Source: Candidatus Omnitrophota bacterium
GTDB lineage: Bacteria > Omnitrophota > Gorgyraeia > B26-G9
Length of the DNA stretch: 64,000 nucleotides
Assembly: GCA_043826565.1 (NCBI GenBank)
Contig: JBDRPX010000025.1
Span: 36,966-100,965, forward strand
Reading direction: 5' to 3'
Part shown: positions 1 through 64,000 of the stretch, one piece after another
Layout of the letters: each line of letters begins with the position of its first letter
Position numbering within the stretch: the stretch's first letter is position 1
Made by a program: the position numbers and the translations under genes
Notes under the pieces: model-generated
Seen by the model: only the letters and a program-made list of their open reading frames with translations
Databases searched by the model: none
What the model was told of the DNA's origin: nothing

Positions 1-783
1 GGAATGACTGAGTCAATCAGCGCAGGAATATTGCAGGCGCATATTGATGGAATAGTTAATTCAGTATCGATAGTTAGCAATACTGAATCTTTTGAACAGG
101 CTGTTTCCAAGATAAAGGATGTCGAGGTCGATACGGGTATTCACCTGACTTTGAATTCCGGCAGGCCGTTATCTACTGCGATTAGGATACCTATTCTTAA
201 AAAAGACGGCACATTTTGGACAACTCCATTAAGAGCTCCTTTTTCTTATTTTTATTTAAGTTCTGAAGAAGAAAAATGGGTTAAGAACGAATTTCGCCGG
301 CAGATAGAAATGCTGTCGGATGCAGGAATAAATATTACTCATTTAGATTCACATTATCATATTCATGTTTTTCCGGCAATGGTGAAAATTGTTAGAGAAT
401 TAGTTGATGAGTTCAAAATTCCATATGTTAGAAAACCTGCGGAGCCTGAATTAATAAAAAGAGTGTTTAATCCATTTCATGGTTGTGTATCATTTTTTGC
501 GGTGCAAAACATTGCTACTGTTAATGCACACTCTTTGCCCTTTTACGGCTTGACTTTAGCCGGTCGCATAAATCATGATGTTTTATTGTCCATATTGAGA
601 AGTATTAGTACTGAAAATTCAGAAATAATGGTTCATCCCGGATTCAATTCCAGTGAAAATTTAAAGTATTATCCGCAGGGTGTAAATCATTTTGAAAAAG
701 AATTTAATGCACTTGTTCATCCGGGAGTAAAATCTGCACTAGGTACTTGTGCCATTAAACTTGTACTTAGAAATATGATATGA
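1..783 (+). CDS. YdjC/ChbG-family carbohydrate deacetylase, 5'-truncated at the window edge (about 10-15 N-terminal residues including the DDFG motif are missing)
   Basis: The ORF is in frame from nt 1. The THLDSHYHIHVFP motif matches the YdjC metal-binding HxDxHxH signature, and the length and order match the ChbG family. Confidence 0.6.
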   Translation, partial: GMTESISAGILQAHIDGIVNSVSIVSNTESFEQAVSKIKDVEVDTGIHLTLNSGRPLSTAIRIPILKKDGTFWTTPLRAPFSYFYLSSEEEKWVKNEFRRQIEMLSDAGINITHLDSHYHIHVFPAMVKIVRELVDEFKIPYVRKPAEPELIKRVFNPFHGCVSFFAVQNIATVNAHSLPFYGLTLAGRINHDVLLSILRSISTENSEIMVHPGFNSSENLKYYPQGVNHFEKEFNALVHPGVKSALGTCAIKLVLRNMI

Positions 784-805
784 TTTTAAAAAAATAAAAG
801 GCTTT

Positions 806-3697
806 ATGTTTAAAAAATATTTATTATTTATAATTTTGTTTTGTTTATTTTCTGGAGGGTGTTCCCAGGAAGGGAAAAAAACATTATTGGAGCTTAACTC
901 CGGAAATGCTTTTGAAGAAGATTTTAATGCAAGATCGGGAGTTTTTATAACTGTAGGACCTGTAAAGACTAAGGATGAACCAGTTATTTTAAATATTCAA
1001 ATAAAAAGAGCTAAGACAGCGGGGGAGGTACCTTTAATATCTAATGAAAAATGGGATGCTCCTTCTGAAGGAATATCGTTTCTTGATACAGATGCTTTGA
1101 TCAAGGAGGATCAGATGTTAGAGGGATGGAGTATCGTTTCTGTCTCCAAAGAGAATAAGGCGGCTATGATTGTTTGGCGTCCTCGAAAAAAAGAAATACA
1201 GTCTTCTGTAGGGGGTATTTATGATGCTTGCTGGCAATCTCCTTTGGAAACTCTGAAGAAAGGGGAAAACATATTTTATCTTGATAATCATGTGCAACTT
1301 TTGGCTGGAGATGTTCTGGGATTGTTTGTATACAAAGATATTCCCACGGCAATGAAGGATGAAAACTCCCTAAAGGCATATAAATATTACAAAGGAGGAA
1401 AGGCCGAAAGCATTAACACGAATATTGATGTTAAAGATACTGTTGGTGCCTATGCTTTTATGCCGTTTTCATATACTTCTTTTATTAATAAAAATTTTAA
1501 TATAGTTGAAGGGGCGGAGCAAATAGTGGAAGTTGAGCTGCCGAATTCAATAAAAAGCAATTACTACAGGATAAGGTTATCAGCTTCAGAAGGCAACTTA
1601 CAGATCCTTAATAATGCAAATAATAAACCGTATTGCTTGAAAAATGTGGCGAGTCTTGAAAATTATCCTAGAAGATTTTATTTTATCGGTTCATTGTTGG
1701 TTTTGCTGACGGCGTTACTTGTGTCCTTAAAAGGGCGAGTGTTTAATTTTATAGGGTTTTTAAATATTTTATTTGGAATAAAATTATTATTATTTAATGA
1801 TGCGGGTCCGATTTTTAGCTACTTTATTGCTTATATTCTTTTCTGGATAATACCCGTACTGGTTGTCTGGGAGTGGTTAAGCAAAAAGTTATCTGGGTTA
1901 CCAAATCTATTTAACTTTCTTGCCAGCCATATTATCTGGTTTGCCACCTTCCTTTTTGTCGGGAAACTGTTGTGTCGATTTAATCTAAACTTAAATATAT
2001 TAATATCCGGATTGTTAATTTTTAATTTTTTTGTTTATCTTGCCAAAAAGGAAAAAGTACACGATGCTTTTAAGTCTATTATATTGCACTTTGAAAGTGC
2101 CTCTTTTTTGTTTAAATTTTTGCTGACAACAGGAGGAGGAATTCTTTTCCTTGTCTGGGCACAGCAGGGGCTTTGGCAAAGAACTGACTTTGATGTATTT
2201 TGCTATGTGGCAATTGTAAATAAGCTTCTAGCTTCAGGTGCATTAGCTGCGGGGAATTATGATCCGTTTCTTGGCCCGCCGATTAGATTCATGGCTCCTT
2301 ATATTCAAAATCCAGAAGTTCTTTATCATGCTTTTTTATCTGTGGTAAGCAATCAAGATGTAAATATTGTATTTGCGGTCGGTGCATTGATTGTTACTGT
2401 ATTTTGGTGTTTTATTGCCGGGGGTTTTGCTTGGTATTTTTATCCGGGGAATAAACGGATTATTGGGTTGACATTCTTTTTTGCAGTTGTTTTGCAAATT
2501 TCAAATCGGCTTTTTAGTGTTCCTCTTTTTGTCCACAATGCTAATCCCGGGGCTACGGGGCATGTTGTGCTTTTATCAATGGTCTTGTTCCATAATATGT
2601 TTAATAGTACTAATAATCGATGGATGCTTGGTATTGCTGTAACAGCTTTAACTGCTGCTTTACTTTGTCATGTTGAGTTTGTGATTTTCACTTTGTTCTA
2701 TTGTTTGATTACGGCAGGTGATTGGATTATTAGATGTTTATATAAGAAGAAGTGGTCTTTTGAAGAACCGGTTTTTTTAATCGCTAGTGCTCTTTTGATT
2801 ACGACGGCTTATTTACTGATGCCCAGAGGCATTATGAATGATAATGCTTTTCAAATGGGAACATTTTACCCGTCAAATTATATAGAATGGTTTGGCCAAA
2901 AAATAGTGGATCCTAAAATTGTTTTTACGAATGATGGAGTATATTGGGTGAGAAACATTGGTTATATTATTGCTTTTATTTTTTTAGCGATAAAATCTCA
3001 AAGAGAGCGGCGTTTTACTAGAATTTTGTCCGTTGCGGCAATTATGCTGCCGATTTTTTACTTTATTCCAGGGATTCCCGGCTTATTGGTATCTAGGATA
3101 TCTGAAATAGGATTTATGCGTCTTATGGATGGCTGGAGTGATTTTTTTATTATTTTAGGCCTAATTGTGTTTGCTTTTTATGTTGATAAGCTTTTAATGA
3201 AATATTTAGTATTGAGACATCGGGAGCTTTTTCTTGTCATTTTAGTGGTTTTCGTTATGGGAGTTGTAAGCTGTTCAAAATTGTTTCTGCCTCCGAATAG
3301 ATATGATTATGTGCACGTATTTAGGGTTAAGAGCTTGCCACTTTTAAGACATTTAAAGCAATACTATACTAATGATTTACTAATTACCGAGACTTCGCGG
3401 GCATATTGGATGGGAGCACAATTGCCGGGATATGTTTATGCGTATATGGTGGGCAGACTTCGGACCTATTATGATGGAGCGGGAGCGCGGGTAGAGGCTA
3501 ATGAGAGAATATGGCAGCATGATGGTTCTCCCCAGGAGATAGCGCAGATGGTGAGGAATCTATCTCCGGCAAATGTGCTTATCGGAAAGAAGGAGAAATA
3601 TTATACTGATTTTTTGCATAATGAGTTTTTTATAGTTTTATATGAAGATGATCAATGGGCATTGTTTGGACTAAAACATAAGGGTTTTTATCAATAA
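806..3697 (+). CDS. 963-aa polytopic membrane protein with an N-terminal lipoprotein signal and a ~290-aa extracytoplasmic domain; function unknown
   Basis: The N-terminus MFKKYLLFIILFCLFSGGCSQ has a lipobox-like LFSGGC. Residues ~300-960 are strongly hydrophobic and segmented, suggesting 12 or more TM helices. It is a long uninterrupted ORF in an AT-rich genome. Confidence 0.65.
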   Translation: MFKKYLLFIILFCLFSGGCSQEGKKTLLELNSGNAFEEDFNARSGVFITVGPVKTKDEPVILNIQIKRAKTAGEVPLISNEKWDAPSEGISFLDTDALIKEDQMLEGWSIVSVSKENKAAMIVWRPRKKEIQSSVGGIYDACWQSPLETLKKGENIFYLDNHVQLLAGDVLGLFVYKDIPTAMKDENSLKAYKYYKGGKAESINTNIDVKDTVGAYAFMPFSYTSFINKNFNIVEGAEQIVEVELPNSIKSNYYRIRLSASEGNLQILNNANNKPYCLKNVASLENYPRRFYFIGSLLVLLTALLVSLKGRVFNFIGFLNILFGIKLLLFNDAGPIFSYFIAYILFWIIPVLVVWEWLSKKLSGLPNLFNFLASHIIWFATFLFVGKLLCRFNLNLNILISGLLIFNFFVYLAKKEKVHDAFKSIILHFESASFLFKFLLTTGGGILFLVWAQQGLWQRTDFDVFCYVAIVNKLLASGALAAGNYDPFLGPPIRFMAPYIQNPEVLYHAFLSVVSNQDVNIVFAVGALIVTVFWCFIAGGFAWYFYPGNKRIIGLTFFFAVVLQISNRLFSVPLFVHNANPGATGHVVLLSMVLFHNMFNSTNNRWMLGIAVTALTAALLCHVEFVIFTLFYCLITAGDWIIRCLYKKKWSFEEPVFLIASALLITTAYLLMPRGIMNDNAFQMGTFYPSNYIEWFGQKIVDPKIVFTNDGVYWVRNIGYIIAFIFLAIKSQRERRFTRILSVAAIMLPIFYFIPGIPGLLVSRISEIGFMRLMDGWSDFFIILGLIVFAFYVDKLLMKYLVLRHRELFLVILVVFVMGVVSCSKLFLPPNRYDYVHVFRVKSLPLLRHLKQYYTNDLLITETSRAYWMGAQLPGYVYAYMVGRLRTYYDGAGARVEANERIWQHDGSPQEIAQMVRNLSPANVLIGKKEKYYTDFLHNEFFIVLYEDDQWALFGLKHKGFYQ

Positions 3698-3772
3698 TTA
3701 ATTGAAATTTGCCGGAAATTACTTTATTATAATACAACTGTGGGTTTCTTTAAAAAAGAGGAAAAATTCAAT

Positions 3773-5206
3773 ATGAAATTTAAAAAAGTTTTATTAGTTA
3801 GATTGCCCTATTATGGAACTTTTCTGGGAGATGCTTCGTCTCTTCCTGTGGGGCTTGGATATGTGGCGGAGTCTCTTTACAATCACGGTATTGAGTATAA
3901 TGTGCTTGATTTGGGGTTGTCGGAACATAAACAAAAAGATCTGTTTGATAAAATAGAGCAATATCGTCCGGACCTTATTGGTATTACTATGATGACCATG
4001 CATTATAAGTTTCATTATGAGGCAATCAACGAGATAAAAAAAAGATTTGCTGATGTGAAAATAGTTGTGGGAGGGCCTCATTTATCAACATTTAGAAACA
4101 AAGTATTAGAAGAATGTAAAAGTATTGATTTTGGTGTTGTTTTAGAAGGAGAAGAGACGATTATTGAATTATGCCGCGGTGACGAGCATTCTCAAATTAA
4201 AGGAATTATATATAGGGAAAGAGGGGGAGTTGTTTATTCTGGGGATAGGCCTTTACGTCGTGACCTGGATAATGTTGCTTTTCCTCGATATCGCAATTTT
4301 GAGGTTTCTAAATATCTTGCTAATTCTATTGGAATGCAAACGACAAGAGGATGCCCATACGATTGTATTTATTGCCCCGTTCAATTGGCGATAGGAAAGC
4401 AGTTTAGGGCGCGAAGCCCGGAAAGTATTATCGAGGAGATGATATTTTGGTATGGACAAGGCAAGAGAAACTTTGCTATCTGGGATGATAATTTTACTCT
4501 TATTCAAGACAGGGTATTTAAAATTTGTGATTTAATAGAAAAAAACAAATTTAAGGATTTGTGGATAAGCATCCCTAATGGGATAAGATCAGACAAGGCT
4601 TCATATGAACTTCTTAAGCGGATGCATGAAGTTGGTTTCAGCATGCTTTCTTTTGGAGTTGAGGCTGGGAATAACCGTATATTAAAGAATTTGAAAAAGG
4701 GAACTAATATAGAAAGTATGGAGCGGGCGGTTAAAGATGCCTGCAGTCTGGGATATGAAGTTTATCTTTATTTTATAATTGGTTCTCCGGGGGAAACATG
4801 GAAAGATTTTCAGGACTCACTTAATTTCGCAAAAAGGCATCCGGCGGCGGAAGCTAGATTTTATACTCTTATTCCGTTTCCGAATACTGAACTGTATGAA
4901 TGGGTAAAGAAAAATAATTATTTTATTCGCCAACCAGAAGAATACCTGAATACTGCGGATCATTTTATTAATGCTCCTTGTTTTGCTACTCCGGAAATGT
5001 CTGAAAAACAAAGAAGAAAAGCTTTTAAACAAGGCTGGCAATTAACACAAAAATTCAAGATGACTACAAAGATGAAAAGCTTAAAAAAATCTGGTATATT
5101 TAAAAAGCCTCTTGCGGGATTTCTAATATCAGATTTTTATAAAAAGCTGTATAAAAATAAATGGTTTAGAAATCTGATTGTTGTTCCGTTGAGAAAAATT
5201 AAGTAA
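3773..5206 (+). CDS. Cobalamin (B12)-binding radical SAM enzyme (class B rSAM, likely a methyltransferase or sugar-modifying enzyme)
   Basis: The N-terminal B12-binding-like domain reads VLLVRLPYYGTFLGDASSLPVGLGYVAESL. The canonical CxxxCxxC cluster motif is TTRGCPYDCIYCPV. The ATG at 3773 is preceded by AAGAGGA, and the track's GTG at 3740 is an alternative start. Confidence 0.8.
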   Translation: MKFKKVLLVRLPYYGTFLGDASSLPVGLGYVAESLYNHGIEYNVLDLGLSEHKQKDLFDKIEQYRPDLIGITMMTMHYKFHYEAINEIKKRFADVKIVVGGPHLSTFRNKVLEECKSIDFGVVLEGEETIIELCRGDEHSQIKGIIYRERGGVVYSGDRPLRRDLDNVAFPRYRNFEVSKYLANSIGMQTTRGCPYDCIYCPVQLAIGKQFRARSPESIIEEMIFWYGQGKRNFAIWDDNFTLIQDRVFKICDLIEKNKFKDLWISIPNGIRSDKASYELLKRMHEVGFSMLSFGVEAGNNRILKNLKKGTNIESMERAVKDACSLGYEVYLYFIIGSPGETWKDFQDSLNFAKRHPAAEARFYTLIPFPNTELYEWVKKNNYFIRQPEEYLNTADHFINAPCFATPEMSEKQRRKAFKQGWQLTQKFKMTTKMKSLKKSGIFKKPLAGFLISDFYKKLYKNKWFRNLIVVPLRKIK

Positions 5207-5247
5207 TTATAACTATGGTATATATGCGAATGTTGGAATAATTATAA

Positions 5248-6696
5248 ATGGAAGTAGCTAATAATAAATTGCCTTGTTTAACTTCAAAAAACAATAATTT
5301 AACAGCTTTGATGCTGATGGCATTAATAATGGTGCTATTAGCTGGTTTTTTTTGTTCTTTCTGGGTGAAAATTTTCTTTTTTTTGCTTTTGATCTTAGTG
5401 TTTTTATTAGTAATTTTTGATGATTCGAAAAAAGGGATTCTATTCTTTGCTGCTTCTTTAGCTTTTGCTCCGCCATTGTATCTCATAGCTCCGGTGCATT
5501 TTATTTTTCGTTCAATAAGATTGTATGAGGTTTTGCTATGTATTATCCTGATTTTTGTACTATTACAAACATTAAAATCAGAAAAGAGATTTTTTCATAA
5601 GACTTTATTTGATGTGCCGATTTTATGCATGCTGGGCATATGGATGCTTTCGGTGTTTAACGGCATTTATTTACAGCAGGATTTTTATTTGCGTGATTTT
5701 TTTGAATTTTTGAAGCCGATCCGGTTATTTCTCATATTGCAAATAGTAATTTTTCTTGTTAAAGAAAAAGAATATGCCAAAAAGCTCTTAAGTTTTTTGG
5801 TAGTATTTAGTATTTTTCCCCAATTACTGGGCATTGGGGAGCACTTTAACCTTTTAGGGATAAGAAGATTTATAGCTACAACATATACCGGATATGAATA
5901 TTCTTCAATAATCGCAGGCGGTTTTGATGTGTATGGAGCGGGATTTTTGCATAAGTTCCGAACGTCTTCGATTTTTGTGGGAGATGTGAATGCTTTTGGC
6001 GGGTATTCAGCAATATTTTTTATAATGGCGTTTATATTTTTTATGTATGTGCCTAAAATAAAGAGTAAGATTTTATTTTCTCTGATAGCTCTTTTAAATT
6101 TTTACGGGGTGATTGTTTCAGGGTCAAGAAAAAGTTTGATTTGTGTTGTGTTTGGGATATTGCTCTTTCTTTTATTTAAAATAAGAAAACTACTAAAAGC
6201 TGTACCGCTGGTGATTATAGGTGTTTTAATAATTTTAAAACTGGCTCCGGGCTACTATCTGGAGAGGTTTTTTTTTCATTGGGATTATAAAATAAATAAT
6301 ATTTTAAGGTTATTCAGTCAATTTAGTGAGTTTGGAATTGCGGAATCTCTCATCGGTCGGGGGACGATGCATGAGTTCGGGGCGGATAGTTTTCATCTTA
6401 AATTACTTATTCGAAACGGATTGCTAGGTCTTATTGCACATTTTGTTTTGGTATTTGTAATGCTTAAAATAGCATTTTTTGTGATTAAACATTCTAAACA
6501 TTGGTTTGATGAAATGATCGGAGTAATGGCGTTAATTCTTATTATAAATATGGAATGGCTTAATGTTACGGGATTGTATTTTTATGCCGGCAGAATCTCA
6601 GAGAGTTTCTGGATTGTCTTAGGGGTGCTTTATGCTGTTTATAGAAATATTAGAGCTGATAATTTGCAATTAATAGGGGCTAAGGGGCTAAATTAA
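5248..6696 (+). CDS. Wzy / O-antigen-ligase-like polytopic membrane protein (glycan polymerase or ligase)
   Basis: About 10-12 predicted TM helices with a central loop, a size and topology typical of the Wzy_C family, in a glycan-locus context. The start is uncertain; in-frame ATGs lie downstream. Confidence 0.5.
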   Translation: MEVANNKLPCLTSKNNNLTALMLMALIMVLLAGFFCSFWVKIFFFLLLILVFLLVIFDDSKKGILFFAASLAFAPPLYLIAPVHFIFRSIRLYEVLLCIILIFVLLQTLKSEKRFFHKTLFDVPILCMLGIWMLSVFNGIYLQQDFYLRDFFEFLKPIRLFLILQIVIFLVKEKEYAKKLLSFLVVFSIFPQLLGIGEHFNLLGIRRFIATTYTGYEYSSIIAGGFDVYGAGFLHKFRTSSIFVGDVNAFGGYSAIFFIMAFIFFMYVPKIKSKILFSLIALLNFYGVIVSGSRKSLICVVFGILLFLLFKIRKLLKAVPLVIIGVLIILKLAPGYYLERFFFHWDYKINNILRLFSQFSEFGIAESLIGRGTMHEFGADSFHLKLLIRNGLLGLIAHFVLVFVMLKIAFFVIKHSKHWFDEMIGVMALILIINMEWLNVTGLYFYAGRISESFWIVLGVLYAVYRNIRADNLQLIGAKGLN

Positions 6697-6710
6697 AAAG
6701 GAAATTTAAT

Positions 6711-6749
6711 CCTCAAAATTCTATAAGATATATAGAATTTTTTTTGAGG
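6711..6749 (+). terminator. Intrinsic terminator-like hairpin after the Wzy-like gene
   Basis: CCTCAAAATTCTATA-AGATA-TATAGAATTTTTTTTGAGG is a near-perfect 15-bp-arm palindrome with a U-run, 15 nt after the stop codon. Confidence 0.55.
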
Positions 6750-6817
6750 AGATGTGTCCGAGAGACAATGTAAATATTTATGGATCAGCTTAAAAAAAGA
6801 AAAATAGTTAAAATAAT

Positions 6818-7774
6818 ATGAGTGAAAAATTGTCAATCTCAATCATAACAATGAATAATATGGAGATGAACCGGAATTGTCTCCGGTCGATTTTTGAGTA
6901 TAGCCAAGGATTTTCGTTTAAAGTATTTGTTTTAGACAATAATTCAAAAGATGGTACTGTAAATATGATCAAAGAGGAGTTTCCTCAGGTTGAACTGATT
7001 GAAAGTAATGTTAACCGCTGGTTTACTTCTAACCAGAATATAGTATTAAAGCGAGTACAAACTGAGTATGTTTTATTGCTTAATAATGATACTTTATTTT
7101 TAGATGATTCGATTAAATTAATGGTTGATTTTCTCGAAACTCACGAAGATGCCGGAGCGGTCGCCTGTAAAATCCTAAACCCTGATCATAGTTTTCAAAA
7201 AACCACGCTAAGATGTGATTATGATTTACTAACTAATTTTTCTATCAAAACTGGGCTGGTTAAGTTATTTCCCAAAAACAGGATATGGGGGCGTCCGTTC
7301 ATGGGATATGCCGACCGGGAAGCGGTACAGCAGATAGATGTCTATTCCGGAGCATGTGTGATGTTTAGAAAAAAAGTAATTGATGATACGGGGCTTCTTG
7401 ATGAAAACATAAGCTTTGGCCCGGATGATTATGATTACAGTTTGAGAATGAGAAAAAAAGGATGGAAGATATACTATCTGCCCACAGCCAAAGTGATACA
7501 TCTTGATAAACAAACAAGGAAAACTAATTCTGAGTTTCTCCTAGAAGAAGTGAAAGGAATTTTATATTTTTATCTTAAACATTACGGCAAGCTTCAGACA
7601 TTTATTCTGCAAATTCTTATGCTTTATGGAGCATTGTTGAAACCAGTTTACTGGATATATTTAATTTTGTGCAGGAAGCTTACCTTAAGTGAATTAAAAG
7701 ATAATTGTGCGATACATCTTAAATTTTTGAAACTTGTGATATTTTATTCAGGGGCAAAGTTTCATGTGCTTTGA
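6818..7774 (+). CDS. Family 2 glycosyltransferase
   Basis: GT-A N-terminus ISIITMNN...VLDNNSKDGT, with DxD-like NDT and a conserved GT2 layout. Confidence 0.75.
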   Translation: MSEKLSISIITMNNMEMNRNCLRSIFEYSQGFSFKVFVLDNNSKDGTVNMIKEEFPQVELIESNVNRWFTSNQNIVLKRVQTEYVLLLNNDTLFLDDSIKLMVDFLETHEDAGAVACKILNPDHSFQKTTLRCDYDLLTNFSIKTGLVKLFPKNRIWGRPFMGYADREAVQQIDVYSGACVMFRKKVIDDTGLLDENISFGPDDYDYSLRMRKKGWKIYYLPTAKVIHLDKQTRKTNSEFLLEEVKGILYFYLKHYGKLQTFILQILMLYGALLKPVYWIYLILCRKLTLSELKDNCAIHLKFLKLVIFYSGAKFHVL

Positions 7775-7809
7775 TTAAATAGTTAAATTTTGTCGAAAAA
7801 GGAAGTTTT

Positions 7810-9315
7810 ATGCAAGCAGATGCTAAGAGAAAAATTCAAAGGATTCTTTTGATACAGCCTCCATGGTATAGATTGTTTGGCAGTGGAGTAACGGTTAAGA
7901 TTCCTTTAGGATTATGTTATATGTCTGCTGTGCTTAATAAAAACGGATTGGATGCCAGTGTTTATGATGCTGAATTCGCCTCCGGGGAGAGTACGAATCT
8001 TTCTATTTTCGGCATGACTAAGAATATAGACAGCTATCTTGATAAAAACAAAGATCTAAATATGCCGGTGTGGAAGAATGTTGAGAAAAAAATCAGAGAG
8101 TATAATCCTGATGCAGTAGGGATTAGTGTAAAGACTCCTACTTTACGCTCAGGTCTAAATATTGCCAAAATATGTAAGAAAATCAACCCCCAGATGAGTG
8201 TGATTATGGGGGGAGTCCATGCGAGTTGTCTTCCTAAACAAACAGTTTCTTTTTCTGAAGTTGATTTTGTTGTTATCGGCGAAGGAGAGTATACACTTGT
8301 TGATCTAATAAAACGATTAAATTCCGGAGCTGATATTAATGATTGCCCTGGGATTGCTTATAAGAACAAAAATGGAGAAGTGGTTATTAATTCACCCCGT
8401 AAACTTATTGCAAACCTGGATGAATTACCTGTTCCCGATAGGGATAACTTATTGGATAAAAATGAGTACCCTAAGGATAGTTATGGAGAAATATTTACCG
8501 GAAGGGGCTGTCCTTATAGTTGTATTTTTTGTGCTTCAAAAAGTATCTGGGGTCAAAAAACAAGGCATCGGACATCTGAAAAAGTGGTGGAAGAGATTGA
8601 ATTGGTACATAGAAAATACGGTACGGGATATTTTTGCATAGAAGATGATACTTTTATGATGGATAAGAAAAAGATGAATGAGTTTTGCGATTTGCTTATT
8701 AAAAAGAAATTACCCATTAAGTGGGATTGTGAAACTAGAGTTAATCTGGTTACCGAAGAGGCTTTAAAAAAGATAAAAGATGCTGGATGCGTATTGCTCA
8801 ATGTCGGGGTTGAATCAGGAAGTGATGAAACGCTTAAGAAAATAAAAAAGGGTATAACGGTTAATCAGATAGAGAAAGCTTTTAAACTGATCCGCAGAGC
8901 TAAAATTCCGGTAAGTGCTTTTATTATGATTGGTTTCCCATGGGAGAAAAAGGAAGATATGATCCGAACGGTAGATTTTGCGCAGAGTCTCTCTCCTCAG
9001 AGATTGGTTTTAAGTGTGGTAACTCCGTATCCGGGTATTGAACTGTTTGATATTTGTAATGCGCAATACAATATGCAACTTGACGAGAATTGCAAATGGG
9101 AAGAGTTTTTTCATCAAAGTAATAAAGTGGTTCTTCCGGATATGGATAAGAAGGAATTTCATGATCTGGTGGAGGTCTTGGAAAAAAGAGTTATGAATTA
9201 TACTACCCAGATGAGGTTTAAGAGTGCGGAGTTTTGGAAAGCGAGATTTTCAATGTACTTAAAAAGACCGAAAAAAATTATTGATGATATAACTTCTTTG
9301 GTGAAACAGATATGA
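7810..9315 (+). CDS. Cobalamin-binding radical SAM enzyme
   Basis: The B12-binding domain reads RILLIQPPWYRLFGSGVTVKIPLGLCYMSAVL. The cluster motif is GRGCPYSCIFCAS (CxxxCxxC). Confidence 0.8.
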   Translation: MQADAKRKIQRILLIQPPWYRLFGSGVTVKIPLGLCYMSAVLNKNGLDASVYDAEFASGESTNLSIFGMTKNIDSYLDKNKDLNMPVWKNVEKKIREYNPDAVGISVKTPTLRSGLNIAKICKKINPQMSVIMGGVHASCLPKQTVSFSEVDFVVIGEGEYTLVDLIKRLNSGADINDCPGIAYKNKNGEVVINSPRKLIANLDELPVPDRDNLLDKNEYPKDSYGEIFTGRGCPYSCIFCASKSIWGQKTRHRTSEKVVEEIELVHRKYGTGYFCIEDDTFMMDKKKMNEFCDLLIKKKLPIKWDCETRVNLVTEEALKKIKDAGCVLLNVGVESGSDETLKKIKKGITVNQIEKAFKLIRRAKIPVSAFIMIGFPWEKKEDMIRTVDFAQSLSPQRLVLSVVTPYPGIELFDICNAQYNMQLDENCKWEEFFHQSNKVVLPDMDKKEFHDLVEVLEKRVMNYTTQMRFKSAEFWKARFSMYLKRPKKIIDDITSLVKQI

Positions 9316-11159
9316 ATATAGCAATCAATGCTTTTTCTGCGTATTCTTATGGAGGCCTGCAGTATTTAAAAAACCTTCTTTCCGGGTTGCTTGAAAAAAA
9401 AAGCAAAAACATCTATTTCGTTTTTGTAACTAAAAAAAATAAGCATGAGTTTGATTATACTCATCAGAATTTGAAGATAATTGTGTCAAACTTTGCCGGA
9501 TACAATATAATTTGCCGGGTTATCTGGGAACAGTTTGTTTTACCTTTTGTGCTCAAAAAATTAAGAATAGATACAATATATATCCCTAACGGAATGGATA
9601 TATTTTTTTCGCCTACCAGAACGGTTGTTTGTGTGCAGAATATGGAAGTCTTTACCTATCATAACTATCCGAATGCTTTTACATTAAATATGCGTTCGTT
9701 TATTCTGAATATTATAACTCGTATATCTCTTAGAACAGCTGACCACATAATAGCTGTTTCTAATCGCGTTAAAAAGTTTCTCGAGATTCAGTTTGATGTG
9801 CCGGATGAAAAAATAAGCTGTATATATCATGGCCGGGATACTGATTTTGCTAAAAAGAAGGAAACAGAATGTTGCAAAGATGTTCTTGATAAATTTGAAA
9901 TTAATAAAGAATATATTTTTACAGCTTCAAAGATGGTTGCATATTCAAATATGTATAATCTGCTTAAGGCTTTTGAGAGGTATTCTAAGACGAGTAAATC
10001 TGATATAATGCTTGTTATTGCCGGTGGTCTTTGGGACAATAAGTACGCGAAATTATTGCGTGATTTTGTAAAAGAAAAAAAAATAAGTGAGAAAGTGAAA
10101 TTTCTGGAATATGTCGGACATAGCGAAATGCCGGCTTTGTTTTGGGGGGCTAAAATATTTGCTTTCCCTTCAACAGTTGAGGCTTGTCCGATAACTCTAA
10201 TTGAAGCTTTGACTGCCGGGGCTGGTATTATAACGTCAAATATTGAACCTATGCCGGAAATATGTAAAGACGCAGCTGTTTATTTTGATCCTAATAATGT
10301 TGATAATATGACGGGGGCTATTAAAACTCTAGTTGATAACCAGGAACTCATCATCATGCTTAGAGAAAAAGCCCTGAAACGTGCGGAGTTTTTTTCCTGG
10401 AAAAAGTCTGTAAAAAAAACGCAAAGAGTGCTGGAAGGAGTGAAAAAAATGTCTAAAGTCTGGAATAAAGCGCAGGAACTAGAATCAGAGTGGTGGAAAC
10501 TCAAAAAGGAAGAAATAATTTCTCAATCATACCGCAATCAGATAAAAGAAAGATCTGTCCGTATAGAGAAATGGATAGATAAGAAGGTCTCTATTACTGA
10601 AAAATCTAATATTTTAGAAATAGGTGGAGGGGCTACTCAATTGATTGATTTTTTTGATAAAGGTAATAAATATGCGGTTGACCCTTTAGCTGATATGTAT
10701 CAACGCGAATTTTCTCAGGTGCTTGATCCAAAAACTAAATGGCATAAGGCGAAAGTAGAGGAGATGCCTTTTGAAGACAGCTTTTTCGATGTTATCATAA
10801 TCAGGAATGTTCTTGACCATGTTGATTCGGCAAGTAAGGCTTTGAAGGAAATAAATCGTGTTTTGAAGGATAGCGGGGTCTTATATCTGGGGATGAATAC
10901 TTTTTCCGGGCCGTACTATGTCTATAAATTAATTGTTAAAGATCCGGAACACCCATACACTTTTACTCCTAAATCAATAAGGAGTCATATAGTAAAATCT
11001 AAATTTAAAATTGTTGATTTAATTGATGATGCACCAGAAAACATGAAGCATTTTTCGGATCAGTTGGCATCCGTTTCAAAACTTAAGGCTTTTTTACGAG
11101 ACATAGTGTTTTCTTTGAATTGTTTTCACTTTAGCGAGTTTCTTTTAAAAAGAGGTTAG
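9312..11159 (+). CDS. Bifunctional fusion: GT4 (family 1-fold) glycosyltransferase N-terminally, class I SAM-dependent methyltransferase C-terminally
   Basis: The N-terminal ~380 aa have a GT-B layout with an EX7E-like region (FPSTVEACPITLIEALTAGAGIITS). The C-terminal ~220 aa carry methyltransferase motif I ILEIGGGATQ and the post-I/II motifs VIIIRNVLDHVD. There is a 4-nt overlap with the upstream gene. Confidence 0.7.
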   Translation: MNIAINAFSAYSYGGLQYLKNLLSGLLEKKSKNIYFVFVTKKNKHEFDYTHQNLKIIVSNFAGYNIICRVIWEQFVLPFVLKKLRIDTIYIPNGMDIFFSPTRTVVCVQNMEVFTYHNYPNAFTLNMRSFILNIITRISLRTADHIIAVSNRVKKFLEIQFDVPDEKISCIYHGRDTDFAKKKETECCKDVLDKFEINKEYIFTASKMVAYSNMYNLLKAFERYSKTSKSDIMLVIAGGLWDNKYAKLLRDFVKEKKISEKVKFLEYVGHSEMPALFWGAKIFAFPSTVEACPITLIEALTAGAGIITSNIEPMPEICKDAAVYFDPNNVDNMTGAIKTLVDNQELIIMLREKALKRAEFFSWKKSVKKTQRVLEGVKKMSKVWNKAQELESEWWKLKKEEIISQSYRNQIKERSVRIEKWIDKKVSITEKSNILEIGGGATQLIDFFDKGNKYAVDPLADMYQREFSQVLDPKTKWHKAKVEEMPFEDSFFDVIIIRNVLDHVDSASKALKEINRVLKDSGVLYLGMNTFSGPYYVYKLIVKDPEHPYTFTPKSIRSHIVKSKFKIVDLIDDAPENMKHFSDQLASVSKLKAFLRDIVFSLNCFHFSEFLLKRG

Positions 11160-11210
11160 GTTGTTATTTTGTGGAGGATTATAGTTTGATATTCAAACTC
11201 GGGAAATAAG

Positions 11211-12431
11211 ATGAAAATTTTAGTGATAACTCAATATTTTTGGCCGGAGAATTTTCAGATTAATAATTTGGTTGTCGGTTTGGTTAGCAAAGGGCACGCG
11301 GTTACGGTTTTAACGGGCATTCCTAATTACCCCGGCGGCAGTTTTTTCCCTGGATACGGGATATTCAGAAATTTGCGGCAGGATTATCTTGGGGTAAAAG
11401 TTGTGCGTCTGCCGTTAGTATCAAGAGGCAAAGGGAAAAAAATTAGATTGTTGCTTAATTATTTTTCATTCGCTTTTTTTGCCAGCATTTTGGGTCCGTT
11501 TGTTGCCAAGGGCAAATCTGACTTAATTTTTGTTTATGAGCCATCTCCGATTACTGTGGGGTTGCCTGCAATAGTGCTTAAGAAAATCAAATCTGCACCG
11601 GTTTTCTTGTGGGTTCAGGACCTTTGGCCGGAAAGTTTGTCTGCGACGGGAGCGGTAAAATCTCCGGCATTATTAAAGTTAGTAGAAAAACTGGTACATT
11701 TTATATATCATAATTGCAACTTAATACTAGTACAGTCAAAGGCATTTATTCCGTCTATTAAAAATTTTGGGGTAGAAATCAGCCGGATTTCGTATTTTCC
11801 AAACAGTGCAGAGGATTTTTACCAGCCGGTTGAGGTGGAAAAAGATGCTCCTGAACGCAATAAAATACCTCAAGGTTTTGTTATTATGTTTGCGGGTAAT
11901 ATCGGAGCAGCACAGGATTTTCCTACGATTATCGCTGCCGCGGAGAAACTAAAGAATTTTTCGGATATTCATTGGGTGATTATCGGGGACGGAAGAATGC
12001 GGCAATGGGCTGAAGATGAGATAGCCGCGCGTAATTTAGGTCATAAATTTAAATTTTTAGGAAGGCATTCTCCGGAACAAATGCCGCGTTATTTTGCTTT
12101 AACAAATGTTTTGCTTGTTACCCTTAGAAATGAGGAAATTTTTAAGCATACAATACCATCAAAGGTGCAGCCGTATTTAGCATCGGCTAAACTGATAATT
12201 GCTTCATTGGCAGGAGAAGGTGCAAGGATTATAGAAGAAGCTAAGGCTGGATTTTCCTGTACTCCGGAAAATCCAGATGCGCTTGCAGAGTTGGTTTTAA
12301 AGGTGTATCATATGGATGAATGTGAGCGTCAAGTTATGGGAAGAAACGGCCGGAAGTACTTCGAGAACAACTTTTGCCGAAATAAGCTTGTTGACCAATT
12401 AGATGAGTTAATCAGAAGAATAAAGGGGTAA
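11211..12431 (+). CDS. WbuB-like GT4 glycosyltransferase (transferase for an L-FucNAc/L-QuiNAc-type sugar)
   Basis: The N-terminus MKILVITQYFWPENFQINNLVVGLVSKGHAVTVLTGIPNYPGG is characteristic of the WbuB/WbwH family, which is encoded next to fnl/wbv genes. Confidence 0.7.
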   Translation: MKILVITQYFWPENFQINNLVVGLVSKGHAVTVLTGIPNYPGGSFFPGYGIFRNLRQDYLGVKVVRLPLVSRGKGKKIRLLLNYFSFAFFASILGPFVAKGKSDLIFVYEPSPITVGLPAIVLKKIKSAPVFLWVQDLWPESLSATGAVKSPALLKLVEKLVHFIYHNCNLILVQSKAFIPSIKNFGVEISRISYFPNSAEDFYQPVEVEKDAPERNKIPQGFVIMFAGNIGAAQDFPTIIAAAEKLKNFSDIHWVIIGDGRMRQWAEDEIAARNLGHKFKFLGRHSPEQMPRYFALTNVLLVTLRNEEIFKHTIPSKVQPYLASAKLIIASLAGEGARIIEEAKAGFSCTPENPDALAELVLKVYHMDECERQVMGRNGRKYFENNFCRNKLVDQLDELIRRIKG

Positions 12432-12438
12432 AGTTTTT

Positions 12439-13308
12439 ATGCGTATTTTAATTTTGGGTGGAAATGGAATGCTTGGCCATGCTGCTTGGCAGTCATTTAA
12501 GAATAATTTTGATGTATGTGTAACTGTTCGCGGCGACTTTTCTGATGTAGGAAAATTTGCAATTTTTGATAAGATAAAAACTATTTGTGGTGTTAACGCA
12601 GAAGATTTTTCAAATATTGAAAAAATTGTGAGCTCAGTTAAGCCGGAGGTGATTCTTAACTGTATCGGGATTGTTAAGCAGGTAAGTGCGGCTAATAATC
12701 CGATAAAAAGTATAGAAATAAATTCACTTTTCCCGCATAAGCTTGCTGCTTTGTGTAGTAGTGTTAATTGCCGGTTGATTCACATAAGTACAGATTGTGT
12801 TTTTTCCGGGGATAAAGGTCGATATATGGAAAACGATATTCCTGATTCGGTTGATTTATATGGAAGGTCTAAATTGTTGGGTGAGGTAATTGCGGGGACT
12901 GCACTTACAATTAGAACATCTATAATTGGAAGGGAACTTGGGACGAAGCATGGATTATTGGAATGGTTCTTGAGCCAACAGGATAAAAGCGTAAAAGGAT
13001 ATACCAAGGTCATATTCTCTGGTTTTACAACTACAGCTTTATGTGCAATACTAAAAGACATTATAATTAATCATAAAAACTTAAAGGGTCTCTATCATGT
13101 TTCCAGTGAGCCGATTAGTAAATATGATTTGTTGTCGTTGATAAAAGAGGAAATGGATATAAACATTGAAATAATTCCGGATGATGAATTAAAATGTGAT
13201 CGAAGTTTGGATTCTTTAAAATTTTGTAGTGAAACAGCTTATACAATACCTTCCTGGGAAGATATGATTAAGGAAATGTCAGAAGCGATTAAAAAGGAGG
13301 CAAGATGA
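12439..13308 (+). CDS. RmlD-like 4-reductase (WbvR/FnlB analogue) of the UDP-2-acetamido-2,6-dideoxy-L-hexose pathway
   Basis: MRILILGGNGMLGHAAW resembles the RmlD substrate-binding fold. It sits between a WbuB-like GT and an FnlA/WbvB-like dehydratase. Confidence 0.6.
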   Translation: MRILILGGNGMLGHAAWQSFKNNFDVCVTVRGDFSDVGKFAIFDKIKTICGVNAEDFSNIEKIVSSVKPEVILNCIGIVKQVSAANNPIKSIEINSLFPHKLAALCSSVNCRLIHISTDCVFSGDKGRYMENDIPDSVDLYGRSKLLGEVIAGTALTIRTSIIGRELGTKHGLLEWFLSQQDKSVKGYTKVIFSGFTTTALCAILKDIIINHKNLKGLYHVSSEPISKYDLLSLIKEEMDINIEIIPDDELKCDRSLDSLKFCSETAYTIPSWEDMIKEMSEAIKKEAR

Positions 13309-14372
13309 TTTTTAACAGTAAAAAAATTTTGGTTATAGGTGGAACAGGGTCTTTAGGTAAAGTATTTGTTAGGAGAGTGTTAAGTGGGGAATTGGGTACA
13401 CCTAAAAAGATTATCGTAATGTCTCGGGATGAAGCAAAGCAGCATCAGATGCGGATGTCCTATTTACATAAATTAGTAGCGACCGATGAGGTTATTTATA
13501 ATAATTTTAAAAATGCTTTGGAATTTCGTATCGGTGATGTTCGTGATTATGCCGATGTTTGTTCCGCGGTAAAAGACGCGGATATAGTGGTTAATGCGGC
13601 GGCGTTAAAACAGGTTCCGGTATGTGAGTATTTCCCCACACAGGCGGTTTTAACAAATTGTATAGGGGCTTCTAATATTGTACGCTCGATTGAAGAAAAT
13701 AGTTATCCGGTGGATACGGTTATTGGGGTTAGTACAGATAAAGCTTGTAAGCCGGTAAATGTAATGGGAATGACCAAGGCTGTTCAGGAAAGGATCATTA
13801 TTGCCGCGAATATTCTAAACCAGAAAACTCGTTTTATTTGTGTGCGTTATGGTAATGTTTTAGCTTCTCGCGGCTCGGTTATCCCTCTTTTTCATGAACA
13901 AATTAAGAATGGCGGACCGGTAACGGTAACGGTTCCGGAAATGACCAGATTTTTATTAAGTCTTAATCAGGCTGTAGAAACTTTGTTTACGGCTTTACGT
14001 TCTGCGAAGCGGGGAGAAACTTATGTTCCAAAAGTTCCGGCGGCTACTGTTATTAATATCGCCAAGGCATTGATTGGGAAAAGAAAGATTGATGTCAAGA
14101 TCACCGGTATCCGGCCTGCGGAAAAAATGCACGAAATAATGGTTTCTGAAGAAGAGGCAACACATTGTGTCAAGCGCGGAAATTATTATGCTATTCTACC
14201 GATGCTGCCTGAATTGAGAAAACCAGGTAAACATGAAGCTTCCCCTTTAAAGAAGGAATTTAGCTCTGAGGATACGGCACTTGATTTTAACGGAACCCTA
14301 GCTTTATTAAAAAAACATAAAATACTGGTCGAGGATGTTGATCTTTCTTCCAGTGAGGAATTGCTAAGGTAG
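13305..14372 (+). CDS. UDP-GlcNAc 4,6-dehydratase/5-epimerase (FnlA/CapE/WbjB/WbvB family)
   Basis: KILVIGGTGSLGKVFVRRVL is a Rossmann motif. The protein is ~350 aa. It resembles the CapE-type short-chain dehydrogenase and is adjacent to a UDP-GlcNAc 2-epimerase. Confidence 0.75.
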   Translation: MIFNSKKILVIGGTGSLGKVFVRRVLSGELGTPKKIIVMSRDEAKQHQMRMSYLHKLVATDEVIYNNFKNALEFRIGDVRDYADVCSAVKDADIVVNAAALKQVPVCEYFPTQAVLTNCIGASNIVRSIEENSYPVDTVIGVSTDKACKPVNVMGMTKAVQERIIIAANILNQKTRFICVRYGNVLASRGSVIPLFHEQIKNGGPVTVTVPEMTRFLLSLNQAVETLFTALRSAKRGETYVPKVPAATVINIAKALIGKRKIDVKITGIRPAEKMHEIMVSEEEATHCVKRGNYYAILPMLPELRKPGKHEASPLKKEFSSEDTALDFNGTLALLKKHKILVEDVDLSSSEELLR

Positions 14373-14398
14373 TCTATTATACGAGAAAGGACAAAACT

Positions 14399-15520
14399 AT
14401 GAAAATCATGACGATTGTGGGGACGCGTCCGGAAATCATCAAACTGAGCCGAGTGATTAATGAACTGGAAAAATTCCATGAAAATATTCTTGTGCATACA
14501 GGACAGAATTACGATTATGAGCTCAATGAAATTTTCTTTAAGGATATGAACGTCAAAAAGCCCAAATATTTTCTAAATGCCGTAGGTAAGACACTGGCAG
14601 AAACTATTGGGAATGTTATTGCAAAATCTGACAAGATAATGGAAAAGGAGCATCCGGATGCAGTGCTTCTTTACGGAGATACAAATAGCTGCTTGTCGGT
14701 AATTGCTGCCAAAAGGCGTAAAATCCCTATTTTCCATATGGAAGCCGGGAATCGATGTTTTGACCAACGGGTTCCGGAGGAAATAAACAGAAAGATTGTC
14801 GACCATTTAAGCGATATTAATATGACTCTTACTGAGCATGCTCGCAGATATTTAATTGCTGAGGGCATAAAACCGGAAACAATAATAAAAACCGGCTCAC
14901 CGATCAAGGAGATCCTGAATTTTTATATGCCTTCTATTGTAAAATCAGCGGTTCTCGAAAGGCTAAAATTAAAACCCGGGGATTATTTTTTATTAAGTGC
15001 GCATCGAGAGGAGAATATAGACAGTAAGTCAAATTTCAATGATTTGCTGGATGCTTTGAATAAGGTAGCCAGAACTTTTAAGAAGAAAATAATTGTTTCC
15101 ACTCATCCGAGGACCAGAAAGAAGCTGGCCGGCTTAAACCGGAAAAATTTTGATGCCCGGATATCTTTTCTTAAACCCCTTGGTTTTTTTGATTATATAA
15201 AACTGCAAATGAATGCCGCATGTGTAATCTCAGATAGCGGTACGATTACCGAGGAGTCATCCATGCTTAATTTCCCGGCGGTAACTATTCGTCAGGCGCA
15301 TGAGCGCCCTGAAGGAATGGATGAGGGGGCTTTGATCATGTGCGGACTCAAAGCTAGTGATATTATTAATGCAATTAAAACAGTATCCGCACAGCATTCA
15401 AAGATAAATCGCCAATTTAAAATCATCCCGGATTATGATGTGGATAATGTTTCTAAAAAAGTTGTAAGAATTATCATGAGCTACACAGATTATATAAATC
15501 GTACAGTGTGGTTTAAATAA
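14399..15520 (+). CDS. Non-hydrolysing UDP-N-acetylglucosamine 2-epimerase (FnlC/WbvD/Cap5G type)
   Basis: MKIMTIVGTRPEIIKLSRVI and the downstream HTGQNYD and SDSGTITEE motifs are typical of the WecB/Cap5G 2-epimerase family. Confidence 0.8.
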   Translation: MKIMTIVGTRPEIIKLSRVINELEKFHENILVHTGQNYDYELNEIFFKDMNVKKPKYFLNAVGKTLAETIGNVIAKSDKIMEKEHPDAVLLYGDTNSCLSVIAAKRRKIPIFHMEAGNRCFDQRVPEEINRKIVDHLSDINMTLTEHARRYLIAEGIKPETIIKTGSPIKEILNFYMPSIVKSAVLERLKLKPGDYFLLSAHREENIDSKSNFNDLLDALNKVARTFKKKIIVSTHPRTRKKLAGLNRKNFDARISFLKPLGFFDYIKLQMNAACVISDSGTITEESSMLNFPAVTIRQAHERPEGMDEGALIMCGLKASDIINAIKTVSAQHSKINRQFKIIPDYDVDNVSKKVVRIIMSYTDYINRTVWFK

Positions 15521-15547
15521 AAATCCTTTTCTAAATCCTAAACGATA

Positions 15548-16504
15548 ATGAATAAAATCACAAAAAAAAATATTTTGATAACTGGCGCAAACGGGTTTAT
15601 TGGCCGTAATCTATGTGCTTTTCTAAAGGAAAAAGACTATAGTGTTAGGGCGGCTGTGCGTAGTAATGTAAATGATGTATTTGGGGTTGAGGAGTATGTT
15701 CAAATAGGAGATATAAATGATTCAACTGATTGGAAACAGGCTTTGTCTGGAGTGGATACGGTTATTCATTTAGCAGCACATGTTCATGTTATGGATAATC
15801 CAGATGATGGTTCACTTGAAGAATTTCGTAAAGTTAATGTGCTTGGAACAGAGAGGCTGGCGTTGCTGTCTGCAAATGCAGGGGTTAAGAGATTTATTTT
15901 TATTAGTTCGGTAAAAGTAAACGGAGAAAGGAAATCAGCCCCTTATTGTGAAGATGATATTGCGGATCCACAAGATGCTTATGGTATTAGCAAGTTGGAA
16001 GCGGAAAACATATTAAAAAAAATAGCGAATGAAACTGATCTGCAGATTGTGATTTTACGGATTCCAATGGTTTATGGACCTGGGGTAAAGGCTAATTTTA
16101 AAAGTTTAATTAAAATTGCTGGTTCTGGTATACCATTACCGTTTAAAGGTATTAATAACCGGCGTAGTTTACTCTATGTGGGTAATTTGGTAGATGCTAT
16201 TAGTATCTGTGTTTATCATCCGAAGGCGATGAATGAAATTTTTTTATTAAGCGATGGGCAGGATGTGTCTACCTCAGATTTAATAAGGATAATAGCTTGC
16301 GCAATGGATAAAAAGGTGAGATTATTTTTTTTCCCTCCGGTTATTTTGAAAACACTTTTTACGATTATGGGAAAAGCGCAAGCGTGGGATAAATTAGCCG
16401 GATCGCTTTTTGTGGATAATCGTAAAATCAGGAATCTGCTTTCCTGGAAGTTACCTTTTACTCTTGAAGAGGGGCTGAGGGAAACTATAAAACTATATAA
16501 ATAA
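15548..16504 (+). CDS. NAD-dependent nucleotide-sugar epimerase/dehydratase (GalE/WbpP-like)
   Basis: ILITGANGFIGRNL is a Rossmann motif, and the YxxxK catalytic dyad is in YGISK. Confidence 0.65.
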   Translation: MNKITKKNILITGANGFIGRNLCAFLKEKDYSVRAAVRSNVNDVFGVEEYVQIGDINDSTDWKQALSGVDTVIHLAAHVHVMDNPDDGSLEEFRKVNVLGTERLALLSANAGVKRFIFISSVKVNGERKSAPYCEDDIADPQDAYGISKLEAENILKKIANETDLQIVILRIPMVYGPGVKANFKSLIKIAGSGIPLPFKGINNRRSLLYVGNLVDAISICVYHPKAMNEIFLLSDGQDVSTSDLIRIIACAMDKKVRLFFFPPVILKTLFTIMGKAQAWDKLAGSLFVDNRKIRNLLSWKLPFTLEEGLRETIKLYK

Positions 16505-16506
16505 TT

Positions 16507-17067
16507 ATGAAACGAATTTTTGATTTAGTTTTGTCCTTAATTTTGATATTTTTATTTAGTGTCCCGATGTTAGTTGTTGCGGTTTATATTAAGCTAATGT
16601 CCAAGGGGCCGGCTTTATTCTGGACAGATCGTGTGGGGGTAAATAATGTCATTTTTAAGATGGCTAAATTCAGGACAATGAAATTAAACACGCCTCAGTT
16701 AGCTACTCATTTAATGAAAAACCCTGAAAAGTACCTAATCCCGGGTGGAGAATTTCTGCGTATGAGTAGTCTTGATGAATTGCCGCAATTATTGAATATT
16801 TTAAAGGGAAACATGAGTTTTGTCGGGCCTCGCCCGGCATTGTTTAATCAGCATGATCTTGTGGAATTGCGCACTAAGAAGAATATTCATAAGCTAGTTC
16901 CCGGAGTTACCGGCTGGGCGCAGGTGAATGGAAGAGATGATATAGAAATTCCCGTAAAAGTATCTTTTGACGAATATTACCTCAGAAACCGTTCTTTTTT
17001 CTTCGATTTCAAGATTATTTTCCTAACTGTAATAAAGGTTCTAAAAAGAGAGGGTGTTAAACATTAG
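16507..17067 (+). CDS. Small initiating phosphoglycosyl transferase (PglC/WbaP C-terminal-domain family 'bacterial sugar transferase')
   Basis: A single N-terminal TM helix, then DRVG...FKMAKFRTM...DELPQLLNILKGNMSFVGPRP, the signature of monotopic PGTs. Confidence 0.8.
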   Translation: MKRIFDLVLSLILIFLFSVPMLVVAVYIKLMSKGPALFWTDRVGVNNVIFKMAKFRTMKLNTPQLATHLMKNPEKYLIPGGEFLRMSSLDELPQLLNILKGNMSFVGPRPALFNQHDLVELRTKKNIHKLVPGVTGWAQVNGRDDIEIPVKVSFDEYYLRNRSFFFDFKIIFLTVIKVLKREGVKH

Positions 17068-17190
17068 AGGATAGAACCCATTACCCCTGAATAAGTTAGA
17101 TAACTATTCCCTCCCGTCTTAAGCCTATTTGTTAAACTAATGAAAATTTTATAAGTCAAGAGTATTCAAGTTGATAGTACTAATTAAATG

Positions 17191-17219
17191 TTGAAAAAAT
17201 ATTCTAATTAATATATAAT
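17191..17219 (+). promoter_or_regulatory. Sigma70-like promoter (TTGAAA-17-TATAAT) in the 256-bp AT-rich gap ahead of the capD-like gene
   Basis: Reading the sequence gives TTGAAA at 17191-17196, a 17-nt spacer, and TATAAT at 17214-17219. Confidence 0.4.
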
Positions 17220-17323
17220 TTAACCCTATACATATATTGAAGTTACTAGTGCATTATCTACGGTGGGGGGAGTTATATGTGGTCAGGTTATGGGAAAAGA
17301 TAGGCCTTAAAAGGGATGTTGCT

Positions 17324-19165
17324 ATGAAATCTAGATATAGAATATTTATAATGGTTGCTATTGATTTATGTTTAGTTAACTTATCCATATTTTTTGCGTT
17401 TATGGTTCGTTATGACTGGCGGCTGCCTCCTTTGCTGAGGGAGACCTGCGTTTATTTAATGGTTTTGGCAAGTTTGATCAGGATAATTATGTTTTTTGTT
17501 TTCGGCGCTTATCAATGGTCTTTTCGTCATGCCAGCCTGAGCGAAGTTTTAAATATTTTCAAGGCGGTTACTGTGGGGAGTCTATTGCTTGTTACCGCGG
17601 CATTTTTTATCCGCCATGAGGGAATGCTGGGCATGGGGCGTACGGTACTGTTGATTGATCAGCTAATTTGTTTTTTTCTGATCAGCGTTTCACGGTTTTT
17701 GCCTAGGTTTTTATTGAAATTTCGAACCACGCGTCTGAGAAATCTCAAACGAGTGCTTATAGTTGGTGCGGGAACAGCGGGCGAAATGGTGGTTCGTGAG
17801 TTGCTTAATGTCCAAAATGGGTTATATCGCCCGATTGGATTTGTTGACGATGATCGTTTGAAGCTTCATTCACGAATACACGGCATAAAAATATTGGGAG
17901 TGACTGATGACATAAATAAGCTGGTTACTGAATATGAAATTGAGGAAATTGTTATCGCGATCCCCTCGGCAAACGGCCGAACCATAAGAAATATTGTTTC
18001 TAAATGTGAAAATTTGGGCGTAAAAATTAAAATTATTCCCGGATTGCATAAAATCATGACCGGAGAAGTATCGATAAAGCAAATTACCGACGTTCAGCCG
18101 GAAGATCTTTTGGGCCGGCAGATGGTGGAAATAGACGCAGATGAGGTGCAGATGTTTCTTAAAAACCGTGTTGTTCTTGTTACCGGTGCCGGTGGAAGTA
18201 TTGGATCGGAATTATGTCGGCAAATAGTAAGATTTGAACCGAAACTTTTAATTCTTTTTGATTATAATGAAAATGATACTTATTTTTTGGAACTGGATTT
18301 GAAAGAAAAATACGGATATTTGAATTTTAAAACAATAATCGGGGATATTAAAGATGTGGGGTTGCTCAAGCATACATTTTCCAAATATAAACCCGATATT
18401 GTATTCCATTCCGCAGCGCACAAACATGTGCCGCTTATGGAGGAAAACCCGGTAGCGGCTGTTAAAAATAATATTATTGGAACGCGCAATTTTATGTATG
18501 CTTCTGAGCATTACAAAGTTAAAAGCTTTGTGATGATATCCACGGATAAAGCAGTAAATCCAACTAGTATTATGGGTGCTTCTAAGCGAATTGCGGAAAC
18601 GATGATTCAGGCAAAGGCCCAGAGTGCCAAAACAAAATTTATGGCGGTCCGGTTCGGTAATGTTATCGGTTCCAGTGGAAGCGTTGTCCCAATTTTCAAA
18701 AAACAGATTGAAAGGGGAGGACCGATAACCGTTACTCATCCGGAGGTAAAAAGATTTTTTATGTTGGCCAGCGAAGCAGCCCAACTGGTGATTCAGGCTG
18801 GGGCTATCGGTAAGGGTGGTGAGATCTTTATTTTGGATATGGGGGAGCAGATTAAAATTTCTGATTTAGCCAAAAACCTCATAACATTATCCGGGCTGGA
18901 AGTTGACGAGGATATTGAACTTAAATATATAGGATTACGGCCGGGAGAGAAGATGGAGGAAGAGACATTGCTGGATATTGAGCATGACAAGGCAACAAAA
19001 TACAATAAAGTTTTCATCGCTCAACCTAATAATTTTAATTCCAGGAAGATGCGTCGGGATATAAAGGTGCTGGAAAAAATGGCTAGTATGATGGATGTTC
19101 CGGGCATTGTTGAAAAAATAAAAAGCATGGTCCCCTTCCATAATCCTAATGCGGCGGAAAAATGA
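17324..19165 (+). CDS. CapD/PglF/WbpM-type membrane-anchored UDP-sugar 4,6-dehydratase (polysaccharide biosynthesis protein)
   Basis: The N-terminal TM segments are followed by VLVTGAGGSIGSELCRQI and the extended SDR domain. The ATG at 17324 is preceded by AAGGGA, and the track ORF begins at 17237. Confidence 0.8.
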   Translation: MKSRYRIFIMVAIDLCLVNLSIFFAFMVRYDWRLPPLLRETCVYLMVLASLIRIIMFFVFGAYQWSFRHASLSEVLNIFKAVTVGSLLLVTAAFFIRHEGMLGMGRTVLLIDQLICFFLISVSRFLPRFLLKFRTTRLRNLKRVLIVGAGTAGEMVVRELLNVQNGLYRPIGFVDDDRLKLHSRIHGIKILGVTDDINKLVTEYEIEEIVIAIPSANGRTIRNIVSKCENLGVKIKIIPGLHKIMTGEVSIKQITDVQPEDLLGRQMVEIDADEVQMFLKNRVVLVTGAGGSIGSELCRQIVRFEPKLLILFDYNENDTYFLELDLKEKYGYLNFKTIIGDIKDVGLLKHTFSKYKPDIVFHSAAHKHVPLMEENPVAAVKNNIIGTRNFMYASEHYKVKSFVMISTDKAVNPTSIMGASKRIAETMIQAKAQSAKTKFMAVRFGNVIGSSGSVVPIFKKQIERGGPITVTHPEVKRFFMLASEAAQLVIQAGAIGKGGEIFILDMGEQIKISDLAKNLITLSGLEVDEDIELKYIGLRPGEKMEEETLLDIEHDKATKYNKVFIAQPNNFNSRKMRRDIKVLEKMASMMDVPGIVEKIKSMVPFHNPNAAEK

Positions 19166-19236
19166 GGCCACAACTTTGTGTCGCTGTATGAGCGTGGAAA
19201 AATCACAGCGCTTCTGTTTCGGACGGTAATTTAGGG

Positions 19237-20454
19237 GTGGTTTTAGAATGGTTGATCATGAAGGAAAAAATAATAAATTTATTTAAAAATTTGCTCTTGA
19301 CCAACATAGTGTTTTTTATAATCCTTGCCCCTTTTTCCAAAAAAGCTGTTAAAATTAGTATACTTATTTCTCTTGTCTTATGTATAGTTATAACCATAGT
19401 GGAGTTTGGAAGTAATTTTCACAAGCATCTTATCAAAGAAATATCAATTGCTAAGCCTCTGGTGTTTTTTTGCGTCGCACTTGTACTTTCGACTATTTTT
19501 AGCTTAGACCCGTATTATAGCCATGCTGTTTTGTTTGAACGGTACTTAGTGTATATTCTATTTTTCTTGGTTGGCAATTATTTCATAAGATCTAAGAAAA
19601 ATTTAAGTGTTTTGATTGGGGCAATTATACTAGCAGGTATTCTTATGGGAGTTGGCGGTATCTGGGACTATTTTTGTTTAAATCTTGTCAGATTGCATAC
19701 GTCTTTTGGGCGAATGATTAGCTACGCAAGTTTTCTAATACTGCAGATTCCTTTGTGTTTTATTGTTTTATTTTATTCTAAAAATAAACTTTTAAAATCA
19801 GGTGCTTTTATTGGTATTATATTGCTTTTTTTCTGTCTTATACTCAATGCCACACGCGCGGCTTGGGTTGCGATAGTAGTTTCGTTAATAATTATTTCTT
19901 TCTTTAAAAATAGAAAATTTGCTTGTGGCTTGTTAATTTGTATTATTATAGGAGGTCTATTTTTACCTGCGCAGTTAAAATATCGGGCAATTACGACGGC
20001 TGATCCTCTGACGTGGGGAGAAAGAGTTCCTTTATGGAATATAGCGATAAGAATGTTTAATGATTACCCGATTTTTGGAGTGGGATTAGGAATGCAAGAA
20101 AAGCTTTTTAGCACATATTGGAAGCAGTCAATTTATTTTCCCACATTTAAATATTGGCATTCGCACAATAATTATCTAGAAATTGCCGCGGAAACCGGAA
20201 TAGTCGGGATTTTGTCTTTTTTATATATTTTTGTTACTTTTTTAAAAAATGCTTATTCCCGGGGAAAATTACTTAAAGATAACGAAAGCATTGTATTTTT
20301 AGGGTTAACCGGCTGTATCATTGCTACTTTAATTTTGGCTATGTCTGATTCTAATGTAACTGTGGGAGTGCAGGATGCGGCGGTATTTTGGTTTATTTTT
20401 GGGATAGTTTCCGGGTTGATTTTTTTTAGAAAAACTCCGGAAAATATAGCGTGA
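19237..20454 (+). CDS. O-antigen ligase family (Wzy_C) membrane protein (WaaL/PglL/PilO-like ligase or O-oligosaccharyltransferase)
   Basis: Polytopic protein. NATRAAWVAIVVSLIII and the following large loop resemble the Wzy_C signature region. An alternative ATG lies at 19258. Confidence 0.55.
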   Translation: MVLEWLIMKEKIINLFKNLLLTNIVFFIILAPFSKKAVKISILISLVLCIVITIVEFGSNFHKHLIKEISIAKPLVFFCVALVLSTIFSLDPYYSHAVLFERYLVYILFFLVGNYFIRSKKNLSVLIGAIILAGILMGVGGIWDYFCLNLVRLHTSFGRMISYASFLILQIPLCFIVLFYSKNKLLKSGAFIGIILLFFCLILNATRAAWVAIVVSLIIISFFKNRKFACGLLICIIIGGLFLPAQLKYRAITTADPLTWGERVPLWNIAIRMFNDYPIFGVGLGMQEKLFSTYWKQSIYFPTFKYWHSHNNYLEIAAETGIVGILSFLYIFVTFLKNAYSRGKLLKDNESIVFLGLTGCIIATLILAMSDSNVTVGVQDAAVFWFIFGIVSGLIFFRKTPENIA

Positions 20455-20473
20455 TTTTTATTTTAATAAGAGA

Positions 20474-21727
20474 GTGTTTATGAGAATAAATAGTTTACTT
20501 AAAAATGCTGGGATAATGTTTTTTGCTACGGCAATAGCAAATGTTTTTACTTTGCTGTATCAGTTGTTTATGATTAGAGCCTTAGTTCCTTCTGATTTTG
20601 GACTTTTAGATAAATTATTAGGGCTGACTCTTCTTACATCCATGCCGATGGGGTCATTTCAGGCCGTTGTGACTAAATTCATATCCAGTTTTAAGGCTGA
20701 AAACAACTTTGGGAAAATATATGCTTTTCTTTGGTTGTTTTTAAAAAAATTAGGGATTTTAGGGATAATAACTCTCATTACTTTTGTTGTTTTTCGTAAC
20801 AATATAGCTGCTTATTATAAAACAGAAAATACCTTTTTGATAGTAATGGTCGGGCTGTTATTGATAATTTCTACAGTTCTGCCCTTGAATCTGGGAGCAT
20901 TGCAGGGACTGCAGAAATTCAAGAGTTTAGGGACTGCATCAATATTAAGTAGTTTTCTGCGATTGATACTGGGAGTGGTTTTTGTGAAAATAGGGTTCAA
21001 AGTGGCCGGAGCTCTTATGGCGCTTATTATTGCATCAATTACTGCTTTTCTGGTGGCTTTTATCCCTTTGAGAAAGTATTTCTTGTTTAAAGAAGGCCGT
21101 GATTCAAAAAGTAATGATTATAATCTGGATCTTAAAGAAATCTATAAATACTGTTTGCCGGCTTTTATCGCGATGTTTAGCTTTGCGCTTCTTACTAATA
21201 TGGATTTGCAGTTGATCAGTCCTTTTTTTTCCAAAGAGGATGCAGGGTATTTTGCCTTAGCCAGAATGCTGGGTAAAATCATCTTATATTTACCTGGAGC
21301 TGTAACAATAGTAATGTTTCCCAAAGTTTCAGAGTATTATACTTTGGGGAGAGATACGAGTTCTATCTTAAAAAAGTGTCTATTAATTGTTGGGGCAATT
21401 TGCTTTTTTTCAGGACTTGTTTGTGCTATTTTCCCGGAATTGATACTTAACCTGCTTGTCGGCAAAGTATATCCGCAATGCATACCGTTGGTTCTGCCTT
21501 TTGTCACAAGTATGGGGTTTTATGCATTATCAAGTGTGTTCTTGTATTATTATCTTTCAATACTTAATATGAAGTTCATTTATATTTGTATGGGGTTTGC
21601 CTGTTTGCAGGCAGCTCTGATCTTGTTTTTTCATAGTAGTCTATTGCAGGTACTTTATATTTTGGTCGTATGTTCAATAGCTTTATTTTTAATTAATATT
21701 TTGGGAGTGAAAAAGTTAGTAATATGA
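20474..21727 (+). CDS. Wzx-like oligosaccharide flippase (MOP/polysaccharide biosynthesis family)
   Basis: About 12-14 TM helices at 417 aa, an architecture typical of Wzx, placed between ligase-like and GT genes. Confidence 0.55.
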   Translation: MFMRINSLLKNAGIMFFATAIANVFTLLYQLFMIRALVPSDFGLLDKLLGLTLLTSMPMGSFQAVVTKFISSFKAENNFGKIYAFLWLFLKKLGILGIITLITFVVFRNNIAAYYKTENTFLIVMVGLLLIISTVLPLNLGALQGLQKFKSLGTASILSSFLRLILGVVFVKIGFKVAGALMALIIASITAFLVAFIPLRKYFLFKEGRDSKSNDYNLDLKEIYKYCLPAFIAMFSFALLTNMDLQLISPFFSKEDAGYFALARMLGKIILYLPGAVTIVMFPKVSEYYTLGRDTSSILKKCLLIVGAICFFSGLVCAIFPELILNLLVGKVYPQCIPLVLPFVTSMGFYALSSVFLYYYLSILNMKFIYICMGFACLQAALILFFHSSLLQVLYILVVCSIALFLINILGVKKLVI

Positions 21728-22527
21728 AAAATATAGAGGGAAAGAAAATATCAATAATAATGCCTGCCTATAATGAAGAAGCTAGAATAGTGGATAGTCT
21801 TAAAGAAACCATTAAGACTTTTGATGATTTTAAATCTAATTATGAAATTATAGTTGTTGATGACGGCTCAAACGATCAAACGTATGAACAAACCAAGAAA
21901 TTTTCACAGGATATTGGTAATGGAAAAATAGTTGTTCGGCGTAATCGGGCTAATTACGGTAAGGGAAGAACATTATATAAAGGATTTCGCTATGCAACAG
22001 GAGATTATATTATATTTCTTGATGCTGACATGGACTTGCATCCTGGACAGATAGATACTTTTTTTGACATCATGGAGCTGACCGACAGTGATATTGTGAT
22101 CGGGTCTAAACGGCATCCTAATTCTAAACTGTTCTATCCATGGGAACGCAGGATTATGAGTGCGGTATATTTTTTCATTATTAAACTATTGTTTGGTCTG
22201 CCTCTAAATGATACACAGACAGGTTTGAAATTATTTAAAAAGCAGGTACTTAAGGAAGTTTTTCGTGAGTTTATGAGCAGGGAATTCGCTTTTGATCTTG
22301 AGCTTTTAGTTACCGCACATAGTTTGGGGTATAAAATTGCCGAGGCCCCTGTATTTATTAATTCGCAAAGAGGGTATAGCCGTATTGGGGTGGTGGCAGT
22401 ATATAAAATGTGTGTTGATACTGTGGCAATTTATCTGCGTTATCTTAGGAATAGATCAAGGCGGTTTGCTTATAAGTTAAATAAAAAGGGGTTTTTAAAC
22501 TTTACAATGATTTTTCAGAGGGATTAA
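21724..22527 (+). CDS. Family 2 glycosyltransferase (dolichyl-phosphate-sugar / polyprenol-phosphate glycosyltransferase-like)
   Basis: ISIIMPAYNEEARI...VVDDGSNDQT...FLDADMD (DxD), a GT2 DPM1-like layout. Confidence 0.75.
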   Translation: MKNIEGKKISIIMPAYNEEARIVDSLKETIKTFDDFKSNYEIIVVDDGSNDQTYEQTKKFSQDIGNGKIVVRRNRANYGKGRTLYKGFRYATGDYIIFLDADMDLHPGQIDTFFDIMELTDSDIVIGSKRHPNSKLFYPWERRIMSAVYFFIIKLLFGLPLNDTQTGLKLFKKQVLKEVFREFMSREFAFDLELLVTAHSLGYKIAEAPVFINSQRGYSRIGVVAVYKMCVDTVAIYLRYLRNRSRRFAYKLNKKGFLNFTMIFQRD

Positions 22528-22529
22528 AT

Positions 22530-23468
22530 ATGAATATTTTAGTGACTGGCGGGGCAGGTTTTTTAGGATCGCATTTATGTAAGAGGTTTATTGAAGAAGG
22601 CCATTCAGTGATATGTGTGGACAATTTTATTACTGGTAAAAAAGAGAATATTGAGGAACTTTTAGCAAATCCTAAATTTAGTCTTGTTGAGCATGATATA
22701 TCAAACTCAATTTGTTTTGGTGAAAAATTAGATTGGGTGTTTCATTTTGCTTCTATAGCTTCACCAGTTTTTTACTTAAAATACCCGATTAAGACATTAA
22801 AGTCTGGCCTTAATGGAACGCATAATTGTTTAGGCATTGCCAAAATGCATAAAGCCAAATTTTTTCTTGCTTCTACATCAGAAATATACGGAGACCCTTT
22901 GGTTCATCCCCAAAAAGAAGATTACTGGGGTAATGTTAATTCCATAGGGCCGAGAAGCTGTTATGATGAAAGTAAAAGAGGGGCAGAGGCTCTGACGTAT
23001 GCCTATATGCGCAGTCATGATTTGGATGTTAGAGTAATTAGAATTTTTAATACGTATGGGCCTAATATGCAAATAGATGATGGGCGGGTAGTATCAAATT
23101 TTATTGTTCAGGCTCTTAAAAATAGAGACCTAACTATTTATGGCGATGGAAATCAAACTCGTTCGTTTTGTTATGTTGATGATCTGGTTGAAGGAATTCT
23201 TAGATTAATGAATGTTGATTATAATCAACCAGTGAATTTAGGTAATCCTGGTGAATATAAAATGATTGATTTGGCGGAAATGGTCATTAAAGCTCTAGGG
23301 TCTAAGTCTAAAATTAAGTTTGAACCATTGCCGCAAGATGATCCTAAACGGAGAAAGCCGGATATTTCTTTAGCAAAAAAGCAATTGAATTGGCAACCTT
23401 TAATACCAGTTGAACAAGGAATTAAGAAAACTGCTGAGTATTTTGCGAAACAATTAAAAGTCAAATGA
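22530..23468 (+). CDS. uxs: UDP-glucuronate decarboxylase (UDP-xylose synthase)
   Basis: MNILVTGGAGFLGSHLCKRFIEEGHSVICVDNFITGKKENI matches the UXS/ArnA-decarboxylase N-terminal signature. It lies immediately upstream of ugd. Confidence 0.8.
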   Translation: MNILVTGGAGFLGSHLCKRFIEEGHSVICVDNFITGKKENIEELLANPKFSLVEHDISNSICFGEKLDWVFHFASIASPVFYLKYPIKTLKSGLNGTHNCLGIAKMHKAKFFLASTSEIYGDPLVHPQKEDYWGNVNSIGPRSCYDESKRGAEALTYAYMRSHDLDVRVIRIFNTYGPNMQIDDGRVVSNFIVQALKNRDLTIYGDGNQTRSFCYVDDLVEGILRLMNVDYNQPVNLGNPGEYKMIDLAEMVIKALGSKSKIKFEPLPQDDPKRRKPDISLAKKQLNWQPLIPVEQGIKKTAEYFAKQLKVK

Positions 23469-23500
23469 TTTGATAATTTCAATCAAAAAAAGGATGGAAA

Positions 23501-24796
23501 ATGAATATTGCTATTGTCGGGACAGGATATGTTGGACTGGTTTCAGGTACGTGTTTTGCAGAACTTGGGAATACTGTTATTTGCGTTGATAACAATGAGA
23601 AAAAAATAGAAGACTTAAATAAGGGCGTTATTCCGATATACGAACCTGGTTTAGAAGAATTAGTAGCGAAAAACCGCAAAAAAAAGCGGCTTATGTTTAC
23701 TACTGATATGAAACAAGCTGTGCAAAAATCAAAAGTGATTTTTATTGCTGTGGGCACTCCTCCTAAACTTGATGGTGATGCTGATTTAAAATATATCGAA
23801 CAAGTTTCACGTGATGTTGCTCGTTATATGAACAATTATAAGGTTGTTGTGGAAAAAAGTACGGTTCCGGTTGAAACAAATAAATGGGTTAAGTATATAA
23901 TGCGACTTAACAACAATAAGATAGATTTTGATGTAGCTTCTAATCCTGAGTTTTTAAAAGAAGGCTCAGCTATAGAAGATTTTATGCATCCAGATAGGAT
24001 TGTATTAGGAGTGGAAAGTGAAAGAGCGAGAAAACTTCTGGTTAAACTGTATGAGCCGCTAAAAGCTCCAATCGTAGTTACCAATATCCAGAGTGCAGAA
24101 ATCATTAAACATGCTTCAAACTCGTTTCTAGCTACAAAAATATCATTTATTAATGCCGTAGCTAATATTTGCGAACAGGTTGGGGCGGATATTGAAAAAG
24201 TTGCTGAAGGTATGGGCTTAGATAAAAGGATCGGAAGAAGCTTTCTGAAAGCTGGAATCGGATACGGCGGTAGCTGTTTTCCTAAAGATGTTCAGGCCTT
24301 TATCCGGATTGCTCAAAATTTAGGATGTAAATTTGATATTTTAAAGGCGGTTGAAACTGTTAATAAAAATCAAAGAAAATTAGTTTTTAAGAAAATAGAA
24401 CAAGCTCTCTGGATCTTAAATGAAAAAAAGATTGGGATTCTTGGTATAGCTTTTAAGCCAAATACCGATGATATTCGAAGTGCTCCGGCAATTGATATAA
24501 TAAAAATGTTGCAAGGTGAAGGTGCGAAGGTTAAAGCTTATGATCCAAAAGCAATGGAGCATGCAAAAGAATTATTGCCCAATGTTGATTTTTGTAAAAA
24601 CGCATACGATGCCGTAAGAGATTGTGATGCTTTGGTTATTATTACGGAATGGCCTGAGTTTAATAAACTAAGTCTTATGAGAATTAAAAAGATGCTAAAA
24701 CATCCGATTGTGATTGATGCGAGAAATATCTTTGATCCCAAGAAAATGAAAAAATTAGGGTTTAAATATTTTGATATTGGCCGTTCTAAAGCATAA
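23501..24796 (+). CDS. ugd: UDP-glucose 6-dehydrogenase
   Basis: MNIAIVGTGYVGLVSGTCFAELGNTVICVDNNEKKIEDLNKGVIPIYEPGLEELV and the catalytic GGSCFPKD are canonical Ugd motifs. Confidence 0.85.
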   Translation: MNIAIVGTGYVGLVSGTCFAELGNTVICVDNNEKKIEDLNKGVIPIYEPGLEELVAKNRKKKRLMFTTDMKQAVQKSKVIFIAVGTPPKLDGDADLKYIEQVSRDVARYMNNYKVVVEKSTVPVETNKWVKYIMRLNNNKIDFDVASNPEFLKEGSAIEDFMHPDRIVLGVESERARKLLVKLYEPLKAPIVVTNIQSAEIIKHASNSFLATKISFINAVANICEQVGADIEKVAEGMGLDKRIGRSFLKAGIGYGGSCFPKDVQAFIRIAQNLGCKFDILKAVETVNKNQRKLVFKKIEQALWILNEKKIGILGIAFKPNTDDIRSAPAIDIIKMLQGEGAKVKAYDPKAMEHAKELLPNVDFCKNAYDAVRDCDALVIITEWPEFNKLSLMRIKKMLKHPIVIDARNIFDPKKMKKLGFKYFDIGRSKA

Positions 24797-24828
24797 GCAT
24801 TAAAGTTGTAATCCTAAGGAAATTTAAA

Positions 24829-25854
24829 ATGAACGATTTTTCGGTTGCGATAATTATACCGGTCAAATATTTTAATCCTAAGCTTAAAAAAGCAATTCAA
24901 GAGTGTCTTAACCTTGATTATCCATCCTTTGAAGTGCTTGTGTTTCCTGATGAGACAAGCGATGGCTTTATTCCTTTTGAAGGAAAAATTAAAATCATTC
25001 CCAGTGGAAATATGGGGCCGGCTTTAAAAAGGGATATGGCCTTGGCGCATTCCAAAGCAGATATTTTTGCTTTTTTAGATGATGATGCTTATCCGGAACC
25101 GGATTGGCTGAAGAATGCGGTAAAACATTTTAAAAAATCTGAAGTAGCTGCTGTGGGTGGGCCGTCAGTAACCCCGCCAGAAAGTTCTTTTGCCGGTGCG
25201 GCAAGTGGTACTGCTTTTGCTTCGATTACAGTTTCCGGACCATATACGTATCGATATGTTCCCGGCAATAAAATTATGGAAGTAGATGATTATCCTTCTT
25301 GTAATTTTCTTGTGCGCAGGGAAATCTTTGAAAGCCTGGGAGGCTTTGACAGCAGTTTTTATCCTGGAGAAGATACAAAGCTTTGCCTGGAAATAACGAA
25401 AAAATTAAATAAAAAAATCATTTATGATCCGGAAGTTCTTGTTTATCATCATCGCCGCGATTTGTTGATCGGCCATATTCAGCAGGTAGCAAATTATGCA
25501 ATTCATCGCGGTAATTTTTCCAAAAGGTTTCCGGAGACATCACGGAAAATTGTTTATTTTATGCCCAGCTTATTTGTCGGATTGCTGCTTAGCGGAGCAG
25601 GGGTAGTTTGCATTTTTCCTGTGCTAAAATCATTCTATTTAGGATGTATATCCCTTTATTTAGCGATAATCACAGCTAATGCTGTTTGGGTACTGCTTAT
25701 AGATAAAAAGGTTTCTTTTTTTAAGAAAGGTTTACTTATAGCTCCGGCAATTGTATTTATCGGGATAACGCATATTGTTTATGGGATATTTTTTATTAAA
25801 GGTATTTTTTTAAAACAACTTAAAGAAGAAAAGAAAGATGGAATAAATTTCTAA
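24829..25854 (+). CDS. Family 2 glycosyltransferase with C-terminal transmembrane segments
   Basis: VAIIIPVKYFN...FLDDDAYPE (DxD) is GT-A. The C-terminal ~100 aa are hydrophobic. Confidence 0.7.
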   Translation: MNDFSVAIIIPVKYFNPKLKKAIQECLNLDYPSFEVLVFPDETSDGFIPFEGKIKIIPSGNMGPALKRDMALAHSKADIFAFLDDDAYPEPDWLKNAVKHFKKSEVAAVGGPSVTPPESSFAGAASGTAFASITVSGPYTYRYVPGNKIMEVDDYPSCNFLVRREIFESLGGFDSSFYPGEDTKLCLEITKKLNKKIIYDPEVLVYHHRRDLLIGHIQQVANYAIHRGNFSKRFPETSRKIVYFMPSLFVGLLLSGAGVVCIFPVLKSFYLGCISLYLAIITANAVWVLLIDKKVSFFKKGLLIAPAIVFIGITHIVYGIFFIKGIFLKQLKEEKKDGINF

Positions 25855-25924
25855 TTACTAATTTCTAATTGACCTAAAAAAAGAGAAAGATGGAATAAAT
25901 TTCTAATTTCTAATTAACCTAAAA
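25833..25924. repeat. Imperfect tandem duplication (~45 bp x2) of the 3' end of the GT2 gene (AGAAAGATGGAATAAATTTCTAATT...CCTAAAA)
   Basis: Copy 1 overlaps the last 7 codons and stop of the GT2 CDS (…KDGINF*). Copy 2 begins 50 bp later with the same 25-mer and an internal TCTAATT repeat. Confidence 0.6.
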
Positions 25925-26025
25925 TGAGTGAAAATAAAGATAAAAAGTATGATTTAGAAGAGCGGACTGCCAAATTCGCAGAGGAAATTGTTCGTTTTGC
26001 AAAGCGAATAAAGAAGGATGTCTAG
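25924..26025 (+). pseudogene. 33-codon remnant of a 'four-helix-bundle' (23S rRNA intervening-sequence type) protein gene
   Basis: MSENKDKKYDLEERTAKFAEEIVRFAKRIKKDV* matches the N-terminal helix of the ~120-aa four-helix-bundle family (xDLEERxxxFAxxIIxxxxxL) and stops prematurely. This match is recalled from memory, not searched. Confidence 0.4.
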
Positions 26026-26127
26026 GCATTAGAGCAATTAAATGACTTTACAAACGGGTATGGCTCATAGTTTTTACTATTGACTATCGACTATTGACCG
26101 TTTAACATTAAGGACTTTCAACTAATT

Positions 26128-27618
26128 ATGAAAATTATTATTTCTTATCCGCCTTTAAATAAAGAAAAGGGTATTCCTTTACTGTCGCAAAACAGACAGT
26201 TTCAATATTTTAAGGACCCTACTTATATCTATCCGGTAGTTCCGGCGCAGGCAGCTTCACTTTTAAAAAGAGAAGGCTTTGATGTTATCTGGAACGATTG
26301 TATTGCCCAGGAATGGACTTATCCGCGGTTTATCCAATTTATTAAAGACGAAAAGCCGGATATTATTGCATTGGAGACAAAAACTCCTGTTATCCAGGAG
26401 CACTGGAAAATCATCAACAGCCTTAAAGAACTGGCAACTGGTAACTGGCAACTGGTAACTGTTCTATTTGGCGACCATGTAACGGCAATGCCGGAAGAAT
26501 CTATGCAGAATTCAAAAGTTGATTTTGTGCTTACCGGCGGCGATTACGACTTTCTCCTGTTAAATTTGTGTAATATTTTAAAAGAATTAAAACTAAACGC
26601 TATCCGCTATCCGCTATCCGCTAACTTAGAGCCTGGCATTTGGTATCGTAACGGAGAACAGATAAAAAACACCGGAACTTTTAAACTGAATCATGATTTA
26701 AATTCACTTCCTTTTATTGATCGAGATCTGACCAATTGGAAACTATACGCCTATAAAAACGGCAATTACCGCCGTACTCCGGGAACCTATATTATGAGCG
26801 GCCGGGATTGCTGGTGGGGGAAATGTACCTTTTGCAGTTGGCCGACACTTTATCCTGAGTTCCGGCAGAGAAAGGTATCCAATGTATTGGATGAAATTGA
26901 AATACTGGTAAAGCATTATGGAGTTAAGGAGATTATGGATGATTCCGGATCATTTCCGATTGGAGACTGGCTTAATGAGTTTTGCCGGGGAATGATCAGC
27001 CGGGGATTAAATAAAAAAGTAACGCTTGATTGTAATATGCGTTTTGGCGCGCTTTCTCTTGATGAATATAAGCTGATGAGAAAAGCCGGTTTTAGATTCC
27101 TGCTTTTTGGTATTGAATCAGCTAATCAGAAGACTTTAGATAAGATAAAAAAGAATCTTAAAGTAGAGACAATTACCGAATCATGCCATAATGCGCGTAA
27201 GGCGGGATTATATCCGCATATTACAATTATGTTCGGATATCCCTGGGAGACATATGAAGAGGCCCAAAACACTCTTGAACTGGGTAAATCATTGCTTAAA
27301 AAAGACTATGCCTATACCATGCAGTCTACGGTAGTTGTGCCTTATCCGGGTACGCCTTTATATGATGAGTGTAAGGCAAAAAATTTACTCTACACTACTG
27401 ATTGGACGGATTATGATATGAAAAAACCGGTTATGAAAATCGGATTTTCCCGGGAAAAGCTAATGGAGCTCGTGCAGAGCCTGTACTCGGTGAGTTTTTC
27501 TCCGGAGTTTATTATGCGTAAGATTTTCAGTATCCGGGAATTTGATGATATTAAATATTTTTCCCGGGCGTTTAAAAAAGTATGGGGACATATTTTTGAC
27601 TTTTCAAAAAAAGAGTGA
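26128..27618 (+). CDS. Cobalamin-binding radical SAM-like enzyme with atypical Cx4Cx2C cysteine spacing
   Basis: The N-terminal B12-binding-like domain is followed by SGRDCWWGKCTFCSWP (C-x4-C-x2-C rather than CxxxCxxC). The overall length and order are like the other three B12-rSAM paralogs. The gene carries two in-frame heptamer repeat arrays. Confidence 0.65.
   Translation: MKIIISYPPLNKEKGIPLLSQNRQFQYFKDPTYIYPVVPAQAASLLKREGFDVIWNDCIAQEWTYPRFIQFIKDEKPDIIALETKTPVIQEHWKIINSLKELATGNWQLVTVLFGDHVTAMPEESMQNSKVDFVLTGGDYDFLLLNLCNILKELKLNAIRYPLSANLEPGIWYRNGEQIKNTGTFKLNHDLNSLPFIDRDLTNWKLYAYKNGNYRRTPGTYIMSGRDCWWGKCTFCSWPTLYPEFRQRKVSNVLDEIEILVKHYGVKEIMDDSGSFPIGDWLNEFCRGMISRGLNKKVTLDCNMRFGALSLDEYKLMRKAGFRFLLFGIESANQKTLDKIKKNLKVETITESCHNARKAGLYPHITIMFGYPWETYEEAQNTLELGKSLLKKDYAYTMQSTVVVPYPGTPLYDECKAKNLLYTTDWTDYDMKKPVMKIGFSREKLMELVQSLYSVSFSPEFIMRKIFSIREFDDIKYFSRAFKKVWGHIFDFSKKE
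26431..26461. repeat. Heptanucleotide tandem repeat (CTGGCAA/CTGGTAA) x4.4 inside the rSAM CDS (encodes LATGNWQLVT)
   Basis: Direct reading gives ctggcaa ctggtaa ctggcaa ctggtaa ctg. Confidence 0.8.
26598..26625. repeat. Heptanucleotide tandem repeat (CGCTATC) x4 inside the same CDS (encodes IRYPLSANL)
   Basis: Direct reading gives cgctatc cgctatc cgctatc cgctaac. Confidence 0.8.
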
Positions 27619-27633
27619 GTTAATTTTAGAATA

Positions 27634-28338
27634 ATGAAATTAGAAGAATATTCAAAAAAATATATCCATTATTATTCAGATGAGGTGCCGGAGCTTATAG
27701 AGGATACTTTTAAGCAGCGCAAGATAAAAAGATTTGCTGATTTAGGTTCCGGGGATGGATCGATTTTATTTGCTCTGTTTAAAAAGGGATTACTTGATAA
27801 TGTTGAAAATATTACTGCTGTTGATATATCAGAAGACAGAATAAATAATGTGAAAAATATTAGTGATAGAATTTTCTGTATTGTTGCTGATGTCGGCAAT
27901 ATCCCAATGATTGATAATGAAAGTTTGGATTTTGCTGTATCTAATCAAGTTATTGAACATATGCCGGAGGAAGATAGCCTGATTAAAGAGGCTTTTCGCA
28001 CTCTATCTAAAGATGGAATATTATATATCTCGACTGTTTTTAAAAAGTGGTATGGTTGGTATTTCTACCGTTGTAACGGTAAGTGGACATTAGACCCTAC
28101 CCATCTAAAAGAGTATACAGATGAGACTCAACTTTTAGATAAAATTAGAAAATATGATTTTGAATTGCTGGTAAATAGAAAAAGCATGTATTGGTTTCCT
28201 GTCTCAGATTTTATTTTTAAACGAATAGGTATTAATCGTAATGCATATAATAATAATTTTTTAAGATTGCTTAGATATGTTAAAATACCAATTATCGGAT
28301 ACTATAATTGGGAGATTGTGCTGAGGAAGAATGGTTGA
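27634..28338 (+). CDS. Class I SAM-dependent methyltransferase
   Basis: Motif I FADLGSGDGS. An acidic residue lies ~20 aa later, and the VIEHMPEED region is motif II-like. Confidence 0.7.
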   Translation: MKLEEYSKKYIHYYSDEVPELIEDTFKQRKIKRFADLGSGDGSILFALFKKGLLDNVENITAVDISEDRINNVKNISDRIFCIVADVGNIPMIDNESLDFAVSNQVIEHMPEEDSLIKEAFRTLSKDGILYISTVFKKWYGWYFYRCNGKWTLDPTHLKEYTDETQLLDKIRKYDFELLVNRKSMYWFPVSDFIFKRIGINRNAYNNNFLRLLRYVKIPIIGYYNWEIVLRKNG

Positions 28339-29359
28339 GATGAAAGATTGTGAAATGCTCTCGGGAGAAAAAGTTAGTGTCTGTATCCCGGTTTATAATG
28401 GGGAGGATACAATTTTAGAAACACTAAGCAGCATTCTTAATCAAACATTCCCTGATTTTGAATTGCTAATTGTGGACAATTGTTCTACTGATGGGACAAT
28501 TGAAAAAGTAAAAACAATCAAAGATGCTCGAATAAAAATAATCAGAAATCAAAAAAATTTAGGATGTGGCGGTAATTTAAATGTTTGCAAAGAAAAAGCA
28601 GTCGGGGATATTGTTTATTTTATTTGTGCTGATGATATAGCGGATATTAATGCGGTTAAGAGAATGTATGAAGCGTTCCGGAAATCTGATGATGTCGGGA
28701 TTGTAACAAGGACATATTATTGGTTCACAGAATCAGTTGATCAGGCCGTGCGGATAAAAAAGCAGTTTAGTTCTGATATTACTGTATCAATTAAGGATGA
28801 CTTTGAAGCGATTAAGGATGTTGTCGCCTTATCAGATCAAATTTCGGGCATAGCTTTTCGCAAGAAATTTATGGAAAATTTTTCTTTTTCAAATCAAGCA
28901 TTTATTGAAATGGCATCAATGGTCGCACAGGTTATTAAAGTGAGCAATGCCGTTATCTTAAAAGATAATACAATTGCTGTAAGAATAGATAAAAACGGAT
29001 CTATGAATCCGGCTGTTTATATTAAGTCCCCCATGCTTGTTTGGGATGATTTGATAATGAGATCATTTAGTGAGCAAGGATTTATTTTTTTAAGAAGATA
29101 TCTGGTTGATAATTTTATAGCAAATAATTATATTGGTCTTGTCCAAATTAGAAGTTTTGGCGGGATGAAATATGCTTTAAGAGAAATATATTATTTAATT
29201 AAACTCCGGTGGAAGAATATTTTTAATTTGAGTTTCTGGTTTTTTTCTTTAGGAGTGATTATCGTGCCCAGTGCATTATTGCAAAAATTAGTGGTTTATT
29301 TTAAGAATAGAGTTAATAGTAAATTTTTAAAAAACATTAAAGTCAAATTGGGAGTATAA
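28331..29359 (+). CDS. Family 2 glycosyltransferase
   Basis: VSVCIPVYNGEDTI...LIVDNCSTDGT...ICADDI is a GT2 layout. An alternative ATG at 28340 has better RBS spacing. Confidence 0.7.
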   Translation: MVEMKDCEMLSGEKVSVCIPVYNGEDTILETLSSILNQTFPDFELLIVDNCSTDGTIEKVKTIKDARIKIIRNQKNLGCGGNLNVCKEKAVGDIVYFICADDIADINAVKRMYEAFRKSDDVGIVTRTYYWFTESVDQAVRIKKQFSSDITVSIKDDFEAIKDVVALSDQISGIAFRKKFMENFSFSNQAFIEMASMVAQVIKVSNAVILKDNTIAVRIDKNGSMNPAVYIKSPMLVWDDLIMRSFSEQGFIFLRRYLVDNFIANNYIGLVQIRSFGGMKYALREIYYLIKLRWKNIFNLSFWFFSLGVIIVPSALLQKLVVYFKNRVNSKFLKNIKVKLGV

Positions 29360-29361
29360 TT

Positions 29362-30135
29362 ATGAAAGTAGTAATTCTGTGTGGAGGGATGGGGACGCGT
29401 TTAAGCGAAGCGACAAGTATAATTCCAAAGCCGATGATTGAAATCGGCGGCAAGCCGATACTATGGCATATTATGAAAATTTTTTCTCATTATGGGTTTC
29501 ATGAATTTGTTATTTGTTTAGGGTATCGCGGATATATGATTAAAGAGTATTTCTCACATTATCTTATGCATATGAGTGATGTGACTATTGATATGGTAGA
29601 TAATAAGATGGATATTCATAGCAGTGCTTCTGAACCATGGAAAGTTACCTTGGTTGAGACAGGTATTAATACGATGACCGGAGGAAGGATTAAGAAAATC
29701 CAGAAATATGTCGGGAAGGAACCATTTATGTTGACGTATGGAGATGGAGTAGCGGATATCGACATTAATAAATTGATCAGGACACATAAGAGGAATAAGA
29801 AATTGGCAACATTAACCGGTGTTTTGACTGCCGGAAGATTTGGGGTTTTGGATGTTCAAAAAGATTCAGTTAAGTCGTTCCTGGAAAAACCTAAAGGGGA
29901 AGGTAATCGCATTAATGCCGGATTTTTTGTGTTGGAGCCGGAAATATTTAAATATATTAATAAAGGTGATGCGACAATTTGGGAGAGAGACCCTTTGTCT
30001 AAATTGGCTGAGGATGGTCAACTGGCTGTCCATAAACACAATGGTTTTTGGAAGTGTATGGATACGTTGCGTGATAAATTAGAGTTAGAGAAGATGCTGG
30101 AGAGCGGGCAAGCCTCTTGGATAATATGGGAGTAG
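29362..30135 (+). CDS. rfbF: Glucose-1-phosphate cytidylyltransferase (CDP-glucose pyrophosphorylase)
   Basis: MKVVILCGGMGTRLSEATSIIPKPMIEIGGKPILWHIMKIFSHYGFHEFVICLGYRGYMIKEYF is a near-textbook RfbF/DdhA N-terminus. Confidence 0.85.
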   Translation: MKVVILCGGMGTRLSEATSIIPKPMIEIGGKPILWHIMKIFSHYGFHEFVICLGYRGYMIKEYFSHYLMHMSDVTIDMVDNKMDIHSSASEPWKVTLVETGINTMTGGRIKKIQKYVGKEPFMLTYGDGVADIDINKLIRTHKRNKKLATLTGVLTAGRFGVLDVQKDSVKSFLEKPKGEGNRINAGFFVLEPEIFKYINKGDATIWERDPLSKLAEDGQLAVHKHNGFWKCMDTLRDKLELEKMLESGQASWIIWE

Positions 30136-30137
30136 CT

Positions 30138-31109
30138 ATGAATAAAAAATTCTGGAAAAATAAAAGCGTATTGATAACCGGGCATGAAGGGTTTTTGGGG
30201 GCTTGGCTGACAAAGACATTGATTGATTGTGGTGCAAATATTACGGGGCTGGATATCGTAAAAAACAGATCTTTTTCCGTATTAAACGGGTATGGGTTAA
30301 GAGAGCGCATTCATGGAGTAAAAGGAGATGTGGCAAACTATAAATTTGTTCAACGGGTGATTAAGAAATATAAGCCGCAGATAATTTTCCATTTAGCAGC
30401 CGAAGCAATAGTTTCAAGGTCAAAAAAAGATCCGGTGCAGACGTTTAAATCCAATATTGAAGGTACCTGGAATATCTTAGAAGTTGCCAGGAATACCAAG
30501 CAAATAAAAGCTATTGTCATGGCTTCCAGCGATAAGGCTTATGGAAGTCATGGGATTTTACCATATACAGAAGAAGCGGCTTTAAAAGGAGCGCATCCTT
30601 ATGATGTATCTAAAAGTTGCGCGGATTTGATCGGGAGTACATATGCGCATACTTATGGGGTTCCAGTAGCAACAACCCGTTGCGGAAATATCTATGGCCC
30701 CGGGGACGCGAATTTTTCCCGGATAGTGCCGGATACGATCCGTTGTGTGCTTAAAGGTAAGCGGTTGATTATTCGCAGCGACGGTAAATTTACCCGGGAT
30801 TATGTCTATGTAGATGATATCGCCAATGGATATATTATGTTAGCAGAGCAATTGCAAAAGAAAAAATTGTACGGTCAGGCATTTAATTTTAGTGATGAAA
30901 ATCCGATTACGGTCTTAAAATTAGTAGATAAGATTTATAAGATCGCAGGAAAAAATCCAAATTATAAAATTCTGAGCAAAGCAAAATATGAGATTAAGCA
31001 CCAATATCTTGATTCAAGTAAAGCAAGAAAAGTCCTGGGCTGGAAAGCAAATCATAGATTGGAAGAGGGCCTGGAACAGGCAATTGAATGGTATCAAGCT
31101 ATGAATTAG
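30138..31109 (+). CDS. rfbG: CDP-glucose 4,6-dehydratase
   Basis: FWKNKSVLITGHEGFLGAWL matches the RfbG/DdhB N-terminal signature FW.GK.V.VTGHTGFKGSWL. The start is taken at the ATG at 30138 with a GGGAG RBS; the track ORF begins at 30117. Confidence 0.8.
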   Translation: MNKKFWKNKSVLITGHEGFLGAWLTKTLIDCGANITGLDIVKNRSFSVLNGYGLRERIHGVKGDVANYKFVQRVIKKYKPQIIFHLAAEAIVSRSKKDPVQTFKSNIEGTWNILEVARNTKQIKAIVMASSDKAYGSHGILPYTEEAALKGAHPYDVSKSCADLIGSTYAHTYGVPVATTRCGNIYGPGDANFSRIVPDTIRCVLKGKRLIIRSDGKFTRDYVYVDDIANGYIMLAEQLQKKKLYGQAFNFSDENPITVLKLVDKIYKIAGKNPNYKILSKAKYEIKHQYLDSSKARKVLGWKANHRLEEGLEQAIEWYQAMN

Positions 31110-31122
31110 AGAGATAATATCT

Positions 31123-32109
31123 ATGGGTAATGATAATATGAAAAGTAAAAGAATTCTGATTACCGGGGCTACGGGTTTTGTGGGTTCGAATATAACGCGT
31201 TATTTTTTCGATAATAAATCTGAAGTAGGCGTGTTGTATCCGGAAGGGGACAATACCTGGAGGATTAACGATATTCTAGATGAAGTTTCGGTATTCGCCG
31301 CTGATTTACGTGATAAGGAGCAGTTACATAAAGTTATTTCTGAGTTTAAGCCGCAAATTATTATTCATGCGGCAATTTACGGTGGTTTTGTATATCAAAA
31401 AGATACGGATCGGATAATGAAGACCAATTTTCAAGGCACTGTAAATCTGTTGGATGCCTGCAGTCAGATAGATTATGAATTGTTTATCAATACCGGATCT
31501 TCATCAGAGTACGGGACCAAATCTCTACCGATGAAAGAGGATGATTTACTGGAACCGGTGACGGATTATGCGATTTCCAAGTCAGCAGCAACCTTATATG
31601 CTCAAGCGCTTAATCGTCGTGAAAATAAACCGATAGTAACACTTAGATTGTTTTCACCATTTGGGTATTATGATGAAAGTACCCGGTTAATGCCTTCGGT
31701 TATTCTTTCCTGCCTGCAGGGAGATGACCCTAAGGTATCTGCGCCTAAATATGTCCGTGATTTTGTATTTATCGAAGATGTAATAAGCGCATATGTCAAA
31801 GCTATAAAAAACAAGGATAAGATTAAAGGCGAAATATTTAATGTGGGTTCCGGGAAAGAACATTCTATTGGTGAAGTTGTTGACAAGATAATTGTTATTA
31901 GTAAAAGCGGAGTTAATGCTCAATGGGGGCAGACTCCGAATTCCCGGTTTGAGCCTGAAGTTTGGCAGGCAGATATTTCTAAAGCCCACAGACTCTTAGG
32001 ATGGGAGCCGAAATATAGCTTAGAACAGGGGATAGAAAAAACTATTGATTGGCTTAAATCAAATATGCACTTATATGATAAAGCAGTAATTGAGGATAAA
32101 ATTAAATAA
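31123..32109 (+). CDS. NAD(P)-dependent sugar epimerase/reductase (candidate CDP-4-keto-sugar reductase, Prt/YerF-like)
   Basis: ILITGATGFVGSNI is a Rossmann motif. The YxxxK dyad is in YAISK. It lies between rfbG and the ThDP enzyme. Confidence 0.55.
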   Translation: MGNDNMKSKRILITGATGFVGSNITRYFFDNKSEVGVLYPEGDNTWRINDILDEVSVFAADLRDKEQLHKVISEFKPQIIIHAAIYGGFVYQKDTDRIMKTNFQGTVNLLDACSQIDYELFINTGSSSEYGTKSLPMKEDDLLEPVTDYAISKSAATLYAQALNRRENKPIVTLRLFSPFGYYDESTRLMPSVILSCLQGDDPKVSAPKYVRDFVFIEDVISAYVKAIKNKDKIKGEIFNVGSGKEHSIGEVVDKIIVISKSGVNAQWGQTPNSRFEPEVWQADISKAHRLLGWEPKYSLEQGIEKTIDWLKSNMHLYDKAVIEDKIK

Positions 32110-33872
32110 TGAAGTTATCAGATTATGTTATAAATTTTTTAGTACAGCAAAAAGTTGAGTATATATTTGAAATATGTGGCGGAGCGATTACGCATTTGCT
32201 TGATTCTGTTTACAAAAGGACAGATATTAAAGCGATTCCCATGCATCATGAGCAGACAGCAGCATTTGCGGCAGAAGGTTATGCGCGCATCAATGGGAAT
32301 ATCGGTGTTGCGATGGCTACAAGCGGTCCTGGGGCAACTAATTTGATTACAGGCATTGGTAGTTGTTTTTTTGATTCAATCCCCTGTTTGTTTATTACCG
32401 GGCAGGTAAATACTTACGAATTTAAATTTAAAAAACCAATAAGACAACTAGGTTTTCAGGAAACAGATATCGTTACTATGGTAAAGCCGATTGTTAAAGA
32501 CAGTGTGCTTATCGAAGACCCCAATAAAATACGATATGAATTGGAACGGCTGATCCATATTGCTAAATCAGGCCGGCCAGGCCCGGTTTTACTGGATATC
32601 CCCATGAATGTTCAGCGTGCAGATATCAACCCAAGTAAATTAAAAGCGTTCAAAAAAAATGCTATTAATAAAGCTCCTCTACAGATAAAAAACAAGGTAT
32701 GGGGAAAGGTTGTAGAGTTAATCCATAATTCTTCCCGGCCTTTGGTTATCGTCGGTGGAGGTCTGAGGCTATCGCAGTCTTCAGATGAACTTTATGCTTT
32801 TATAAATAAGACTAAAATGCCTGTAGTGAGCACTTTAATCGGCAAAGATGCTTTTGCTAATGATCATAAGCAGTTTGTCGGAATGATGGGAACATATGGT
32901 CTGCGACATGCTAATTTAGCTGTTGCGAATGCCGATTTAATAATTGTTCTCGGGGCAAGGTTAGATACAAGACAAACCGGTACTAGACCGGATACTTTTT
33001 CACGTGGGGCAAAGATAGTGCATGTGGATGTAGACGCTAATGAACTAAACAGTAAAGTCCGGGCAGACATTGCCATTTGTGCGGATATAAAATTATTCCT
33101 AAAGGGGATTAATAAAAGAATTAGTAAATATGATTCTAAGAGAATATCCCGGTGGCGTAAAATTATTCAGCAGTACAAGCAGAAATATTCTCAAAAAAAT
33201 AATTCCAAGAATGCAATAGATCCGAATTTATTTTTGGAAGACGCTTCAAAGTATATGTCAAAAGACAGCGTTATATGTGTGGATGTAGGACAGCATCAAA
33301 TGTGGGCGGCGCAATCTGTGCAATTGAAAAAACAGCAGAGATTCCTGACCCAGGGAGGAATGGGAGCAATGGGATCCGCGCTTTCGTTCGCAATCGGAGC
33401 TTGTTTTGCCAAGCCCCGAACAACGGCAGTGGTGGTGACCGGAGATGGTGGATTTCAATTAAATTTACAGGAATTGCAGACGGTTTATTATTATCAGTTG
33501 CCGATTAAAATAATTATGTTGAATAATTCATGTTATGGAATGGTGCGGCAATTTCAAGAACAATACTTCCGGTCGCGTTTTCAGTCAACAGTTGTTGGCT
33601 ATAATGCTCCAAATTTTCAAAAAGTAGTTTCTTCTTTTGGAATAAAATCGAATCGCTTAGTTTATGAGAGAGATATAATAAAAAAGTTTAAAGACTTGTT
33701 TAAAGATAATAAACCCGCATTTCTTGAAGTAAAAATCCCAAAAGATGTTAAAGTCCTTCCCAAATTATCGGTGAATAGGCCAATAGAGGATCAAGACCCC
33801 TTATTATCGCGTGAAGAGCTTCAGTCTAATATGCAGATTGAGGTGCTAAAGGAGTATGAAAGTGAATTCTGA
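32109..33872 (+). CDS. Thiamine-diphosphate-dependent enzyme of the acetolactate-synthase large-subunit family (YerE-like two-carbon branching enzyme candidate)
   Basis: It has the three-domain ALS/POX layout. The ThDP-binding motif is GDGGFQLNLQEL...NNSCYGMV (GDG...NN). It is embedded in a CDP-dideoxyhexose module. Confidence 0.7.
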   Translation: MKLSDYVINFLVQQKVEYIFEICGGAITHLLDSVYKRTDIKAIPMHHEQTAAFAAEGYARINGNIGVAMATSGPGATNLITGIGSCFFDSIPCLFITGQVNTYEFKFKKPIRQLGFQETDIVTMVKPIVKDSVLIEDPNKIRYELERLIHIAKSGRPGPVLLDIPMNVQRADINPSKLKAFKKNAINKAPLQIKNKVWGKVVELIHNSSRPLVIVGGGLRLSQSSDELYAFINKTKMPVVSTLIGKDAFANDHKQFVGMMGTYGLRHANLAVANADLIIVLGARLDTRQTGTRPDTFSRGAKIVHVDVDANELNSKVRADIAICADIKLFLKGINKRISKYDSKRISRWRKIIQQYKQKYSQKNNSKNAIDPNLFLEDASKYMSKDSVICVDVGQHQMWAAQSVQLKKQQRFLTQGGMGAMGSALSFAIGACFAKPRTTAVVVTGDGGFQLNLQELQTVYYYQLPIKIIMLNNSCYGMVRQFQEQYFRSRFQSTVVGYNAPNFQKVVSSFGIKSNRLVYERDIIKKFKDLFKDNKPAFLEVKIPKDVKVLPKLSVNRPIEDQDPLLSREELQSNMQIEVLKEYESEF

Positions 33873-35193
33873 CGAAAAATTAATAAGAAAAGAAATTCTT
33901 AGTAAAGTTAAAAAATTTTATGCGGCAGGAAAAAACAAAAAATTTATTCCGGGCAAGAGCAGGATCCCTTATGCCGGACGTATTTTTGATGAAAAAGAAT
34001 TAGTCAATCTGGTTGACTCATCTTTGGATTTTTGGCTGACTGCCGGAAGGTATGCCCGGAAACTAGAAAAGCAGTTGGCGGAATTTGTTGGGGTAAAGCA
34101 TGCTTTACTGGTTAACTCAGGTTCCTCGGCAAATCTATTGGCAATAAGTGCTTTAACATCACCTCTTCTGAAAGAGCGGCGATTAAAACCGGGTGATGAA
34201 GTAATTACAACGGCTTGCGGGTTTCCGACCACATTAAACCCTATTTTACAGAACCAGTTAAACCCGGTAATTCTCGATGTGGAGCTGGGTACGTATAATA
34301 TTGACACCACAAAGCTTAAAAAAGCAATTACCAAGAAGACAAAAGCAGTTTTTGTTGCGCATACTTTGGGTAATCCATTTAATTTAGAAGCAGTATTAAA
34401 GATAGCTAGGAAGCATAAATTGTTTGTTATTGAGGACAATTGTGACGCGCTTGGTTCGAAATATAAAGACCGTTTTACCGGAGCTTATGGTGATATTGCA
34501 ACTTTGAGTTTTTATCCGGCCCATCATATGACTATGGGGGAAGGCGGTGCCGTATTAACTAGCGATCCTGTTTTAAGAAGAGCATTGCTTTCTTTGCGTG
34601 ACTGGGGCCGGGATTGCTGGTGTGATCCGGGCAGAGATAATACTTGCCGTAAGCGGTTTAAACAGCAGTTTGGTAAATTGCCTTATGGATATGATCATAA
34701 ATATGTATATTCGCATATTGGGTATAACCTGAAAGTTACTGATATGCAGGCAGCGATCGGCGTGGCTCAGTTAAAAAAACTTAAAGGTTTTATTAAAAAG
34801 CGCAAAGAGAACTTTGCTTTTCTGCATAAGAGCCTAAAAAAGTTCGAAAAATACCTGTTATTGCCCCAGGCAACCAAAAATTCTGATCCTAGCTGGTTTG
34901 GATTTCCCCTGATGGTAAAGACACCGTCAGCATTTACTCGTGATGAAATTGTTAATTATTTGGAGAATAGAGGGATCGCCACGAGGATGTTATTTGGAGG
35001 AAATTTAATTAAACAGCCGGCATATAAAGGAATAAAGATGAAGGTTGTGGGGACACTTAAAAACACAGATTTAGTTATGAATGATTTATTCTGGATTGGG
35101 GTGTACCCGGGAATTAATCGATTAAAATTGAAGTATGTAATTAAGGAAATAGAGGCATTCATACTAAAGATTCAGATGCCGCAATCGGGATGA
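33856..35193 (+). CDS. rfbH: CDP-6-deoxy-D-xylo-4-hexulose 3-dehydrase (E1; RfbH/DdhC, DegT/PMP-dependent family)
   Basis: FIPGKSRIPYAGRIFDEKELVNLVDSSLDFWLTAGRYARKLEKQLAEFVGVKHALLVNSGSSANLLAIS closely parallels the RfbH N-terminal region. The conserved downstream block DNCDALGSKY is present, with the position homologous to the pyridoxal-binding Lys occupied by His in the E1-type enzymes. Confidence 0.8.
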   Translation: MKVNSDEKLIRKEILSKVKKFYAAGKNKKFIPGKSRIPYAGRIFDEKELVNLVDSSLDFWLTAGRYARKLEKQLAEFVGVKHALLVNSGSSANLLAISALTSPLLKERRLKPGDEVITTACGFPTTLNPILQNQLNPVILDVELGTYNIDTTKLKKAITKKTKAVFVAHTLGNPFNLEAVLKIARKHKLFVIEDNCDALGSKYKDRFTGAYGDIATLSFYPAHHMTMGEGGAVLTSDPVLRRALLSLRDWGRDCWCDPGRDNTCRKRFKQQFGKLPYGYDHKYVYSHIGYNLKVTDMQAAIGVAQLKKLKGFIKKRKENFAFLHKSLKKFEKYLLLPQATKNSDPSWFGFPLMVKTPSAFTRDEIVNYLENRGIATRMLFGGNLIKQPAYKGIKMKVVGTLKNTDLVMNDLFWIGVYPGINRLKLKYVIKEIEAFILKIQMPQSG

Positions 35194-35200
35194 AAATATA

Positions 35201-36418
35201 ATGGTGCAAGAGTGTTTTTTTATTGCAAATAATAATATTGGAGATTCCGGTTTAAGCGGCGGGTGCAGAATTTTTATTGAACTGGCTCGATATTGGAAAG
35301 AATCGATTGATCTAAAGATAATTGCCACAGAAGAAGCCATCACAGTTTGTAAAAAGTATGGGCTGGGAGATATTAAGTTCTATAAATCGTCCGGCAAACT
35401 AGGATATGATAATGTTTTTACTTTAAGGGCTGTTTTTGCAAATTTTTTCAAGAAATTAGCAAAGGGAATATTATTTGTATTAAAAAATAAATCCTTATTT
35501 AAAAATAATCCCTGGGTGTATTCAGTCTCGGATTTCTATCCTGATCTTATCCCGGCTTTCTTAATAAAATTAATAAATCCGAAATCAAGATGGATTGCCG
35601 GATATTATTTATTTGCACCTGCTCCCTGGGATAAAGATAGCCCCTACAAAGGTAAACATGCTTTTCGGGGCTTTCTTTATTGGTTCTCGCAAAGGCTCTC
35701 TTATGGCCTTGCAAAAAAATATGCGGATATTGTTTTTGTGACTTCCGAGCCGGATAAAAAGAAATTTCTGACTAAAAAAAGAGGAGAGTCTGAAATTTTT
35801 GTTATCCGGGGAGGTGTTAATATCGAAGCATCAACAGAATATTTAAATAGTAAGGAGATTATCCCTTTAGATAAGAGGAAGTATGCATGCTGCTTTGTGG
35901 GAAGATTTCATCAGCAAAAAGGGGTTTTAGTTTTAATAGAGATATGGAAAAAAGTTATTGAGAGATTACCCCGTGCTAAACTTGCGATGATTGGTAATGG
36001 CCCGCTTCAGGTGAGTGTGCAAAATAAGATTAATGAATATAGTTTAAATGACAATGTGGAATTGTTTGGTTTTATGGATGGGCTCGAGAAATTTAATGTT
36101 TTTAAACAGAGTAAAATTGTCGTACATCCGGCAACTTATGATAGTGGGGGCATGGCGGCAGCAGAGGCTATGGCGTGGGGCTTGCCTGGAATAAGCTTTG
36201 ATCTGGAGGCTTTAAAGACTTATTACCCTCAGGGTATGATAAAAGTTCCTAAGGATGATTATAACCGGTTTGCTGAGGAAATAGTTAAACTGCTGGCGGA
36301 CTCTGATTATTATAAAACAATTTCTTTGTTAGCTCTTGAGTTGATAGTTAAACAGTGGGATTGGAAAAAACGGGCACAGCTAATTTTGGAAGGGTTGTTG
36401 GTTAATAATAATGGATAA
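35201..36418 (+). CDS. GT-B fold glycosyltransferase (family 4/1)
   Basis: The C-terminal domain has EX7E-like HPATYDSGGMAAAEAMAWGLPGIS. Confidence 0.65.
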   Translation: MVQECFFIANNNIGDSGLSGGCRIFIELARYWKESIDLKIIATEEAITVCKKYGLGDIKFYKSSGKLGYDNVFTLRAVFANFFKKLAKGILFVLKNKSLFKNNPWVYSVSDFYPDLIPAFLIKLINPKSRWIAGYYLFAPAPWDKDSPYKGKHAFRGFLYWFSQRLSYGLAKKYADIVFVTSEPDKKKFLTKKRGESEIFVIRGGVNIEASTEYLNSKEIIPLDKRKYACCFVGRFHQQKGVLVLIEIWKKVIERLPRAKLAMIGNGPLQVSVQNKINEYSLNDNVELFGFMDGLEKFNVFKQSKIVVHPATYDSGGMAAAEAMAWGLPGISFDLEALKTYYPQGMIKVPKDDYNRFAEEIVKLLADSDYYKTISLLALELIVKQWDWKKRAQLILEGLLVNNNG

Positions 36419-37274
36419 CATTAAGGTTTCACTTATAATTACTACAAAAAATGCTCAACAGTATATTGCCGGATGTTTAGATTCAATAAAATATCAGAAT
36501 TACAATCAATCTGAAATTGAAGTTATAGTTGTTGATAATAATTCTACTGATAAAACTAAAGAAATAGCTTCTAAGTATACGGATAAAATCTACAACTGCG
36601 GTCCGGAGCGTTCAGCGCAAAGGAATTTTGGGATTAGTAAGGCATTGGGAAAATATGTTCTTTATCTTGATGTCGATATGTTGCTTTCTGAAAATGTCCT
36701 TTCAGAGTGTGTAGAGAAAATAGAGGCTGATGATCTGATTGCTTTATATGTCCCGGAGGTAATCGTCGGTAAAGGGTTTTGGATACAGGTGAGAAACTTT
36801 GAACGCAGTTTTTATAATGCAACGGTTGTTGACTGTGTTCGTTTTATAAAAAAAGATGCATTTATGAAAATAAAAGGATTTGATGAAAATTTAACCGGCC
36901 CGGAGGATTGGGATTTAGACAGAAGAATAAATCAAACTGGAAAAACATCAATAATAAATGTTCCGATTTATCACAATGAAGGTGTTTTTAACCTTAAAAA
37001 CTATTTACTTAAAAAAAGCTACTATTCAAAAACATTTGAAAAATATGTGCAAAAGTGGGGAAAAAATGACGCAATAATAAAAAAACAGCTTGGGTTTTCT
37101 TATCGGTTTTTTGGTGTGTTTATAGAAAATGGAAAATGGAAAAAACTTATCAGTTGTCCTGTTTTTACATGGGGTATGTATTTTTTGAGATTTTTAGTTG
37201 GGCTTACATTCCTTGTGTCTAGAATCGGCCGAAATCCTTTAAAAAATAAAGGTAATATTTATGGACAGAAATAG
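36411..37274 (+). CDS. Family 2 glycosyltransferase
   Basis: VSLIITTKNAQQYI...VVDNNSTDKT...YLDVDM (DxD). Confidence 0.7.
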   Translation: MDNIKVSLIITTKNAQQYIAGCLDSIKYQNYNQSEIEVIVVDNNSTDKTKEIASKYTDKIYNCGPERSAQRNFGISKALGKYVLYLDVDMLLSENVLSECVEKIEADDLIALYVPEVIVGKGFWIQVRNFERSFYNATVVDCVRFIKKDAFMKIKGFDENLTGPEDWDLDRRINQTGKTSIINVPIYHNEGVFNLKNYLLKKSYYSKTFEKYVQKWGKNDAIIKKQLGFSYRFFGVFIENGKWKKLISCPVFTWGMYFLRFLVGLTFLVSRIGRNPLKNKGNIYGQK

Positions 37275-38781
37275 TGCTAATAATAAAATCTTGTTTGTTT
37301 CTCCGCCTTCTAGAGCATTTAACCACTATCGTCCGCCGTTGGCATTAATGTATCTTTCTGGTTATTTAAAAAAACAGGGAGTTGCTGCTAAAATTATTGA
37401 TTGTATTATTCAAGATCAGGTGAGAAGTAAGTCTTTTGAAAAAAATAAAGACAGATATCTGACTGATGTGCGTGATAATATGCTAAAGCAGATTATTGAA
37501 GCTGAAACAGATATAGTGTGTATTACCTGTTATACCCCGGAATTGCCGGAAGTAGAGGTCCTTGCCGCCCAAATAAAGAAGAAAAATAGTAATATAAAAA
37601 TTATTGCCGGAGGTGTTCATCCTACTTTTTATCCTGAACATCTTATTTATGAGGGTTCTAATTTCGATTTTGTTGTTGTTGGCGAAGGAGAAGTTACTCT
37701 TTTTGAATTAATAAAAGCTATTCGCAGTGATAGTAATGATTACGGTCTTATTGAGGGGATAGCTTATTTAGATGTTGAAAAAAATAAACTAGTTAAAAAT
37801 AAAGGACGTATTCTGGCCGAAGATTTAGATGAAATATCATTTCCTGATTATGCGGATTTAGATATGGATTTTTATACAACAGCTTCGCCGTATGCAATAA
37901 GAGGGGTGTTTTCTAAAAGCTTTTATGTGTTATCTTCCCGGGGGTGCCCATCTTCATGCACTTTTTGTGTTTCAAAAAAAATTAGAGAGTTTTATGCCGG
38001 AGAGAAATTTGTCAGGCTTCGTTCGCCAGAGTCCCTTTTTCGGGAAGTTAAGGAGTTAAGAGAGAAATATAAAATTGACTCTTTTTATTTTATTGATGAT
38101 CTTTTTACTTTAAAGAAAGACCATGTCGGAGAATTTTGCCGATTAATGATTGATGATAAGTCTCCATTGATTTGGGGATGTTCCTCAAAAGTTAATACTG
38201 TTGACTATGAGATGCTGAAAAATATGGCTGATGCCGGTTGTGTGCAGATTGATTTTGGCGTTGAAAAAGGAACAGATTCTGAGCTGAAACAGCTGAAAAA
38301 GGGGATAACCATTGCGCAGATAAAAAAAACATTTGATATCTGCCGGAAACTGGGTATCCGCACTTTTGCGAATATGCTGGTTAATACTCCGGCAGAGCAA
38401 GAAGCTGATTTGAAATCGTCTTTAACATTTGTCCAACGTTTACGTCCAACCATAGTTTCTTTTAATGTTTTTGCCCCTTATCCGGGGTGTGAAATTTTTG
38501 ACCGGTGCTGTGAAAATATCACTAGAGATGATTATCCTGATTTAATGAATACTGTTTTGCTGATTAAGGATAAGCCGGAGAAATACAGATTTGCCGAGCA
38601 TTCTGTGGATTTGCTGGATTGGGTTATTAAAGCTAATAAAAAATATAATCTGATTTTTCCTAATCTCAGGATATATTTTAGTTGGAAATATATTAAAAAC
38701 ATTCTTAGATCAAGATGCAAAATGGAATATGTAAAAGGATCGGTCAGCTTGGTAAAAGAATTTATTAATCAGAAATTTTAG
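37261..38781 (+). CDS. Cobalamin-binding radical SAM enzyme
   Basis: The B12-binding domain reads ILFVSPPSRAFNHYRPPLALMYLSGYLKKQG. The cluster motif is SRGCPSSCTFCVS. Confidence 0.8.
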   Translation: MDRNSANNKILFVSPPSRAFNHYRPPLALMYLSGYLKKQGVAAKIIDCIIQDQVRSKSFEKNKDRYLTDVRDNMLKQIIEAETDIVCITCYTPELPEVEVLAAQIKKKNSNIKIIAGGVHPTFYPEHLIYEGSNFDFVVVGEGEVTLFELIKAIRSDSNDYGLIEGIAYLDVEKNKLVKNKGRILAEDLDEISFPDYADLDMDFYTTASPYAIRGVFSKSFYVLSSRGCPSSCTFCVSKKIREFYAGEKFVRLRSPESLFREVKELREKYKIDSFYFIDDLFTLKKDHVGEFCRLMIDDKSPLIWGCSSKVNTVDYEMLKNMADAGCVQIDFGVEKGTDSELKQLKKGITIAQIKKTFDICRKLGIRTFANMLVNTPAEQEADLKSSLTFVQRLRPTIVSFNVFAPYPGCEIFDRCCENITRDDYPDLMNTVLLIKDKPEKYRFAEHSVDLLDWVIKANKKYNLIFPNLRIYFSWKYIKNILRSRCKMEYVKGSVSLVKEFINQKF

Positions 38782-38820
38782 TTTTCAAAAATAAGGTAAA
38801 AGGATTCTTATCGAGGCTTT

Positions 38821-39744
38821 ATGAAATGCAGTTTATGTTTAAGCTATAAAGTAAGGCAGTTGTTTGTTGCCCAGGATATCCATGGAAGACAAGTATTAAG
38901 TGAAGATGAATTTAATATTTTCCAGTGTGATGTCTGTAATGTTGCTTTTACAGCAGTAAATATCAGTGCAGATTATTACAAAAAATACTATCGTGAAGAT
39001 TACTACTTACCGCCTAATTCTAATCGCTTAGTTGCCGGATGCTTATCTTTTCTGCAGGAATTCAGTTTTAAAAAGAGATTGAAGCTTATTGAACGCTATA
39101 ACAGTTCTAAGGGCAAGAGAATACTTGAAATCGGCTGTGCCAGAGGTGAATTTTTGAATTTTTTGCCGGATTGTTATGTTAAGAGCGGAGTAGAAATAAA
39201 TGAATCAGGGTATAATTTTGTTAAAGAGAATTATAAGAATATTAATGTTTATAATGTAAGGATTAATGACCAGGATTTTGAAGCTCAAGAACTGGGTAAA
39301 TTTGATGTGATAATTATGTGGCATGTGTTTGAACACATTAATGATCCGGTTGTTTTTGCGGGTAATCTTTCAAAGCTTTTAGCTGAAGATGGAGTTTTAA
39401 TCTTTGATATCCCAAATAGAAATAGTTTTGGTTTTCATTTAACTCAAAAATGGTGGTTTCATTTAGATGCCCCGCGTCATTTGTTTCATTATGATTATAA
39501 GAGTATGGACAATTTAATGCAAAAAAGTAAATTGAAGATAGTTGGATGTTTCGGGAATATCTGGGATTATCCACAGGATCTATCTGCGAGTTTTTATTCA
39601 AAGTTTAAAACCAGCAATATTATTCTTAATTGTCTGGTTCTTGTTTTTATTCTGCCAATTGGAGCAATTTTTAGATTAATAATTGCTTTGGTTTTTTTGA
39701 AAAAATCTGAAATCAATACATATATAATAAAGCATGCTAACTAG
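38821..39744 (+). CDS. Class I SAM-dependent methyltransferase with N-terminal Cys4 zinc-ribbon
   Basis: CSLC...CDVC pairs at the N-terminus. Motif I is ILEIGCARGEF. The II/III region is VIIMWHVFEHIND. Confidence 0.65.
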   Translation: MKCSLCLSYKVRQLFVAQDIHGRQVLSEDEFNIFQCDVCNVAFTAVNISADYYKKYYREDYYLPPNSNRLVAGCLSFLQEFSFKKRLKLIERYNSSKGKRILEIGCARGEFLNFLPDCYVKSGVEINESGYNFVKENYKNINVYNVRINDQDFEAQELGKFDVIIMWHVFEHINDPVVFAGNLSKLLAEDGVLIFDIPNRNSFGFHLTQKWWFHLDAPRHLFHYDYKSMDNLMQKSKLKIVGCFGNIWDYPQDLSASFYSKFKTSNIILNCLVLVFILPIGAIFRLIIALVFLKKSEINTYIIKHAN

Positions 39745-39843
39745 TAGAAATATTTGAGCTTTATAAGAGGCAAGGGCATATAGTTTTAGAAGGGAATGTG
39801 TTATAATAAATAATTCCGTAATTATCAAAAGAAAGGCAATTAA

Positions 39844-40749
39844 ATGGGGCTTTCAGCTAGAGATCTTAAATATGTGATCAGGATCGTAAATAAATATAAA
39901 ATCCAAGGGCCATTGCTTACTTTGGGCAATCAGGATATTTATGCGACAAAGCAGCAGGTTATTGACTGGATGAAGCTTGATAACTGTAAACAATTTATCC
40001 CAAGCTCAATTGAATATTCCACCAGCGCAAGTACGGTGAAGGTTAACGAGGAAGCAAAAAAATATATCCATGCAAAAACTTTTTTTGAGTTTCTCGGTAT
40101 TTCCGCGGATAACTATTACGATGTGGATAAGTTCGATTTCGATAAACCGAAAATATTATTTGATATGCAGGATGAAGTTGATCAAAAATTACATAATAAA
40201 TTCAATTTTATTTTAGATAGCGGGACGTTGGAGCATATCTTTGATGTGAAACAGGTGTTGAGTAATATCGTGAAAATGACAAAATTAAATGGTTATGTTT
40301 TGCAGCTTATCCCTACGCATAACTTTGTAAACCATGGATTTTATCAATGTTGTCCGACATTGTTCTTTGATTTTTATATGGCAAATGGGTTTAAAATTGT
40401 GGAGTCTTATGTGGTAGAGATTAGACAGTTTTGTAACAGGTTCTATAAGTATGTCCAGGAACAGGACTATTTAGGGATGTATCTTTCTCCGACAAAGCGA
40501 TATGCTAGTGTTTTCTTAGTCCAGAAAATTAAAGAGCAGTCTAAAATTGTTAATCCGGATCAGTATTTATATAGCATGTTAGTCAAAGATACTGAAGAGG
40601 TTACGGCGAATTTCAATAAATCATTTATTGATAAAGTCACTAATTTTTTACGTCACATTATTCCCATTAGGTTCCACGGAGTTTTTTTTAGTATTTGGCA
40701 ATTCATGAAACGCTTAGAAGAAAAAAGAGAGTATTTTGATATTAGGTAG
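39844..40749 (+). CDS. Hypothetical protein with methyltransferase-like (FkbM/MTase_11-like) features
   Basis: FILDSGTLEHIFDVKQVLSNIVKMTKLNGYVLQLIP resembles the motif II/III region of class I MTases. There is no clear glycine-rich motif I. Confidence 0.35.
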   Translation: MGLSARDLKYVIRIVNKYKIQGPLLTLGNQDIYATKQQVIDWMKLDNCKQFIPSSIEYSTSASTVKVNEEAKKYIHAKTFFEFLGISADNYYDVDKFDFDKPKILFDMQDEVDQKLHNKFNFILDSGTLEHIFDVKQVLSNIVKMTKLNGYVLQLIPTHNFVNHGFYQCCPTLFFDFYMANGFKIVESYVVEIRQFCNRFYKYVQEQDYLGMYLSPTKRYASVFLVQKIKEQSKIVNPDQYLYSMLVKDTEEVTANFNKSFIDKVTNFLRHIIPIRFHGVFFSIWQFMKRLEEKREYFDIR

Positions 40750-40790
40750 ATGCGGAGAGTAGTTTATAGTTGAAAGGAAGAAATAAGATA

Positions 40791-41444
40791 ATGGGAACGT
40801 ATGCCACAAAATATTATCAAGCTATAGATCTGATTATAAAAAACTATTCTTTGAAAGAAAATCTTAAAATTTTAGATGTGGGGATAGGAACAGGACAAAC
40901 AACATCTTTGTTTAAAACAAAACATAATGAAGTAACCGGTGTGGATATTGTGGACAGGAGAGTTGCGCAGTATTCGAATAATTTCGATTTTCAATTAGAA
41001 GACGGATTAGAATTATCTTTTAAGGATGAATCATTTGACTTGGTTGTTTCTTTTGATGTTATTGAGCATATCGAAAATGCGGGTAAATTTGCTGGAGAAA
41101 TGATGCGGGTATTGAAAGTCGGCGGGAAAATATTAATTGGGACTCCCAGTAGATTACGTATTTCAAGTCTGGTGCAAATGATGTTAGGGAAAAAAATAAC
41201 CTTTCCCAGGTATTACGGGACAAGTAAGGAATTAGGAGATGTTGTCCATGTGTATGAATATACTGTGGAAGAGTTAAAGAAAATGGTTGAAGGCTATGGG
41301 GCAAATATTTTGCAGGCACGCGGATTCTTGCTGGGTATGTATTTGTTTGGGGGAAAGGGGCAAGGTTTCTTGCAGGCTCCTGGGTTTTTAACTAATTTTG
41401 CCCAGCATTTATTTGTTTTGGGAGTTAAGCACACCGCGGGTTAA
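40791..41444 (+). CDS. Class I SAM-dependent methyltransferase
   Basis: Motif I ILDVGIGTGQTT. Motif II/III VVSFDVIEHIEN...KVGGKILIGTP. The ATG at 40791 is taken as the start; the track's TTG at 40770 is an alternative. Confidence 0.7.
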   Translation: MGTYATKYYQAIDLIIKNYSLKENLKILDVGIGTGQTTSLFKTKHNEVTGVDIVDRRVAQYSNNFDFQLEDGLELSFKDESFDLVVSFDVIEHIENAGKFAGEMMRVLKVGGKILIGTPSRLRISSLVQMMLGKKITFPRYYGTSKELGDVVHVYEYTVEELKKMVEGYGANILQARGFLLGMYLFGGKGQGFLQAPGFLTNFAQHLFVLGVKHTAG

Positions 41445-41467
41445 GTAAATTCTAGGGATTGTTAAAG

Positions 41468-43945
41468 ATGAACGAAAAAATTAAAATATTTAAAAAAGAA
41501 TTTTTTGTAACTCTGGGCTATATATTAGTTAGTATTTATGCTACATTTCCGGTTATTCTGAAACTTAATTCAGCTTTTTATGGTACAGCTACTGACCCAT
41601 TGGCTTGGATGTGGAATTTTTGGTGGATGAAATATTCTAATCTAAAAGGATTGGACTTGGTTTTTTGTAATATGTTGGCGTATCCTTTTGGCCTGAAAAT
41701 ACCGGCACTCTTTCCGGCCTGGGGGCCGATCAATAAATGTTTAGCTATGCTCACCGGAGAAGTTGCCGCATACAATCTTCAGATAATCACCAGTTTTTTT
41801 CTTGCCGGAGTAGCGATGTATATGCTTGTTTTTTATTTTACAAAAAATCGGCTGGCTTCTTTTTTCTCCGGAGTAGTTTTTATGCTCTGCCCATATCATT
41901 TTGCGCGTTCCTGGGATCACCTTGGTTTGTCTAATATGCATTGGATGGTATTTTATATACGATCATTGTTTATAGTAATTAAAGAAAAAACTTATAAAAG
42001 TGCGATAATTTGCGGGTTGTGCTTAGGATTAATAAGTCATTTAAGTAATTTATATTATTTATATTTTATGTTAATCTTTTCTTCGATTTTTATAATTTAT
42101 TGGTTGGGGTATGGACTAATCATCAACAAAAAAGTTCAGATCAAAGATTGTTTTAAAACTATAAAAGTAGCTATAATTGCGGTCATTATCGCACTTATAA
42201 TGATATTGCCGCATATTAATGTAATTAAAAAAAGCCTTGCGCTGAGTTCTGAAGTTGAATTTAATGTAAAAGATGTTTCCCGTCCTTTTGGTCAGCTTTT
42301 TGCGGATTCAGCGAGGCCTTTAAATTATTTTTTACCCACGGAATATCACCCTATTTTAGGAAAAATAACCAAAATTTTTATCAACACACCGTTATACGGT
42401 GAGAATAGCGGCGGGGAACAGTCGCTTTACCTGGGAATTATCCCGCTGATGTTGGCATTTTTTGGTTATCGGCAATGGCAAAACAAAAAAAAGGCCTTAA
42501 AAACTACGCCGATGGAAGATTTTGTTTCCAGTTTTTTTAGTATTGCGTTTTTTGTGTTTATGATATTTTCTTTTAGTCCCTACTGGGGGATTAAAAATGG
42601 GGTTTTAATCCCATTTCCTTCTTATTTTTTATATGAAATTTTTCCCATGTTTCGTAATTATGCACGTATGGGAGTATTGGTTATGGTATGTGTGTGTGTG
42701 CTTGCCGGATTTGGTTTGAAATATTATCTTGAAAAAATCAGCGCTCAACGCAAAAAACTTGCCGTGGTAAGCATACTTTGTTGTATTGTTCTTTTGGAAT
42801 TTTTGAATTTTCCGCCGTTCAGGACAACGGATGTATCAGATGTATCACCAGCTTATTTATGGTTAAAAGATCAGCCGGATGATATCGTTATCGCAGAGTA
42901 TCCGATAGATGCAGATGGAAGGCAGTATTTATTTAACCAGCGGGTTCATCATAAAAGTATGATTAATGGGGCCGTCCCGGGAACATATGCTTATGAAGTG
43001 ATGGAAAAGATTGTTGACGTTAACGCAGAAAAAACAGCAGGCATATTAGGATTTCTGGGGGCTAAGTATCTGGTTATGCATGAAGATAAATACACTAATT
43101 ATGACGGAGGCGTAATCCTGGGGCAAATCCCTGATCTTAGCTCAAACACAGGGTATGTGCTGGTCAAGGATTTTGGTAATAAAAAGATTTATGAAATAAC
43201 CGCAAAAGTTGTTGATCCAAAGGCTGTAACGGAAAATAATAATGGTAAGCAGATGAATTTAGCGGGTACGTCTCCGGCTTTATTAGAAGTTAATAATTTT
43301 GGATTTAAAGTAGGGGATAAATTCTTTTACACAATTAAATATTTTGGGATTATTCCGTTATTTGATTTTTATTTGGAAGTAAAAGATGCGCCGAGTGACA
43401 ATAATTTATTATTGGAGGCCGAGGCCAAAGAAAAAGGAATTATTGCTAAATTTATGGATATTGATATAAAATTGAAGTCATTGATCGATAAGGATGCAAC
43501 TATCCCGCTAAGGTACAAACAGAGTATAAGGATGGGTAAGGAAAATAAAGTAAGGGATGTTGTGTTTAACCATGAGCAGTTGTTTGTGATTAGTGGCGAG
43601 CGGAGGGTATCAATTAATAAGAATACACAGGATCCGCTTTCCGCATTGTTTTATCTGGCTGCTTTTGATTTTAATGAAGGCCGTAAGATTGATGTTTTTA
43701 TAAACCCCGGTAAGACAAATTATAAGCTGCAGGCAGAAGTGCTGGGAGAAACTCAAATAAAATATTCCGGCAAAAAAATAAGCTGCTGGGAGGTTCAGGG
43801 AGAATATTTTAGCTTAAAAGGTAAGTCGAAAAAAATAGCTTCGGTTAATATTTGGTTCTTAAATGACCGGGCAAAAACTTTAGTACGCATGCAAGTTTTA
43901 ACAAAATTAGGGTTTATTACTATTGAAAAGAATACGGCAAATTAA
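41468..43945 (+). CDS. GT-C-like large membrane protein (N-terminal ~460-aa polytopic domain plus C-terminal ~360-aa soluble domain); candidate glycosyltransferase or oligosaccharyltransferase
   Basis: Multiple TM helices up to about residue 460, then a hydrophilic beta-rich C-terminus. This architecture resembles ArnT/PMT/YfhO/PglB-type GT-C enzymes. No diagnostic motif was identified. Confidence 0.45.
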   Translation: MNEKIKIFKKEFFVTLGYILVSIYATFPVILKLNSAFYGTATDPLAWMWNFWWMKYSNLKGLDLVFCNMLAYPFGLKIPALFPAWGPINKCLAMLTGEVAAYNLQIITSFFLAGVAMYMLVFYFTKNRLASFFSGVVFMLCPYHFARSWDHLGLSNMHWMVFYIRSLFIVIKEKTYKSAIICGLCLGLISHLSNLYYLYFMLIFSSIFIIYWLGYGLIINKKVQIKDCFKTIKVAIIAVIIALIMILPHINVIKKSLALSSEVEFNVKDVSRPFGQLFADSARPLNYFLPTEYHPILGKITKIFINTPLYGENSGGEQSLYLGIIPLMLAFFGYRQWQNKKKALKTTPMEDFVSSFFSIAFFVFMIFSFSPYWGIKNGVLIPFPSYFLYEIFPMFRNYARMGVLVMVCVCVLAGFGLKYYLEKISAQRKKLAVVSILCCIVLLEFLNFPPFRTTDVSDVSPAYLWLKDQPDDIVIAEYPIDADGRQYLFNQRVHHKSMINGAVPGTYAYEVMEKIVDVNAEKTAGILGFLGAKYLVMHEDKYTNYDGGVILGQIPDLSSNTGYVLVKDFGNKKIYEITAKVVDPKAVTENNNGKQMNLAGTSPALLEVNNFGFKVGDKFFYTIKYFGIIPLFDFYLEVKDAPSDNNLLLEAEAKEKGIIAKFMDIDIKLKSLIDKDATIPLRYKQSIRMGKENKVRDVVFNHEQLFVISGERRVSINKNTQDPLSALFYLAAFDFNEGRKIDVFINPGKTNYKLQAEVLGETQIKYSGKKISCWEVQGEYFSLKGKSKKIASVNIWFLNDRAKTLVRMQVLTKLGFITIEKNTAN

Positions 43946-43959
43946 ATAAGGAGCAAAGA

Positions 43960-44994
43960 ATGAAAATTTTAGTTACCGGAGGCGCGGGCATGGTTGGTTC
44001 CCATTGTGCGGAATATTATGCTAAAAAAGGAGCAAAGGTAGTTGCCTTAGATAACCTGATGCGTTCGGAGCTGTTTAAATCCAAGAAAAAGAGTGTGGAG
44101 TATAATTGGCGTTTTCTACAGAAAATGAAAAATGTTACCTGTTTAAAAGGCGACGTGCGTAATGAAAAAGATGTTATGGAAGCTATTGGAAAAGGCGTGG
44201 ATGCGGTTATCCATACTGCCGGACAGCCGGGAGTGCCCTCATCAGTGCGTATGCCGAAAGAAGATTTCAGTATTAATGCGTTTGGAACACTTAATGTGCT
44301 GGAATGTTTAAGAAGTAAAAGCAAAAATGCCGCGTTTGTGTATTGTTCAACCAATAAAGTATATGGAGAAAATATTGATAAAATCCCGCTAAAAGAGTTG
44401 AAAACAAGGTATGCCTTTAAAGGTATGAATGGGGTTGATGAAAAAATGCTTACGGATTTAACCGGGCATACGCCGTATGGGGTAAGCAAGTTAGTGGGTG
44501 ATTTATATACCCAGGAGTATGCGCATATCTACGGCATGAAAACTGCGGTATTCAGAATGAGCTGTATTTATGGAGACCGTCAGTTTGGATTTGAAGACCA
44601 GGGCTGGGTAGCGTGGTTTATTATTGCTTGTTTGACCGGCAGGAAAATAACTGTATTTGGCGACGGTAAACAAGTGCGGGACCTTTTGTATGCCGGAGAT
44701 CTGGTTAAGAGTTATGATCGTTTTATCCAAGGGAAAATTAAGCACACCATTGTTAATGTCGGAGGAGGTAAAGATAATACGATTTCTTTGCTTGAGTTTC
44801 TGGATAAGCTTAAAGGGTTGACCGGGAAAAAGCCAAAAGTGCAATTTAGCAATTGGCGGCCTTCTGATCAGAAAGTCTATGTGTCGGATATCGGTAAGGC
44901 AAAAAAAATATTATCATGGGAACCGCAAGTATCCGTGGAGCAGGGTTTGTTAAAATTGACCGAATGGATTAAGGATAACAGAGTTTTGTTTTAA
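43960..44994 (+). CDS. CDP-paratose 2-epimerase-like (Tyv/RfbE family) NAD-dependent epimerase
   Basis: MKILVTGGAGMVGSH...ALDNL...STNKVYGE...TPYGVSKLVGDLYTQEYAHIYGMKTAVFRMSCIYGDRQFGFEDQGWVAWF...GDGKQVRDLLYAGDLV parallels Salmonella Tyv blocks, as recalled rather than searched. Confidence 0.6.
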   Translation: MKILVTGGAGMVGSHCAEYYAKKGAKVVALDNLMRSELFKSKKKSVEYNWRFLQKMKNVTCLKGDVRNEKDVMEAIGKGVDAVIHTAGQPGVPSSVRMPKEDFSINAFGTLNVLECLRSKSKNAAFVYCSTNKVYGENIDKIPLKELKTRYAFKGMNGVDEKMLTDLTGHTPYGVSKLVGDLYTQEYAHIYGMKTAVFRMSCIYGDRQFGFEDQGWVAWFIIACLTGRKITVFGDGKQVRDLLYAGDLVKSYDRFIQGKIKHTIVNVGGGKDNTISLLEFLDKLKGLTGKKPKVQFSNWRPSDQKVYVSDIGKAKKILSWEPQVSVEQGLLKLTEWIKDNRVLF

Positions 44995-45117
44995 TGTGAA
45001 GAATATTATCAATAACTTATTACATTAAGACATCCTATAAAGAGAAAAATAGGAGGATGTCTTGATTATATAGATTAAAAAGAAGATTGCAGTGATTTAA
45101 AAGCTGTCAAGTCAGAA

Positions 45118-45208
45118 GATTAATAGTTTAATCTTCGTAATCTAATGTTAATCGTTTTAATCAGGTATAATCCAGCCGGGGATTGAAGATTATACCAGGG
45201 GTGGTGTT
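45118..45208 (+). promoter_or_regulatory. Promoter and operator region of rmlA: phased TAATC array (9-11-9-10 nt spacing) overlapping a TATAAT -10, plus a 9-bp inverted repeat GGTATAATC/GATTATACC
   Basis: GATTA at 45118. TAATC at 45129, 45138, 45149, 45158 and 45168. TATAAT at 45166-45171. GATTATACC at 45188-45196. The start codon is 12 nt downstream. Confidence 0.45.
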
Positions 45209-46078
45209 ATGAAAGGAATAATTTTAGCTGGAGGCAGAGCGACAAGGCTTTATCCCATAACTAAAGGGGTATGTAAGCAGTTACTGCCGGTATATGATAA
45301 ACCGATGATATATTATCCGCTATCCACATTAATGCTGGCCGGGATAAAGGAGATATTAATCGTATCCACTCCGCATGATTTGCCGAGATTTAAGGATTTA
45401 TTTTCTGACGGCAAAGAGCTGGGGCTTAAGATATCTTATGCGGAACAGCCTCAGCCCAAAGGAATAGCCGATGCGTTTGTTATCGGTGCGGATTTTATCG
45501 GCACGGATACCGTGTGTTTGATCTTGGGTGATAATGTTTTTTACGGCAGTGATATGGAGTCTCAGCTGAAAGAAGCAGTTGATCAGCAAGAGGGAGCAGT
45601 AGTTTTTGGTTATTATGTGAAATCTCCGCAGCGCTACGGGGTTATTGAGTTTGATAAAGAGCATAATGTGGTTTCGATTGAAGAAAAACCGCAGCATCCA
45701 AAGTCTAATTGGGTAGCCACCGGGCTTTATATTTATGATAATAGTGTTGTGAATATGTCCAGGAATCTTAAGCCTTCTGCCAGAGGAGAGCTGGAAATTA
45801 CCGATATCAACAATAATTATCTTAAAAACAAAAAATTAAAAGTAAAATTATTAGGCCGGGGTTATGCCTGGCTGGATACGGGAACATATGATTCTCTGAT
45901 TGATGCTTCGGTATTTATAAAAACAATTGAAGAACGGCAAGGCTTGAAAATCGGCTGTATTGAAGAAATCGCCTATCGTATGGGCTATATTGATGCCAAG
46001 CAGTTGGATAAATTAGCTGCCGGTATTAATACCGAGTATGGTGATTACCTGCGTAGTGTTATTTCTTCGCATCCATAA
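45209..46078 (+). CDS. rmlA: Glucose-1-phosphate thymidylyltransferase
   Basis: [52 protein letters not shown] is the canonical RmlA/RfbA N-terminus. Confidence 0.85.
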
Positions 46079-46114
46079 AAAACAGGAAGTCGATATTATT
46101 TGAGAGGAAATGTT

Positions 46115-47542
46115 ATGAAAAAAAAAGTTGTTTGTTTTATTATGGCCGGCGGAGAGGGGATGAGATTATGGCCAATGAGCCGTTCGCATTTTCCCAAGCA
46201 ATTACATTCTTTATTGGGTGATAGTTCTCTGCTGCAGCAGTCGATTGCCAGACTTCTAAAAACCAGTTCTCCGAAAAACATTCTCATCGGAACCCGGGAA
46301 GATCTTAATTTTTCCGTAAGGCAGCAGTGGGCAGATATGAATCTGGGGACTGAGCCATGGCTGATTTTAGAGCCGGTAAGCCGGAATACCGCACCGGCGA
46401 TTGCCTTGGCTATTCTGGCAGCTCGTGAGCGTTTTGGCGAAGATGTGATCATGGCTACGTTTGCCGCGGACCATGTGATTAAAAATAAAAAACGTTTTGA
46501 CGAATTGCTTAAGGTAGGCGTAAAAATGGCTCAACAAGGGAATATTGTTACTTTTGGGATTGTTCCGACTTATCCGGAAACAGGATACGGTTATATTAAG
46601 GCCGGCAAGAAACTGGGCAAGGATGTATTTGACGTGGCTGAATTTAAGGAAAAGCCGACTTTGAAAATTGCGGAAAAATATTTAAAAAACAACAGCTATT
46701 TATGGAATAGCGGTATGTTTGTTTTTGATACAAGTATCGTAGCCAAAGCTTTGGAAAAGCTTTCACCTCAAGTATGGAAACCTGCAGAGCGGGTGTGGGA
46801 AAAAAGAAAATCTAAAAAAAGCAGTGTAGGTTTTGATGAAAAAGCATTTAGTAAATTCCCCAAAATATCCATTGACTATGCGGTTATGGAAAAAGCCCCC
46901 AAGTTGGCAGTGATTAAAGCTGATTTTAATTGGTGTGATGTGGGCTGCTGGCGGATGGTACATGAGATTTCGCCGAAGGATAAGAATGGGAATGTGTTTT
47001 CCGGCAATATATTTAGTGTAGATACCACCGATACTTTTGTAAAATCAGACAAGCGTTTTGTGGCTACAGTGGGGCTTAAAGGAGTTGTTATTATTGATAC
47101 GCCGGATGCTTTACTTATTTCTGAAAAGGGCCGCAGCCAGGATGTCAAAGCAATCGTTGAGGAATTAAATGCCCGTAAGTCATTGCTAACTAAATTTCAT
47201 ACCACGGTATATCGTCCTTGGGGCAATTATACAGTCCTTGAAGAAGGCCCGGGATATAAGATAAAAAGAGTAGTGGTAAATCCTAAGCAGCGATTATCGC
47301 TACAGAAGCACAACCACCGTAGTGAACATTGGGTGGTTATTTCCGGAAAAGCGCGGATCATAAGTGATGATAATTCAATTTTGCTAAAAGCGAATGAAAG
47401 TATTTTTATCCGAAAGAAAGGTAAACATAGGATTATTAATCCGTTTAAGAAAGAAGTAGTGATTATTGAGGTGCAGACCGGGGCTTTGATTAATGAAGAT
47501 GATATTGTCCGATTTGATGATATTTATGACCGGGTAGTCTAA
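46115..47542 (+). CDS. manC: Bifunctional mannose-1-phosphate guanylyltransferase / mannose-6-phosphate isomerase (type II PMI; ManC/CpsB)
   Basis: The N-terminal NTP-transferase domain is FIMAGGEGMRLWPMS. The C-terminal cupin is QKHNHRSEHWVVISGKA. The ATG at 46115 is preceded by AGAGGA; the track ORF begins at 46100. Confidence 0.8.
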   Translation: MKKKVVCFIMAGGEGMRLWPMSRSHFPKQLHSLLGDSSLLQQSIARLLKTSSPKNILIGTREDLNFSVRQQWADMNLGTEPWLILEPVSRNTAPAIALAILAARERFGEDVIMATFAADHVIKNKKRFDELLKVGVKMAQQGNIVTFGIVPTYPETGYGYIKAGKKLGKDVFDVAEFKEKPTLKIAEKYLKNNSYLWNSGMFVFDTSIVAKALEKLSPQVWKPAERVWEKRKSKKSSVGFDEKAFSKFPKISIDYAVMEKAPKLAVIKADFNWCDVGCWRMVHEISPKDKNGNVFSGNIFSVDTTDTFVKSDKRFVATVGLKGVVIIDTPDALLISEKGRSQDVKAIVEELNARKSLLTKFHTTVYRPWGNYTVLEEGPGYKIKRVVVNPKQRLSLQKHNHRSEHWVVISGKARIISDDNSILLKANESIFIRKKGKHRIINPFKKEVVIIEVQTGALINEDDIVRFDDIYDRVV

Positions 47543-47555
47543 AGGAGCCGTCGGA

Positions 47556-47585
47556 CTGGCAAAAAACAAATTAATAGGGTATAAT
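47556..47585 (+). promoter_or_regulatory. Candidate sigma70 promoter (CTGGCA-18-TATAAT) driving the structured RNA
   Basis: TATAAT at 47580-47585. The -35 element is only a 4/6 match. Confidence 0.35.
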
Positions 47586-47629
47586 TATACTAAGGACAAA
47601 GTATATAGTTTTAGCAGTTTTATCCTTTT

Positions 47630-47790
47630 ACGGACAAAGGCAAACCCTGTGTGAACAGGGGGCGTCCCAAAGGTGGCAAACGTTGTTTGTGCAACCGGGA
47701 CCCCGAAGAAAAGCAGCGCTATTATAAATATATTATTCGGGGCAAAGCCGCGGGTCTAAGGAATATCTTAGATAGCCGGGTTACCGAAAG
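47630..47790 (+). ncRNA. Candidate c-di-GMP-I (GEMM) riboswitch aptamer(s), possibly tandem or with an insertion
   Basis: GC-rich island in an AT-rich genome. GGCAAACC-CUGU-GUGA(GNRA)-ACAGGGGGCGUCC, then GGGGCAAAGCCGCGGGUCUAAGG...CUUAGAUAGCCGGGUUACCGAAAG. This mirrors the Vc2 GEMM blocks GGCAAACC..GAAA..GGGACGCAAAGCC..GGCCUAAACC..GGGGUUACCGA, as I recall the consensus. An intrinsic terminator follows, and a pilin gene lies downstream. Confidence 0.45.
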
Positions 47791-47801
47791 AAAAGGAACA
47801 T

Positions 47802-47845
47802 AAGCCACTTAAGCAGTTTCTAGAAAAGGTGGCTTATTTTTTTTT
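47802..47845 (+). terminator. Rho-independent terminator (expression platform of the structured RNA)
   Basis: AAGCCAC-(loop 20 nt)-GTGGCTT followed by ATTTTTTTTT. Confidence 0.75.
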
Positions 47846-48069
47846 AATGAAGCAATGCTTTATGATGTCTGGTGACATCATAAAGGGGATGGCTGAATTA
47901 ACCCGCCCGAAAGTCCGCCTTCAATAGGGCGAGATTTCGCTAGTATTGTGGCGAACATGGCGAGGTTTAATTCGTGCAGATTACTTAGCCTCATTACATT
48001 TGCTAAGTAATGCACTTATTAAAGAAAGGAGGTGAAAGCGCGTATTGTCTATTAAATCCTTGACAATAT

Positions 48070-48098
48070 GCTAAATATCTGATATATTTTAAACAATT
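48070..48098 (+). promoter_or_regulatory. Near-consensus sigma70 promoter for the pilin gene (TTGACA-17-TATATT)
   Basis: TTGACA at 48070-48075, a 17-nt spacer, and TATATT at 48093-48098. This is 45 nt upstream of the ATG. Confidence 0.5.
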
Positions 48099-48143
48099 GA
48101 AAAACTGTTTGTATTAAATGTTTGGAAGGGAGGTGACAGGGTA

Positions 48144-48545
48144 ATGTTTAATAAAAAAGGTTTTACGTTGGTTGAACTTTTGATGGTTGTTATCATCATC
48201 GGTATTTTAGTTACACTTGCAGTTCCGAACTACTACAGATCAATAGAAAGAGCAAAAGGTGGTAAAGCAAAAGCAGCTTTAGACGGTATTAGAAAAGCTG
48301 AATTGCAGTACAGAGCGTTTAATGATACTTATACAGGGACAATTGCTGATTTGGCGGAGTATGATTTGCCGCCGGAGATTGCTGCTGGGGCAGATTCAGA
48401 TTGGGCTTATACTATCCCGACATCAACATCAACAGCACTGGGTCTTACTGCCACAAGAAGTGCTGGTCCGCATGCTACAGAAGTAATTAGTATGGATCAG
48501 GATGGTGTATTGACTTCAACAATAGGTGATTGGGGCGTCAGATAA
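48144..48545 (+). CDS. Type IV pilin / pseudopilin (prepilin-type N-terminal cleavage/methylation domain)
   Basis: MFNKKGFTLVELLMVVIIIGILVTLAVPNY has the class III signal G|FTLVE with the Glu+5. The protein is 133 aa. Confidence 0.8.
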   Translation: MFNKKGFTLVELLMVVIIIGILVTLAVPNYYRSIERAKGGKAKAALDGIRKAELQYRAFNDTYTGTIADLAEYDLPPEIAAGADSDWAYTIPTSTSTALGLTATRSAGPHATEVISMDQDGVLTSTIGDWGVR

Positions 48546-48580
48546 CCCTGATGTAGTTTAGGAGAAATATATTAAAAATG

Positions 48581-48637
48581 TGCTATCGGTTTATTCTCGA
48601 AAAAGCTTTATGGGGAAAAGCCGATAGCATTTTTTTT
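48581..48637 (+). terminator. Rho-independent terminator after the pilin gene
   Basis: TGCTATCGG-(loop)-CCGATAGCA followed by TTTTTTTT. Confidence 0.75.
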
Positions 48638-48678
48638 ATTTTATAAATGTATTTTATATAAATCTTAAGGAGGAAGTG

Positions 48679-49761
48679 ATGCGGATAATAGGTATTGCTA
48701 ATCAAAAGGGGGGGTGCGGCAAGACGACTACCGCGATTAATTTTTCAGCATGTTTGGCTCAGCTAAAAAAGAATGTATTGCTTATTGATTTAGACCCGCA
48801 GGGGCATGCGACATTAGGCCTTAATATTAAGCATGATGATTTGGAGAAAAGTATGTATAATGTTTTAACTCCGGATGCTGCTGAAAAAGTTAGGCTTGAT
48901 GAAATAATAGTACCTATTTCCAAAAACCTTGATTTAGCGCCGGCGACAATACTTTTATCCGCAATTGAACAGGAGCTCTCCGGAAAACCGGAAAGAGAAG
49001 CAAAATTATATCAGGCTATTTCTTTGATGGTTATGAAAAAAACTTATGATTTTATTATTATTGATTGCCCTCCGAGTTTAGGGATACTTACTTTTAATGC
49101 TCTGCGCGCATCAGGGGAAGTTATTGCGCCGGTGGATACGGGTTTTTTCTCAATGCAGGGAATTAGTAAATTGCTTGAAATTACTAACCTTATTAGTTCT
49201 CGAGTGAAAACCAGTATTAAGGTGAATGCTTTAATTACCATGTTTGATAAACGGACAAAGTTTTCCCAGGAAGTAAAGGAAGAGATTCACAAATATTTTA
49301 GCGGAAATGTGTTTAATACTATTATTAATAATAACGTTCGTGTGCGGGAGGCTTCCAGTTATGGGATGCCGGTAATTTCTTATGACAAAAATTGCCGGGG
49401 AGCTGTTGATTACATGGCCTTGGCAAAAGAGGTGATTAAGCCGCCGGCAAGAAACTTAATTGAAAAAATTGTTTCGCAAGCGTTTGGTCCTAAAAAAATC
49501 GAACAGGGTGTATTGTTTACCTATAGTGCTCCGGGAGCTGCTCAGGTGGAAATTGCCGGAGATTTTAATGGATGGGTTGCTGCTTCTGAAAGTAAGCTCG
49601 AAAATGTAAATGACGGAGTTTGGGCTAAAGTATATAGGTTAAACCCGGGACGTTATCGCTATAAATTCGTAGTTGACGGGCAGTGGGTTGTTGACCCCAA
49701 TAATCCGAATATTGAAACCGACGAAGTCGGCAATAGTAACTCATTATTGGAAATTAAATAA
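48679..49761 (+). CDS. ParA/MinD-family deviant Walker-A ATPase fused to a C-terminal CBM48 (AMPK-beta-type glycogen-binding) domain
   Basis: GIANQKGGCGKTTTAINFSACLA is the KGGxGKT deviant Walker A with the signature Lys. The C-terminal ~90 aa VLFTYSAPGAAQVEIAGDFNGWV...GVWAKVYRLNPGRYRYKFVVDGQWVVDPNNP match the CBM48 consensus (GxFxxW...W...L.pGxYxYKFxVDGxWxxDP). The AAGGAGG RBS is 5 nt before the ATG at 48679. Confidence 0.75.
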   Translation: MRIIGIANQKGGCGKTTTAINFSACLAQLKKNVLLIDLDPQGHATLGLNIKHDDLEKSMYNVLTPDAAEKVRLDEIIVPISKNLDLAPATILLSAIEQELSGKPEREAKLYQAISLMVMKKTYDFIIIDCPPSLGILTFNALRASGEVIAPVDTGFFSMQGISKLLEITNLISSRVKTSIKVNALITMFDKRTKFSQEVKEEIHKYFSGNVFNTIINNNVRVREASSYGMPVISYDKNCRGAVDYMALAKEVIKPPARNLIEKIVSQAFGPKKIEQGVLFTYSAPGAAQVEIAGDFNGWVAASESKLENVNDGVWAKVYRLNPGRYRYKFVVDGQWVVDPNNPNIETDEVGNSNSLLEIK

Positions 49762-49962
49762 TTTAAAATATTCTTGACTATTTAGCTTGATTAGTAATAA
49801 TATAATAAAAGGATATAAAAAGTTTGCAATATAAAGACTTTTAAGTTTATTATAGAGTACAAGCTTTACTTTATAACTTTACAACTTTAAAACTTTCAAC
49901 TTAAATATATGTGCCCTCTGGGCAGGAATCCGTGAGCTGAATATGTTTGTAAGAAGACGTCG

Positions 49963-50880
49963 ATGAGTAATTCAAAAAAATTAGGTAAAGGCTTAGAAGA
50001 TATATCGTATTTGTTTCTTTCCCCAGCAGAAGAAGATTCTCTTTCTAAAGAAAGCTTTGGTCGGCAGGAGAAAAAAACCGCCTCTATTTTAGAAACTCCG
50101 ATTAAAAGTATTTGTCTGATCGGGAACAATTCCTCTTTTCTTGATGCTTTTCTGGTCATTAATTTATCATTAGCTTTAGCCCGTTTGGGTATGCGTATTG
50201 CGGTTGTTGATATGGAGCCGGAACTGCCTTGTTTGAATTTTTTTCTGGGAAATGAATTACAAAAAGGCACTGTGGATAATTCTGAAGGTTTGGTCCGGGA
50301 GGGGCCCTTAGGCGTTAAATTGGTCAGCCTGAATAAATTTACTTTTGAGCATCTTGCGAAAAATGAGAATAGTGACAGGATTATTGAACAGCTAAGTAAA
50401 ATAGAAGAGGATGTTGACCTGATTTTGGTAAATGTAATGCAAAAGAATTTATTTGCCGCAAAGAGTGCTTTAAATGACTTGGGAACGGAATTTTTAGTGA
50501 TCTCTGCACCGGATAAAAACAGAATTCTGGATTCCTATCGAATAATAAAAACAATCTTTCAGAGTAACCCTCTTTCTAAAGTTGGTTTGGTAGTTACTGA
50601 TGTTAACCATATGTATGAAATAGACGCGGTTTATAATAAAATGTTTGGTGCAGTTAAAAAATTTTTAGATAAGGAATTATATAAATGCGGGTTTTTGTTT
50701 AAAATCAGGCAGGATGTTGATTTTAAAGCAACGATAGCATCATTTTATGATGCGGATTTAACCGCATGTATTTCCAATATAGCTCAGATTGTTTTGTTGC
50801 GGTTAAATTTGGGCGGGGATGTTATAACTAAAGGCTCATTTTTTAAAAAAATGGTCAGCGGTTTTAGTTTGCCGAGGTGA
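49963..50880 (+). CDS. Walker-A-degenerate ParA/MinD-like protein with ParB-like N-terminal LGKGL peptide (candidate partner/adaptor)
   Basis: The N-terminus MSNSKKLGKGLEDISYLF resembles the ParB/Spo0J N-terminal ParA-stimulating motif (LGRGL/LGKGI). ICLIGNNSSFLDAFLVINLSLALARLGMRIAVVDME aligns with the MinD [34 protein letters not shown], but the P-loop lysines and glycines are lost. Confidence 0.55.
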   Translation: MSNSKKLGKGLEDISYLFLSPAEEDSLSKESFGRQEKKTASILETPIKSICLIGNNSSFLDAFLVINLSLALARLGMRIAVVDMEPELPCLNFFLGNELQKGTVDNSEGLVREGPLGVKLVSLNKFTFEHLAKNENSDRIIEQLSKIEEDVDLILVNVMQKNLFAAKSALNDLGTEFLVISAPDKNRILDSYRIIKTIFQSNPLSKVGLVVTDVNHMYEIDAVYNKMFGAVKKFLDKELYKCGFLFKIRQDVDFKATIASFYDADLTACISNIAQIVLLRLNLGGDVITKGSFFKKMVSGFSLPR

Positions 50881-51567
50881 GTGATGACAACTGTTTTTCG
50901 TAAAACAGTAATCGAAAAAGAAAAACTCAGAGAAATAATACTGAAAAATCCGGAATATATTCAGCCGGATCTCAGTTTTATAGATCTTAAACTGGGTACT
51001 GAAGACGAAGGAATTATTGATTTTTTAGGAGTTGATAAAACCGCTTGTTTGAATATAGTTAACTTTAGTACCGGAGAAAATGCGGATTTGCTGATTTCGG
51101 CTTTAAGTCAGGCGCATTGGCTGAGGAAAAATGAAACTTTGGTAAAAAGACTTTTCTTTAGTGAAAATGTCGATCTAACCCAGAGTCCGGTTATAATGCT
51201 CATTGGTTCTGATTTTTCGGAAAAGTCAAAATCCGCCGCAAAACAAATTAATGGGCATTTGATAAAATTTATTCAGTTCCAATATGTGATCTCTCAAGAC
51301 CAGGATGCAATATTCTTTGAGGAAGTTTTTTGCAATAAAAAGAATTTACAGCAGGAAATTGCTGTTGAGGTCAAGGAGAAAGAATCAATAACTCAGACAA
51401 CAGTATCTCTTAAGTCTTCAGTTATTAGAAAAGAGACATTGCCGGTACCGGAGGTATCTGCGGAAGCACCTCACCCCAGGATAGAAGAAATATTGCTTTC
51501 CCCGGAAGAAATCGCCGAGTTTATGGATTTCGACAGAGTCTTAGAACGCGAAAAATCCGCTGAATAA
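50881..51567 (+). CDS. Hypothetical protein with an acidic C-terminus, translationally coupled to the upstream pseudo-ParA gene
   Basis: The start codon abuts the upstream stop (TGA GTG ATG). There is no recognisable domain. The E/D-rich tail reads EEILLSPEEIAEFMDFDRVLEREKSAE. Confidence 0.45.
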   Translation: MMTTVFRKTVIEKEKLREIILKNPEYIQPDLSFIDLKLGTEDEGIIDFLGVDKTACLNIVNFSTGENADLLISALSQAHWLRKNETLVKRLFFSENVDLTQSPVIMLIGSDFSEKSKSAAKQINGHLIKFIQFQYVISQDQDAIFFEEVFCNKKNLQQEIAVEVKEKESITQTTVSLKSSVIRKETLPVPEVSAEAPHPRIEEILLSPEEIAEFMDFDRVLEREKSAE

Positions 51568-51610
51568 AATTAGAAAAACCTGCCATATTTGCTAAGAAAG
51601 AATATCGTTT

Positions 51611-52378
51611 ATGCCAACAAAAAATCCGATAGTATTTAGAAAAATATTTTCACAATATATTCTTTCTGATAAAGAGGCACCTTTTGTTTGTGCTTTTTCA
51701 ACCCGTGTCGATAATTTTAGTTTACTCGGGATAACTAATCGCAGCGAAAGAGAGCTGGTTATCCAGGCGCGCAGGAAATTTTTTACTGCCTTTGATGCTC
51801 AATTAGAAAAGGCTGTTTTCTTGGAGCAGCCGCATAGAGCAACTGTTTTTAAAGCTAACCGGCAAGACGAGGGGCGGGGGGCATTTGCTTGGGATGCCAG
51901 TGTTCCCGGAGCGGATGCAGTTATAACAGCTATTCCCGGTCTGGCTTTAGCAATATTAACAGCAGATTGTTTGCCGATTGTTATTGCTGACCCCCTTGAA
52001 AAGGCTGTAGGAATTATCCATGCGGGCTGGAGGGGTATTTACGCGGAAATAGCAAAAAACACAGTTTCCGAAATGTGCCGGGAGTTTAATTGCCGGTTAA
52101 AAAATCTTTACGCTTATATCGGTCCGGGAATAGGTAAGTGCTGCTATGAAGTTCAGGATGATGTGGCTGATAAATTCCCCGGTTTTATTCTTAGAAATGT
52201 AAATAGAGTGTGTTTGGATCTTAGCGGGGCAGTACTTAACCAGTTGTTTGATGCGGGGATAAAAGAAACAAATATTTATAATACAGCTTTTTGTACCTGT
52301 TGCAAAAGTGATGAGTTTTTTTCTTATCGCAGAGGTGACCGGCTAAAGCGTATGATTACCGGCGTAATGATAAAGTAG
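51611..52378 (+). CDS. pgeF: YfiH/PgeF-family (DUF152) purine-nucleoside phosphorylase / peptidoglycan editing factor
   Basis: ILTADCLPIV...GIIHAGWRG...CTCC are the characteristic Cys/His motifs of the YfiH family. Confidence 0.7.
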   Translation: MPTKNPIVFRKIFSQYILSDKEAPFVCAFSTRVDNFSLLGITNRSERELVIQARRKFFTAFDAQLEKAVFLEQPHRATVFKANRQDEGRGAFAWDASVPGADAVITAIPGLALAILTADCLPIVIADPLEKAVGIIHAGWRGIYAEIAKNTVSEMCREFNCRLKNLYAYIGPGIGKCCYEVQDDVADKFPGFILRNVNRVCLDLSGAVLNQLFDAGIKETNIYNTAFCTCCKSDEFFSYRRGDRLKRMITGVMIK

Positions 52379-52453
52379 CTAATAGCTGATCGGGTTAAGT
52401 TCGAAGTTGCAATATCCAAACTATAGCGCAACCAGTGTATTCTTGAGGCTTAT

Positions 52454-52474
52454 GACTTGAGACTTGAGACTTGT
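52454..52474. repeat. Heptanucleotide tandem repeat (GACTTGA) x3 in the intergenic region
   Basis: gacttga gacttga gacttgt. The unit is the reverse complement of the NCAAGTC units inside proS. Confidence 0.75.
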
Positions 52475-52592
52475 GGCTGTGATAATTCCCTTGACATTAA
52501 ATATCAAATAATATAATATTACAGTGCTAAAATGTTTTAAGCTATAATATTTATAGCTGTAAACTTTATGCTTTTAAAATAAGGAGGGGGTC

Positions 52593-53621
52593 ATGAAAGC
52601 AAAAAAAACTGTAAAAAAATCTGCGGGTTCTGCTAAAACGACACGAGTAAAATCAACGGTGAAAAAGACTAAAACGAAGGTAACTAAAGTTTCCCGGTCA
52701 AAAATGCCGACAGATTTTAAACCGTTTCTTGATGCGCCGATTGCCGATAATTTACCGGCACTTACTAAAGGTAAACAGCAGGTTGGTGAAAGTAAGTTTT
52801 TTATTAGTCCCAGTGCTGTTGCGGTTGAGGAAAGAGAAACTTATGATTTGCCGTCCGGTTATGCGGATACGCGCATTGTTATTCAGGTAAGAGATCCGTA
52901 TTGGCTTTACGCTTATTGGGAGGTAAACCCAAATAAGTGGGATGGATTGCGTCAGGAACTGGGCGAAGCTCTGGATAGTTCAAAGCGGGTATTGCGGATA
53001 TATGATATAACCGGCGTGCAATTTAACGGAAGTAATTCTAATGGATTTTTTGATATAGATATTAACGATTTTGCGGCTAATTGGTATATTAATATCGGTA
53101 CTCCGGGGCGTGGATATTGCGTTGATCTCGGATTGATATTAGCTGACGGCAGATTTATTACAATCGCCCGGTCAAATTGTGTGACTACTCCGCTGGATGG
53201 GCCAAGTAATTTAACTGATGAGGAGTGGATGATTGTTGAAGAAGACTTTAATAAACTCTATGGATTATCGGTAGGTTTAGGTGTGGGCCTTAGCTCTGCG
53301 GATATAAGAGAACAGATCAGTGAACGGCTTAAAAAAGAAATATCCTCAGGGGCTGTATCCTCATTCGGCAGTCCGGTGAAAAAGGCCGCAAAGCGCGGTT
53401 TTTGGATGGTGGTAAATACCGAACTGATTGTTTACGGAGCTACTGAGCCTGATGCAGCTGTTACTGTGCAGGGCCGGCCGATTAAATTAAAAAAAGACGG
53501 TACGTTTAGTCTGCGTTTTGCTTTGCCGGACGGAGAACAGGTTATCCCGGTTAAGGGTGTTTCTGCGGACAAAGTTGAAGAGAGAGTTATTACGCCGATT
53601 GTAACAAGGAGAACGGTTTAG
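52593..53621 (+). CDS. DUF4912-like protein with a Lys/Thr-rich N-terminus (family frequently encoded next to GH57 alpha-glucan enzymes)
   Basis: RDPYWLYAYWEV is the motif I associate with DUF4912. The N-terminal low-complexity region is K/T-rich. This is a recalled family resemblance, not a search result. Confidence 0.4.
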   Translation: MKAKKTVKKSAGSAKTTRVKSTVKKTKTKVTKVSRSKMPTDFKPFLDAPIADNLPALTKGKQQVGESKFFISPSAVAVEERETYDLPSGYADTRIVIQVRDPYWLYAYWEVNPNKWDGLRQELGEALDSSKRVLRIYDITGVQFNGSNSNGFFDIDINDFAANWYINIGTPGRGYCVDLGLILADGRFITIARSNCVTTPLDGPSNLTDEEWMIVEEDFNKLYGLSVGLGVGLSSADIREQISERLKKEISSGAVSSFGSPVKKAAKRGFWMVVNTELIVYGATEPDAAVTVQGRPIKLKKDGTFSLRFALPDGEQVIPVKGVSADKVEERVITPIVTRRTV

Positions 53622-53650
53622 ATCCTTAAGTGAAAAATTGACTATTGTTT

Positions 53651-53690
53651 AACGCCGGAATAGATATTATCATTCCGGCGTTTTCATTTC
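53651..53690 (+). terminator. Rho-independent terminator after the DUF4912-like gene
   Basis: AACGCCGGAAT-(loop)-ATTCCGGCGTT followed by TTTCATTT. Confidence 0.7.
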
Positions 53691-53880
53691 AGGACGCAAT
53701 GATCCGCCAAGAGTACAGGAAGCACGTTTTGTGGCGGATTAATACTGAGTTCAAATCTCTTGAATTGTGAACATGAGTATGCTAATATAATACACATTAT
53801 TTGGGTTATTCTTGTTTGGTTGAAAAAATGTTCTTAACATAACTATTAGTATTAAGTTATAGTAAAACAAGAATAGCCCT

Positions 53881-54003
53881 GATTAAACCGATTAATTACT
53901 GATTACAGAGATTAAATATAATTTTTTTATAGCTGAACCGTTATAAATAATCCTTGTAATCGTTTTCTAATCTTTGTAATCAGGTTCTTTTTTAGAAAGA
54001 ACC
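53881..54003 (+). promoter_or_regulatory. Phased GATTA x4 (9-11-9 spacing) then inverted TAATC x3 (11-9) array and an 8-bp-arm hairpin, upstream of the GH57 gene
   Basis: GATTA at 53881, 53890, 53901 and 53910. TAATC at 53957, 53968 and 53977. It shares the TAATCGTTTT..TAATC..AATCAGGT string with the rmlA upstream region. The hairpin is GGTTCTTT-TTTAG-AAAGAACC at 53983-54003. Confidence 0.4.
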
Positions 54004-54082
54004 CATTATTTACCGTCCGGATATTTAACTTAAACGCTCCGGATAAGTGTCTATAACGTATTAATGAAAATAGGGGAAAAAG

Positions 54083-55663
54083 ATGGAAAAAGGATATCTT
54101 TGTATGGTTTTACACGGTCATTTACCATATGTCCGTCATCCTGAGCATGAGGATTTTCTAGAGGAAGATTGGCTGTATGAGGCAATTACCGAAACATATA
54201 TTCCGTTATTAAATGTTTTTGAAGGGCTGATTAAAGATAAAATTGATTTTCGGGTAACCCTGGGTTTGTCGCCGACTTTAATTACCATGCTTCTTGATCC
54301 ATTGCTCCAGGAGAGGTACCTGAAGCATTTGGATAGCCTGATTGAACTGGCTAGCCGGGAAGTTGAGAGGACCCGGTGGCAGCCGGAGTTCCATAAGCTT
54401 GCCTTGATGTATCTAAGTAAATTCAATTTGGCTCGATATATATTTGTAGATAAGCATAACCGGAATTTAATCCAGGCATTTAGGGCAGTTCAGGATGCCG
54501 GGAAACTTGAAATAATTACCTGCGGGGCAACTCACGGTTTTTTCCCTCTGATGCATGTTTGTAAGGAGTCTATTCGGGCTCAGGTGAAAACGGCAGTCGA
54601 TCAGTATAAACGTGTTTTCGGCCGCCAGCCTCGGGGAATATGGCTTCCCGAGTGCGGCTATAATCCGGGAGATGATGAAATATTAAAGGAAAACGGTCTG
54701 CGTTTCTTTTTTGTCGATGCTCACGGTATATTGCATGGAACACCTCGTCCTAAGTACGGTGTTTTTGCTCCGGCATATTGTAAGTCCGGGGTAGCTTGCT
54801 TTGGCCGTGATCTGGAATCTTCAAAACAGGTATGGAGTGCGGTAGAAGGTTATCCCGGGGATTATTCCTATAGAGAATTTTACCGGGATATCGGTTTTGA
54901 TCTTGATTTTGACTATGTCAAACCGTACATCCATAAAGATGGGATTCGTATTAATACCGGTATTAAATATTACAAAATTACCGGGGAATCGCAGGAAAAG
55001 CATCCATATGTGCCGGAAGACGCGCTGCAGAAATCTGCGGATCAGGCAGGCAATTTCATGTTTAACCGCCAGAAGCAGATTGAGTATTTGTATGATATGC
55101 TTAAACGCGAGCCGATCATAATTTCTCCTTATGATGCGGAACTGTTCGGCCATTGGTGGTATGAAGGTCCGGATTGGCTGGATTTCCTGTTTCGTAAAGT
55201 TGCTTGTGACCAGAAAACATTTAAGATGATAACTCCTTCGGAATATTTGGAAAAATTCCCGCGTAATCAGGTTATAACACCGTCGATGTCTACCTGGGGC
55301 TATAAAGGGTATAATGAGGTTTGGCTCGAAGGCTCCAATGACTGGATTTACCGGCATTTGCATAAGGCTTCTGAACGCATGACTGAACTGGTGAGAATGT
55401 GTCCGGATGCCGGTGGAATAAAACTCAGAGCATTAAACCAGGCTTTAAGAGAATTATTATTAGCTCAGAGTTCTGATTGGGCATTTATAATGAAGACCGG
55501 GACACATGTTTCCTATGCCGTAAAAAGAACCAAGGATCATTTGTTGAGATTTTCAAAATTGTATTTCAGTATAAAAGCAGACAATGTGAATGAATCCTGG
55601 CTTACTGATATTGAGTATAAAGACAAGATATTCCCGAATATTGATTATCGGTTTCACTCATGA
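54083..55663 (+). CDS. Glycoside hydrolase family 57 enzyme (GH57 1,4-alpha-glucan branching enzyme / amylopullulanase-like)
   Basis: The N-terminus CMVLHGHLPYVRHPEHEDFLEEDWLYEAITETYIPLL is the GH57 signature HxHLP...E. The protein is ~526 aa, typical of GH57 branching enzymes. Confidence 0.8.
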   Translation: MEKGYLCMVLHGHLPYVRHPEHEDFLEEDWLYEAITETYIPLLNVFEGLIKDKIDFRVTLGLSPTLITMLLDPLLQERYLKHLDSLIELASREVERTRWQPEFHKLALMYLSKFNLARYIFVDKHNRNLIQAFRAVQDAGKLEIITCGATHGFFPLMHVCKESIRAQVKTAVDQYKRVFGRQPRGIWLPECGYNPGDDEILKENGLRFFFVDAHGILHGTPRPKYGVFAPAYCKSGVACFGRDLESSKQVWSAVEGYPGDYSYREFYRDIGFDLDFDYVKPYIHKDGIRINTGIKYYKITGESQEKHPYVPEDALQKSADQAGNFMFNRQKQIEYLYDMLKREPIIISPYDAELFGHWWYEGPDWLDFLFRKVACDQKTFKMITPSEYLEKFPRNQVITPSMSTWGYKGYNEVWLEGSNDWIYRHLHKASERMTELVRMCPDAGGIKLRALNQALRELLLAQSSDWAFIMKTGTHVSYAVKRTKDHLLRFSKLYFSIKADNVNESWLTDIEYKDKIFPNIDYRFHS

Positions 55664-55673
55664 AGCAAGATGT

Positions 55674-55767
55674 CAGAAGACAGAAGTCAGAGGTCAGAAT
55701 TAAATAACGATAAATTTTCATTTTTTATTTTTATCTGACATCTGTCATCTGATCTCTGTTTTCTGAA
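55674..55767. repeat. Two opposed heptamer arrays (CAGARGT x4; ATCTGNC x5) flanking a 31-nt AT-rich spacer
   Basis: cagaaga cagaagt cagaggt cagaatt ... atctgac atctgtc atctgat ctctgtt ttctgaa. The CAGA core is inverted (TCTG) in the second array. Confidence 0.75.
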
Positions 55768-55788
55768 TTTTGAATAAGCGGAGACAAA

Positions 55789-56514
55789 ATGACTTCAAAA
55801 AAAAGTGTTCCCCAGCATATTGCTATTATTATGGATGGAAACGGCAGATGGGCAAAACAGAAGCATCTGCCGCGGGTTGCCGGGCACCGGCAGGGAGTGG
55901 AAACAGTAAAAAAAATAGTCAGAGCTTGTGATGATCTTGGCGTAAAATTTCTTACCCTTTATACTTTTTCCAGCGAGAACTGGAAAAGATCAAAGACGGA
56001 AGTTAGTTTTTTAATGCATCTTTTTAATAAGCATTTGGATAAGGCGATTCGGGATCTAAGAAAAAATAATGTGCGTTTTTTGACTATCGGGGTAGAAAAA
56101 GGATTGCCCCCCAAAGTACGCCAAGTGATGGACAAGGCCAAAGAGGAAACCGCGAAAAATACCGGGTTGACTTTAATCTTGGCGTTTAATTACGGTGCCC
56201 GTTTAGAAATTATGGATGCGGCATTGGGTTTGGCGAAAGATATCCAGGAAGGTAAGATAAAATATAAAGAAGTAACTGAAGAAGTTTTCTCCAGTTATTT
56301 GTATACCGCAGATATCCCTGATCCGGATTTGCTTATCCGGACCAGCGGAGAAATGAGAGTCAGTAATTTTTTGCTTTGGCAGCTTTCCTACAGTGAAATA
56401 TACATAACCAAGAAATTCTGGCCGGAGTTTGATGAACAGGATCTTGCGGACGCGATAAGAGAATTTCAAAGCAGAGACCGCCGGTTTGGGGGAGCGGAAA
56501 AACATGGAAAATAA
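55789..56514 (+). CDS. uppS: Undecaprenyl-diphosphate synthase (isoprenyl transferase)
   Basis: HIAIIMDGNGRWAK and the downstream RTSGEMRVSNFLLWQ are canonical cis-prenyltransferase motifs. Confidence 0.85.
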   Translation: MTSKKSVPQHIAIIMDGNGRWAKQKHLPRVAGHRQGVETVKKIVRACDDLGVKFLTLYTFSSENWKRSKTEVSFLMHLFNKHLDKAIRDLRKNNVRFLTIGVEKGLPPKVRQVMDKAKEETAKNTGLTLILAFNYGARLEIMDAALGLAKDIQEGKIKYKEVTEEVFSSYLYTADIPDPDLLIRTSGEMRVSNFLLWQLSYSEIYITKKFWPEFDEQDLADAIREFQSRDRRFGGAEKHGK

Positions 56515-57331
56515 GAAATTATTAAAAAGAATTCTTACCGCAACAAGTATAGTTTTATTTGTTATCTTTGGCTTATTTTTCCTGCCGTTATTCTTTTATG
56601 CCGGGGTAGTTACTTTTTTAATCGGGGTGGGATTGTATGAATTCTATAGCCTGATTGAAAAGAAAGGAATTTTTATTTACAAGTATTTTGGAATTCTGGT
56701 CGGCGTGTTAATCCCGCTGAGCATTTATTTCCGCTTTGAGCCGACCAAGGGGTGGGAGCTGTTTTTTATTGTTACCGCAACTCTGATTTTTTTTGTTTTA
56801 CAGTTTATCCGCAAAGATAGTTCGCAGGCAATAGTCGGAATCTCCACTACTTTTTTTGGTATTTTTTATGTTAGCTGGTTTTTTTCTTTTCTTATTAAGA
56901 TACGGTTTTTACCTCAGGGTATGTATTTGGCGGCTTTTTTGCTCTTAGTAACCAAAATTGGTGATGTCGGAGCATATGTTATGGGTAAGATATTCGGTAA
57001 AAATTTATTAATCACCCGCATAAGCCCAAAAAAGACTTTAGAAGGAGCTGTCGGGGGATTGTTGTTTAGTGTTTGCGCGGCATTATTAAGTAAATTGTAT
57101 CTCCCGGAGATTTCCTTGATTCACCTTGTGGCCATGGGAGCGCTTATCGGATTACTCGCGCAAATAGGAGATTTATGTGAATCACTCATAAAACGTGATT
57201 GCGGGGTCAAAGACAGCGGTAACTATTTACCCGGGCTTGGAGGAGTGCTGGATATTATTGACAGCATAATTTTTACCAGTCCAATTTTTTATTTTTATTT
57301 AATCCATTTCAACTTGATTAAACAAATATAA
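56504..57331 (+). CDS. cdsA: Phosphatidate cytidylyltransferase (CDP-diglyceride synthase)
   Basis: Polytopic protein with the C-terminal CTP-transferase signature KRDCGVKDSGNYLPGLGGVLDIIDS. The ATG at 56504 has a GGGGGAG RBS and overlaps the uppS stop by 11 nt. Confidence 0.8.
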   Translation: MENKKLLKRILTATSIVLFVIFGLFFLPLFFYAGVVTFLIGVGLYEFYSLIEKKGIFIYKYFGILVGVLIPLSIYFRFEPTKGWELFFIVTATLIFFVLQFIRKDSSQAIVGISTTFFGIFYVSWFFSFLIKIRFLPQGMYLAAFLLLVTKIGDVGAYVMGKIFGKNLLITRISPKKTLEGAVGGLLFSVCAALLSKLYLPEISLIHLVAMGALIGLLAQIGDLCESLIKRDCGVKDSGNYLPGLGGVLDIIDSIIFTSPIFYFYLIHFNLIKQI

Positions 57332-57332
57332 T

Positions 57333-58484
57333 ATGAAAAAAATTTCCATTCTCGGATCAACCGGTTCCATTGGAACAAATACGCTGGAAGTCATAAAACA
57401 TCGGGCTTCTGATTTCCAGGTTATCGGATTAAGTGCTTATAATAATGTCCGGCTTTTAGCAAAACAGATAAGGGAGTTTAAGCCGAAATTGGTTAGTGTA
57501 AAGGACAAAGAGAGTCTTCGTAAATTGGCAGATCTGACTGATCTAACAAAAATTAAGGCTTATACTCAAGATGAAGGTTTGTCCAAGATCGCTACTCATC
57601 GGGAATCACAGGTGGTTGTTGTGGCGACATCAGGGACGATAAGCTTGATTCCGGCCTTAAGGGCTTTGGAAATGGGCAAAACCATCGCCTTGGCTAATAA
57701 AGAGCCTTTGGTAATGGCTGGTGAGATTGTTATGGATACGGTACGCAGATGTAAAGGAACGATTATTCCTGTGGATTCTGAGCACAGTGCGGTATTTCAG
57801 TGTTTAAAGCAGGAAAACTCCCGGGAAGTAAAAAATATATATCTTACCGGATCCGGCGGCCCGTTCAGGGAGTTTTCTCAGCAAAAGTTAAAAACAGTTA
57901 CCCGGGAAATGGCCTTAAATCATCCCAAATGGAAAATGGGGAAGAAGATCACCATAGACTCAGCGACATTGATGAATAAGGGGCTGGAGATTATTGAAGC
58001 CAGATGGCTTTTTGACATCCCGGCGGAAAAGATAAAGGTAGTTATACATCCGGAAGCGGTTATACACTCTATGGTTGAATTTTGTGACGGATCGGTTTTA
58101 GCCCAGATGGGAATTACGGACATGCGTTTGCCTATACAGTATGCGCTGGATTATCCGTATCGCTGTTTGAACCGGTTGCCGGGAGTTGATTTTTTTAAAA
58201 TCAAGAAGCTTAATTTTTCCCGGCCCGATAAGGAAAAATTCCCTTGTCTGGGGCTGGCTTTAAAGGTTGCCGCCGAAGGCGGCAGCAGCGGCAGTGTTAT
58301 GAATGCGGCCAATGAGATTGCCGTAGAAGCATTTTTAGCTGAGAAGATCGGTTATCATGACATATTTAAAGTAATTCAGAAAGTACTCAAAAAACATAAA
58401 CGTATAAAACATCCGACACTGGATGAGATATTTATATGTGACGATTGGGCGAGAAGGGAGGCGCGTTTATTTTGTTATCATTAA
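57333..58484 (+). CDS. dxr: 1-deoxy-D-xylulose-5-phosphate reductoisomerase
   Basis: KISILGSTGSIGTNTLEV is the N-terminal NADPH motif. LANKEPLVMAG and the DSEHSA metal-binding block are present. Confidence 0.9.
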   Translation: MKKISILGSTGSIGTNTLEVIKHRASDFQVIGLSAYNNVRLLAKQIREFKPKLVSVKDKESLRKLADLTDLTKIKAYTQDEGLSKIATHRESQVVVVATSGTISLIPALRALEMGKTIALANKEPLVMAGEIVMDTVRRCKGTIIPVDSEHSAVFQCLKQENSREVKNIYLTGSGGPFREFSQQKLKTVTREMALNHPKWKMGKKITIDSATLMNKGLEIIEARWLFDIPAEKIKVVIHPEAVIHSMVEFCDGSVLAQMGITDMRLPIQYALDYPYRCLNRLPGVDFFKIKKLNFSRPDKEKFPCLGLALKVAAEGGSSGSVMNAANEIAVEAFLAEKIGYHDIFKVIQKVLKKHKRIKHPTLDEIFICDDWARREARLFCYH

Positions 58485-59563
58485 TAGCTTTTATTTTTGT
58501 TTTAAGTGTTTTAGTAATTGTGCATGAGTTTGGTCATTTTATTATTGCCAAAGCGATGAAAGTTCGTGTGGAAACATTTTCTATTGGCTTCGGTAAAAAA
58601 CTTTTTAGTTTTAAATGGGCAGATACCGAGTATCGGGTTTCCGCTATTCCTTTAGGCGGATATGTAAAAATGGCCGGAGACAATCCTGAAGAAAAAAGAG
58701 AGGGAGAGAAATGGGAGTTTTTGTCTAAGTCGTTAGGGAAGCGCGCGGCAATTGTTGCGGCCGGGCCGATTTTTAATTATGTATTTGCTTTCCTTGTGTT
58801 TAGCCTTGTTTTTTTTATCGGCTTTGCTGTCCCCCGGGCTACTATCGGTGATATTACCGATGGATATCCCGCGCAGATTGCCGGTTTGCAAGCAGGTGAT
58901 AAGATTCTTTCTATTGATGGAGTTGATGTTTCCACATGGGAGGAAATGTCTTCAATAATACACCAGAAGACGGAAAATAAAGAAGTGGCATTTAATGTGC
59001 AGCGTGGGGATAAATTAATGTTCTTGAATATTGTGCCTAAGGTTATCGAGGATAAAAATTTATTAGGAGATACTGTGAAAGTAGGCTTGATTGGGATAGC
59101 TCCCTCTGAAGATGTCATGTTTGTGCGTTTTGGCCCGGGAGAATCAGTGTTAAGAGGAGCCGGACAGGTTTGGACAGTTACTCAGGTAACGTATAAGGTA
59201 TTGTTTAGAGTCATTACCGGAAAGATGTCGGCAAGGGCTTCTCTAACCGGGCCTATCGGGATATTCAAGATTACCGGAGAGGCGGCAAAAATGGGGTTTA
59301 CCTACCTTTTGCAGATGATGGCATTGCTTAGTGTGAGCCTGGCGATTATTAATCTTTTTCCGATTCCGGTTCTTGACGGAGGGCATCTGGTTTTTATGAT
59401 TGTTGAAAAAATTAAGGGAAAGCCGGTAAGTGTTAAATCGCAGGAAATAGCATCTCGAATTGGGTTTTCATTACTTATTGCCTTAATGATGTTTACTTTT
59501 TATAATGACTTGATGCAGTATGGTTTTTTTGATAAGGCTTTTAAGTTTTTTGGCGGGAAGTAA
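58445..59563 (+). CDS. rseP: RseP-type site-2 zinc metalloprotease (M50 family) with PDZ domain
   Basis: HEFGHF (HExxH) lies in TM1, a PDZ segment is at GLQAGDKILSIDG, and the C-terminal LDGG motif is present. The true start may be the TTG at 58472, with an AGGGAGG RBS at 58454-58460; the 58445 ATG overlaps the dxr end by 40 nt. Confidence 0.8.
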   Translation: MGEKGGAFILLSLIAFIFVLSVLVIVHEFGHFIIAKAMKVRVETFSIGFGKKLFSFKWADTEYRVSAIPLGGYVKMAGDNPEEKREGEKWEFLSKSLGKRAAIVAAGPIFNYVFAFLVFSLVFFIGFAVPRATIGDITDGYPAQIAGLQAGDKILSIDGVDVSTWEEMSSIIHQKTENKEVAFNVQRGDKLMFLNIVPKVIEDKNLLGDTVKVGLIGIAPSEDVMFVRFGPGESVLRGAGQVWTVTQVTYKVLFRVITGKMSARASLTGPIGIFKITGEAAKMGFTYLLQMMALLSVSLAIINLFPIPVLDGGHLVFMIVEKIKGKPVSVKSQEIASRIGFSLLIALMMFTFYNDLMQYGFFDKAFKFFGGK

Positions 59564-59566
59564 TTT

Positions 59567-60634
59567 TTGATGAAAATAAAAAGAAGAAAAACAAAAAAGA
59601 TATTTGTCGGGAATGTTGCTATTGGAGGCAATAGTCCTGTTTCCATTCAATCAATGACCAAAACCGACACCCGGAATGTTGAGGCGACGGTAAAACAGAT
59701 CAAGGAGCTGGAGCAGGCGGGTTGTGAGATTGTCCGGGTAGCGGTAGAAGATGAAAAAGCGGCCAAAGCTATTACCGGAATAAAAAAGAAAATATCAATA
59801 CCTTTGGTAGCGGACATTCATTTTCATTATAAACTGGCAATTAGCGCCATGGAAAATGGGGCGGATAAGATACGTCTTAATCCCGGCAATATCAAGAAAG
59901 CATCCCAGGTGGAAGAAGTAATTGCTTGTGCCAAAGCGCATCAGGTGCCGATAAGGATAGGGCTTAATTCCGGATCTGTGCAAAGGACATCAAGGAATGA
60001 TCTGGTAACAGATCTGGTTAATTCCGGGATGGGATATCTCAAAGAATTCAAAAAACTAAAATTCGATAAAATAATTTTTTCTTTAAAAGCGCCGGAAGTT
60101 ATAACTACCATCGAAGCATATCGGCGGATGTCAAAGCTTACGGATGCTCCGATGCATATCGGTGTTACGGCGACGGGACTGCCGCGGAGCGGTATTGTTA
60201 AATCAAGTGTGGCTTTAGGAGCATTACTGCTTGAGGGGATCGGCGATACTATGCGTGTTTCTTTGGCATCTGATCCGGTTGATGAAGTTATTGCGGCTAA
60301 GGAAATTCTTAAGTCGCTTAACTTACGCAATCCGGGCATTGAAGTGATATCCTGTCCGACTTGCGGCAGGTGCAAAATAAGTCTCATTAATCTGGTTAAA
60401 AAAATAGAGAAAAAACTTTCGATAGTTAATGATCAATATCCTCAGGCAAGATTAAAAGTCGCGGTTATGGGATGTGTTGTTAATGGTCCCGGAGAGGCTA
60501 AGGACGCGGATATCGGTATTGCCTGGGGCGGGAATGCCGGGATATTATTTAAAAAAGGTAAACAGATTAGATTATTAAAAGAAAAAGAATTGATGGATGT
60601 ATTATTAACGGAGGTAAGAAATGAGATGGTCTAA
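59567..60634 (+). CDS. ispG: 4-hydroxy-3-methylbut-2-enyl diphosphate synthase (GcpE)
   Basis: VGNVAIGGNSPVSIQSMTKTDT is the N-terminal TIM-barrel. The C-terminal CPTCGRC...GCVVNGPGE cluster motifs are present. Confidence 0.85.
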   Translation: MMKIKRRKTKKIFVGNVAIGGNSPVSIQSMTKTDTRNVEATVKQIKELEQAGCEIVRVAVEDEKAAKAITGIKKKISIPLVADIHFHYKLAISAMENGADKIRLNPGNIKKASQVEEVIACAKAHQVPIRIGLNSGSVQRTSRNDLVTDLVNSGMGYLKEFKKLKFDKIIFSLKAPEVITTIEAYRRMSKLTDAPMHIGVTATGLPRSGIVKSSVALGALLLEGIGDTMRVSLASDPVDEVIAAKEILKSLNLRNPGIEVISCPTCGRCKISLINLVKKIEKKLSIVNDQYPQARLKVAVMGCVVNGPGEAKDADIGIAWGGNAGILFKKGKQIRLLKEKELMDVLLTEVRNEMV

Positions 60635-62342
60635 TATGCTGCTTCCTACGCTTAAGGAGGTTCCGGCAGAAGCAGAAGCGATTAGTCATATTTTAATGAC
60701 TCGGGCAGGGTTGATTCGTAAACTTACTTCCGGAGTGTATTCTTATCTGCCGATTGGTTTTAGGGTATTAAAGAAGATTGAGGATATAATCAGGCAGGAG
60801 ATGAATAAAAAAGGTGCTCAGGAAGTACTATTGCCGGCAGTACAACCTGCGGAACTTTGGCAAAAGAGCGGGCGTTTTGAGGCTTTGGGTGAAGATATGA
60901 TTAAATTCACCGATAGACACGGTAAATTGAATATTCTCGGGCCGACACATGAAGAAGTTATTACAACTCTTATCAAGAATGAAGTCAGTTCATACCGGCA
61001 GATGCCTTTGATAATTTATCAGATCCAGACTAAGTTTCGGGATGAAGCGCGTCCGCGTTTTGGAGTTATCCGCTGTCGTGAATTTATTATGAAAGATGCT
61101 TATAGTTTTGACCGGGATACTTCCGGGCTTGATGAAAGTTACCAAAAAATGTATGATGCCTATTGCCGGATATTTAAGCGCTGTGGGCTGAACTGTATTC
61201 CGGTAGAAGCAGATCCCGGAATTATGGGCGGCAGTGCTTCTTGTGAATTTATGGTTTTGGCTAAAAGCGGAGAAGATAAAATTGTCCGTTGTAAAAAGTG
61301 TGGATATGCGGCAAGCATGGATAAGGCTGAGTGTGTTGAGCAAGCCGCAAGTCACAAGTCGCAGGTCGCAAGTTTCGAACAAATGCTAAAGGTGAAGACA
61401 CCGGGAGTGAGTACGGTCAAAGATGTTGCGGAATTTTTGGAAGTATCGCCGGATAAGCTTATAAAAACATTAGTATACATTAGTGACGGAAAGACTATTG
61501 CGGTACTTCTCCGGGGAGATCATGACCTTAATGAGGCCAAATTGATGCATGCTTTAAAAGCAAAGCATCTGAGTATGGCTGATGAGAGTACAATTGAACA
61601 AGCTACCAAAGGTCCCGTGGGATTTAGCGGACCGGTAGGGCTTGAGAACATTAAAATTATCGCGGATTTCTCCTTGCAATCCGGGCAGAATTGGATTGCC
61701 GGGGCCAATGCGGCAGATACCCACCTAAAGAATGTTAATGCGGATAGGGATTTTAAGGTATCTAATTGGGCGGATCTGCGCAATATTACAGAATCGGACA
61801 GCTGTTCCAAATGTGCCGGGGAGATCGAAATTTGTTTAGCTATTGAAGCGGGACATGTTTTTAAGCTGGGAACAAAATATACTGATAGTCTGGAGGCTAC
61901 TTTTTTAGATGAACAGGGAAAGGCATCAAAGATTATAATGGGATGCTATGGTATTGGGGTTACCAGAATAATCGCGGCAGCTATTGAGCAAAACAATGAC
62001 GAAAACGGAATTATTTGGCCTATGCAGATAGCGCCATTCCATGTTTTAATAATGCCTTTGAATCCTGAACATGATGGTTCTAAAAAAACAGCACAGGAGA
62101 TTTATAATCAGCTGACTCAGCAGGGCATAGAAGTATTGCTGGATGACCGCAATGTGAGGGCAGGGTTTAAATTTAAGGATGCGGATCTTATTGGAATACC
62201 GGTGCAGATTATTATTGGTGAAAAAAGTTTAGCGGAGAATTTAATAGAAGTGAAAATAAGGGAAACTGGCGAGCGTCTAAAAATTCCGGCAGATAAAGTT
62301 GTTCAAGAAGTGACGCAGAGGGTTAATAAAACATTTTATTAG
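60621..62342 (+). CDS. proS: Prolyl-tRNA synthetase (bacterial type with INS editing domain)
   Basis: MRWSNMLLPTLKEVPAEAEAISHILMTRAGLIRK parallels the E. coli ProS N-terminus. Class II motifs are present, and the C-terminal anticodon-binding domain follows. Confidence 0.9.
   Translation: MRWSNMLLPTLKEVPAEAEAISHILMTRAGLIRKLTSGVYSYLPIGFRVLKKIEDIIRQEMNKKGAQEVLLPAVQPAELWQKSGRFEALGEDMIKFTDRHGKLNILGPTHEEVITTLIKNEVSSYRQMPLIIYQIQTKFRDEARPRFGVIRCREFIMKDAYSFDRDTSGLDESYQKMYDAYCRIFKRCGLNCIPVEADPGIMGGSASCEFMVLAKSGEDKIVRCKKCGYAASMDKAECVEQAASHKSQVASFEQMLKVKTPGVSTVKDVAEFLEVSPDKLIKTLVYISDGKTIAVLLRGDHDLNEAKLMHALKAKHLSMADESTIEQATKGPVGFSGPVGLENIKIIADFSLQSGQNWIAGANAADTHLKNVNADRDFKVSNWADLRNITESDSCSKCAGEIEICLAIEAGHVFKLGTKYTDSLEATFLDEQGKASKIIMGCYGIGVTRIIAAAIEQNNDENGIIWPMQIAPFHVLIMPLNPEHDGSKKTAQEIYNQLTQQGIEVLLDDRNVRAGFKFKDADLIGIPVQIIIGEKSLAENLIEVKIRETGERLKIPADKVVQEVTQRVNKTFY
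61347..61374. repeat. Heptanucleotide tandem repeat (GCAAGTC-like) x4 inside proS (encodes ASHKSQVASF)
   Basis: gcaagtc acaagtc gcaggtc gcaagtt. Confidence 0.75.
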
Positions 62343-62373
62343 CAATTAAAATATGCTTTGTATGAAAAAAAAG

Positions 62374-62402
62374 TTGACATGAATGCGTTTTTGTGATAAA
62401 AA
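62374..62402 (+). promoter_or_regulatory. Sigma70-like promoter (TTGACA-17-TAAAAA) ahead of pilMN
   Basis: TTGACA at 62374-62379. The -10 element is AT-rich but weak. Confidence 0.35.
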
Positions 62403-62471
62403 TGTATTAAGTTGAATAAAGTCAAAACGATATGGAAAAAGGGACTTTATGAAAAGTAAACGGATTTAAAA

Positions 62472-64000
62472 ATGCTGACTTTTTACAGAAGCTCTGTCGG
62501 ACTATACATAGGTCCTAAAGCGGTGCAATTGGCACAGTTAAAAGCTGTGGCCGGTCGCATTCAGCTTGTTAATTTCGTCCACATAGATATCCTCGAGGAC
62601 GAGGTTAGTTCTGATTCTACTGACAAAGAAGCATTGATTGTCAGTGCTCTCCGAAAAGCTGTTAATAAAACAAAAATTAATTTAAAAAAGGTTAATAGCG
62701 TACTTATGCCGGGTATGGTGCTTTTGCGCTATTTTCAAATGCCGCGGATATCTGCCGAGGAAATGGAAGAAGCGGTGCGGTTTGAAGCCAGAAAATATAT
62801 CCCGTTTCGCTTAGAAGAAGCGGTTACGGGATTTTATATTTTAAAGGACGATCATGAAAAAAGGAAAGTCGGGATTCTTTCTTTGGTTACTAAAGAAGAA
62901 TCTATCAAGCACCACTTAACAATTTTAAATAAAGTAAGTATTAGTCCTATCGCGGTTGAAACAGCCTCATTTGCCCTTATCCGTCTTTTAGAATATTCAC
63001 AGGAAATAGAAAAGGAAAAATCAAACGTAGTTATTTATCTGTATGCGCATCGGGTAAATATTGTGATATTAAAAAATGGCGTTCCTTATTTTGTCCGGGA
63101 TATTTCCTTAGGCCGGAAAGAGGAATGGATAGATGATGCTACAGCAGAATTGCTTGTCGGTGAGGGTGGCGAGATGGGCGACACTCAAATGGCAGTTCTT
63201 AATAATCTTTTGAGCGAACTGCGGATTTCCTTTGAATATTACAAGAAAGAGCTGGGAAAAGATGAAATTAATAAAGTGATCCTTTGCGGGGATACTGATG
63301 ACTTTGATGATTTAGATGAGATTAAAGCAGCTGGTCAAGAAAAACCGGATGCCGATTGTGCCCTAGCTGTTTATTTGCAAACTAAGCTTGATTTACCGGT
63401 GGTTACAATAGATCCTCTTAAGAACATTCAGAGCCCTAAAGCGAAACCGCTGCCTTATACTTTCCCGATGCTGGCGATTACTGTTGGTGCGGGCTTAAGA
63501 AATCTTTCTAAATCTACAGTGGAAATAGATTTATTCAAGGCTCGCAAGAAACCCAGCATGCGTAAGAAGATTTTTATTAACAAAATGGTTATTGTCGAAA
63601 CTGTTGCTTTGCTGGTAAGTTTAGTGATTCTGTTTTTTAGTTTTTCAATTTTTGTTTCTCGGGAAAAGAGTTTACTGGAAAAAGAAAAACAAAATCGTCC
63701 TAAATTTATGGATTTAAGCCATTTTACCCAGGATCAGCTCAATGAAGGGGAAAAGCAGATTATTAGTAGAGTTGAAGTTTATAATAAATTAAAGGTTAAG
63801 AGAACCTATGTTACTCATAAATTGAATGCTTTGCCGAAACTTTTACCGGGATCAGTCTGGCTGACGGAATTTGTTTATAGTGATCTAAAGCAGCCGGGCA
63901 AAGGAAAGATGGAAGAAAAAAAGTTGTTGGAAATCAGCGGGAATGTGTATACCCCTCATAAAGGAACAGAAGTTGAAGTTATTAATGAGTTAGCTGAAGA
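62472..64000 (+). CDS. pilM: Type IV pilus assembly PilM-PilN fusion protein, 3'-truncated by the window end
   Basis: The track did not list this ORF, so I translated it manually. The N-terminal ~350 aa are actin-like PilM (LYIGPKAVQLAQLK...RFEARKYIPF). A PilN-like TM helix (VIVETVALLVSLVILFFSF) and periplasmic region then continue with no stop to nt 64000. Confidence 0.7.
   Translation, partial: MLTFYRSSVGLYIGPKAVQLAQLKAVAGRIQLVNFVHIDILEDEVSSDSTDKEALIVSALRKAVNKTKINLKKVNSVLMPGMVLLRYFQMPRISAEEMEEAVRFEARKYIPFRLEEAVTGFYILKDDHEKRKVGILSLVTKEESIKHHLTILNKVSISPIAVETASFALIRLLEYSQEIEKEKSNVVIYLYAHRVNIVILKNGVPYFVRDISLGRKEEWIDDATAELLVGEGGEMGDTQMAVLNNLLSELRISFEYYKKELGKDEINKVILCGDTDDFDDLDEIKAAGQEKPDADCALAVYLQTKLDLPVVTIDPLKNIQSPKAKPLPYTFPMLAITVGAGLRNLSKSTVEIDLFKARKKPSMRKKIFINKMVIVETVALLVSLVILFFSFSIFVSREKSLLEKEKQNRPKFMDLSHFTQDQLNEGEKQIISRVEVYNKLKVKRTYVTHKLNALPKLLPGSVWLTEFVYSDLKQPGKGKMEEKKLLEISGNVYTPHKGTEVEVINELAE

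Follow-up and report, generated by a model that had tools for sequence, protein, structure and literature searches.

Among radical SAM enzymes of class B, C-methyltransferases, including the sugar-acting gentamicin enzymes, are by far the largest characterised group, and the superfamily also carries out ring contraction, ring formation and thioether formation (PMC12931638). Class B enzymes hold cobalamin in the base-off state, the protein ligand or motif is not conserved, and there is no diagnostic sequence signature of cobalamin binding. In moenomycin biosynthesis, MoeK5 C-methylates a lipid-linked saccharide. Here, we describe four proteins, rS1 to rS4, encoded in a 47-kb surface-polysaccharide gene cluster of the Wzx/Wzy type from a Candidatus Omnitrophota MAG; the window analysed is the whole 64,000-nucleotide stretch that contains it. 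Full-text literature searches found no characterised close homolog of these proteins. We propose, with a probability of roughly one half, that all four are glycan-tailoring radical SAM enzymes of class B architecture serving the Wzx/Wzy pathway, organised in modules with a glycosyltransferase (GT) and a methyltransferase and acting by C-methylation.

The four genes are intact ORFs on the forward strand, present where the initial annotation had placed them: rS1 (3773-5206, 477 aa), rS2 (7810-9315, 501 aa), rS3 (26128-27618, 496 aa) and rS4 (37261-38781, 506 aa). The ATG at 3773 agrees with the N-termini of rS1 homologs; the mechanical ORF begins at a GTG at 3740. Their identification as B12-binding radical SAM proteins holds for all four, each exceeding the Pfam gathering cut-offs of both PF04055 (29.5 bits) and PF02310 (32.1 bits), with respective scores of 85.2 and 71.1 bits for rS1, 101.6 and 62.1 for rS2, 62.6 and 35.5 for rS3, where the second is marginal, and 74.9 and 73.0 for rS4. 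The translations contain the CxxxCxxC motif reported at 3773, 7810 and 37261 (CPYDCIYC, CPYSCIFC and CPSSCTFC) and the Cx4Cx2C spacing reported at 26128 (CWWGKCTFC). The latter is invariant in its clade, C228, C233 and C236 being conserved in 19 orthologs and two distant relatives (37-53% identity). With pairwise identities of 23-36%, rS1-rS4 are, as judged from sequence, old paralogs. Nor are the four alike: rS3 and rS4 are members of widely conserved families, identity among rS2 homologs drops under 50% beyond the three nearest matches, and rS1 has a 71% ortholog in the closest related contig.

All genes from 4 to 47542 lie on the same strand, and nearly every one is, according to the ORF list and Pfam, a gene for sugar nucleotides, a GT, a flippase or a polymerase. 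The locus opens 5′ of rS1 with a YdjC/HpnK-like carbohydrate deacetylase (4-783; PF04794, 150.8 bits), whose best NCBIfam match, HpnK, scores 117.7 bits against a cut-off of 232.6, and continues with a 963-aa polytopic membrane protein (806-3697) that has at least 14 hydrophobic segments by hydropathy and no family match in Pfam or NCBIfam searches. Core assembly genes (12439-20454), whose synteny is partly common to the closest related contig (L002), encode an RmlD-like reductase, an FnlA/CapE-type dehydratase, a UDP-GlcNAc 2-epimerase, an SDR, a small phosphoglycosyl transferase (Bac_transf), a PglF-like dehydratase and a Wzy polymerase. The interleaving of GT and radical SAM genes noted in the initial annotation is borne out by Pfam, which assigns GT2 genes at 6818, 21724, 24829, 28331 and 36411 and GT4 genes at 9312, 11211 and 35201. 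A GT2 lies immediately 5′ of rS2, rS3 and rS4, and a methyltransferase immediately 3′ of the same three genes, in fused form beside rS2. Class I methyltransferases were correctly placed at 27634, 38821 and 40791 (ORF 40770/40791), all above Pfam cut-offs. A CDP-hexose block (29362-35193, + strand), absent from the initial annotation, comprises genes for a glucose-1-P cytidylyltransferase, a CDP-glucose 4,6-dehydratase-like SDR, an SDR reductase, an acetolactate-synthase-like, YerE-like ThDP enzyme and an RfbH/E1 3-dehydrase. Two of its NCBIfam matches exceed their cut-offs (TIGR02623, 392.7 vs 300; RfbH, 716.7 vs 423) and two fall below (TIGR02622, 246.8 vs 278; ALS, 512.6 vs 538). No cobalamin synthesis or uptake genes are visible in the window.

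Conserved partners accompany both of the first two radical SAM genes. An rS1 ortholog of 71% identity occurs in L002, followed, as here, by a polytopic membrane protein (5248-6696, + strand; 58% identity) with about 13 hydrophobic segments and a weak likeness to Wzy (sub-threshold Wzy_C match). Homologs of rS1 (39-48% identity) are fused in one polypeptide to GT4 (P0370, P0371), and others are fused to GT2 (P0380), to a methyltransferase (P0372) or to two methyltransferases plus GT2 (P0445), class I methyltransferase domains being among the partners. The GT2 5′ of rS2 (6818-7774, + strand) is matched in L002 and L003 by a 67% ortholog at the corresponding position. The identities of rS2 homologs run 70, 66 and 48%, then below 48%. 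Overlapping the rS2 stop by 4 nt is the start of the GT4-methyltransferase fusion (9312-11159, + strand) that the initial annotation had recognised, in which Pfam places GT4 at residues 19-356 and the class I methyltransferase at residues 428-526. A second assembly (L001) has the same fused ORF, its counterpart in L002 consists of two separate genes, GT4 (54%) and methyltransferase (70%), and methyltransferase fusions are also found among rS2 relatives.

The rS3 module is anchored by a GT2 with a C-terminal transmembrane bundle at residues 248-323 (24829-25854, + strand), immediately 5′ of rS3. This GT2-rS3 pair is conserved in three other Omnitrophota/PVC genomes (L086, L087 and L088), where the start of the rS3 ortholog lies 4 nt inside the GT2 ortholog (44-54%), so that rS3 follows a membrane-anchored GT2 in every locus compared. 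Here, the two genes are separated by a 273-nt insertion with a 52-bp duplication. The upstream half of the module, a Wzx flippase, an ArnC/PpgS-like GT2, an SDR and a UDP-glucose dehydrogenase (20474-24796, + strand; Pfam and NCBIfam), keeps its order in L086 with orthologs 46-82% identical; of these genes only the GT2 directly precedes the pair in L087 and L088, and in L087 a Wzx homolog lies downstream of rS3. The class I methyltransferase (27634-28338) and GT2 (28331-29359) 3′ of rS3 have orthologs (59% and 51%) near the rS3 ortholog in L088. rS3 itself belongs to a strongly conserved family, found mostly in Omnitrophota, with 6,473 matches; the best 120 share 65% identity or more along the full length, those among the 120 that carry a name belonging to Omnitrophota or the PVC group. 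Its B12-like domain is divergent: several orthologs have no PF02310 match on record, and the model of rS3 has a Rossmann-like N-domain at a pLDDT of only 67.6.

rS4 has more than 120 clusters of relatives at 48% identity or above, spanning Omnitrophota, Kiritimatiellae, Nitrospina, Firestonebacteria, Shapirobacteria and Methanoperedens. It is preceded by a GT4 (35201-36418), whose orthologs (48-50%) likewise precede rS4 orthologs in L089, L090 and L091, and a GT2 (36411-37274), with orthologs (46-62%) in L087, L088 and L089. The 307-aa class I methyltransferase that follows (38821-39744; PF13489, 82.9 bits) has an N-terminal CxxC...CxxC pattern and a C-terminal hydrophobic helix; its orthologs lie directly 3′ of rS4 orthologs in the Nitrospina contig L089 (45%) and in L091 (38%). 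The GT4-rS4 arrangement is kept in Nitrospina, Kiritimatiellae and Shapirobacteria (CPR) contigs, and the downstream methyltransferase in Nitrospina and Shapirobacteria. The next gene (39844-40749) encodes a protein of 301 aa that is conserved, with a 47% ortholog in the rS4 cassette of L091, and may have a degenerate methyltransferase fold. The initial annotation called it a probable methyltransferase, an assignment that is unproven: four methyltransferase families match residues 106-158, all of them below threshold, and a PDB sequence search returned no match. A 224-aa class I methyltransferase (40770-41444; PF08241, 73.5 bits) follows, and an 828-aa protein with about eight N-terminal transmembrane segments and a C-terminal DUF3108 (41459-43945) ends the run. 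All of these genes are on the forward strand.

Four such genes in one locus had been considered unusual, a view that does not survive comparison with other genomes: at least two B12-binding radical SAM genes occur in 33 of 80 related loci, two of the 80 hold 7 and 8 within 21 kb, and close relatives and other phyla are arranged likewise. The related loci contain 90 GTs in 1.2 Mb, a density beside these genes far above our own expectation for bacterial genomes in general. The proposed glycan-tailoring role is argued for strongly by the abundance of GTs and class I methyltransferases in the Wzx/Wzy locus, by synteny across phyla and by the fusions of rS1 homologs. Because many uncultivated microbes have the same pairings, some even as a single fused protein, it is very probable that rS1-rS4 modify a glycan or its sugar precursors. 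We conclude that the pairing of B12-binding radical SAM enzymes with GTs and methyltransferases is a real, recurrent and uncharacterised glycan-tailoring use of class B-type enzymes.

In the mechanism we propose, each radical enzyme would work in a small module with a partner GT (GT2 or GT4) and, in most cases, a class I SAM methyltransferase. At the cytoplasmic face, the GT would add a sugar to what is presumably an undecaprenyl-diphosphate-linked oligosaccharide; for rS3, with its membrane-anchored GT2, the acceptor may be a polyprenyl-phosphate or a lipid. Reductive cleavage of SAM by the [4Fe-4S] cluster would yield a 5′-deoxyadenosyl radical that takes a hydrogen off an unactivated sugar carbon, and methylcobalamin, putatively held in the N-terminal Rossmann domain, would methylate the substrate radical to give a C-methyl sugar, with O- or N-methyl groups contributed by the class I methyltransferases. 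That at least one of rS1-rS4 is a cobalamin-dependent C-methyltransferase we put at slightly less than an even chance. The tight pairing and fusion with class I methyltransferases means that the radical enzyme could do something else, and the marginal B12 domain and non-canonical motif of rS3, together with the ThDP route to C-branches already in the locus and the absence of visible cobalamin synthesis or uptake genes from the window, also count against methylation.

That the substrate is not a carbohydrate at all (a lipid anchor, peptide, cofactor or phosphonate undergoing P-methylation), the genes merely riding a hypervariable glycan island, appears improbable. Sub-threshold similarity to ladderane-lipid, RiPP (ApyD, rSAM_ocin_1) and P-methyltransferase (PhpK, Sden_1168) families would agree with it, as would the hypervariable, mobile-cargo-rich nature of Omnitrophota polysaccharide cassettes (preprint 10.64898/2026.06.07.730766). 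A GT lies within 10 kb in 47 of the 80 related loci; the 33 in which none is annotated there would also fit such a substrate, although GT detection is under-sensitive (in L004, three GT2 genes by Pfam and one by phmmer). Against such a substrate, rS1 homologs are found covalently joined to GT4 and GT2 domains, and the gene order with GTs, in which start and stop codons overlap, is kept in four phyla; moreover, the annotated ORFs of the window include none for a PEP mutase, a precursor peptide or lipid synthesis. More improbable still is that unusual sugars come only from the ThDP pathway and class I methyltransferases, some radical SAM genes being redundant or decaying. The CDP-hexose block likely supplies a 3,6-dideoxy, C-branched sugar and matches the yersiniose (YerE/YerF) pathway type, a known radical-independent route to C-branched sugars (PMC9306805), and the insertion and duplication upstream of rS3 could be read as decay. 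However, none of the four ORFs is truncated and every cluster motif is intact, rS1 and rS2 have orthologs of about 70% identity in conserved synteny, and the identity of rS3 (65-81%) and rS4 (48-80%) to many orthologs indicates purifying selection.

A more substantial alternative, though one we still consider unlikely, is that the radical enzymes tailor sugars without methylating them, by AprD4-like dehydration or deoxygenation, by contracting a ring in the manner of HpnJ or OxsB, to give a carbocyclic or rearranged sugar, or by oxidation or epimerisation, all methyl groups then coming from the class I enzymes, a division of labour that the methyltransferase fusions would suggest. Ring contraction is known in the superfamily, and the leading family match of rS1, rS2 and rS3 (HpnJ) and the leading structural match of rS2 and rS3 (AprD4) point the same way. 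This alternative seems most plausible for rS3, with its divergent B12 domain and Cx4Cx2C motif. The pairing of rS3 with a GT2 bearing a C-terminal transmembrane bundle resembles that of HpnJ with HpnI, and a YdjC/HpnK-like deacetylase stands at the start of the locus. Nevertheless, the window has no hopanoid gene context, none of the locus GT2s is specifically HpnI-like by NCBIfam, HpnJ, BchE and AprD4 all match at scores well under their cut-offs (147-220 vs 578; 30-102 vs 500), and most characterised members of the superfamily are methyltransferases (PMC12931638).

The proposed C-methylation can finally be set against the known enzymes themselves. None of rS1-rS4 reaches the equivalog cut-off of any characterised family in NCBIfam; the best matches, HpnJ for rS1, rS2 and rS3 (aligned over the full length of rS3, residues 32-468) and BchE for rS4, attain, together with ApyD, 25-45% of the respective cut-offs, and none of these three families is assigned as a methyltransferase in a 2026 review (PMC12931638). 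In the PDB, the sequences of rS1, rS2 and rS3 come closest to MgmA (9CCB), a cobalamin-dependent methylase, and that of rS4 comes closest to AprD4, which is also the top structural match of rS2 and rS3. The C-methyl sugars predicted in the initial annotation are a reasonable guess, and C-methylation is the likeliest chemistry, albeit unproven: the AF2 model of rS2 (pLDDT 90.6), a Rossmann domain with a partial TIM barrel, fits AprD4, a sugar diol dehydratase that shares the fold but does not bind cobalamin, as well as it fits MgmA. Regardless of the chemistry, all four proteins share the two-domain class B-type architecture, and the rS2 model matches every solved structure of that type in Foldseek, led by AprD4, MgmA, OxsB, TsrM, CysS and TokK.

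Nucleotides 4–47542 form a single very large sugar locus, in a window of ~35% G+C in which all sizeable genes between 4 and 62342 lie on the + strand. The locus begins with a YdjC-type deacetylase gene (at 4) and a 963-aa polytopic membrane protein without a family match (806–3697; at least 14 hydrophobic segments), and continues through UDP-HexNAc modification genes together with a small phosphoglycosyl transferase and a PglF-like dehydratase (12439–19165), Wzy (19237), Wzx (20474), a UDP-glucose dehydrogenase (23501), a CDP-hexose block (29362–35193) and GalE-, RmlA- and ManC-like genes (43960–47542), all on the + strand, with five GT2 and three GT4 glycosyltransferases (GTs) in all. The initiating phosphoglycosyl transferase (Bac_transf, 194.6 bits), flippase (Polysacc_synt/Polysacc_synt_3, 43–48 bits) and polymerase (Wzy_C, 78.7 bits) of a Wzx/Wzy-dependent surface polysaccharide locus were all found, each over its Pfam cut-off. 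Two large polytopic membrane proteins, that at 806–3697 and one at 41459–43945 (828 aa, ~8 TM segments, a DUF3108 domain at the C-terminus), bracket the parts of the locus that bear radical SAM genes and could be GT-C-like transferases or polymerases; an 824-aa protein without a Pfam match comes after a B12-type radical SAM gene in a related contig, L004. Pilin, glycogen and housekeeping genes (uppS-cdsA-dxr-rseP-ispG-proS) lie 3′ of the sugar locus. The type IV pilin directly 3′ of it (48144–48545) carries an N-terminal methylation motif and a ComP/DUS-receptor-like domain, and is followed by a ParA/MinD-type ATPase (AAA_31, CbiA) fused to a glycogen-binding CBM48/AMPK1_CBM domain (48676–49761), an unusual combination, after which come a second CbiA-like ORF and, nearby, a DUF4912 protein with a glucodextranase-B domain (52593) and a GH57 branching enzyme (54083).

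The initial annotation had read four B12-binding radical SAM proteins (B12-rSAMs) in this locus, here called rS1 (3773–5206), rS2 (7810–9315), rS3 (26128–27618) and rS4 (37261–38781), and Pfam bears this out in all four, with PF04055 at 62.6–101.6 bits (cut-off 29.5) and PF02310 at 71.1, 62.1, 35.5 and 73.0 bits, respectively (cut-off 32.1). The PF02310 match of rS3 is marginal, and some rS3 orthologs have no such match recorded. The canonical CxxxCxxC motif is present as described in rS1 (CPYDCIYC), rS2 (CPYSCIFC) and rS4 (CPSSCTFC), as is the Cx4Cx2C spacing of rS3 (CWWGKCTFC). Because the three rS3 cysteines are unchanged in 19 orthologs and in two relatives from other phyla (53% and 37% identity), the variant spacing is a clade trait and not an error. 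Pairwise identity among the four proteins is 23–36%, and they are old paralogs. The AlphaFold model of rS2 is confident (pLDDT 90.6) and can be aligned with radical SAM structures already solved, that of rS3 is weaker (pLDDT 67.6), and five beta-alpha units are predicted in the N-domain of both. In Foldseek, the rS2 model matched AprD4 (TM 0.74) about as well as MgmA (0.72), followed by OxsB, TsrM, CysS and TokK, and the rS3 model gave the same list of fold matches with AprD4 on top. The best PDB sequence match was MgmA/QCMT (9CCB) for rS1–rS3 and AprD4 (6FD2) for rS4.

None of the four reached the NCBIfam cut-off of any characterised family. The top matches were HpnJ, BchE and ApyD, then many others, all far under threshold: for rS1–rS4 in order, HpnJ (TIGR03471) gave 171.6, 220.5, 146.8 and 163.1 bits against a cut-off of 577.6, BchE (TIGR02026) 125.5, 209.6, 123.4 and 176.1 against 481.35, and the AprD4-type model (NF033070) 60.5, 102.5, 30.7 and 75.4 against 500, while the MgmA model TIGR04014 gave 63–139 bits against 360. 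Assignment to an equivalog is ruled out by these scores, by which the four proteins would be deep, unassigned branches. A P-methyltransferase or phosphonate role, raised by matches to PhpK and Sden_1168, was likewise set aside, as the annotated ORFs of the window include neither a PEP mutase nor a phosphonate gene.

That the four proteins belong to a glycan pathway, as first proposed, is well supported by local arrangement, synteny, gene fusions and a survey of related loci, and we put the probability that they act on the glycan or its precursors at roughly 0.8. A GT2 gene lies directly upstream, and a class I SAM methyltransferase (MT) gene directly downstream, of each of rS2, rS3 and rS4; the one following rS2 is a GT4::MT fusion whose start overlaps the rS2 stop. 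Pfam upholds both the class I MTs at 27634, 38821 and 40770 and the fusion at 9312. The further MT suspected at 39844 could not be confirmed, having sub-threshold Pfam matches alone and no PDB match. The fused gene (9312–11159) corresponds to two separate genes with an 8-nt overlap in the closest related contig, L002 (11485–13333; 54% and 70% identity), and a second assembly, L001, also has the fused form, which a recent fusion or else a frameshift would explain. At its N-terminus the MT at 38821–39744 bears a CxxC...CxxC pair (zinc-ribbon-like), and at its C-terminus a hydrophobic helix; its Nitrospina ortholog keeps both features, suggesting a membrane-tethered enzyme. Between rS3 and its GT2 (24829) lies a 273-nt spacer (25855–26127); in three orthologous loci the two genes overlap by 4 nt instead. 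The spacer starts with a 52-bp tandem duplication of the 3′ end of the GT2 gene (38 nt, 92% identity) and holds a 33-codon ORF, MSENKDKKYDLEERTAKFAEEIVRFAKRIKKDV, whose resemblance to four-helix-bundle/23S rRNA intervening-sequence proteins was not borne out by any significant Pfam match; the spacer may be an insertion scar.

The same neighbours recur elsewhere. In L002, where rS2 is 70% identical, the order is GT4-GT2-rS2-GT4-MT followed by the same sugar genes, and an rS1 ortholog (71%) is followed by an ortholog (58%) of the same polytopic membrane protein. The rS3 family yields 6,473 matches below 1e-15 and is very conserved: the best 120 of these 6,473 are at least 65% identical over the full length, and those among the 120 with a named source come from Omnitrophota or the PVC group. 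In three further genomes (L086, L087 and L088), the rS3 ortholog is preceded, with a 4-nt overlap, by a 44–54% identical GT2; this partner carries a transmembrane bundle at its C-terminus. An ArnC-like GT2 directly precedes the partner GT2 in L087 and L088, and in L086 an ArnC-like GT2, an SDR and a UDP-glucose dehydrogenase come before it, as in the window. A Wzx homolog adjoins in all three, lying downstream of rS3 in L087 and upstream in the other two, and CDP-sugar genes lie near the rS3 ortholog in L086 and L088. The rS4 family is conserved too, with over 120 clusters at 48% identity or more, and includes members from Omnitrophota, Kiritimatiellae, Nitrospina, Firestonebacteria, Shapirobacteria and Methanoperedens. 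The GT4 at 35201 has orthologs (48–50%) ahead of rS4 in the Nitrospina, Kiritimatiellae and Shapirobacteria contigs, and an ortholog of the MT at 38821 (307 aa) follows it in two of the three (45% in Nitrospina, 38% in Shapirobacteria). An ortholog of 39844 (47%) is present in the Shapirobacteria contig as well, and both this contig and the Nitrospina one have an rS3-like gene.

A full HMMER scan with rS1 returned 5,662 cluster representatives below 1e-30. Among the best matches are single polypeptides in which a B12-rSAM is fused to a GT4 (P0370, P0371), a GT2 (P0380), a class I MT (P0372), or two MT domains and a GT2 (P0445), as well as tandem arrays of four or five B12-rSAM units (P0374, P0408); MT fusions are found among rS2 relatives as well. 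Several database homologs are giants with three to six tandem B12-binding/radical SAM units (P0374, 2096 aa; P0408, 2331 aa; P0435, P0436, P0454 and P0455), one of them with a SPASM domain, and these may be related to proteins that a preprint describes in Omnitrophota as very long and sugar-metabolism-rich (10.64898/2026.06.07.730766). A profile of the rS2 clade was also scanned against one genome per species, and the best 80 loci, drawn from both Bacteria and Archaea, were retained and annotated with iterated HMMs. At least one GT lies within 10 kb in 47 of the 80 loci, with 90 GTs over 1.2 Mb, counts that are likely conservative. The initial annotation had called four such enzymes in one locus unusual; this does not hold, since two or more B12-rSAMs occur in 33/80 loci, with maxima of 7 (an Omnitrophota MAG) and 8 within 21 kb, and uncultivated anaerobes show the arrangement repeatedly. 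The gene family had already been seen to expand, without explanation, for example to 7–20 copies per Bathyarchaeia genome. The GT-rich contig L004 has three consecutive ~345-aa radical SAM/Fer4_12 proteins without a B12 domain (6908–9997) followed by four B12-rSAM genes, and another related locus, L005, carries rSAM-SPASM proteins in addition, so that these glycan loci draw in further radical SAM classes.

The chemistry of the four enzymes is less settled than their setting. In solved class B enzymes, cobalamin is bound base-off with no conserved protein ligand or motif, and MgmA has not even the usual lower-axial hydrophobic residue; the DxHxxG motif is absent from the rS1–rS4 sequences, as expected of class B. 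Because AprD4 and ArsL have the same Rossmann/B12-type domain and no cobalamin (PMC12931638), and because there is no conserved ligand to look for, neither sequence nor fold can settle cobalamin dependence. A structural model, which the initial annotation had put forward as a test, can neither refute nor confirm it, since cobalamin-free AprD4 and the cobalamin enzyme MgmA match that of rS2 equally. We judge the chance that at least one of the four is a cobalamin-dependent C-methyltransferase to be somewhat short of even. The best PDB sequence match of three paralogs (rS1–rS3) is a methylase, and methyltransferases, some of them sugar-acting, dominate the characterised members of the superfamily (PMC12931638). 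Set against this, the 2026 review of B12-type radical SAM enzymes gives no methyltransferase assignment to HpnJ, BchE or ApyD, the nearest family models (PMC12931638), AprD4 is an equally good structural match, and rS3 combines a marginal B12 domain with a variant cluster motif. Those same points would accommodate another kind of radical sugar chemistry, which we consider unlikely overall. The constant pairing or fusion with class I MTs is as compatible with a division of labour as with double methylation.

Finding a C-branched sugar in this glycan would not be enough to point to the radical enzymes, since the CDP-hexose block at 29362–35193, overlooked by the initial annotation, probably offers another route to branched sugars. 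Its glucose-1-phosphate cytidylyltransferase is over, and its RfbH/E1 well over, the respective NCBIfam equivalog cut-off. A CDP-glucose 4,6-dehydratase-like SDR is slightly under (246.8 against 278.45 bits), and a ThDP enzyme, compared without a YerE-specific model, is acetolactate-synthase-like (512.6 against 538.35 bits) and adjoins a second SDR. In yersiniose synthesis, the branch comes from pyruvate, which YerE adds to CDP-4-keto-3,6-dideoxyglucose, and is reduced by YerF (PMC9306805). The likeness to this pathway extends to a CDP-glucose synthase, dehydratase-like SDR, RfbH/E1, acetolactate-synthase-like ThDP enzyme and SDR, all within the block, and differs in that no E3 reductase (DdhD/AscD type) was found in the window. 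A yersiniose-type branched-sugar pathway is thus probable rather than proven, given the missing E3 and the manner in which the ThDP enzyme was matched. An FAD_binding_6/NAD_binding_1 protein adjoins the rS3-like gene in the Nitrospina contig (L089).

Whatever their products, the fold and radical initiation of these enzymes are familiar, and what is new is their context: conserved GT and MT partners, fusion proteins and a wide distribution in candidate phyla. Full-text searches of a literature set that leaves most subscription journals outside found no characterised B12-rSAM in O-antigen, capsule or polymer-level glycan assembly. The 2026 review counts more than 220,000 B12-type radical SAM enzymes, of which a few dozen are characterised, and never mentions polysaccharide or glycan (PMC12931638). 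We speculate, as a doubtful proposal, that class B-type radical SAM enzymes coupled to GTs make up a large, unstudied group acting on polymer-level or lipid-linked surface glycans, that the group occurs widely among uncultivated anaerobes (Omnitrophota, Nitrospinota, PVC, CPR, DPANN and Bathyarchaeia), and that at least one of its clades is non-methylating. The best candidate for the latter would be rS3, whose Cx4Cx2C motif is invariant, whose B12 domain is divergent and whose partner is a membrane GT2; by analogy to HpnJ, its product might be a carbocyclic or rearranged sugar. Such a group would have a substrate class without a characterised example and would supply a function for part of the unexplained COG1032 expansions, such as those in Bathyarchaeia. 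The locus and its relatives offer a concrete, testable assignment for several large clades, namely surface-glycan tailoring with specific GT and MT partners; the conserved cassettes and fusions yield a hypothesis, open to direct testing, for a large set of sequences that lack annotation, and the fusion proteins point to domains for co-expression. Should the products be C-methylated or rearranged sugars, they would represent new monosaccharide chemistry in bacterial and archaeal envelopes, would bear on the variable surfaces of episymbiotic or host-dependent lineages (Omnitrophota, CPR, DPANN), and would make these enzymes catalysts for late-stage C-H functionalisation of carbohydrates.

Several known systems resemble parts of this arrangement. 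MgmA/QCMT (9CCB), a cobalamin-dependent glutamine C-methyltransferase acting on methyl-coenzyme M reductase, is about the size of rS1–rS4 (450 aa) and aligns over both domains with rS1 and rS2, but its substrate is a protein and its identity to the rS proteins is ~20%. AprD4 (6FD2), the radical SAM 1,2-diol dehydratase of apramycin synthesis, has the two-domain fold common to the rS2 and rS3 models and an aminosugar substrate, and differs in belonging to an antibiotic pathway and in binding no cobalamin. The HpnI-HpnJ-HpnK system of hopanoid cyclitol-ether synthesis is similar in gene content: rS1, rS2 and rS3 each have HpnJ as their best NCBIfam match, and a GT2 (membrane-anchored in the case of rS3), a B12-type radical SAM protein and a YdjC-family deacetylase all occur within the locus. 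The YdjC protein is a generic one, however, scoring 117.7 bits against the HpnK cut-off of 232.6, and its gene lies 25 kb from rS3. The 64-kb window has no hopanoid genes (hpnH, shc, hpnI or hpnK), and none of its GT2s reaches HpnI. Membership in the HpnI/HpnJ/HpnK system is ruled out by the sub-cut-off scores, the lack of hopanoid context and GT2s that are not HpnI-like, and we retain it as a mechanistic analogy. GenK and GenD1 (gentamicin) and MoeK5 (moenomycin) share with rS1–rS4 an N-terminal B12-type Rossmann domain followed by a radical SAM barrel. They also act on sugars, in the case of MoeK5 on a lipid-linked saccharide, and their genes adjoin glycosyltransferases, with class I MTs in the same cluster, a likeness drawn from architecture and gene context. 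All three are classed as Csp3 methyltransferases (PMC12931638). They serve actinomycete antibiotic pathways, whereas rS1–rS4 lie in a Wzx/Wzy surface polysaccharide locus of an uncultivated anaerobe and, unlike them, are four distant paralogs with relatives fused to GTs. The four proteins are thus built like GenK, GenD1 and MoeK5 or like the non-methylating HpnJ, OxsB and AprD4, and by analogy would work as one or the other of these does.

What the first reader, a model, noticed from the sequence alone, without database searches (positions are those of the whole stretch)
26431..26625. In-frame heptanucleotide tandem repeats inside a radical SAM gene: part of a genome-wide family of short heptamer arrays
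Two different 7-nt units are tandemly repeated about 4 times each (CTGGCAA/CTGGTAA; CGCTATC) within one CDS. They encode the low-complexity inserts LATGNWQLVT and IRYPLSANL. Similar 3-5-unit heptamer arrays recur at 26076-26099 (ACTATTG), 52454-52474 (GACTTGA), 55674-55701 (CAGARGT), 55733-55767 (ATCTGNC) and 61347-61374 (GCAAGTC, in proS). That is at least eight arrays in 64 kb, in both coding and non-coding DNA. Period-7 arrays are reminiscent of cyanobacterial STRR elements, but this is not a cyanobacterial-looking locus. Gain or loss of one unit inside a CDS would frameshift it (7 is not divisible by 3). These arrays are therefore potential slipped-strand phase-variation switches, here in a glycan-modifying enzyme. 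Alternatively they mark a lineage-specific repeat-generating process.
Basis: seen in the sequence. Interest (0 to 1): 0.65.

Follow-up and report, generated by a model that had tools for sequence, protein, structure and literature searches.

The report
Ancient in-frame heptamer repeats in Omnitrophota
Short 7-base tandem repeats are strongly over-represented in this Omnitrophota genome and its relatives, and some have sat at the same loop-coding spots of conserved enzymes across the phylum, with each species carrying its own repeat unit, so they look like long-lived self-homogenising microsatellites and not on/off gene switches.

Summary
The window has 7 strong period-7 arrays, against 0.02 expected from shuffles. 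In 1.12 Mb of related Omnitrophota loci there are 76, against 0.6 expected, and no other period is comparably enriched.

The two arrays in the B12-binding radical SAM gene are not inserts peculiar to this genome. They occupy two connecting loops, R1 and R2. About a quarter (R1) to a third (R2) of 81 orthologues carry heptamer arrays there, in the same codon register but with different units. Within arrays, unit identity is 0.86–0.92. Cross-species conservation in R1 has period 7, not 3. The proS array and the GH57–uppS intergenic inverted pair are also positionally conserved.

Two alleles that are 97.9 % identical differ by exactly 21 nt (3 units). All 81 genes are intact, and no out-of-frame allele was found.

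Best reading: these are STRR/LSSR-like heptanucleotide microsatellites, new for Omnitrophota. They evolve in concert, and selection on reading frame filters their length changes. Phase variation is not supported: tracts are short, only in-frame polymorphism is seen, and essential proS carries an array. How homogeneity in the 7-nt register is kept without frameshifts is unexplained.

The parts
26128..27618 (+). Host gene: class-B (B12-binding) radical SAM enzyme, 496 aa, in a glycan-biosynthesis-like cluster; subfamily unassigned
   Evidence: Pfam PF02310 and PF04055. The best NCBIfam hit is HpnJ at 147 bits, far below the 578-bit cut-off. Neighbours are UDP-glucose dehydrogenase, GT2 glycosyltransferases, a methyltransferase and a nucleotidyltransferase. 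A 100 % identical protein is annotated from a Ca. Omnitrophota MAG.
26429..26461 (+). R1 array, (AACTGGC/AACTGGT)x4.7, in frame. It encodes the end of helix 89-102, loop 103-109 and the start of strand 110-114 (ELATGNWQLVTV).
   Evidence: TRF period 7 at 88 % and period 14 at 100 %. Structure model. Orthologous arrays share the ACTGnnn skeleton in the same codon register. The C variant sits where a T would create an in-frame TAA, as read from the sequence.
26598..26623 (+). R2 array, (CGCTATC)x3.7, perfect and in frame. It encodes part of the 154-170 linker between the B12-binding domain and the radical SAM barrel (NAIRYPLSAN).
   Evidence: TRF 100 %. Structure model. The same CTATCCG-type unit occurs at this site in L010, L026 and L094/P0123, and other units in about 25 other species.
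26076..26098 (+). Intergenic array (ACTATTG/ACTATCG)x3.3, 29 nt upstream of the rSAM start codon; specific to this genome
   Evidence: TRF. No counterpart in 16 related loci with readable sequence upstream of the gene.
25846..25915 (+). Two (AATTTCT) arrays (25846-25870 and 25898-25915) inside a 45-bp tandem duplication that overlaps the stop codon of the GT2 gene
   Evidence: TRF period 7 and period 45. L003 has the same unit twice at the orthologous place.
52442..52478 (+). Intergenic array (CTTGAGA/GACTTGA)x4.6
   Evidence: TRF and sequence context. Orthologues were not examined.
55666..55772 (+). Long hairpin between the GH57 branching-enzyme gene and uppS. Its arms are an inverted pair of heptamer arrays: (AGAAGTC)x4.6 at 55668-55699 and the complementary (ATCTGAC-like) array at 55733-55767. 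A short U-run follows.
   Evidence: RNA fold of -39.7 kcal/mol, z = -4.7, 0 of 200 shuffles as good. Orthologous arrays in L088, (GACAGAA)x4.9 perfect, and L085, (GAAGACA)x3.7 perfect, each have a decayed complementary arm.
61340..61373 (+). proS array (GCAAGTC)x4.9, in frame. It encodes aa 240-251 in the linker before the editing domain.
   Evidence: TRF. Pfam domains. This is the only length-variable site of ProRS, with 16 length classes. Orthologous 7-nt arrays with different units occur in L085, L086 and L087, and a decayed one in L088.
37125..37143 (+). Weak array (GAAAATG)x2.7 in a GT2 gene; below the threshold used for statistics
   Evidence: TRF score 38 and sequence context.

Best explanation
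These are heptanucleotide microsatellites of the STRR/LSSR kind (LSSR = long simple sequence repeat, Mrazek 2007). They are a general property of Omnitrophota genomes.

Shown:
- Period 7 is sharply and specifically over-represented.
- Arrays survive where extra sequence is tolerated: intergenic DNA, connecting loops and interdomain linkers of proteins.
- At least four sites are occupied across many species in one fixed register: rSAM R1, rSAM R2, the ProRS linker and the GH57-uppS spacer.
- Copies within a species are nearly identical, while units differ between species.
- Strains differ by whole multiples of three units.

Inferred:
- The arrays descend from ancient arrays and are continually re-homogenised by replication slippage, by misaligned (register-shifted) templated repair, or by ectopic conversion between arrays.
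- Selection removes every product that breaks the reading frame or introduces a stop codon. Only changes of 21 nt (7 aa), or length-neutral changes, become fixed.
- The encoded peptides are probably passengers: hypervariable loops with 7-aa periodicity.
- Intergenic arrays that occur as inverted pairs form long hairpins, which may act as terminator-like or RNA-stabilising structures.
- The arrays do not need a sequence-specific reader, because the period is constant and the sequence is not.
For: Excess and specificity of period 7:
- Window: 7 arrays against 0.02 expected.
- 80 related loci, 1.12 Mb: 76 against 0.6 expected. Period 8 gives 8 arrays and period 9 gives 6.
- Negative controls: E. 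coli, Treponema and codon shuffles.

Positional conservation:
- All 25 strict period-7 windows in 81 rSAM genes fall in R1 or R2. None falls elsewhere, and no other period from 5 to 10 gives a hit.
- 20 of 81 orthologues have arrays in R1 and 30 of 81 in R2.
- R1 and R2 are connecting loops in the model.
- The proS site and the GH57-uppS spacer are occupied in syntenic loci from four other genomes.

Common descent plus concerted evolution:
- Arrays sit in the same codon register and share skeletons: ACTGnnn in R1, YTnYCnR in R2, MAAGnnn in proS.
- Column information in R1 has period 7: 0.67, 1.29, 0.98 and 0.60 bits at the A, C, T and G phases, against 0.11-0.28 at the others. Lag-7 identity is 0.58 within species and 0.41 between species, against about 0.2 at other lags.
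- Within-array unit identity is 0.86 (R1) and 0.92 (R2).
- L092 and L094 are 84 % identical with no indels, yet R2 is perfect (CTGTCAA)x4.4 in one and perfect (CTATCCG)x4.4 in the other.

In-frame turnover:
- L092/L093 against L091: 97.9 % identity, and the only indel is 21 nt, or 3 units.
- P0080 against P0148: R2 differs by 7 aa.
- L066 R1 is 14 aa longer, with 10 units.
- L085 proS has 16 units.

De novo births: lineage-specific in-frame array insertions of 8-10 aa in loops of other enzymes.

Stability: the array-bearing protein P0159 is recorded unchanged on 14 contigs.

Precedent: heptamers are the most abundant long SSR class in many bacteria, with a proposed polymerase-slippage origin (Mrazek 2007, as summarised in PMC4679880, and PMC4692102).
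Against: - No read-level or population data were available, so the actual slippage spectrum is unknown.
- In-frame 21-nt slippage alone would produce period-21 identity, not period-7 identity. The homogenising step is therefore inferred, not observed. It is hard to picture in essential proS, where L086 has a perfect x5.6 array.
- The density of arrays at R1, R2 and the proS site looks higher than in intergenic DNA. That is not what a purely neutral 'permissive site' model predicts. These sites were, however, chosen because they had arrays in the window.
- Some units recur at non-homologous sites and within genomes: 5.9 % against 0.7 % exact sharing, and 3.6 % against 2.4 % within one mismatch. 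This could indicate copying between sites instead of purely local evolution.
- Only 64 kb of this genome was available.
Confidence: 0.7

Rival explanations
1. Contingency loci. The coding arrays are slipped-strand phase-variation switches that turn the radical SAM enzyme (a glycan or envelope modification) on and off by gain or loss of single 7-nt units.
For: - A one-unit change would shift the frame, as the sequence shows directly.
- The gene lies in a glycan-type cluster.
- Arrays are length-polymorphic between strains.
- Perfect period-14 or period-7 identity inside coding arrays is easiest to reach through out-of-frame intermediates. This is an inference.
Against: - 81 of 81 orthologues are intact.
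- Every array-length difference seen is a multiple of 3 units.
- Three candidate broken alleles had other causes.
- Tracts are 3-5 units, against 13-24 at the hmw1A heptanucleotide switch.
- The same kind of array sits in proS and in two GT2 genes and an aminotransferase gene of related genomes.
- R1 and R2 lie about 100 and 157 codons into the gene, not near the N-terminus, where phase-variable species enrich SSRs (PMC3315296 abstract).
Confidence: 0.1
2. Mobile or copied cassettes. Arrays are delivered, seeded or overwritten by copy-paste between sites (ectopic conversion), or in association with small palindromic mobile elements, as proposed for SDR elements nested in cyanobacterial heptamer arrays. 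R1, R2 and the proS linker are insertion hot spots.
For: - In L048 the same 30-nt double-hairpin element sits in the middle of (A/G)ACTTTC arrays at both R1 and R2.
- GGGACTGTCCC-type palindromes and a MITE-like repeat are translated in frame at R1 and R2 in other genomes.
- In P0042/L092/L084 the R2 array equals the gene's own R1 unit, left flank included, while the related allele L094 keeps a different R2 unit.
- L022, P0031 and P0038 have similar R1 and R2 units.
- Units are shared within genomes more than between them.
- Relatives carry lineage-specific array insertions in other genes.
Against: - The fixed codon register and shared skeleton across species at R1, R2 and proS indicate vertical descent for most arrays.
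- No transposase, target-site duplication or consistent terminal structure was found.
- Units are too diverse for one mobile family.
- The excess of unit sharing across sites is small and may reflect unrecognised orthologous sites.
Confidence: 0.15
3. Protein-level selection. The loops need a 7-residue-periodic or low-complexity peptide, and the DNA periodicity is a by-product.
For: - Peptides such as LATGNWQLVTV are kept in orthologues only 60-81 % identical overall.
- In L076 the peptide is kept while synonymous sites have drifted.
- R2 length clusters at 19 aa.
Against: - Cross-species nucleotide conservation has period 7, not 3. The same trinucleotide is conserved in all three reading frames.
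- Perfect arrays are identical at synonymous positions and across frames.
- The peptides differ completely between species.
- The same period dominates intergenic DNA.
Confidence: 0.05
4. Binding sites for a sequence-specific regulator, as suggested for TAACTGA repeats upstream of start codons in Beggiatoaceae.
For: - One array lies 29 nt upstream of the rSAM start.
- The R1 unit (T/C)AACTGG is 1-2 mismatches from TAACTGA. Among the catalogued units, four more (L044, L057, L072 and L080) are within one mismatch by my inspection. This was not formally tested.
Against: - 82 arrays have very diverse units.
- The upstream array is not conserved in relatives.
- Most arrays are coding or lie 3' of genes.
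Confidence: 0.03

Closest known systems
Cyanobacterial STRR (short tandemly repeated repetitive) heptanucleotides, and the 'long SSR' class of Mrazek et al. 2007
   Same: Tandem 7-nt units are the dominant long-SSR period. They occur in intergenic DNA, sometimes as inverted pairs able to form hairpins. Their length and sequence vary between related strains. Their origin is unexplained, and a polymerase-slippage hypothesis has been proposed.
   Different: - The phylum is different: Omnitrophota. A full-text search for 'Omnitrophota' together with 'tandem repeat' listed one paper, with a single mention of each term.
- No small set of dominant units exists.
- Arrays are short, at 3-5 units.
- About half of the arrays found lie in frame inside conserved protein-coding genes, at sites shared across the phylum.
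STRR sequences inside helix P12 of RNase P RNA genes of heterocystous cyanobacteria (Vioque 1997, NAR 25:3471)
   Same: From my own recollection of the paper, which is not held in the library (only its title was confirmed): heptamer arrays sit at one tolerated position of a conserved, essential gene, closely related strains carry unrelated units there, and the arrays are dispensable for activity. That is the same 'same site, different unit' pattern.
   Different: There the host is a structural RNA helix, and the author read the pattern as recent independent invasions. Here the hosts are protein-coding loops under a reading-frame constraint. The shared register and skeleton argue for ancient arrays that evolve in concert.
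TAACTGA direct repeats of marine Beggiatoaceae, some Cyanobacteria and Bacteroidetes (MacGregor 2015, PMC4679880)
   Same: Short heptamer arrays of 2-6 copies. A minority lie inside ORFs, where they are tolerated at the periphery of proteins. Units containing stop codons constrain orientation. The window R1 unit (T/C)AACTGG is 1-2 mismatches away from TAACTGA.
   Different: That family is a single unit, mostly placed a few nucleotides upstream of start codons, with a proposed regulator-binding role. Here units are diverse and only one array is 5' of a gene.
Phase-variable heptanucleotide SSR of H. influenzae hmw1A/hmw2A promoters
   Same: A 7-nt unit, slipped-strand length variation, and an association with surface or glycan functions.
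   Different: That tract has 13-24 units, lies in a promoter, and grades transcription as a function of unit number. Here tracts are 3-5 units inside coding loops, with only in-frame variants observed.
Small dispersed repeats (SDR) nested in tandem heptamers in Nostoc (Elhai et al. 2008, Genome Res 18:1484)
   Same: From my own recollection (not held; title confirmed): 21-27-nt hairpin-forming elements are found almost always inside tandem heptamer arrays. L048 shows a 30-nt double hairpin inside heptamer arrays at both R1 and R2.
   Different: This was seen in only one related genome here and not in the window. Its mobility has not been shown.

Membership tests
Heptanucleotide long SSR / STRR-type arrays | Head-to-tail tandem copies of a 7-nt unit | tested here: met
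   TRF on the window and on 84 loci.
Heptanucleotide long SSR / STRR-type arrays | Longer and more frequent than expected from genome composition, with period 7 favoured over neighbouring periods | tested here: met
   7 against 0.02 in the window and 76 against 0.6 in related loci. Periods 8 and 9 give 8 and 6 arrays. Real-genome and codon-shuffle controls are negative.
Heptanucleotide long SSR / STRR-type arrays | A few genome-wide consensus units (STRR1-3 in Calothrix/Nostoc) | tested here: not met
   The 8 window arrays have 7 different units. Only 5.9 % of within-genome array pairs share a unit exactly.
Heptanucleotide long SSR / STRR-type arrays | Preferentially intergenic | tested here: inconclusive
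   Per base, window intergenic DNA (4,870 bp) is about 16 times denser in arrays than coding DNA. By count, however, about half of all arrays in related loci are coding, and these are concentrated at R1 and R2.
Phase-variable contingency locus | SSR located in a coding region or promoter such that unit number controls expression | tested here: met
   The arrays lie in frame in the CDS, and 7 is not a multiple of 3.
Phase-variable contingency locus | Strains or reads differ by unit numbers that switch the frame on and off | tested here: not met
   81 of 81 genes are intact. The differences found are 3 units or 7 aa. Candidate off alleles had other causes. Read-level data were not available.
Phase-variable contingency locus | Tract long enough for high slippage rates | tested here: not met
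   3.3-4.9 units in the window, against 13-24 at hmw1A.
Phase-variable contingency locus | Host gene is dispensable and environment-facing | tested here: inconclusive
   The rSAM gene sits in a glycan-type cluster, but the same kind of array occurs in proS.
TAACTGA repeat family (Beggiatoaceae type) | The unit is TAACTGA | tested here: not met
   The window units are AACTGGY, CGCTATC, ACTATYG, CTTGAGA, AGAAGTC, GCAAGTC and AATTTCT.
TAACTGA repeat family (Beggiatoaceae type) | Arrays lie within a few nucleotides upstream of start codons | tested here: not met
   Only 26076-26098 is 5' of a gene. It lies 29 nt from the start and is not conserved.
SDR-in-heptamer elements (Nostoc type) | A 21-27-nt hairpin element nested inside a tandem heptamer array | tested here: not met
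   None of the window arrays is interrupted. A comparable 30-nt element occurs in related locus L048 at both R1 and R2.

The most novel reading that the evidence does not exclude
Omnitrophota (and, by analogy, heterocystous cyanobacteria) have a length-neutral homogenising process that works in the 7-nt register. Candidates are transient one-unit misalignment with templated repair, or ectopic conversion between arrays. This process would keep short heptamer arrays perfect for very long times, even inside essential genes where one-unit slippage is lethal. It would also make the arrays preferred landing or exchange sites for small palindromic elements. The arrays would then be a self-propagating sequence state with its own dynamics, not passive slippage debris.
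Probability: 0.2. Interest if true: 0.75.

Novelty: new variant of a known kind. Interest (0 to 1): 0.5.

Why it matters
Heptanucleotide arrays have been known in bacteria since 1990, and their over-representation since 2007. Why the period is 7, and what maintains the arrays, is still unexplained.

Omnitrophota add a distant phylum and, more usefully, a natural experiment. Here the arrays sit in frame in conserved, partly essential genes at orthologous sites. The reading frame therefore acts as a filter that separates one-unit slippage from three-unit slippage and from length-neutral conversion. Read-level data from existing metagenomes could measure these rates directly.

There are also practical consequences:
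- The arrays create hypervariable 7-aa-periodic loops that can mislead alignment and annotation.
- They break assemblies, as with the scaffold gap in L084.
- They mark insertion-tolerant loops and domain linkers in proteins. A natural split of the rSAM enzyme exactly at R2 is seen in L082 and L083.

Tried and rejected
- **First period scan:** my first home-made scan was too strict, finding only 1 array. I replaced it with TRF plus shuffles.
- **Exact-protein look-ups:** look-ups for the window rSAM protein and for P0001 found nothing on record. The rest of the 110-kb source contig could therefore not be fetched, and no genome-wide scan of this MAG was possible.
- **Search for frameshifted alleles among members of 90 % clusters:**
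  - L081 has a missing A in an A5 run beside an array of unchanged unit number, on a contig full of broken genes. This is probably a sequencing error.
  - L082 and L083 carry a GAA>TAA nonsense codon.
  - L084 has an N-gap.
  - P0180/P0181 split at aa 390, unrelated to the arrays.
  - None is a change in unit number.
- **Metagenome scans:** I scanned with array flanks and a variable gap to catch length variants. The window R1 gave nothing, and L011 R2 gave only the source assembly.
- **Best-rotation identity test:** between-species unit identity at best rotation (0.52-0.55, against 0.48-0.50 for random heptamers) lacked power. The fixed-register analysis replaced it.
- **Stop-codon filter:** I tested it as an explanation for the G-poor units at the rSAM sites and rejected it. 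The filter predicts G at 0.25, while the observed value is 0.14. The proS units are not G-poor.
- **Genome-level propensity:** loci with rSAM arrays have 0.55 other arrays per 10 kb, against 0.23 for loci without. This is not significant (p = 0.18).
- **Unit families:** single-linkage clustering of units percolated into one component and gave no information.
- **Literature:** Vioque 1997 and Elhai 2008 are not held in the library.
- **Short ORF:** the ORF at 25924-26025 has no Pfam hit.
- **Other readings considered and rejected:**
  - CRISPR-like arrays: there are no spacers.
  - Programmed-frameshift slippery heptamers: the units are not of the X XXY YYZ form.
  - Assembly artefact: the same sites are occupied in dozens of independent assemblies.
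Full report
**1. What is in the window.**

The window is AT-rich (33-43 % GC). GC skew is positive in every 2-kb bin, and every long ORF is on the + strand. The radical SAM protein and ProRS are 100 % identical to proteins annotated from a Candidatus Omnitrophota MAG on a 109,876-bp contig.

Tandem Repeats Finder (TRF) confirms the two arrays of the finding:
- (AACTGGC/T)x4.7 at 26429-26461, which is perfect at period 14.
- (CGCTATC)x3.7 at 26598-26623, which is perfect.

Both arrays of the finding lie in frame in ORF 26128-27618. This is a B12-binding radical SAM enzyme of no assigned subfamily, and it sits among UDP-glucose dehydrogenase, GT2, methyltransferase and nucleotidyltransferase genes.

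**2. More than chance.**

Using TRF score >=39 and >=3 copies:
- The window has 7 period-7 arrays, and one array of period 8 is the only other array that passes. 100 dinucleotide-preserving shuffles give a mean of 0.02 period-7 arrays, with a maximum of 1.
- Shuffling codons within genes abolishes all coding arrays and creates none.
- 50 kb of E. coli and the two Treponema orthologous loci have none.
- In 80 related loci (1.12 Mb, nearly all Omnitrophota MAGs) there are 76 period-7 arrays against 0.6 expected. Period 8 has 8 arrays, period 9 has 6, and the other periods have at most 5.

The excess is real, specific to period 7, and a property of the lineage.

**3. The 'inserts' are conserved array sites.**

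Aligning orthologues shows segments of the same length at both positions. I call them R1 (window aa 101-112) and R2 (aa 149-167). Many read as translated heptamers with other units.

At the DNA level:
- 20 of 81 orthologues have a clear period-7 run in R1 and 30 of 81 in R2.
- R1 units include AACTGGC, GACTATC, AACTACG, GACTTAG, AACTGTT, TCAGGTG and GACTAGC (x10).
- R2 units include CGCTATC, AGCTATC, AATTATC, AATTACC, AACTTTC and ACGCTTC.
- All 25 strict period-7 windows in the 81 genes fall inside R1 or R2. None falls elsewhere, and no other period from 5 to 10 gives a hit.

In an AlphaFold model (pLDDT 76, pTM 0.80), R1 is the loop between helix 89-102 and strand 110-114. R2 is the loop between helix 140-153 and strand 171-175, that is, the linker towards the radical SAM barrel.

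Treponema orthologues, which have no arrays, show the minimal loops of 9 aa and 13 aa.

**4. Ancient arrays that evolve in concert.**

Codon-aligned, the arrays of different species occupy one register and share a skeleton. In R1 the unit is ACTG plus three variable bases: GGY in the window, GRT in L080, GTT in L072, ATY in L003, ACG in L006, CCR in L010, TWG in L020 and ATW in L022. In R2 the skeleton is YTnYCnR.

Across the 29 orthologues with a 12-codon R1:
- Column information has period 7: 0.67, 1.29, 0.98 and 0.60 bits at the A, C, T and G phases, against 0.11-0.28 bits at the others.
- The consensus sequence is itself a heptamer array.
- Lag-7 identity is 0.58 within species and 0.41 between species, against about 0.2 at lags 3, 6, 8 and 9.

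Selection on the protein would give period 3 and could not conserve one trinucleotide in all three frames.

Within arrays, units are 0.86 (R1) and 0.92 (R2) identical.

The clearest pair is L092 against L094. They are 84.2 % identical over 1,530 nt with no indel. R2 is a perfect (CTGTCAA)x4.4 in one and a perfect (CTATCCG)x4.4 in the other, with the same length and register.

**5. The same pattern at other sites.**

The ProRS array lies at the only length-variable spot of the protein (16 length classes), in the linker before the editing domain. Many orthologues show exact 7-aa periodicity there with different sequences.

DNA from four syntenic loci confirms 7-nt repeats rather than 21-nt repeats:
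- L086: (GCCACAA)x5.6, perfect.
- L085: (CAGAGRA)x16.4.
- L087: (AAGTKAA)x5.3.
- L088: a decayed array.
- All can be read in one register as MAAGnnn.

The GH57-uppS spacer carries (AGAAGTC)x4.6 in the window, (GACAGAA)x4.9 perfect in L088 and (GAAGACA)x3.7 perfect in L085. Each has a decayed complementary arm. The window pair folds into a 107-nt hairpin of -39.7 kcal/mol with z = -4.7, and L088 behaves similarly.

In those 80 kb the only strong period-7 arrays are at these two conserved sites.

Not every array is old. The array at 26076 has no counterpart in relatives. Relatives also carry lineage-specific in-frame array insertions of 8-10 aa in loops of GT2 and aminotransferase genes whose window orthologues lack them.

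**6. Polymorphism and the phase-variation idea.**

Among members of 90 %-identity protein clusters:
- P0042 and P0133 differ in R2 by exactly LSTVNCQ. At the DNA level the two alleles are 97.9 % identical, and their only indel is 21 nt, or 3 x CTGTCAA.
- P0080 and P0148 differ by 7 aa in R2.
- L066 has an R1 that is 14 aa longer.

Alleles that looked broken were not unit slips:
- L081 lacks one A in an A5 run beside an array of unchanged unit number, on a contig full of fragmented genes.
- L082 and L083, from two independent metagenomes, carry GAA>TAA at the start of R2 with a restart 13 codons later. This splits the enzyme at the linker.
- L084 is a scaffold gap.

All 81 orthologues are intact. 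The array-bearing protein P0159 is recorded unchanged on 14 contigs.

The tracts are short, and essential proS carries one. The experimentally studied heptanucleotide switch at hmw1A has 13-24 units in a promoter. Taken together, this does not support on/off switching as the role of these arrays. Out-of-frame minor alleles could not be looked for without reads, and two metagenome scans for length variants found nothing useful.

**7. Mechanism: shown and inferred.**

Shown:
- The specificity of period 7.
- Positional persistence of arrays.
- A shared register and skeleton across species.
- Homogeneity within species alongside divergence between species.
- In-frame steps of three units between strains.

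Inferred:
- Slippage or conversion homogenises the arrays.
- Selection on frame and on stop codons filters the products. For example, the C variant in the third unit of window R1 sits exactly where a T would give TAA. In L044 the TTACTGA unit is 'patched' to TTACCGA where TGA would fall in frame.

An open point is that 21-nt slippage alone would maintain period-21 identity, not period-7 identity. Perfect arrays in coding DNA, including proS in L086, therefore imply one of two things: viable out-of-frame intermediates, which is implausible for proS, or a length-neutral process that shifts the register. Candidates for the latter are transient misalignment with templated repair and ectopic conversion.

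Ectopic exchange has some support:
- In P0042/L092/L084, R2 equals the gene's own R1 unit, left flank included. The related allele L094 keeps the widespread CTATCCG-type R2.
- L022, P0031 and P0038 have similar R1 and R2 units.
- L048 has the same nested 30-nt double hairpin inside arrays at both sites.

R1 and R2 also host in-frame palindromes and a MITE-like repeat in other genomes, so they are generally insertion-tolerant.

**8. Comparison with what is known.**

Over-representation of heptamers among long bacterial SSRs, the slippage hypothesis, and the STRR, GGGAATC and TAACTGA families are documented. A full-text search for 'Omnitrophota' together with 'tandem repeat' listed one paper, with a single mention of each term.

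The closest precedent for 'same site, unrelated units' is STRR in helix P12 of cyanobacterial rnpB (Vioque 1997). The precedent for nested elements is Elhai 2008. For both I rely on my own recollection, because only their titles could be confirmed.

The present case differs in four ways: the phylum, the diversity of units, the location in frame in conserved protein-coding loops, and the evidence for ancient orthologous arrays instead of recent invasions.

**9. Verdict.**

I rate this a new variant of a known kind, of moderate interest. The mechanism that homogenises these arrays without breaking the reading frame remains unexplained.

Noticed in passing
window 47629-47788 (+): c-di-GMP-I riboswitch aptamer (Rfam RF01051, 41.4 bits against a gathering score of 35), upstream of the ORF at 48144-48545.
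   Followed up: no
window 1-64000: All 51 long ORFs that form the gene map are on the + strand, and GC skew is +0.14 to +0.31 in every 2-kb bin. This is an unusually uniform strand bias over 64 kb.
   Followed up: no
window 25853-25944: A 45-bp tandem duplication (2 copies, 81 %) repeats the last codons of the GT2 gene together with its AATTTCT array. L003 has the AATTTCT array twice at the orthologous place (9328 and 9439).
   Followed up: partly
window 25924-26025 (+): Short ORF MSENKDKKYDLEERTAKFAEEIVRFAKRIKKDV*. From memory it resembles the N-terminus of 'four-helix-bundle / 23S rRNA intervening-sequence' proteins and may be a gene remnant. It has no Pfam hit.
   Followed up: partly
L082:339-1850 and L083:339-1757: In two independent metagenomes the rSAM orthologue is split exactly at R2 by a GAA>TAA nonsense codon, with a restart at MTGPY 13 codons downstream. 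The products are separate B12-binding (153 aa) and radical SAM (336 aa) ORFs.
   Followed up: partly
L048:10301-10366 and L048:10475-10573: The same 30-nt double-hairpin element (TCCGCCAAAGGCGGA-TCCGCCGCAGGCGGA) is nested in the middle of (A/G)ACTTTC arrays at both R1 and R2 and is translated in frame.
   Followed up: partly
L074:2066-2275; R1 and R2 of L045, L052, L055, L061, L077 and L046: An in-frame dispersed repeat of about 170 nt (a second copy is at L074:1-) and GGGACTGTCCC or GGCGGATCCGCC palindromes occupy R1 and R2 in other genomes. They give peptides such as GLSP...GTVP.
   Followed up: partly
L084:840-1005: A scaffold N-gap opens inside the R2 array in a genome where R1 and R2 share both unit and flank, so these arrays can break assemblies.
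   Followed up: no
window 49868-49902: An 8-nt array (ACTTTAAA)x3.6 (period 16, x2.2) in the spacer before ORF 49963-50880. It is the only non-heptamer array above the threshold.
   Followed up: no
rSAM arrays in 40 loci (R1 and R2): Sense-strand units at the rSAM sites are G-poor (0.14) and C-rich (0.29), although the strand as a whole is G-rich. A stop-codon filter does not explain this, and the proS arrays do not share the bias.
   Followed up: partly

What the first reader, a model, noticed from the sequence alone, without database searches (positions are those of the whole stretch)
29362..35193. CDP-3,6-dideoxyhexose module with a YerE-like thiamine-diphosphate enzyme: candidate branched-chain dideoxy sugar (yersiniose-like)
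rfbF (Glc-1-P cytidylyltransferase), rfbG (CDP-Glc 4,6-dehydratase) and rfbH/ddhC (E1 dehydrase) are unmistakable. Between them sits a 587-aa ThDP enzyme of the acetolactate-synthase large-subunit family and an SDR reductase. In Yersinia, the ALS-like flavoenzyme YerE adds a two-carbon branch to CDP-4-keto-3,6-dideoxyglucose and YerF reduces it, giving yersiniose. The Tyv-like 2-epimerase at 43960 adds a further tailoring option. No E3 (DdhD, Fe-S flavin reductase) is present in the window.
Basis: partly seen in the sequence, partly recalled or inferred. Interest (0 to 1): 0.6.

Follow-up and report, generated by a model that had tools for sequence, protein, structure and literature searches.

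The report
YerE-like branched-sugar gene cassette, no E3
Five tightly packed genes in an uncultured Omnitrophota bacterium most likely build a CDP-linked 3,6-dideoxy sugar and add a short carbon branch to it with a thiamine enzyme related to Yersinia YerE; this is a known kind of pathway in a new host, in a version that lacks the usual E3 reductase.

Summary
Window 29362-35193 carries five co-directional, abutting or overlapping genes: glucose-1-phosphate cytidylyltransferase, a short CDP-glucose 4,6-dehydratase-like SDR, a second extended SDR, a 587-aa ThDP enzyme, and an E1-type 3-dehydrase (RfbH/DdhC).

The ThDP enzyme is YerE-like, not IlvB.
- It scores higher against Yersinia YerE and PDB 5AHK than against E. 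coli IlvI/IlvB.
- It falls in a 100%-bootstrap clade with both YerE references.
- It has the clade's 6-residue insertion and all 20 signature positions.
- No ilvN/ilvH lies nearby.

E1 keeps His220 and the four [2Fe-2S] cysteines. No E3, YerF orthologue, aldolase or ferredoxin motif is in the window.

The same five-gene order recurs in six further distinct loci (Omnitrophota, a Methanobacterium MAG, a Scalindua-annotated protein's contig and others). None has E3 within 10 kb.

Most likely product: a CDP-4-C-acyl-3,6-dideoxyhexose, probably with a C2 branch from pyruvate. Electrons for E1 would come from a generic ferredoxin or flavodoxin system, as shown for SpnQ. The adjacent SDR would process the branch. 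Donor, stereochemistry and SDR role are inferred, not shown.

Verdict: a new member of the known YerE-like cluster type, with moderate interest.

The parts
29362..30135 (+). rfbF/ddhA: glucose-1-phosphate cytidylyltransferase, which makes CDP-glucose
   Evidence: TIGR02623 equivalog 392.7 bits against a cutoff of 300.25. 55% identical to Yersinia DdhA.
30117..31109 (+). Short CDP-glucose 4,6-dehydratase-like SDR (rfbG/ddhB analogue). The start is probably ATG 30138, giving 323 aa.
   Evidence: TIGR02622 246.8 bits, below the 278.45 cutoff. Best PDB hits are CDP-glucose 4,6-dehydratases 1RKX and 1WVG, and the SDK and YxxSK motifs are kept. Only 31% identical to Yersinia DdhB. Orthologues of 316-326 aa hold the same position in all cassette relatives.
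31123..32109 (+). Extended SDR of 328 aa. Its stop overlaps the ThDP start by one base. Candidate reductase for the branch ketone (a functional analogue of YerF) or an epimerase.
   Evidence: PF01370 163.7 bits. No NCBIfam equivalog. GxxGxxG, 'SSSEYG' and 'YAISK' are intact. No BLAST hit to Yersinia YerE's partner YerF. The C-terminal half matches CDP-tyvelose 2-epimerase 9RL0 at 100 bits. It lies immediately upstream of the ThDP gene in the six further related loci.
32109..33872 (+). YerE-like ThDP (probably FAD-binding) carboligase of 587 aa
   Evidence: PF02776, PF00205 and PF02775 are all present. Below every NCBIfam AHAS cutoff; the best is TIGR00118 at 512.6 against 538.35. Best PDB hit is 5AHK at 399.5 bits, against 346 for plant AHAS. 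Sits in the YerE clade with 100% bootstrap. Carries the clade insertion and signature residues.
33856..35193 (+). rfbH/ddhC: E1-type PMP and [2Fe-2S] CDP-4-keto-6-deoxyglucose 3-dehydrase
   Evidence: NF011936 716.7 bits against a cutoff of 423. PDB 3BCX 532 bits. His220 and Cys193/251/253/261 are conserved.
28331..29359 (+). GT2 glycosyltransferase directly upstream; candidate transferase for the CDP-sugar
   Evidence: PF00535 105.1 bits. A GT2 occupies the same position in the 78%-identical Omnitrophota locus L001. Its role is inferred only.
35201..36418 (+). GT4 glycosyltransferase directly downstream; candidate transferase
   Evidence: PF00534 89.9 bits. It starts 7 nt after rfbH ends. Its role is inferred only.
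43960..44994 (+). Tyv-like (CDP-tyvelose 2-epimerase-like) SDR; a possible accessory gene, not part of the conserved cassette
   Evidence: Best PDB hits are 9RL0 (247.4 bits) and 1ORR (224.4 bits), with the next hit at 135.1. It does not co-occur with the cassette in relatives.

Best explanation
The five genes form one operon-like cassette. It converts glucose-1-phosphate into a CDP-activated, C4-branched 3,6-dideoxyhexose for the surrounding polysaccharide locus of about 47 kb.

Proposed steps:
1. RfbF makes CDP-glucose. This is supported by a hit above the equivalog cutoff.
2. The short RfbG-type SDR makes CDP-4-keto-6-deoxyglucose. This is inferred from the best structural homologues and the conserved catalytic residues.
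3. The E1-type RfbH removes the 3-hydroxyl using PMP and its [2Fe-2S] cluster. The motifs are present. Because no E3 is encoded nearby, the two electrons are assumed to come from a general ferredoxin or flavodoxin system, as was demonstrated for SpnQ. This step is inferred.
4. The YerE-like ThDP enzyme decarboxylates an alpha-keto acid and adds the acyl-anion equivalent to the C4 ketone, creating a tertiary alcohol with an acyl branch. The donor is most likely pyruvate, because no aldolase or other keto-acid-forming gene is present. The step is inferred from clade membership.
5. The adjacent CDP-sugar-type SDR then reduces the branch ketone, or epimerises the product. This would give a yersiniose-like 4-C-(1-hydroxyethyl)-3,6-dideoxyhexose or a stereoisomer of it. 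This step is inferred.
6. A neighbouring glycosyltransferase installs the sugar.
For: - Gene identities.
- YerE-clade membership: higher scores to Yersinia YerE and 5AHK than to IlvI/IlvB; 100% bootstrap; shared 6-residue insertion, C-terminal 'PKLxxxxPxxxQxP' tail and 20 of 20 signature positions.
- 5AHK is 68% identical to the ThDP gene that sits in a canonical Yersinia ddhD-ddhA-ddhB-ddhC-yerE-yerF locus, so it is a valid YerE reference.
- E1 features are intact.
- The order rfbF, short rfbG, SDR, ThDP, rfbH is the same in six further distinct loci from Omnitrophota, Methanobacterium and other lineages.
- No aldolase is present in the window or in those loci. The literature links aldolase genes to longer branches such as erwiniose and caryophyllose (PMC9306805).
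- Phe482 is shared with the Yersinia YerE orthologue and 5AHK (PpYerE), relatives of the pyruvate-using Y. pseudotuberculosis YerE. This position varies widely elsewhere in the clade.
- SpnQ is a precedent for E3-independent reduction (PMC8987622).
Against: - There is no biochemical or glycan-structure data for any member of this subclade.
- The SDR is not an orthologue of YerF. It is a typical C4-acting type of extended SDR, with an acidic residue after beta-2 that hints at NAD rather than NADPH. Its role as a branch reductase is therefore uncertain.
- E3 is absent from the window and from all relatives outside Yersinia, so the electron source is unknown.
- The ThDP enzyme is only 38-39% identical to characterised YerE enzymes. 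It scores closer to the AHAS model than Yersinia YerE does (512.6 against 406.8 bits for TIGR00118).
- Donor specificity in this family cannot yet be read from sequence (PMC12247030).
- rfbG falls below its equivalog cutoff.
Confidence: 0.62

Rival explanations
1. The branching chemistry is the same, but the donor is a longer or functionalised 2-oxo acid, as for ErwE, MMAR_2332 or MyGE. The product would then be an erwiniose- or caryophyllose-type sugar with a C4-C7 branch rather than a C2 branch.
For: The window family is its own 100%-supported subclade, separate from the canonical YerE enzymes (Yersinia, 5AHK), and it has an extra C-terminal tail of about 20 residues. YerE-like enzymes differ widely in donor range, and this cannot be predicted from sequence (PMC9306805, PMC12247030).
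Against: All characterised long-branch clusters carry an aldolase next to the ThDP gene (PMC9306805). None is present in the 47-kb locus or in the six further related loci. Phe482 matches the Yersinia and P. protegens YerE references.
Confidence: 0.15
2. The cassette is a self-sufficient five-gene route to an unbranched 3,6-dideoxyhexose. The ThDP/FAD protein would oxidise pyruvate and pass electrons to the [2Fe-2S] cluster of E1, replacing E3. The SDR would be the C4 ketoreductase, analogous to RfbJ, RfbS or Prt.
For: - The gene count matches the canonical rfbF, rfbG, rfbH, rfbI, rfbJ pathway.
- E3 is missing from all seven cassette loci, counting the window.
- The SDR resembles C4-acting nucleotide-sugar SDRs and is unrelated to YerF.
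- From my own knowledge, not tested here: AHAS-family enzymes bind FAD, and slow ThDP-to-FAD electron transfer is known as a side reaction.
Against: - The protein keeps every YerE-clade signature, which argues for conserved carboligase function.
- The sister Paenibacillus locus L073 has a YerF orthologue (38% identity, 214 bits) yet also lacks E3. Absence of E3 therefore does not track loss of YerE/YerF chemistry.
- No precedent exists for a ThDP enzyme acting as the reductase partner of E1.
- The SDR does not list any paratose or abequose synthase model among its NCBIfam hits.
Confidence: 0.06
3. The ThDP enzyme is a true biosynthetic acetolactate synthase large subunit (IlvB/G/I) that happens to lie inside a sugar locus.
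For: The top NCBIfam hit is TIGR00118 at 512.6 bits, only 26 bits below its cutoff. Several public sources label homologues 'acetolactate synthase'.
Against: - It is below every AHAS cutoff.
- It is closer to YerE than to IlvI/IlvB.
- It lies in the YerE clade with 100% bootstrap.
- It has the YerE insertion and lacks the AHAS Trp.
- There is no small subunit nearby, whereas most of the 71 AHAS loci in the scan have IlvH adjacent.
- It overlaps the SDR and rfbH genes in a conserved cassette.
Confidence: 0.02

Closest known systems
Yersinia/Pseudomonas yersiniose A cluster ddhD-ddhA-ddhB-ddhC-yerE-yerF (Chen, Guo and Liu 1998; Cunneen 2011; PMC4509608). The example fetched here is Yersinia vastinensis L014.
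   Same: It has the CDP-glucose cytidylyltransferase (55% identity), an E1 with His220 and the C-X57-C-X1-C-X7-C motif (51% identity), and a ThDP enzyme of the same clade (39% identity, shared insertion and signature residues). All are encoded side by side in a polysaccharide locus.
   Different: - No E3/ddhD is present.
- The 4,6-dehydratase is a short, divergent type (31% identity, below the equivalog cutoff).
- The reductase is not a YerF orthologue and lies upstream of the ThDP gene, not downstream.
- The gene order differs.
- The ThDP enzyme has an extra C-terminal tail of about 20 residues.
- The host is an uncultured Omnitrophota bacterium.
PpYerE from Pseudomonas protegens. I believe this is the structure deposited as PDB 5AHK under the name 'acetolactate synthase II large subunit' (Hampel et al. 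2018, cited in PMC12247030).
   Same: It is the best solved-structure match (399.5 bits, residues 1-564). The S-pocket valine is conserved, corresponding to V479 of the 'GMV' motif.
   Different: Identity is only 38%. That 5AHK is PpYerE comes from my memory of the entry. It is supported here only indirectly, by 68% identity to the Yersinia yerE product.
Long-branch YerE-like systems: ErwE/ErwF/ErwI/ErwJ (erwiniose), MMAR_2331-2333 (caryophyllose) and MyGE (gastriose) (PMC9306805)
   Same: The logic is the same: a ThDP enzyme adds an acyl branch to CDP-4-keto-3,6-dideoxyglucose, and an NAD(P)H-dependent reduction follows.
   Different: Those clusters include an aldolase that builds the long 2-oxo acid donor. 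No aldolase is present here.
SpnQ, the E1 homologue in spinosyn forosamine biosynthesis (Hong et al. 2006/2008, reviewed in PMC8987622)
   Same: It is a [2Fe-2S]/PMP 3-dehydrase that has no dedicated E3 in its cluster. It works with general ferredoxin or flavodoxin reductase pairs.
   Different: SpnQ acts on a dTDP-2,6-dideoxy sugar in an actinomycete antibiotic pathway. The window protein is a close E1/RfbH orthologue acting on a CDP-sugar.
Biosynthetic acetohydroxyacid synthase large subunit (IlvB/IlvG/IlvI)
   Same: It has the same three-domain ThDP fold, the catalytic Glu, and the GDG...NN ThDP motif; identity is 31-32%.
   Different: The window protein lacks the AHAS Trp and the second Asp of 'RFDDR'. 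It has a 6-residue insertion. No regulatory subunit lies nearby. It is below all equivalog cutoffs.

Membership tests
YerE-like ThDP carboligases (AHAS-like subclass of the decarboxylase superfamily) | Three ThDP-enzyme domains (N-terminal, central, C-terminal) with the catalytic Glu and the GDG-NN motif | tested here: met
   PF02776 125.6, PF00205 140.2 and PF02775 144.9 bits. E48 and G445-D446-G447...N472-N473 are invariant in alignment A1.
YerE-like ThDP carboligases (AHAS-like subclass of the decarboxylase superfamily) | Groups with characterised YerE enzymes to the exclusion of AHAS | tested here: met
   NJ tree of 35 sequences and 558 columns: the YerE-like clade of 18 sequences, including Yersinia YerE and 5AHK, has 100% bootstrap over 200 replicates. 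BLASTP gives 387 and 389 bits to the YerE references and 313 and 298 bits to IlvI and IlvB.
YerE-like ThDP carboligases (AHAS-like subclass of the decarboxylase superfamily) | Clade-specific sequence signatures: a 6-residue insertion before GFQE, RxDxRQTG, and Phe in place of the AHAS Trp. I derived these signatures here; they are not from the literature. | tested here: met
   The insertion is in 18 of 18 YerE-like and 0 of 17 AHAS sequences. The window protein has 20 of 20 clade-specific positions. The insertion is also in 144 of 148 top 50%-identity cluster representatives.
YerE-like ThDP carboligases (AHAS-like subclass of the decarboxylase superfamily) | Encoded beside genes that make CDP-4-keto-3,6-dideoxyglucose (ddhA, ddhB, ddhC) | tested here: met
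   rfbF, the rfbG-like gene and rfbH flank it directly. The arrangement is conserved in six further related loci.
YerE-like ThDP carboligases (AHAS-like subclass of the decarboxylase superfamily) | Catalyses addition of an acyl-anion equivalent from a 2-oxo acid to a ketone acceptor (a CDP-4-ketosugar) | not testable with these tools
   This needs an enzyme assay. No member of this subclade has been characterised, as far as the papers held show (PMC12247030, PMC9306805).
Canonical yersiniose cluster (ddhDABC-yerEF) | A dedicated E3 reductase (DdhD/AscD; Fer2 plus flavin reductase domains) encoded in the cluster | tested here: not met
   No such Pfam architecture appears in 51 annotated ORFs. 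tblastn with Yersinia E3 gives a best E-value of 0.07. No ferredoxin Cys motif is present. The rest of the genome could not be searched.
Canonical yersiniose cluster (ddhDABC-yerEF) | A YerF orthologue next to yerE | tested here: not met
   Yersinia YerF has no significant match in the window; the best is E = 0.006, to the Tyv-like gene. The adjacent SDR belongs to the same Pfam family (PF01370) but gives no BLAST hit to YerF.
Biosynthetic acetolactate synthase large subunit (IlvB/G/I) | Reaches a curated NCBIfam AHAS equivalog cutoff | tested here: not met
   TIGR00118 scores 512.6 against a cutoff of 538.35. All other AHAS models are 240 or more bits below their cutoffs.
Biosynthetic acetolactate synthase large subunit (IlvB/G/I) | Adjacent regulatory small subunit (IlvN/IlvH), or an ilv context | tested here: not met
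   tblastn with IlvH and IlvN finds nothing in the window. Most of the 71 AHAS loci from the genome scan have IlvH adjacent.
E1 / RfbH / DdhC (CDP-4-keto-6-deoxyglucose 3-dehydrase) | Above the equivalog score; His in place of the aminotransferase Lys; the C-X57-C-X1-C-X7-C [2Fe-2S] motif | tested here: met
   NF011936 scores 716.7 against a cutoff of 423. H220, C193, C251, C253 and C261 are conserved in the window protein. Each is also conserved in every cassette homologue whose sequence covers that position; contig-truncated L004 lacks the region from residue 251 on. The features are described in PMC8987622.
CDP-glucose 4,6-dehydratase (RfbG/DdhB) | Equivalog score; Asp-Lys and Tyr-xxx-Lys catalytic residues | tested here: inconclusive
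   TIGR02622 scores 246.8, below the cutoff of 278.45. However, the best PDB hits are 1RKX and 1WVG, and the SDK and Y-D-V-S-K motifs align. It lies next to the cytidylyltransferase in every relative.
Glucose-1-phosphate cytidylyltransferase (RfbF/DdhA) | Equivalog score over the full length | tested here: met
   TIGR02623 scores 392.7 against a cutoff of 300.25, covering residues 1-256 of 257.
CDP-tyvelose 2-epimerase (gene at 43960-44994) | Closest to solved Tyv enzymes; functional link to a CDP-3,6-dideoxyhexose pathway | tested here: inconclusive
   9RL0 scores 247.4 and 1ORR 224.4 bits, with the next hit at 135.1. No NCBIfam equivalog is reached. The gene is 9 kb from the cassette and is not conserved with it.

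The most novel reading that the evidence does not exclude
In this E3-less version of the pathway, the FAD-type ThDP protein may not branch the sugar, or may not only branch it. It could replace E3 by oxidising pyruvate and feeding electrons to the [2Fe-2S] cluster of E1. The neighbouring SDR would then act as the C4 reductase. The five genes would be a self-contained, previously undescribed route to a 3,6-dideoxyhexose in anaerobic bacteria and a methanogen.
Probability: 0.05. Interest if true: 0.75.

Novelty: new member of a known kind. Interest (0 to 1): 0.4.

Why it matters
Acyl-branched 3,6-dideoxyhexoses such as yersiniose, erwiniose and caryophyllose are rare surface-glycan sugars. So far they are documented only in a few cultured Proteobacteria and mycobacteria.

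This cassette, and its many close relatives in metagenomes, suggests the chemistry is widespread. More than 120 clusters at 90% identity share at least 59% identity with it. They come from uncultured, mostly anaerobic lineages: Omnitrophota, a Scalindua-annotated protein's contig, Actinobacteria and a Methanobacterium MAG.

The subfamily works without a clustered E3 and with a different reductase. It therefore offers new ketone-accepting ThDP carboligases for biocatalysis. It is also a natural test case for how E1-type 3-deoxygenation is powered when E3 is absent. Because it remains a homology-based prediction of a known pathway type, the interest is moderate.

Tried and rejected
1. True IlvB: rejected on scores, tree, indels and context.
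2. E3 hidden in the window: Pfam annotation of 51 ORFs, tblastn with Yersinia E3 and a scan for ferredoxin Cys motifs all came back negative.
3. An aldolase or other 2-oxo-acid-forming gene that would indicate a long branch: none found in the window or in the related loci.
4. A ferredoxin domain fused to the 511-aa RfbH ORF of Paenibacillus L073: Pfam shows only the DegT domain, so the N-terminal extension is an ORF-calling artefact.
Only 5 of 80 loci were YerE-like, and the source MAG was not recovered.
6. Walking the rest of the 109,876-bp source contig: the look-up for P0001 returned only a 14.6-kb Logan contig, so the remaining ~46 kb could not be searched for ddhD.
7. The Biopython bootstrap timed out. 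I replaced it with my own NJ and Kimura-distance bootstrap.
8. Krug et al. 2024 (the in silico survey of more than 200 YerE-like clusters) and Lanza et al. 2024 (JanthE) are not held. I could not check whether this subfamily has already been listed.
9. No paper in the library names 5AHK as PpYerE. I validated it indirectly instead.
10. ErwE, MMAR_2332, MyGE and JanthE sequences were not obtainable, so no donor prediction by phylogeny was possible.

Full report
**Source and setting.** The ThDP protein of the window is 100% identical to a protein that NCBI names 'MAG: thiamine pyrophosphate-binding protein [Candidatus Omnitrophota bacterium]', on a 109,876-bp contig. The window has 33-43% G+C, and every sizeable gene is on the + strand. 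I annotated 51 ORFs with Pfam. Positions ~1-47,500 form one large polysaccharide locus. It contains a priming sugar transferase, Wzy, Wzx, many GT2/GT4 genes, UDP-glucose dehydrogenase, several SDRs, methyltransferases and four B12-binding radical SAM genes. Unrelated housekeeping genes follow.

**Check of the observation.**
- rfbF (29362-30135) passes the glucose-1-phosphate cytidylyltransferase equivalog: 392.7 bits against a cutoff of 300.25.
- The next gene (30117-31109) falls below the CDP-glucose 4,6-dehydratase cutoff: 246.8 bits against 278.45. Its best solved relatives are nevertheless the two CDP-glucose 4,6-dehydratases 1RKX and 1WVG. The Ser-Asp-Lys and Tyr-xxx-Lys motifs align.
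- The PDB alignment and the DNA suggest the true start of that gene is ATG 30138, two bases after the rfbF stop.
- 31123-32109 is an extended SDR with an intact Gly-rich loop, 'SSSEYG' and 'YAISK'.
- 32109-33872 has all three ThDP-enzyme domains.
- 33856-35193 is RfbH/E1: 716.7 bits against a cutoff of 423, and 532 bits to the Yersinia E1 structure 3BCX.
- Junctions are overlaps or gaps of at most 13 nt.

**YerE or IlvB?**
- The ThDP enzyme is below every NCBIfam AHAS cutoff.
- Its best solved relative is 5AHK (399.5 bits), ahead of plant AHAS (346 bits).
- To get an independent YerE reference I scanned one genome per species with an alignment of the family. The scan saturated, and most of its 80 loci were true AHAS.
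- It did return a Yersinia vastinensis locus with the textbook order: E3-like reductase, ddhA (467 bits), ddhB (516 bits), ddhC (745 bits), a ThDP gene, then a 310-aa SDR.
- That Yersinia ThDP protein is 68% identical to 5AHK. Both therefore serve as YerE references.
- The window protein gives 387 and 389 bits (39% and 38% identity) to these two. It gives 313 and 298 bits (31% and 32%) to E. coli IlvI and IlvB.
- Across the 87 loci compared, those whose ThDP gene scores higher to YerE than to Ilv also have rfbF or rfbH neighbours and no IlvH. The other 71 show the opposite pattern, most with IlvH adjacent.
- A neighbour-joining tree (35 sequences, 558 columns, 200 bootstraps) gives 100% support for a YerE-like clade containing the window protein, Yersinia YerE and 5AHK. 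It also gives 100% support for the window's own subclade and for its sister relation to Bacillota/Paenibacillus proteins.
- The clade is marked by a 6-residue insertion before 'GFQE', present in 18 of 18 members and absent from 17 of 17 AHAS. Other marks are 'RxDxRQTG' in place of 'RFDDR', Phe in place of the AHAS Trp, and a 'PKLxxxxPxxxQxP' C-terminal segment.
- The window protein has all 20 clade-specific positions.

**The rest of the pathway.**
- E1 retains His220 and Cys193/251/253/261, the C-X57-C-X1-C-X7-C [2Fe-2S] motif. The cassette homologues retain them too wherever their sequence covers these positions (features as reviewed in PMC8987622). This is a cluster-bearing E1, not a ColD-type enzyme, and it needs two electrons per turnover.
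- No E3 is in the window. The evidence is the Pfam annotation, tblastn with a best E-value of 0.07, and the absence of any ferredoxin Cys motif.
- There is no YerF orthologue. The neighbouring SDR gives no BLAST hit to Yersinia YerF, although both belong to PF01370.
- There is no aldolase. In the published erwiniose, caryophyllose and gastriose clusters, an aldolase marks long-branch donors (PMC9306805).

**Conservation.** I looked up the contigs of six homologues, which gave six further distinct loci (eight fetched in all). They come from two further Omnitrophota MAGs, a Methanobacterium MAG, the contig of a Scalindua-annotated protein and two others.
- All have the same order: cytidylyltransferase, short 4,6-dehydratase (316-326 aa), SDR, ThDP enzyme, RfbH. 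Three fetched loci (two distinct) have an extra metallo-beta-lactamase-fold gene.
- None has an E3-like gene within 10 kb.
- The sister Paenibacillus locus has a canonical long DdhB (60% identity) and a YerF orthologue (38%, 214 bits). It also lacks E3.
- Outside Yersinia and Pseudomonas (PMC4509608), an unclustered or absent E3 therefore looks like the rule in this sample. It does not argue against YerE chemistry.
- All 120 listed 90%-identity clusters (59-100% identical to the query) have the full signature.
- Among the top 150 representatives at 50% identity, 144 of the 148 that cover the region carry the insertion. The YerE-like clade is large and diverse. [quoted passage not shown]

**Mechanism proposed.**
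1. Glucose-1-phosphate is converted to CDP-glucose by RfbF.
2. The short RfbG converts this to CDP-4-keto-6-deoxyglucose.
3. E1 converts this to CDP-4-keto-3,6-dideoxyglucose. Electrons are assumed to come from a general ferredoxin or flavodoxin system, as shown for SpnQ (PMC8987622).
4. The ThDP enzyme adds an acyl group at C4. Pyruvate is the most probable donor, because no donor-building genes are present and Phe482 is shared with the Yersinia and P. protegens YerE references.
5. The SDR processes the product. Its C-terminal half resembles the CDP-sugar-binding part of CDP-tyvelose 2-epimerase.
6. A flanking glycosyltransferase transfers the sugar.

Steps 1-3 rest on strong homology. Step 4 rests on clade membership. 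Step 5, the donor, the stereochemistry and the electron source are inferences.

**Rival readings.**
- A longer donor cannot be excluded, because donor range is not predictable from sequence.
- A more radical reading is that the cassette is self-sufficient, with the FAD-type ThDP protein replacing E3 and the SDR acting as the C4 reductase. It fits the gene count and the missing E3. The complete retention of YerE signatures and the E3-less but YerF-bearing Paenibacillus locus argue against it.
- A true AHAS is effectively ruled out.

**The Tyv-like gene.** The gene at 43960-44994 is a real Tyv homologue. It sits beside rmlA-like and manC genes, 9 kb from the cassette, and is not conserved with it. 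Any link to this pathway is speculative.

**Verdict.** This is a new, uncharacterised member of the known YerE-like branched-sugar cluster type. It belongs to a widespread subfamily that lacks a clustered E3, uses a different SDR and has a divergent 4,6-dehydratase. I could not check whether the 2024 in silico survey already lists this subfamily, because that paper is not held. Interest is moderate.

Noticed in passing
window 3740-5206, 7810-9315, 26128-27618, 37261-38781: Four B12-binding (class B) radical SAM genes lie inside one polysaccharide locus, each next to glycosyltransferase or SAM-methyltransferase genes. None reaches an NCBIfam cutoff; the best are BchE at 176 against 481 and HpnJ at 147 against 578. 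They may C-methylate or otherwise modify the glycan. The 78%-related Omnitrophota locus L001 keeps radical SAM genes at syntenic positions.
   Followed up: partly
window 26128-27618: This radical SAM protein lacks the canonical CxxxCxxC motif and has 'CWWGKCTFC' (Cx4Cx2C) instead. The other three have CxxxCxxC.
   Followed up: partly
window 9312-11159: A 615-aa fusion of a GT4 glycosyltransferase with a C-terminal SAM methyltransferase domain.
   Followed up: no
window 806-3697, 5248-6696, 39844-40749, 41459-43945: Large ORFs inside the glycan locus with little or no Pfam match: 963, 482 and 301 aa with none. The 828-aa protein has only a C-terminal DUF3108.
   Followed up: no
L003 8279-9028, L004 2991-3740, L091 4892-5635: In some relatives (Methanobacterium and the contig of a Scalindua-annotated protein), a metallo-beta-lactamase-fold gene of about 248 aa is inserted between the short 4,6-dehydratase and the SDR of the cassette. 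It is absent from the window.
   Followed up: no
L003 (Methanobacterium sp. MAG GCA_016222945.1, contig JACRPY010000004.1): The complete five-gene cassette, with a 59%-identical ThDP enzyme, occurs in a methanogenic archaeon MAG on a 530-kb contig. This implies inter-domain transfer and possibly an acyl-branched sugar in an archaeal glycan.
   Followed up: partly
L002 21532-21746 (runs off the locus): A 799-aa nucleotide-sugar SDR interrupted by an intein (PF14890) lies in an Omnitrophica WOR_2 polysaccharide locus.
   Followed up: no
window 43960-47542: The Tyv-like SDR is followed by an RmlA-like nucleotidyltransferase (289 aa) and a ManC-type mannose-1-phosphate guanylyltransferase/isomerase. 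This may be a second, separate nucleotide-sugar module.
   Followed up: partly
P0124, P0133, P0145, P0216 (top representatives): Several proteins carrying the YerE-like insertion motif are 740-950 aa long, which suggests fusions of the ThDP enzyme with other domains.
   Followed up: no
window 55789-60634: A conserved housekeeping run, uppS-cdsA-dxr-rseP-ispG, lies downstream of the glycan locus. A GH57 branching enzyme is at 54083-55663.
   Followed up: no
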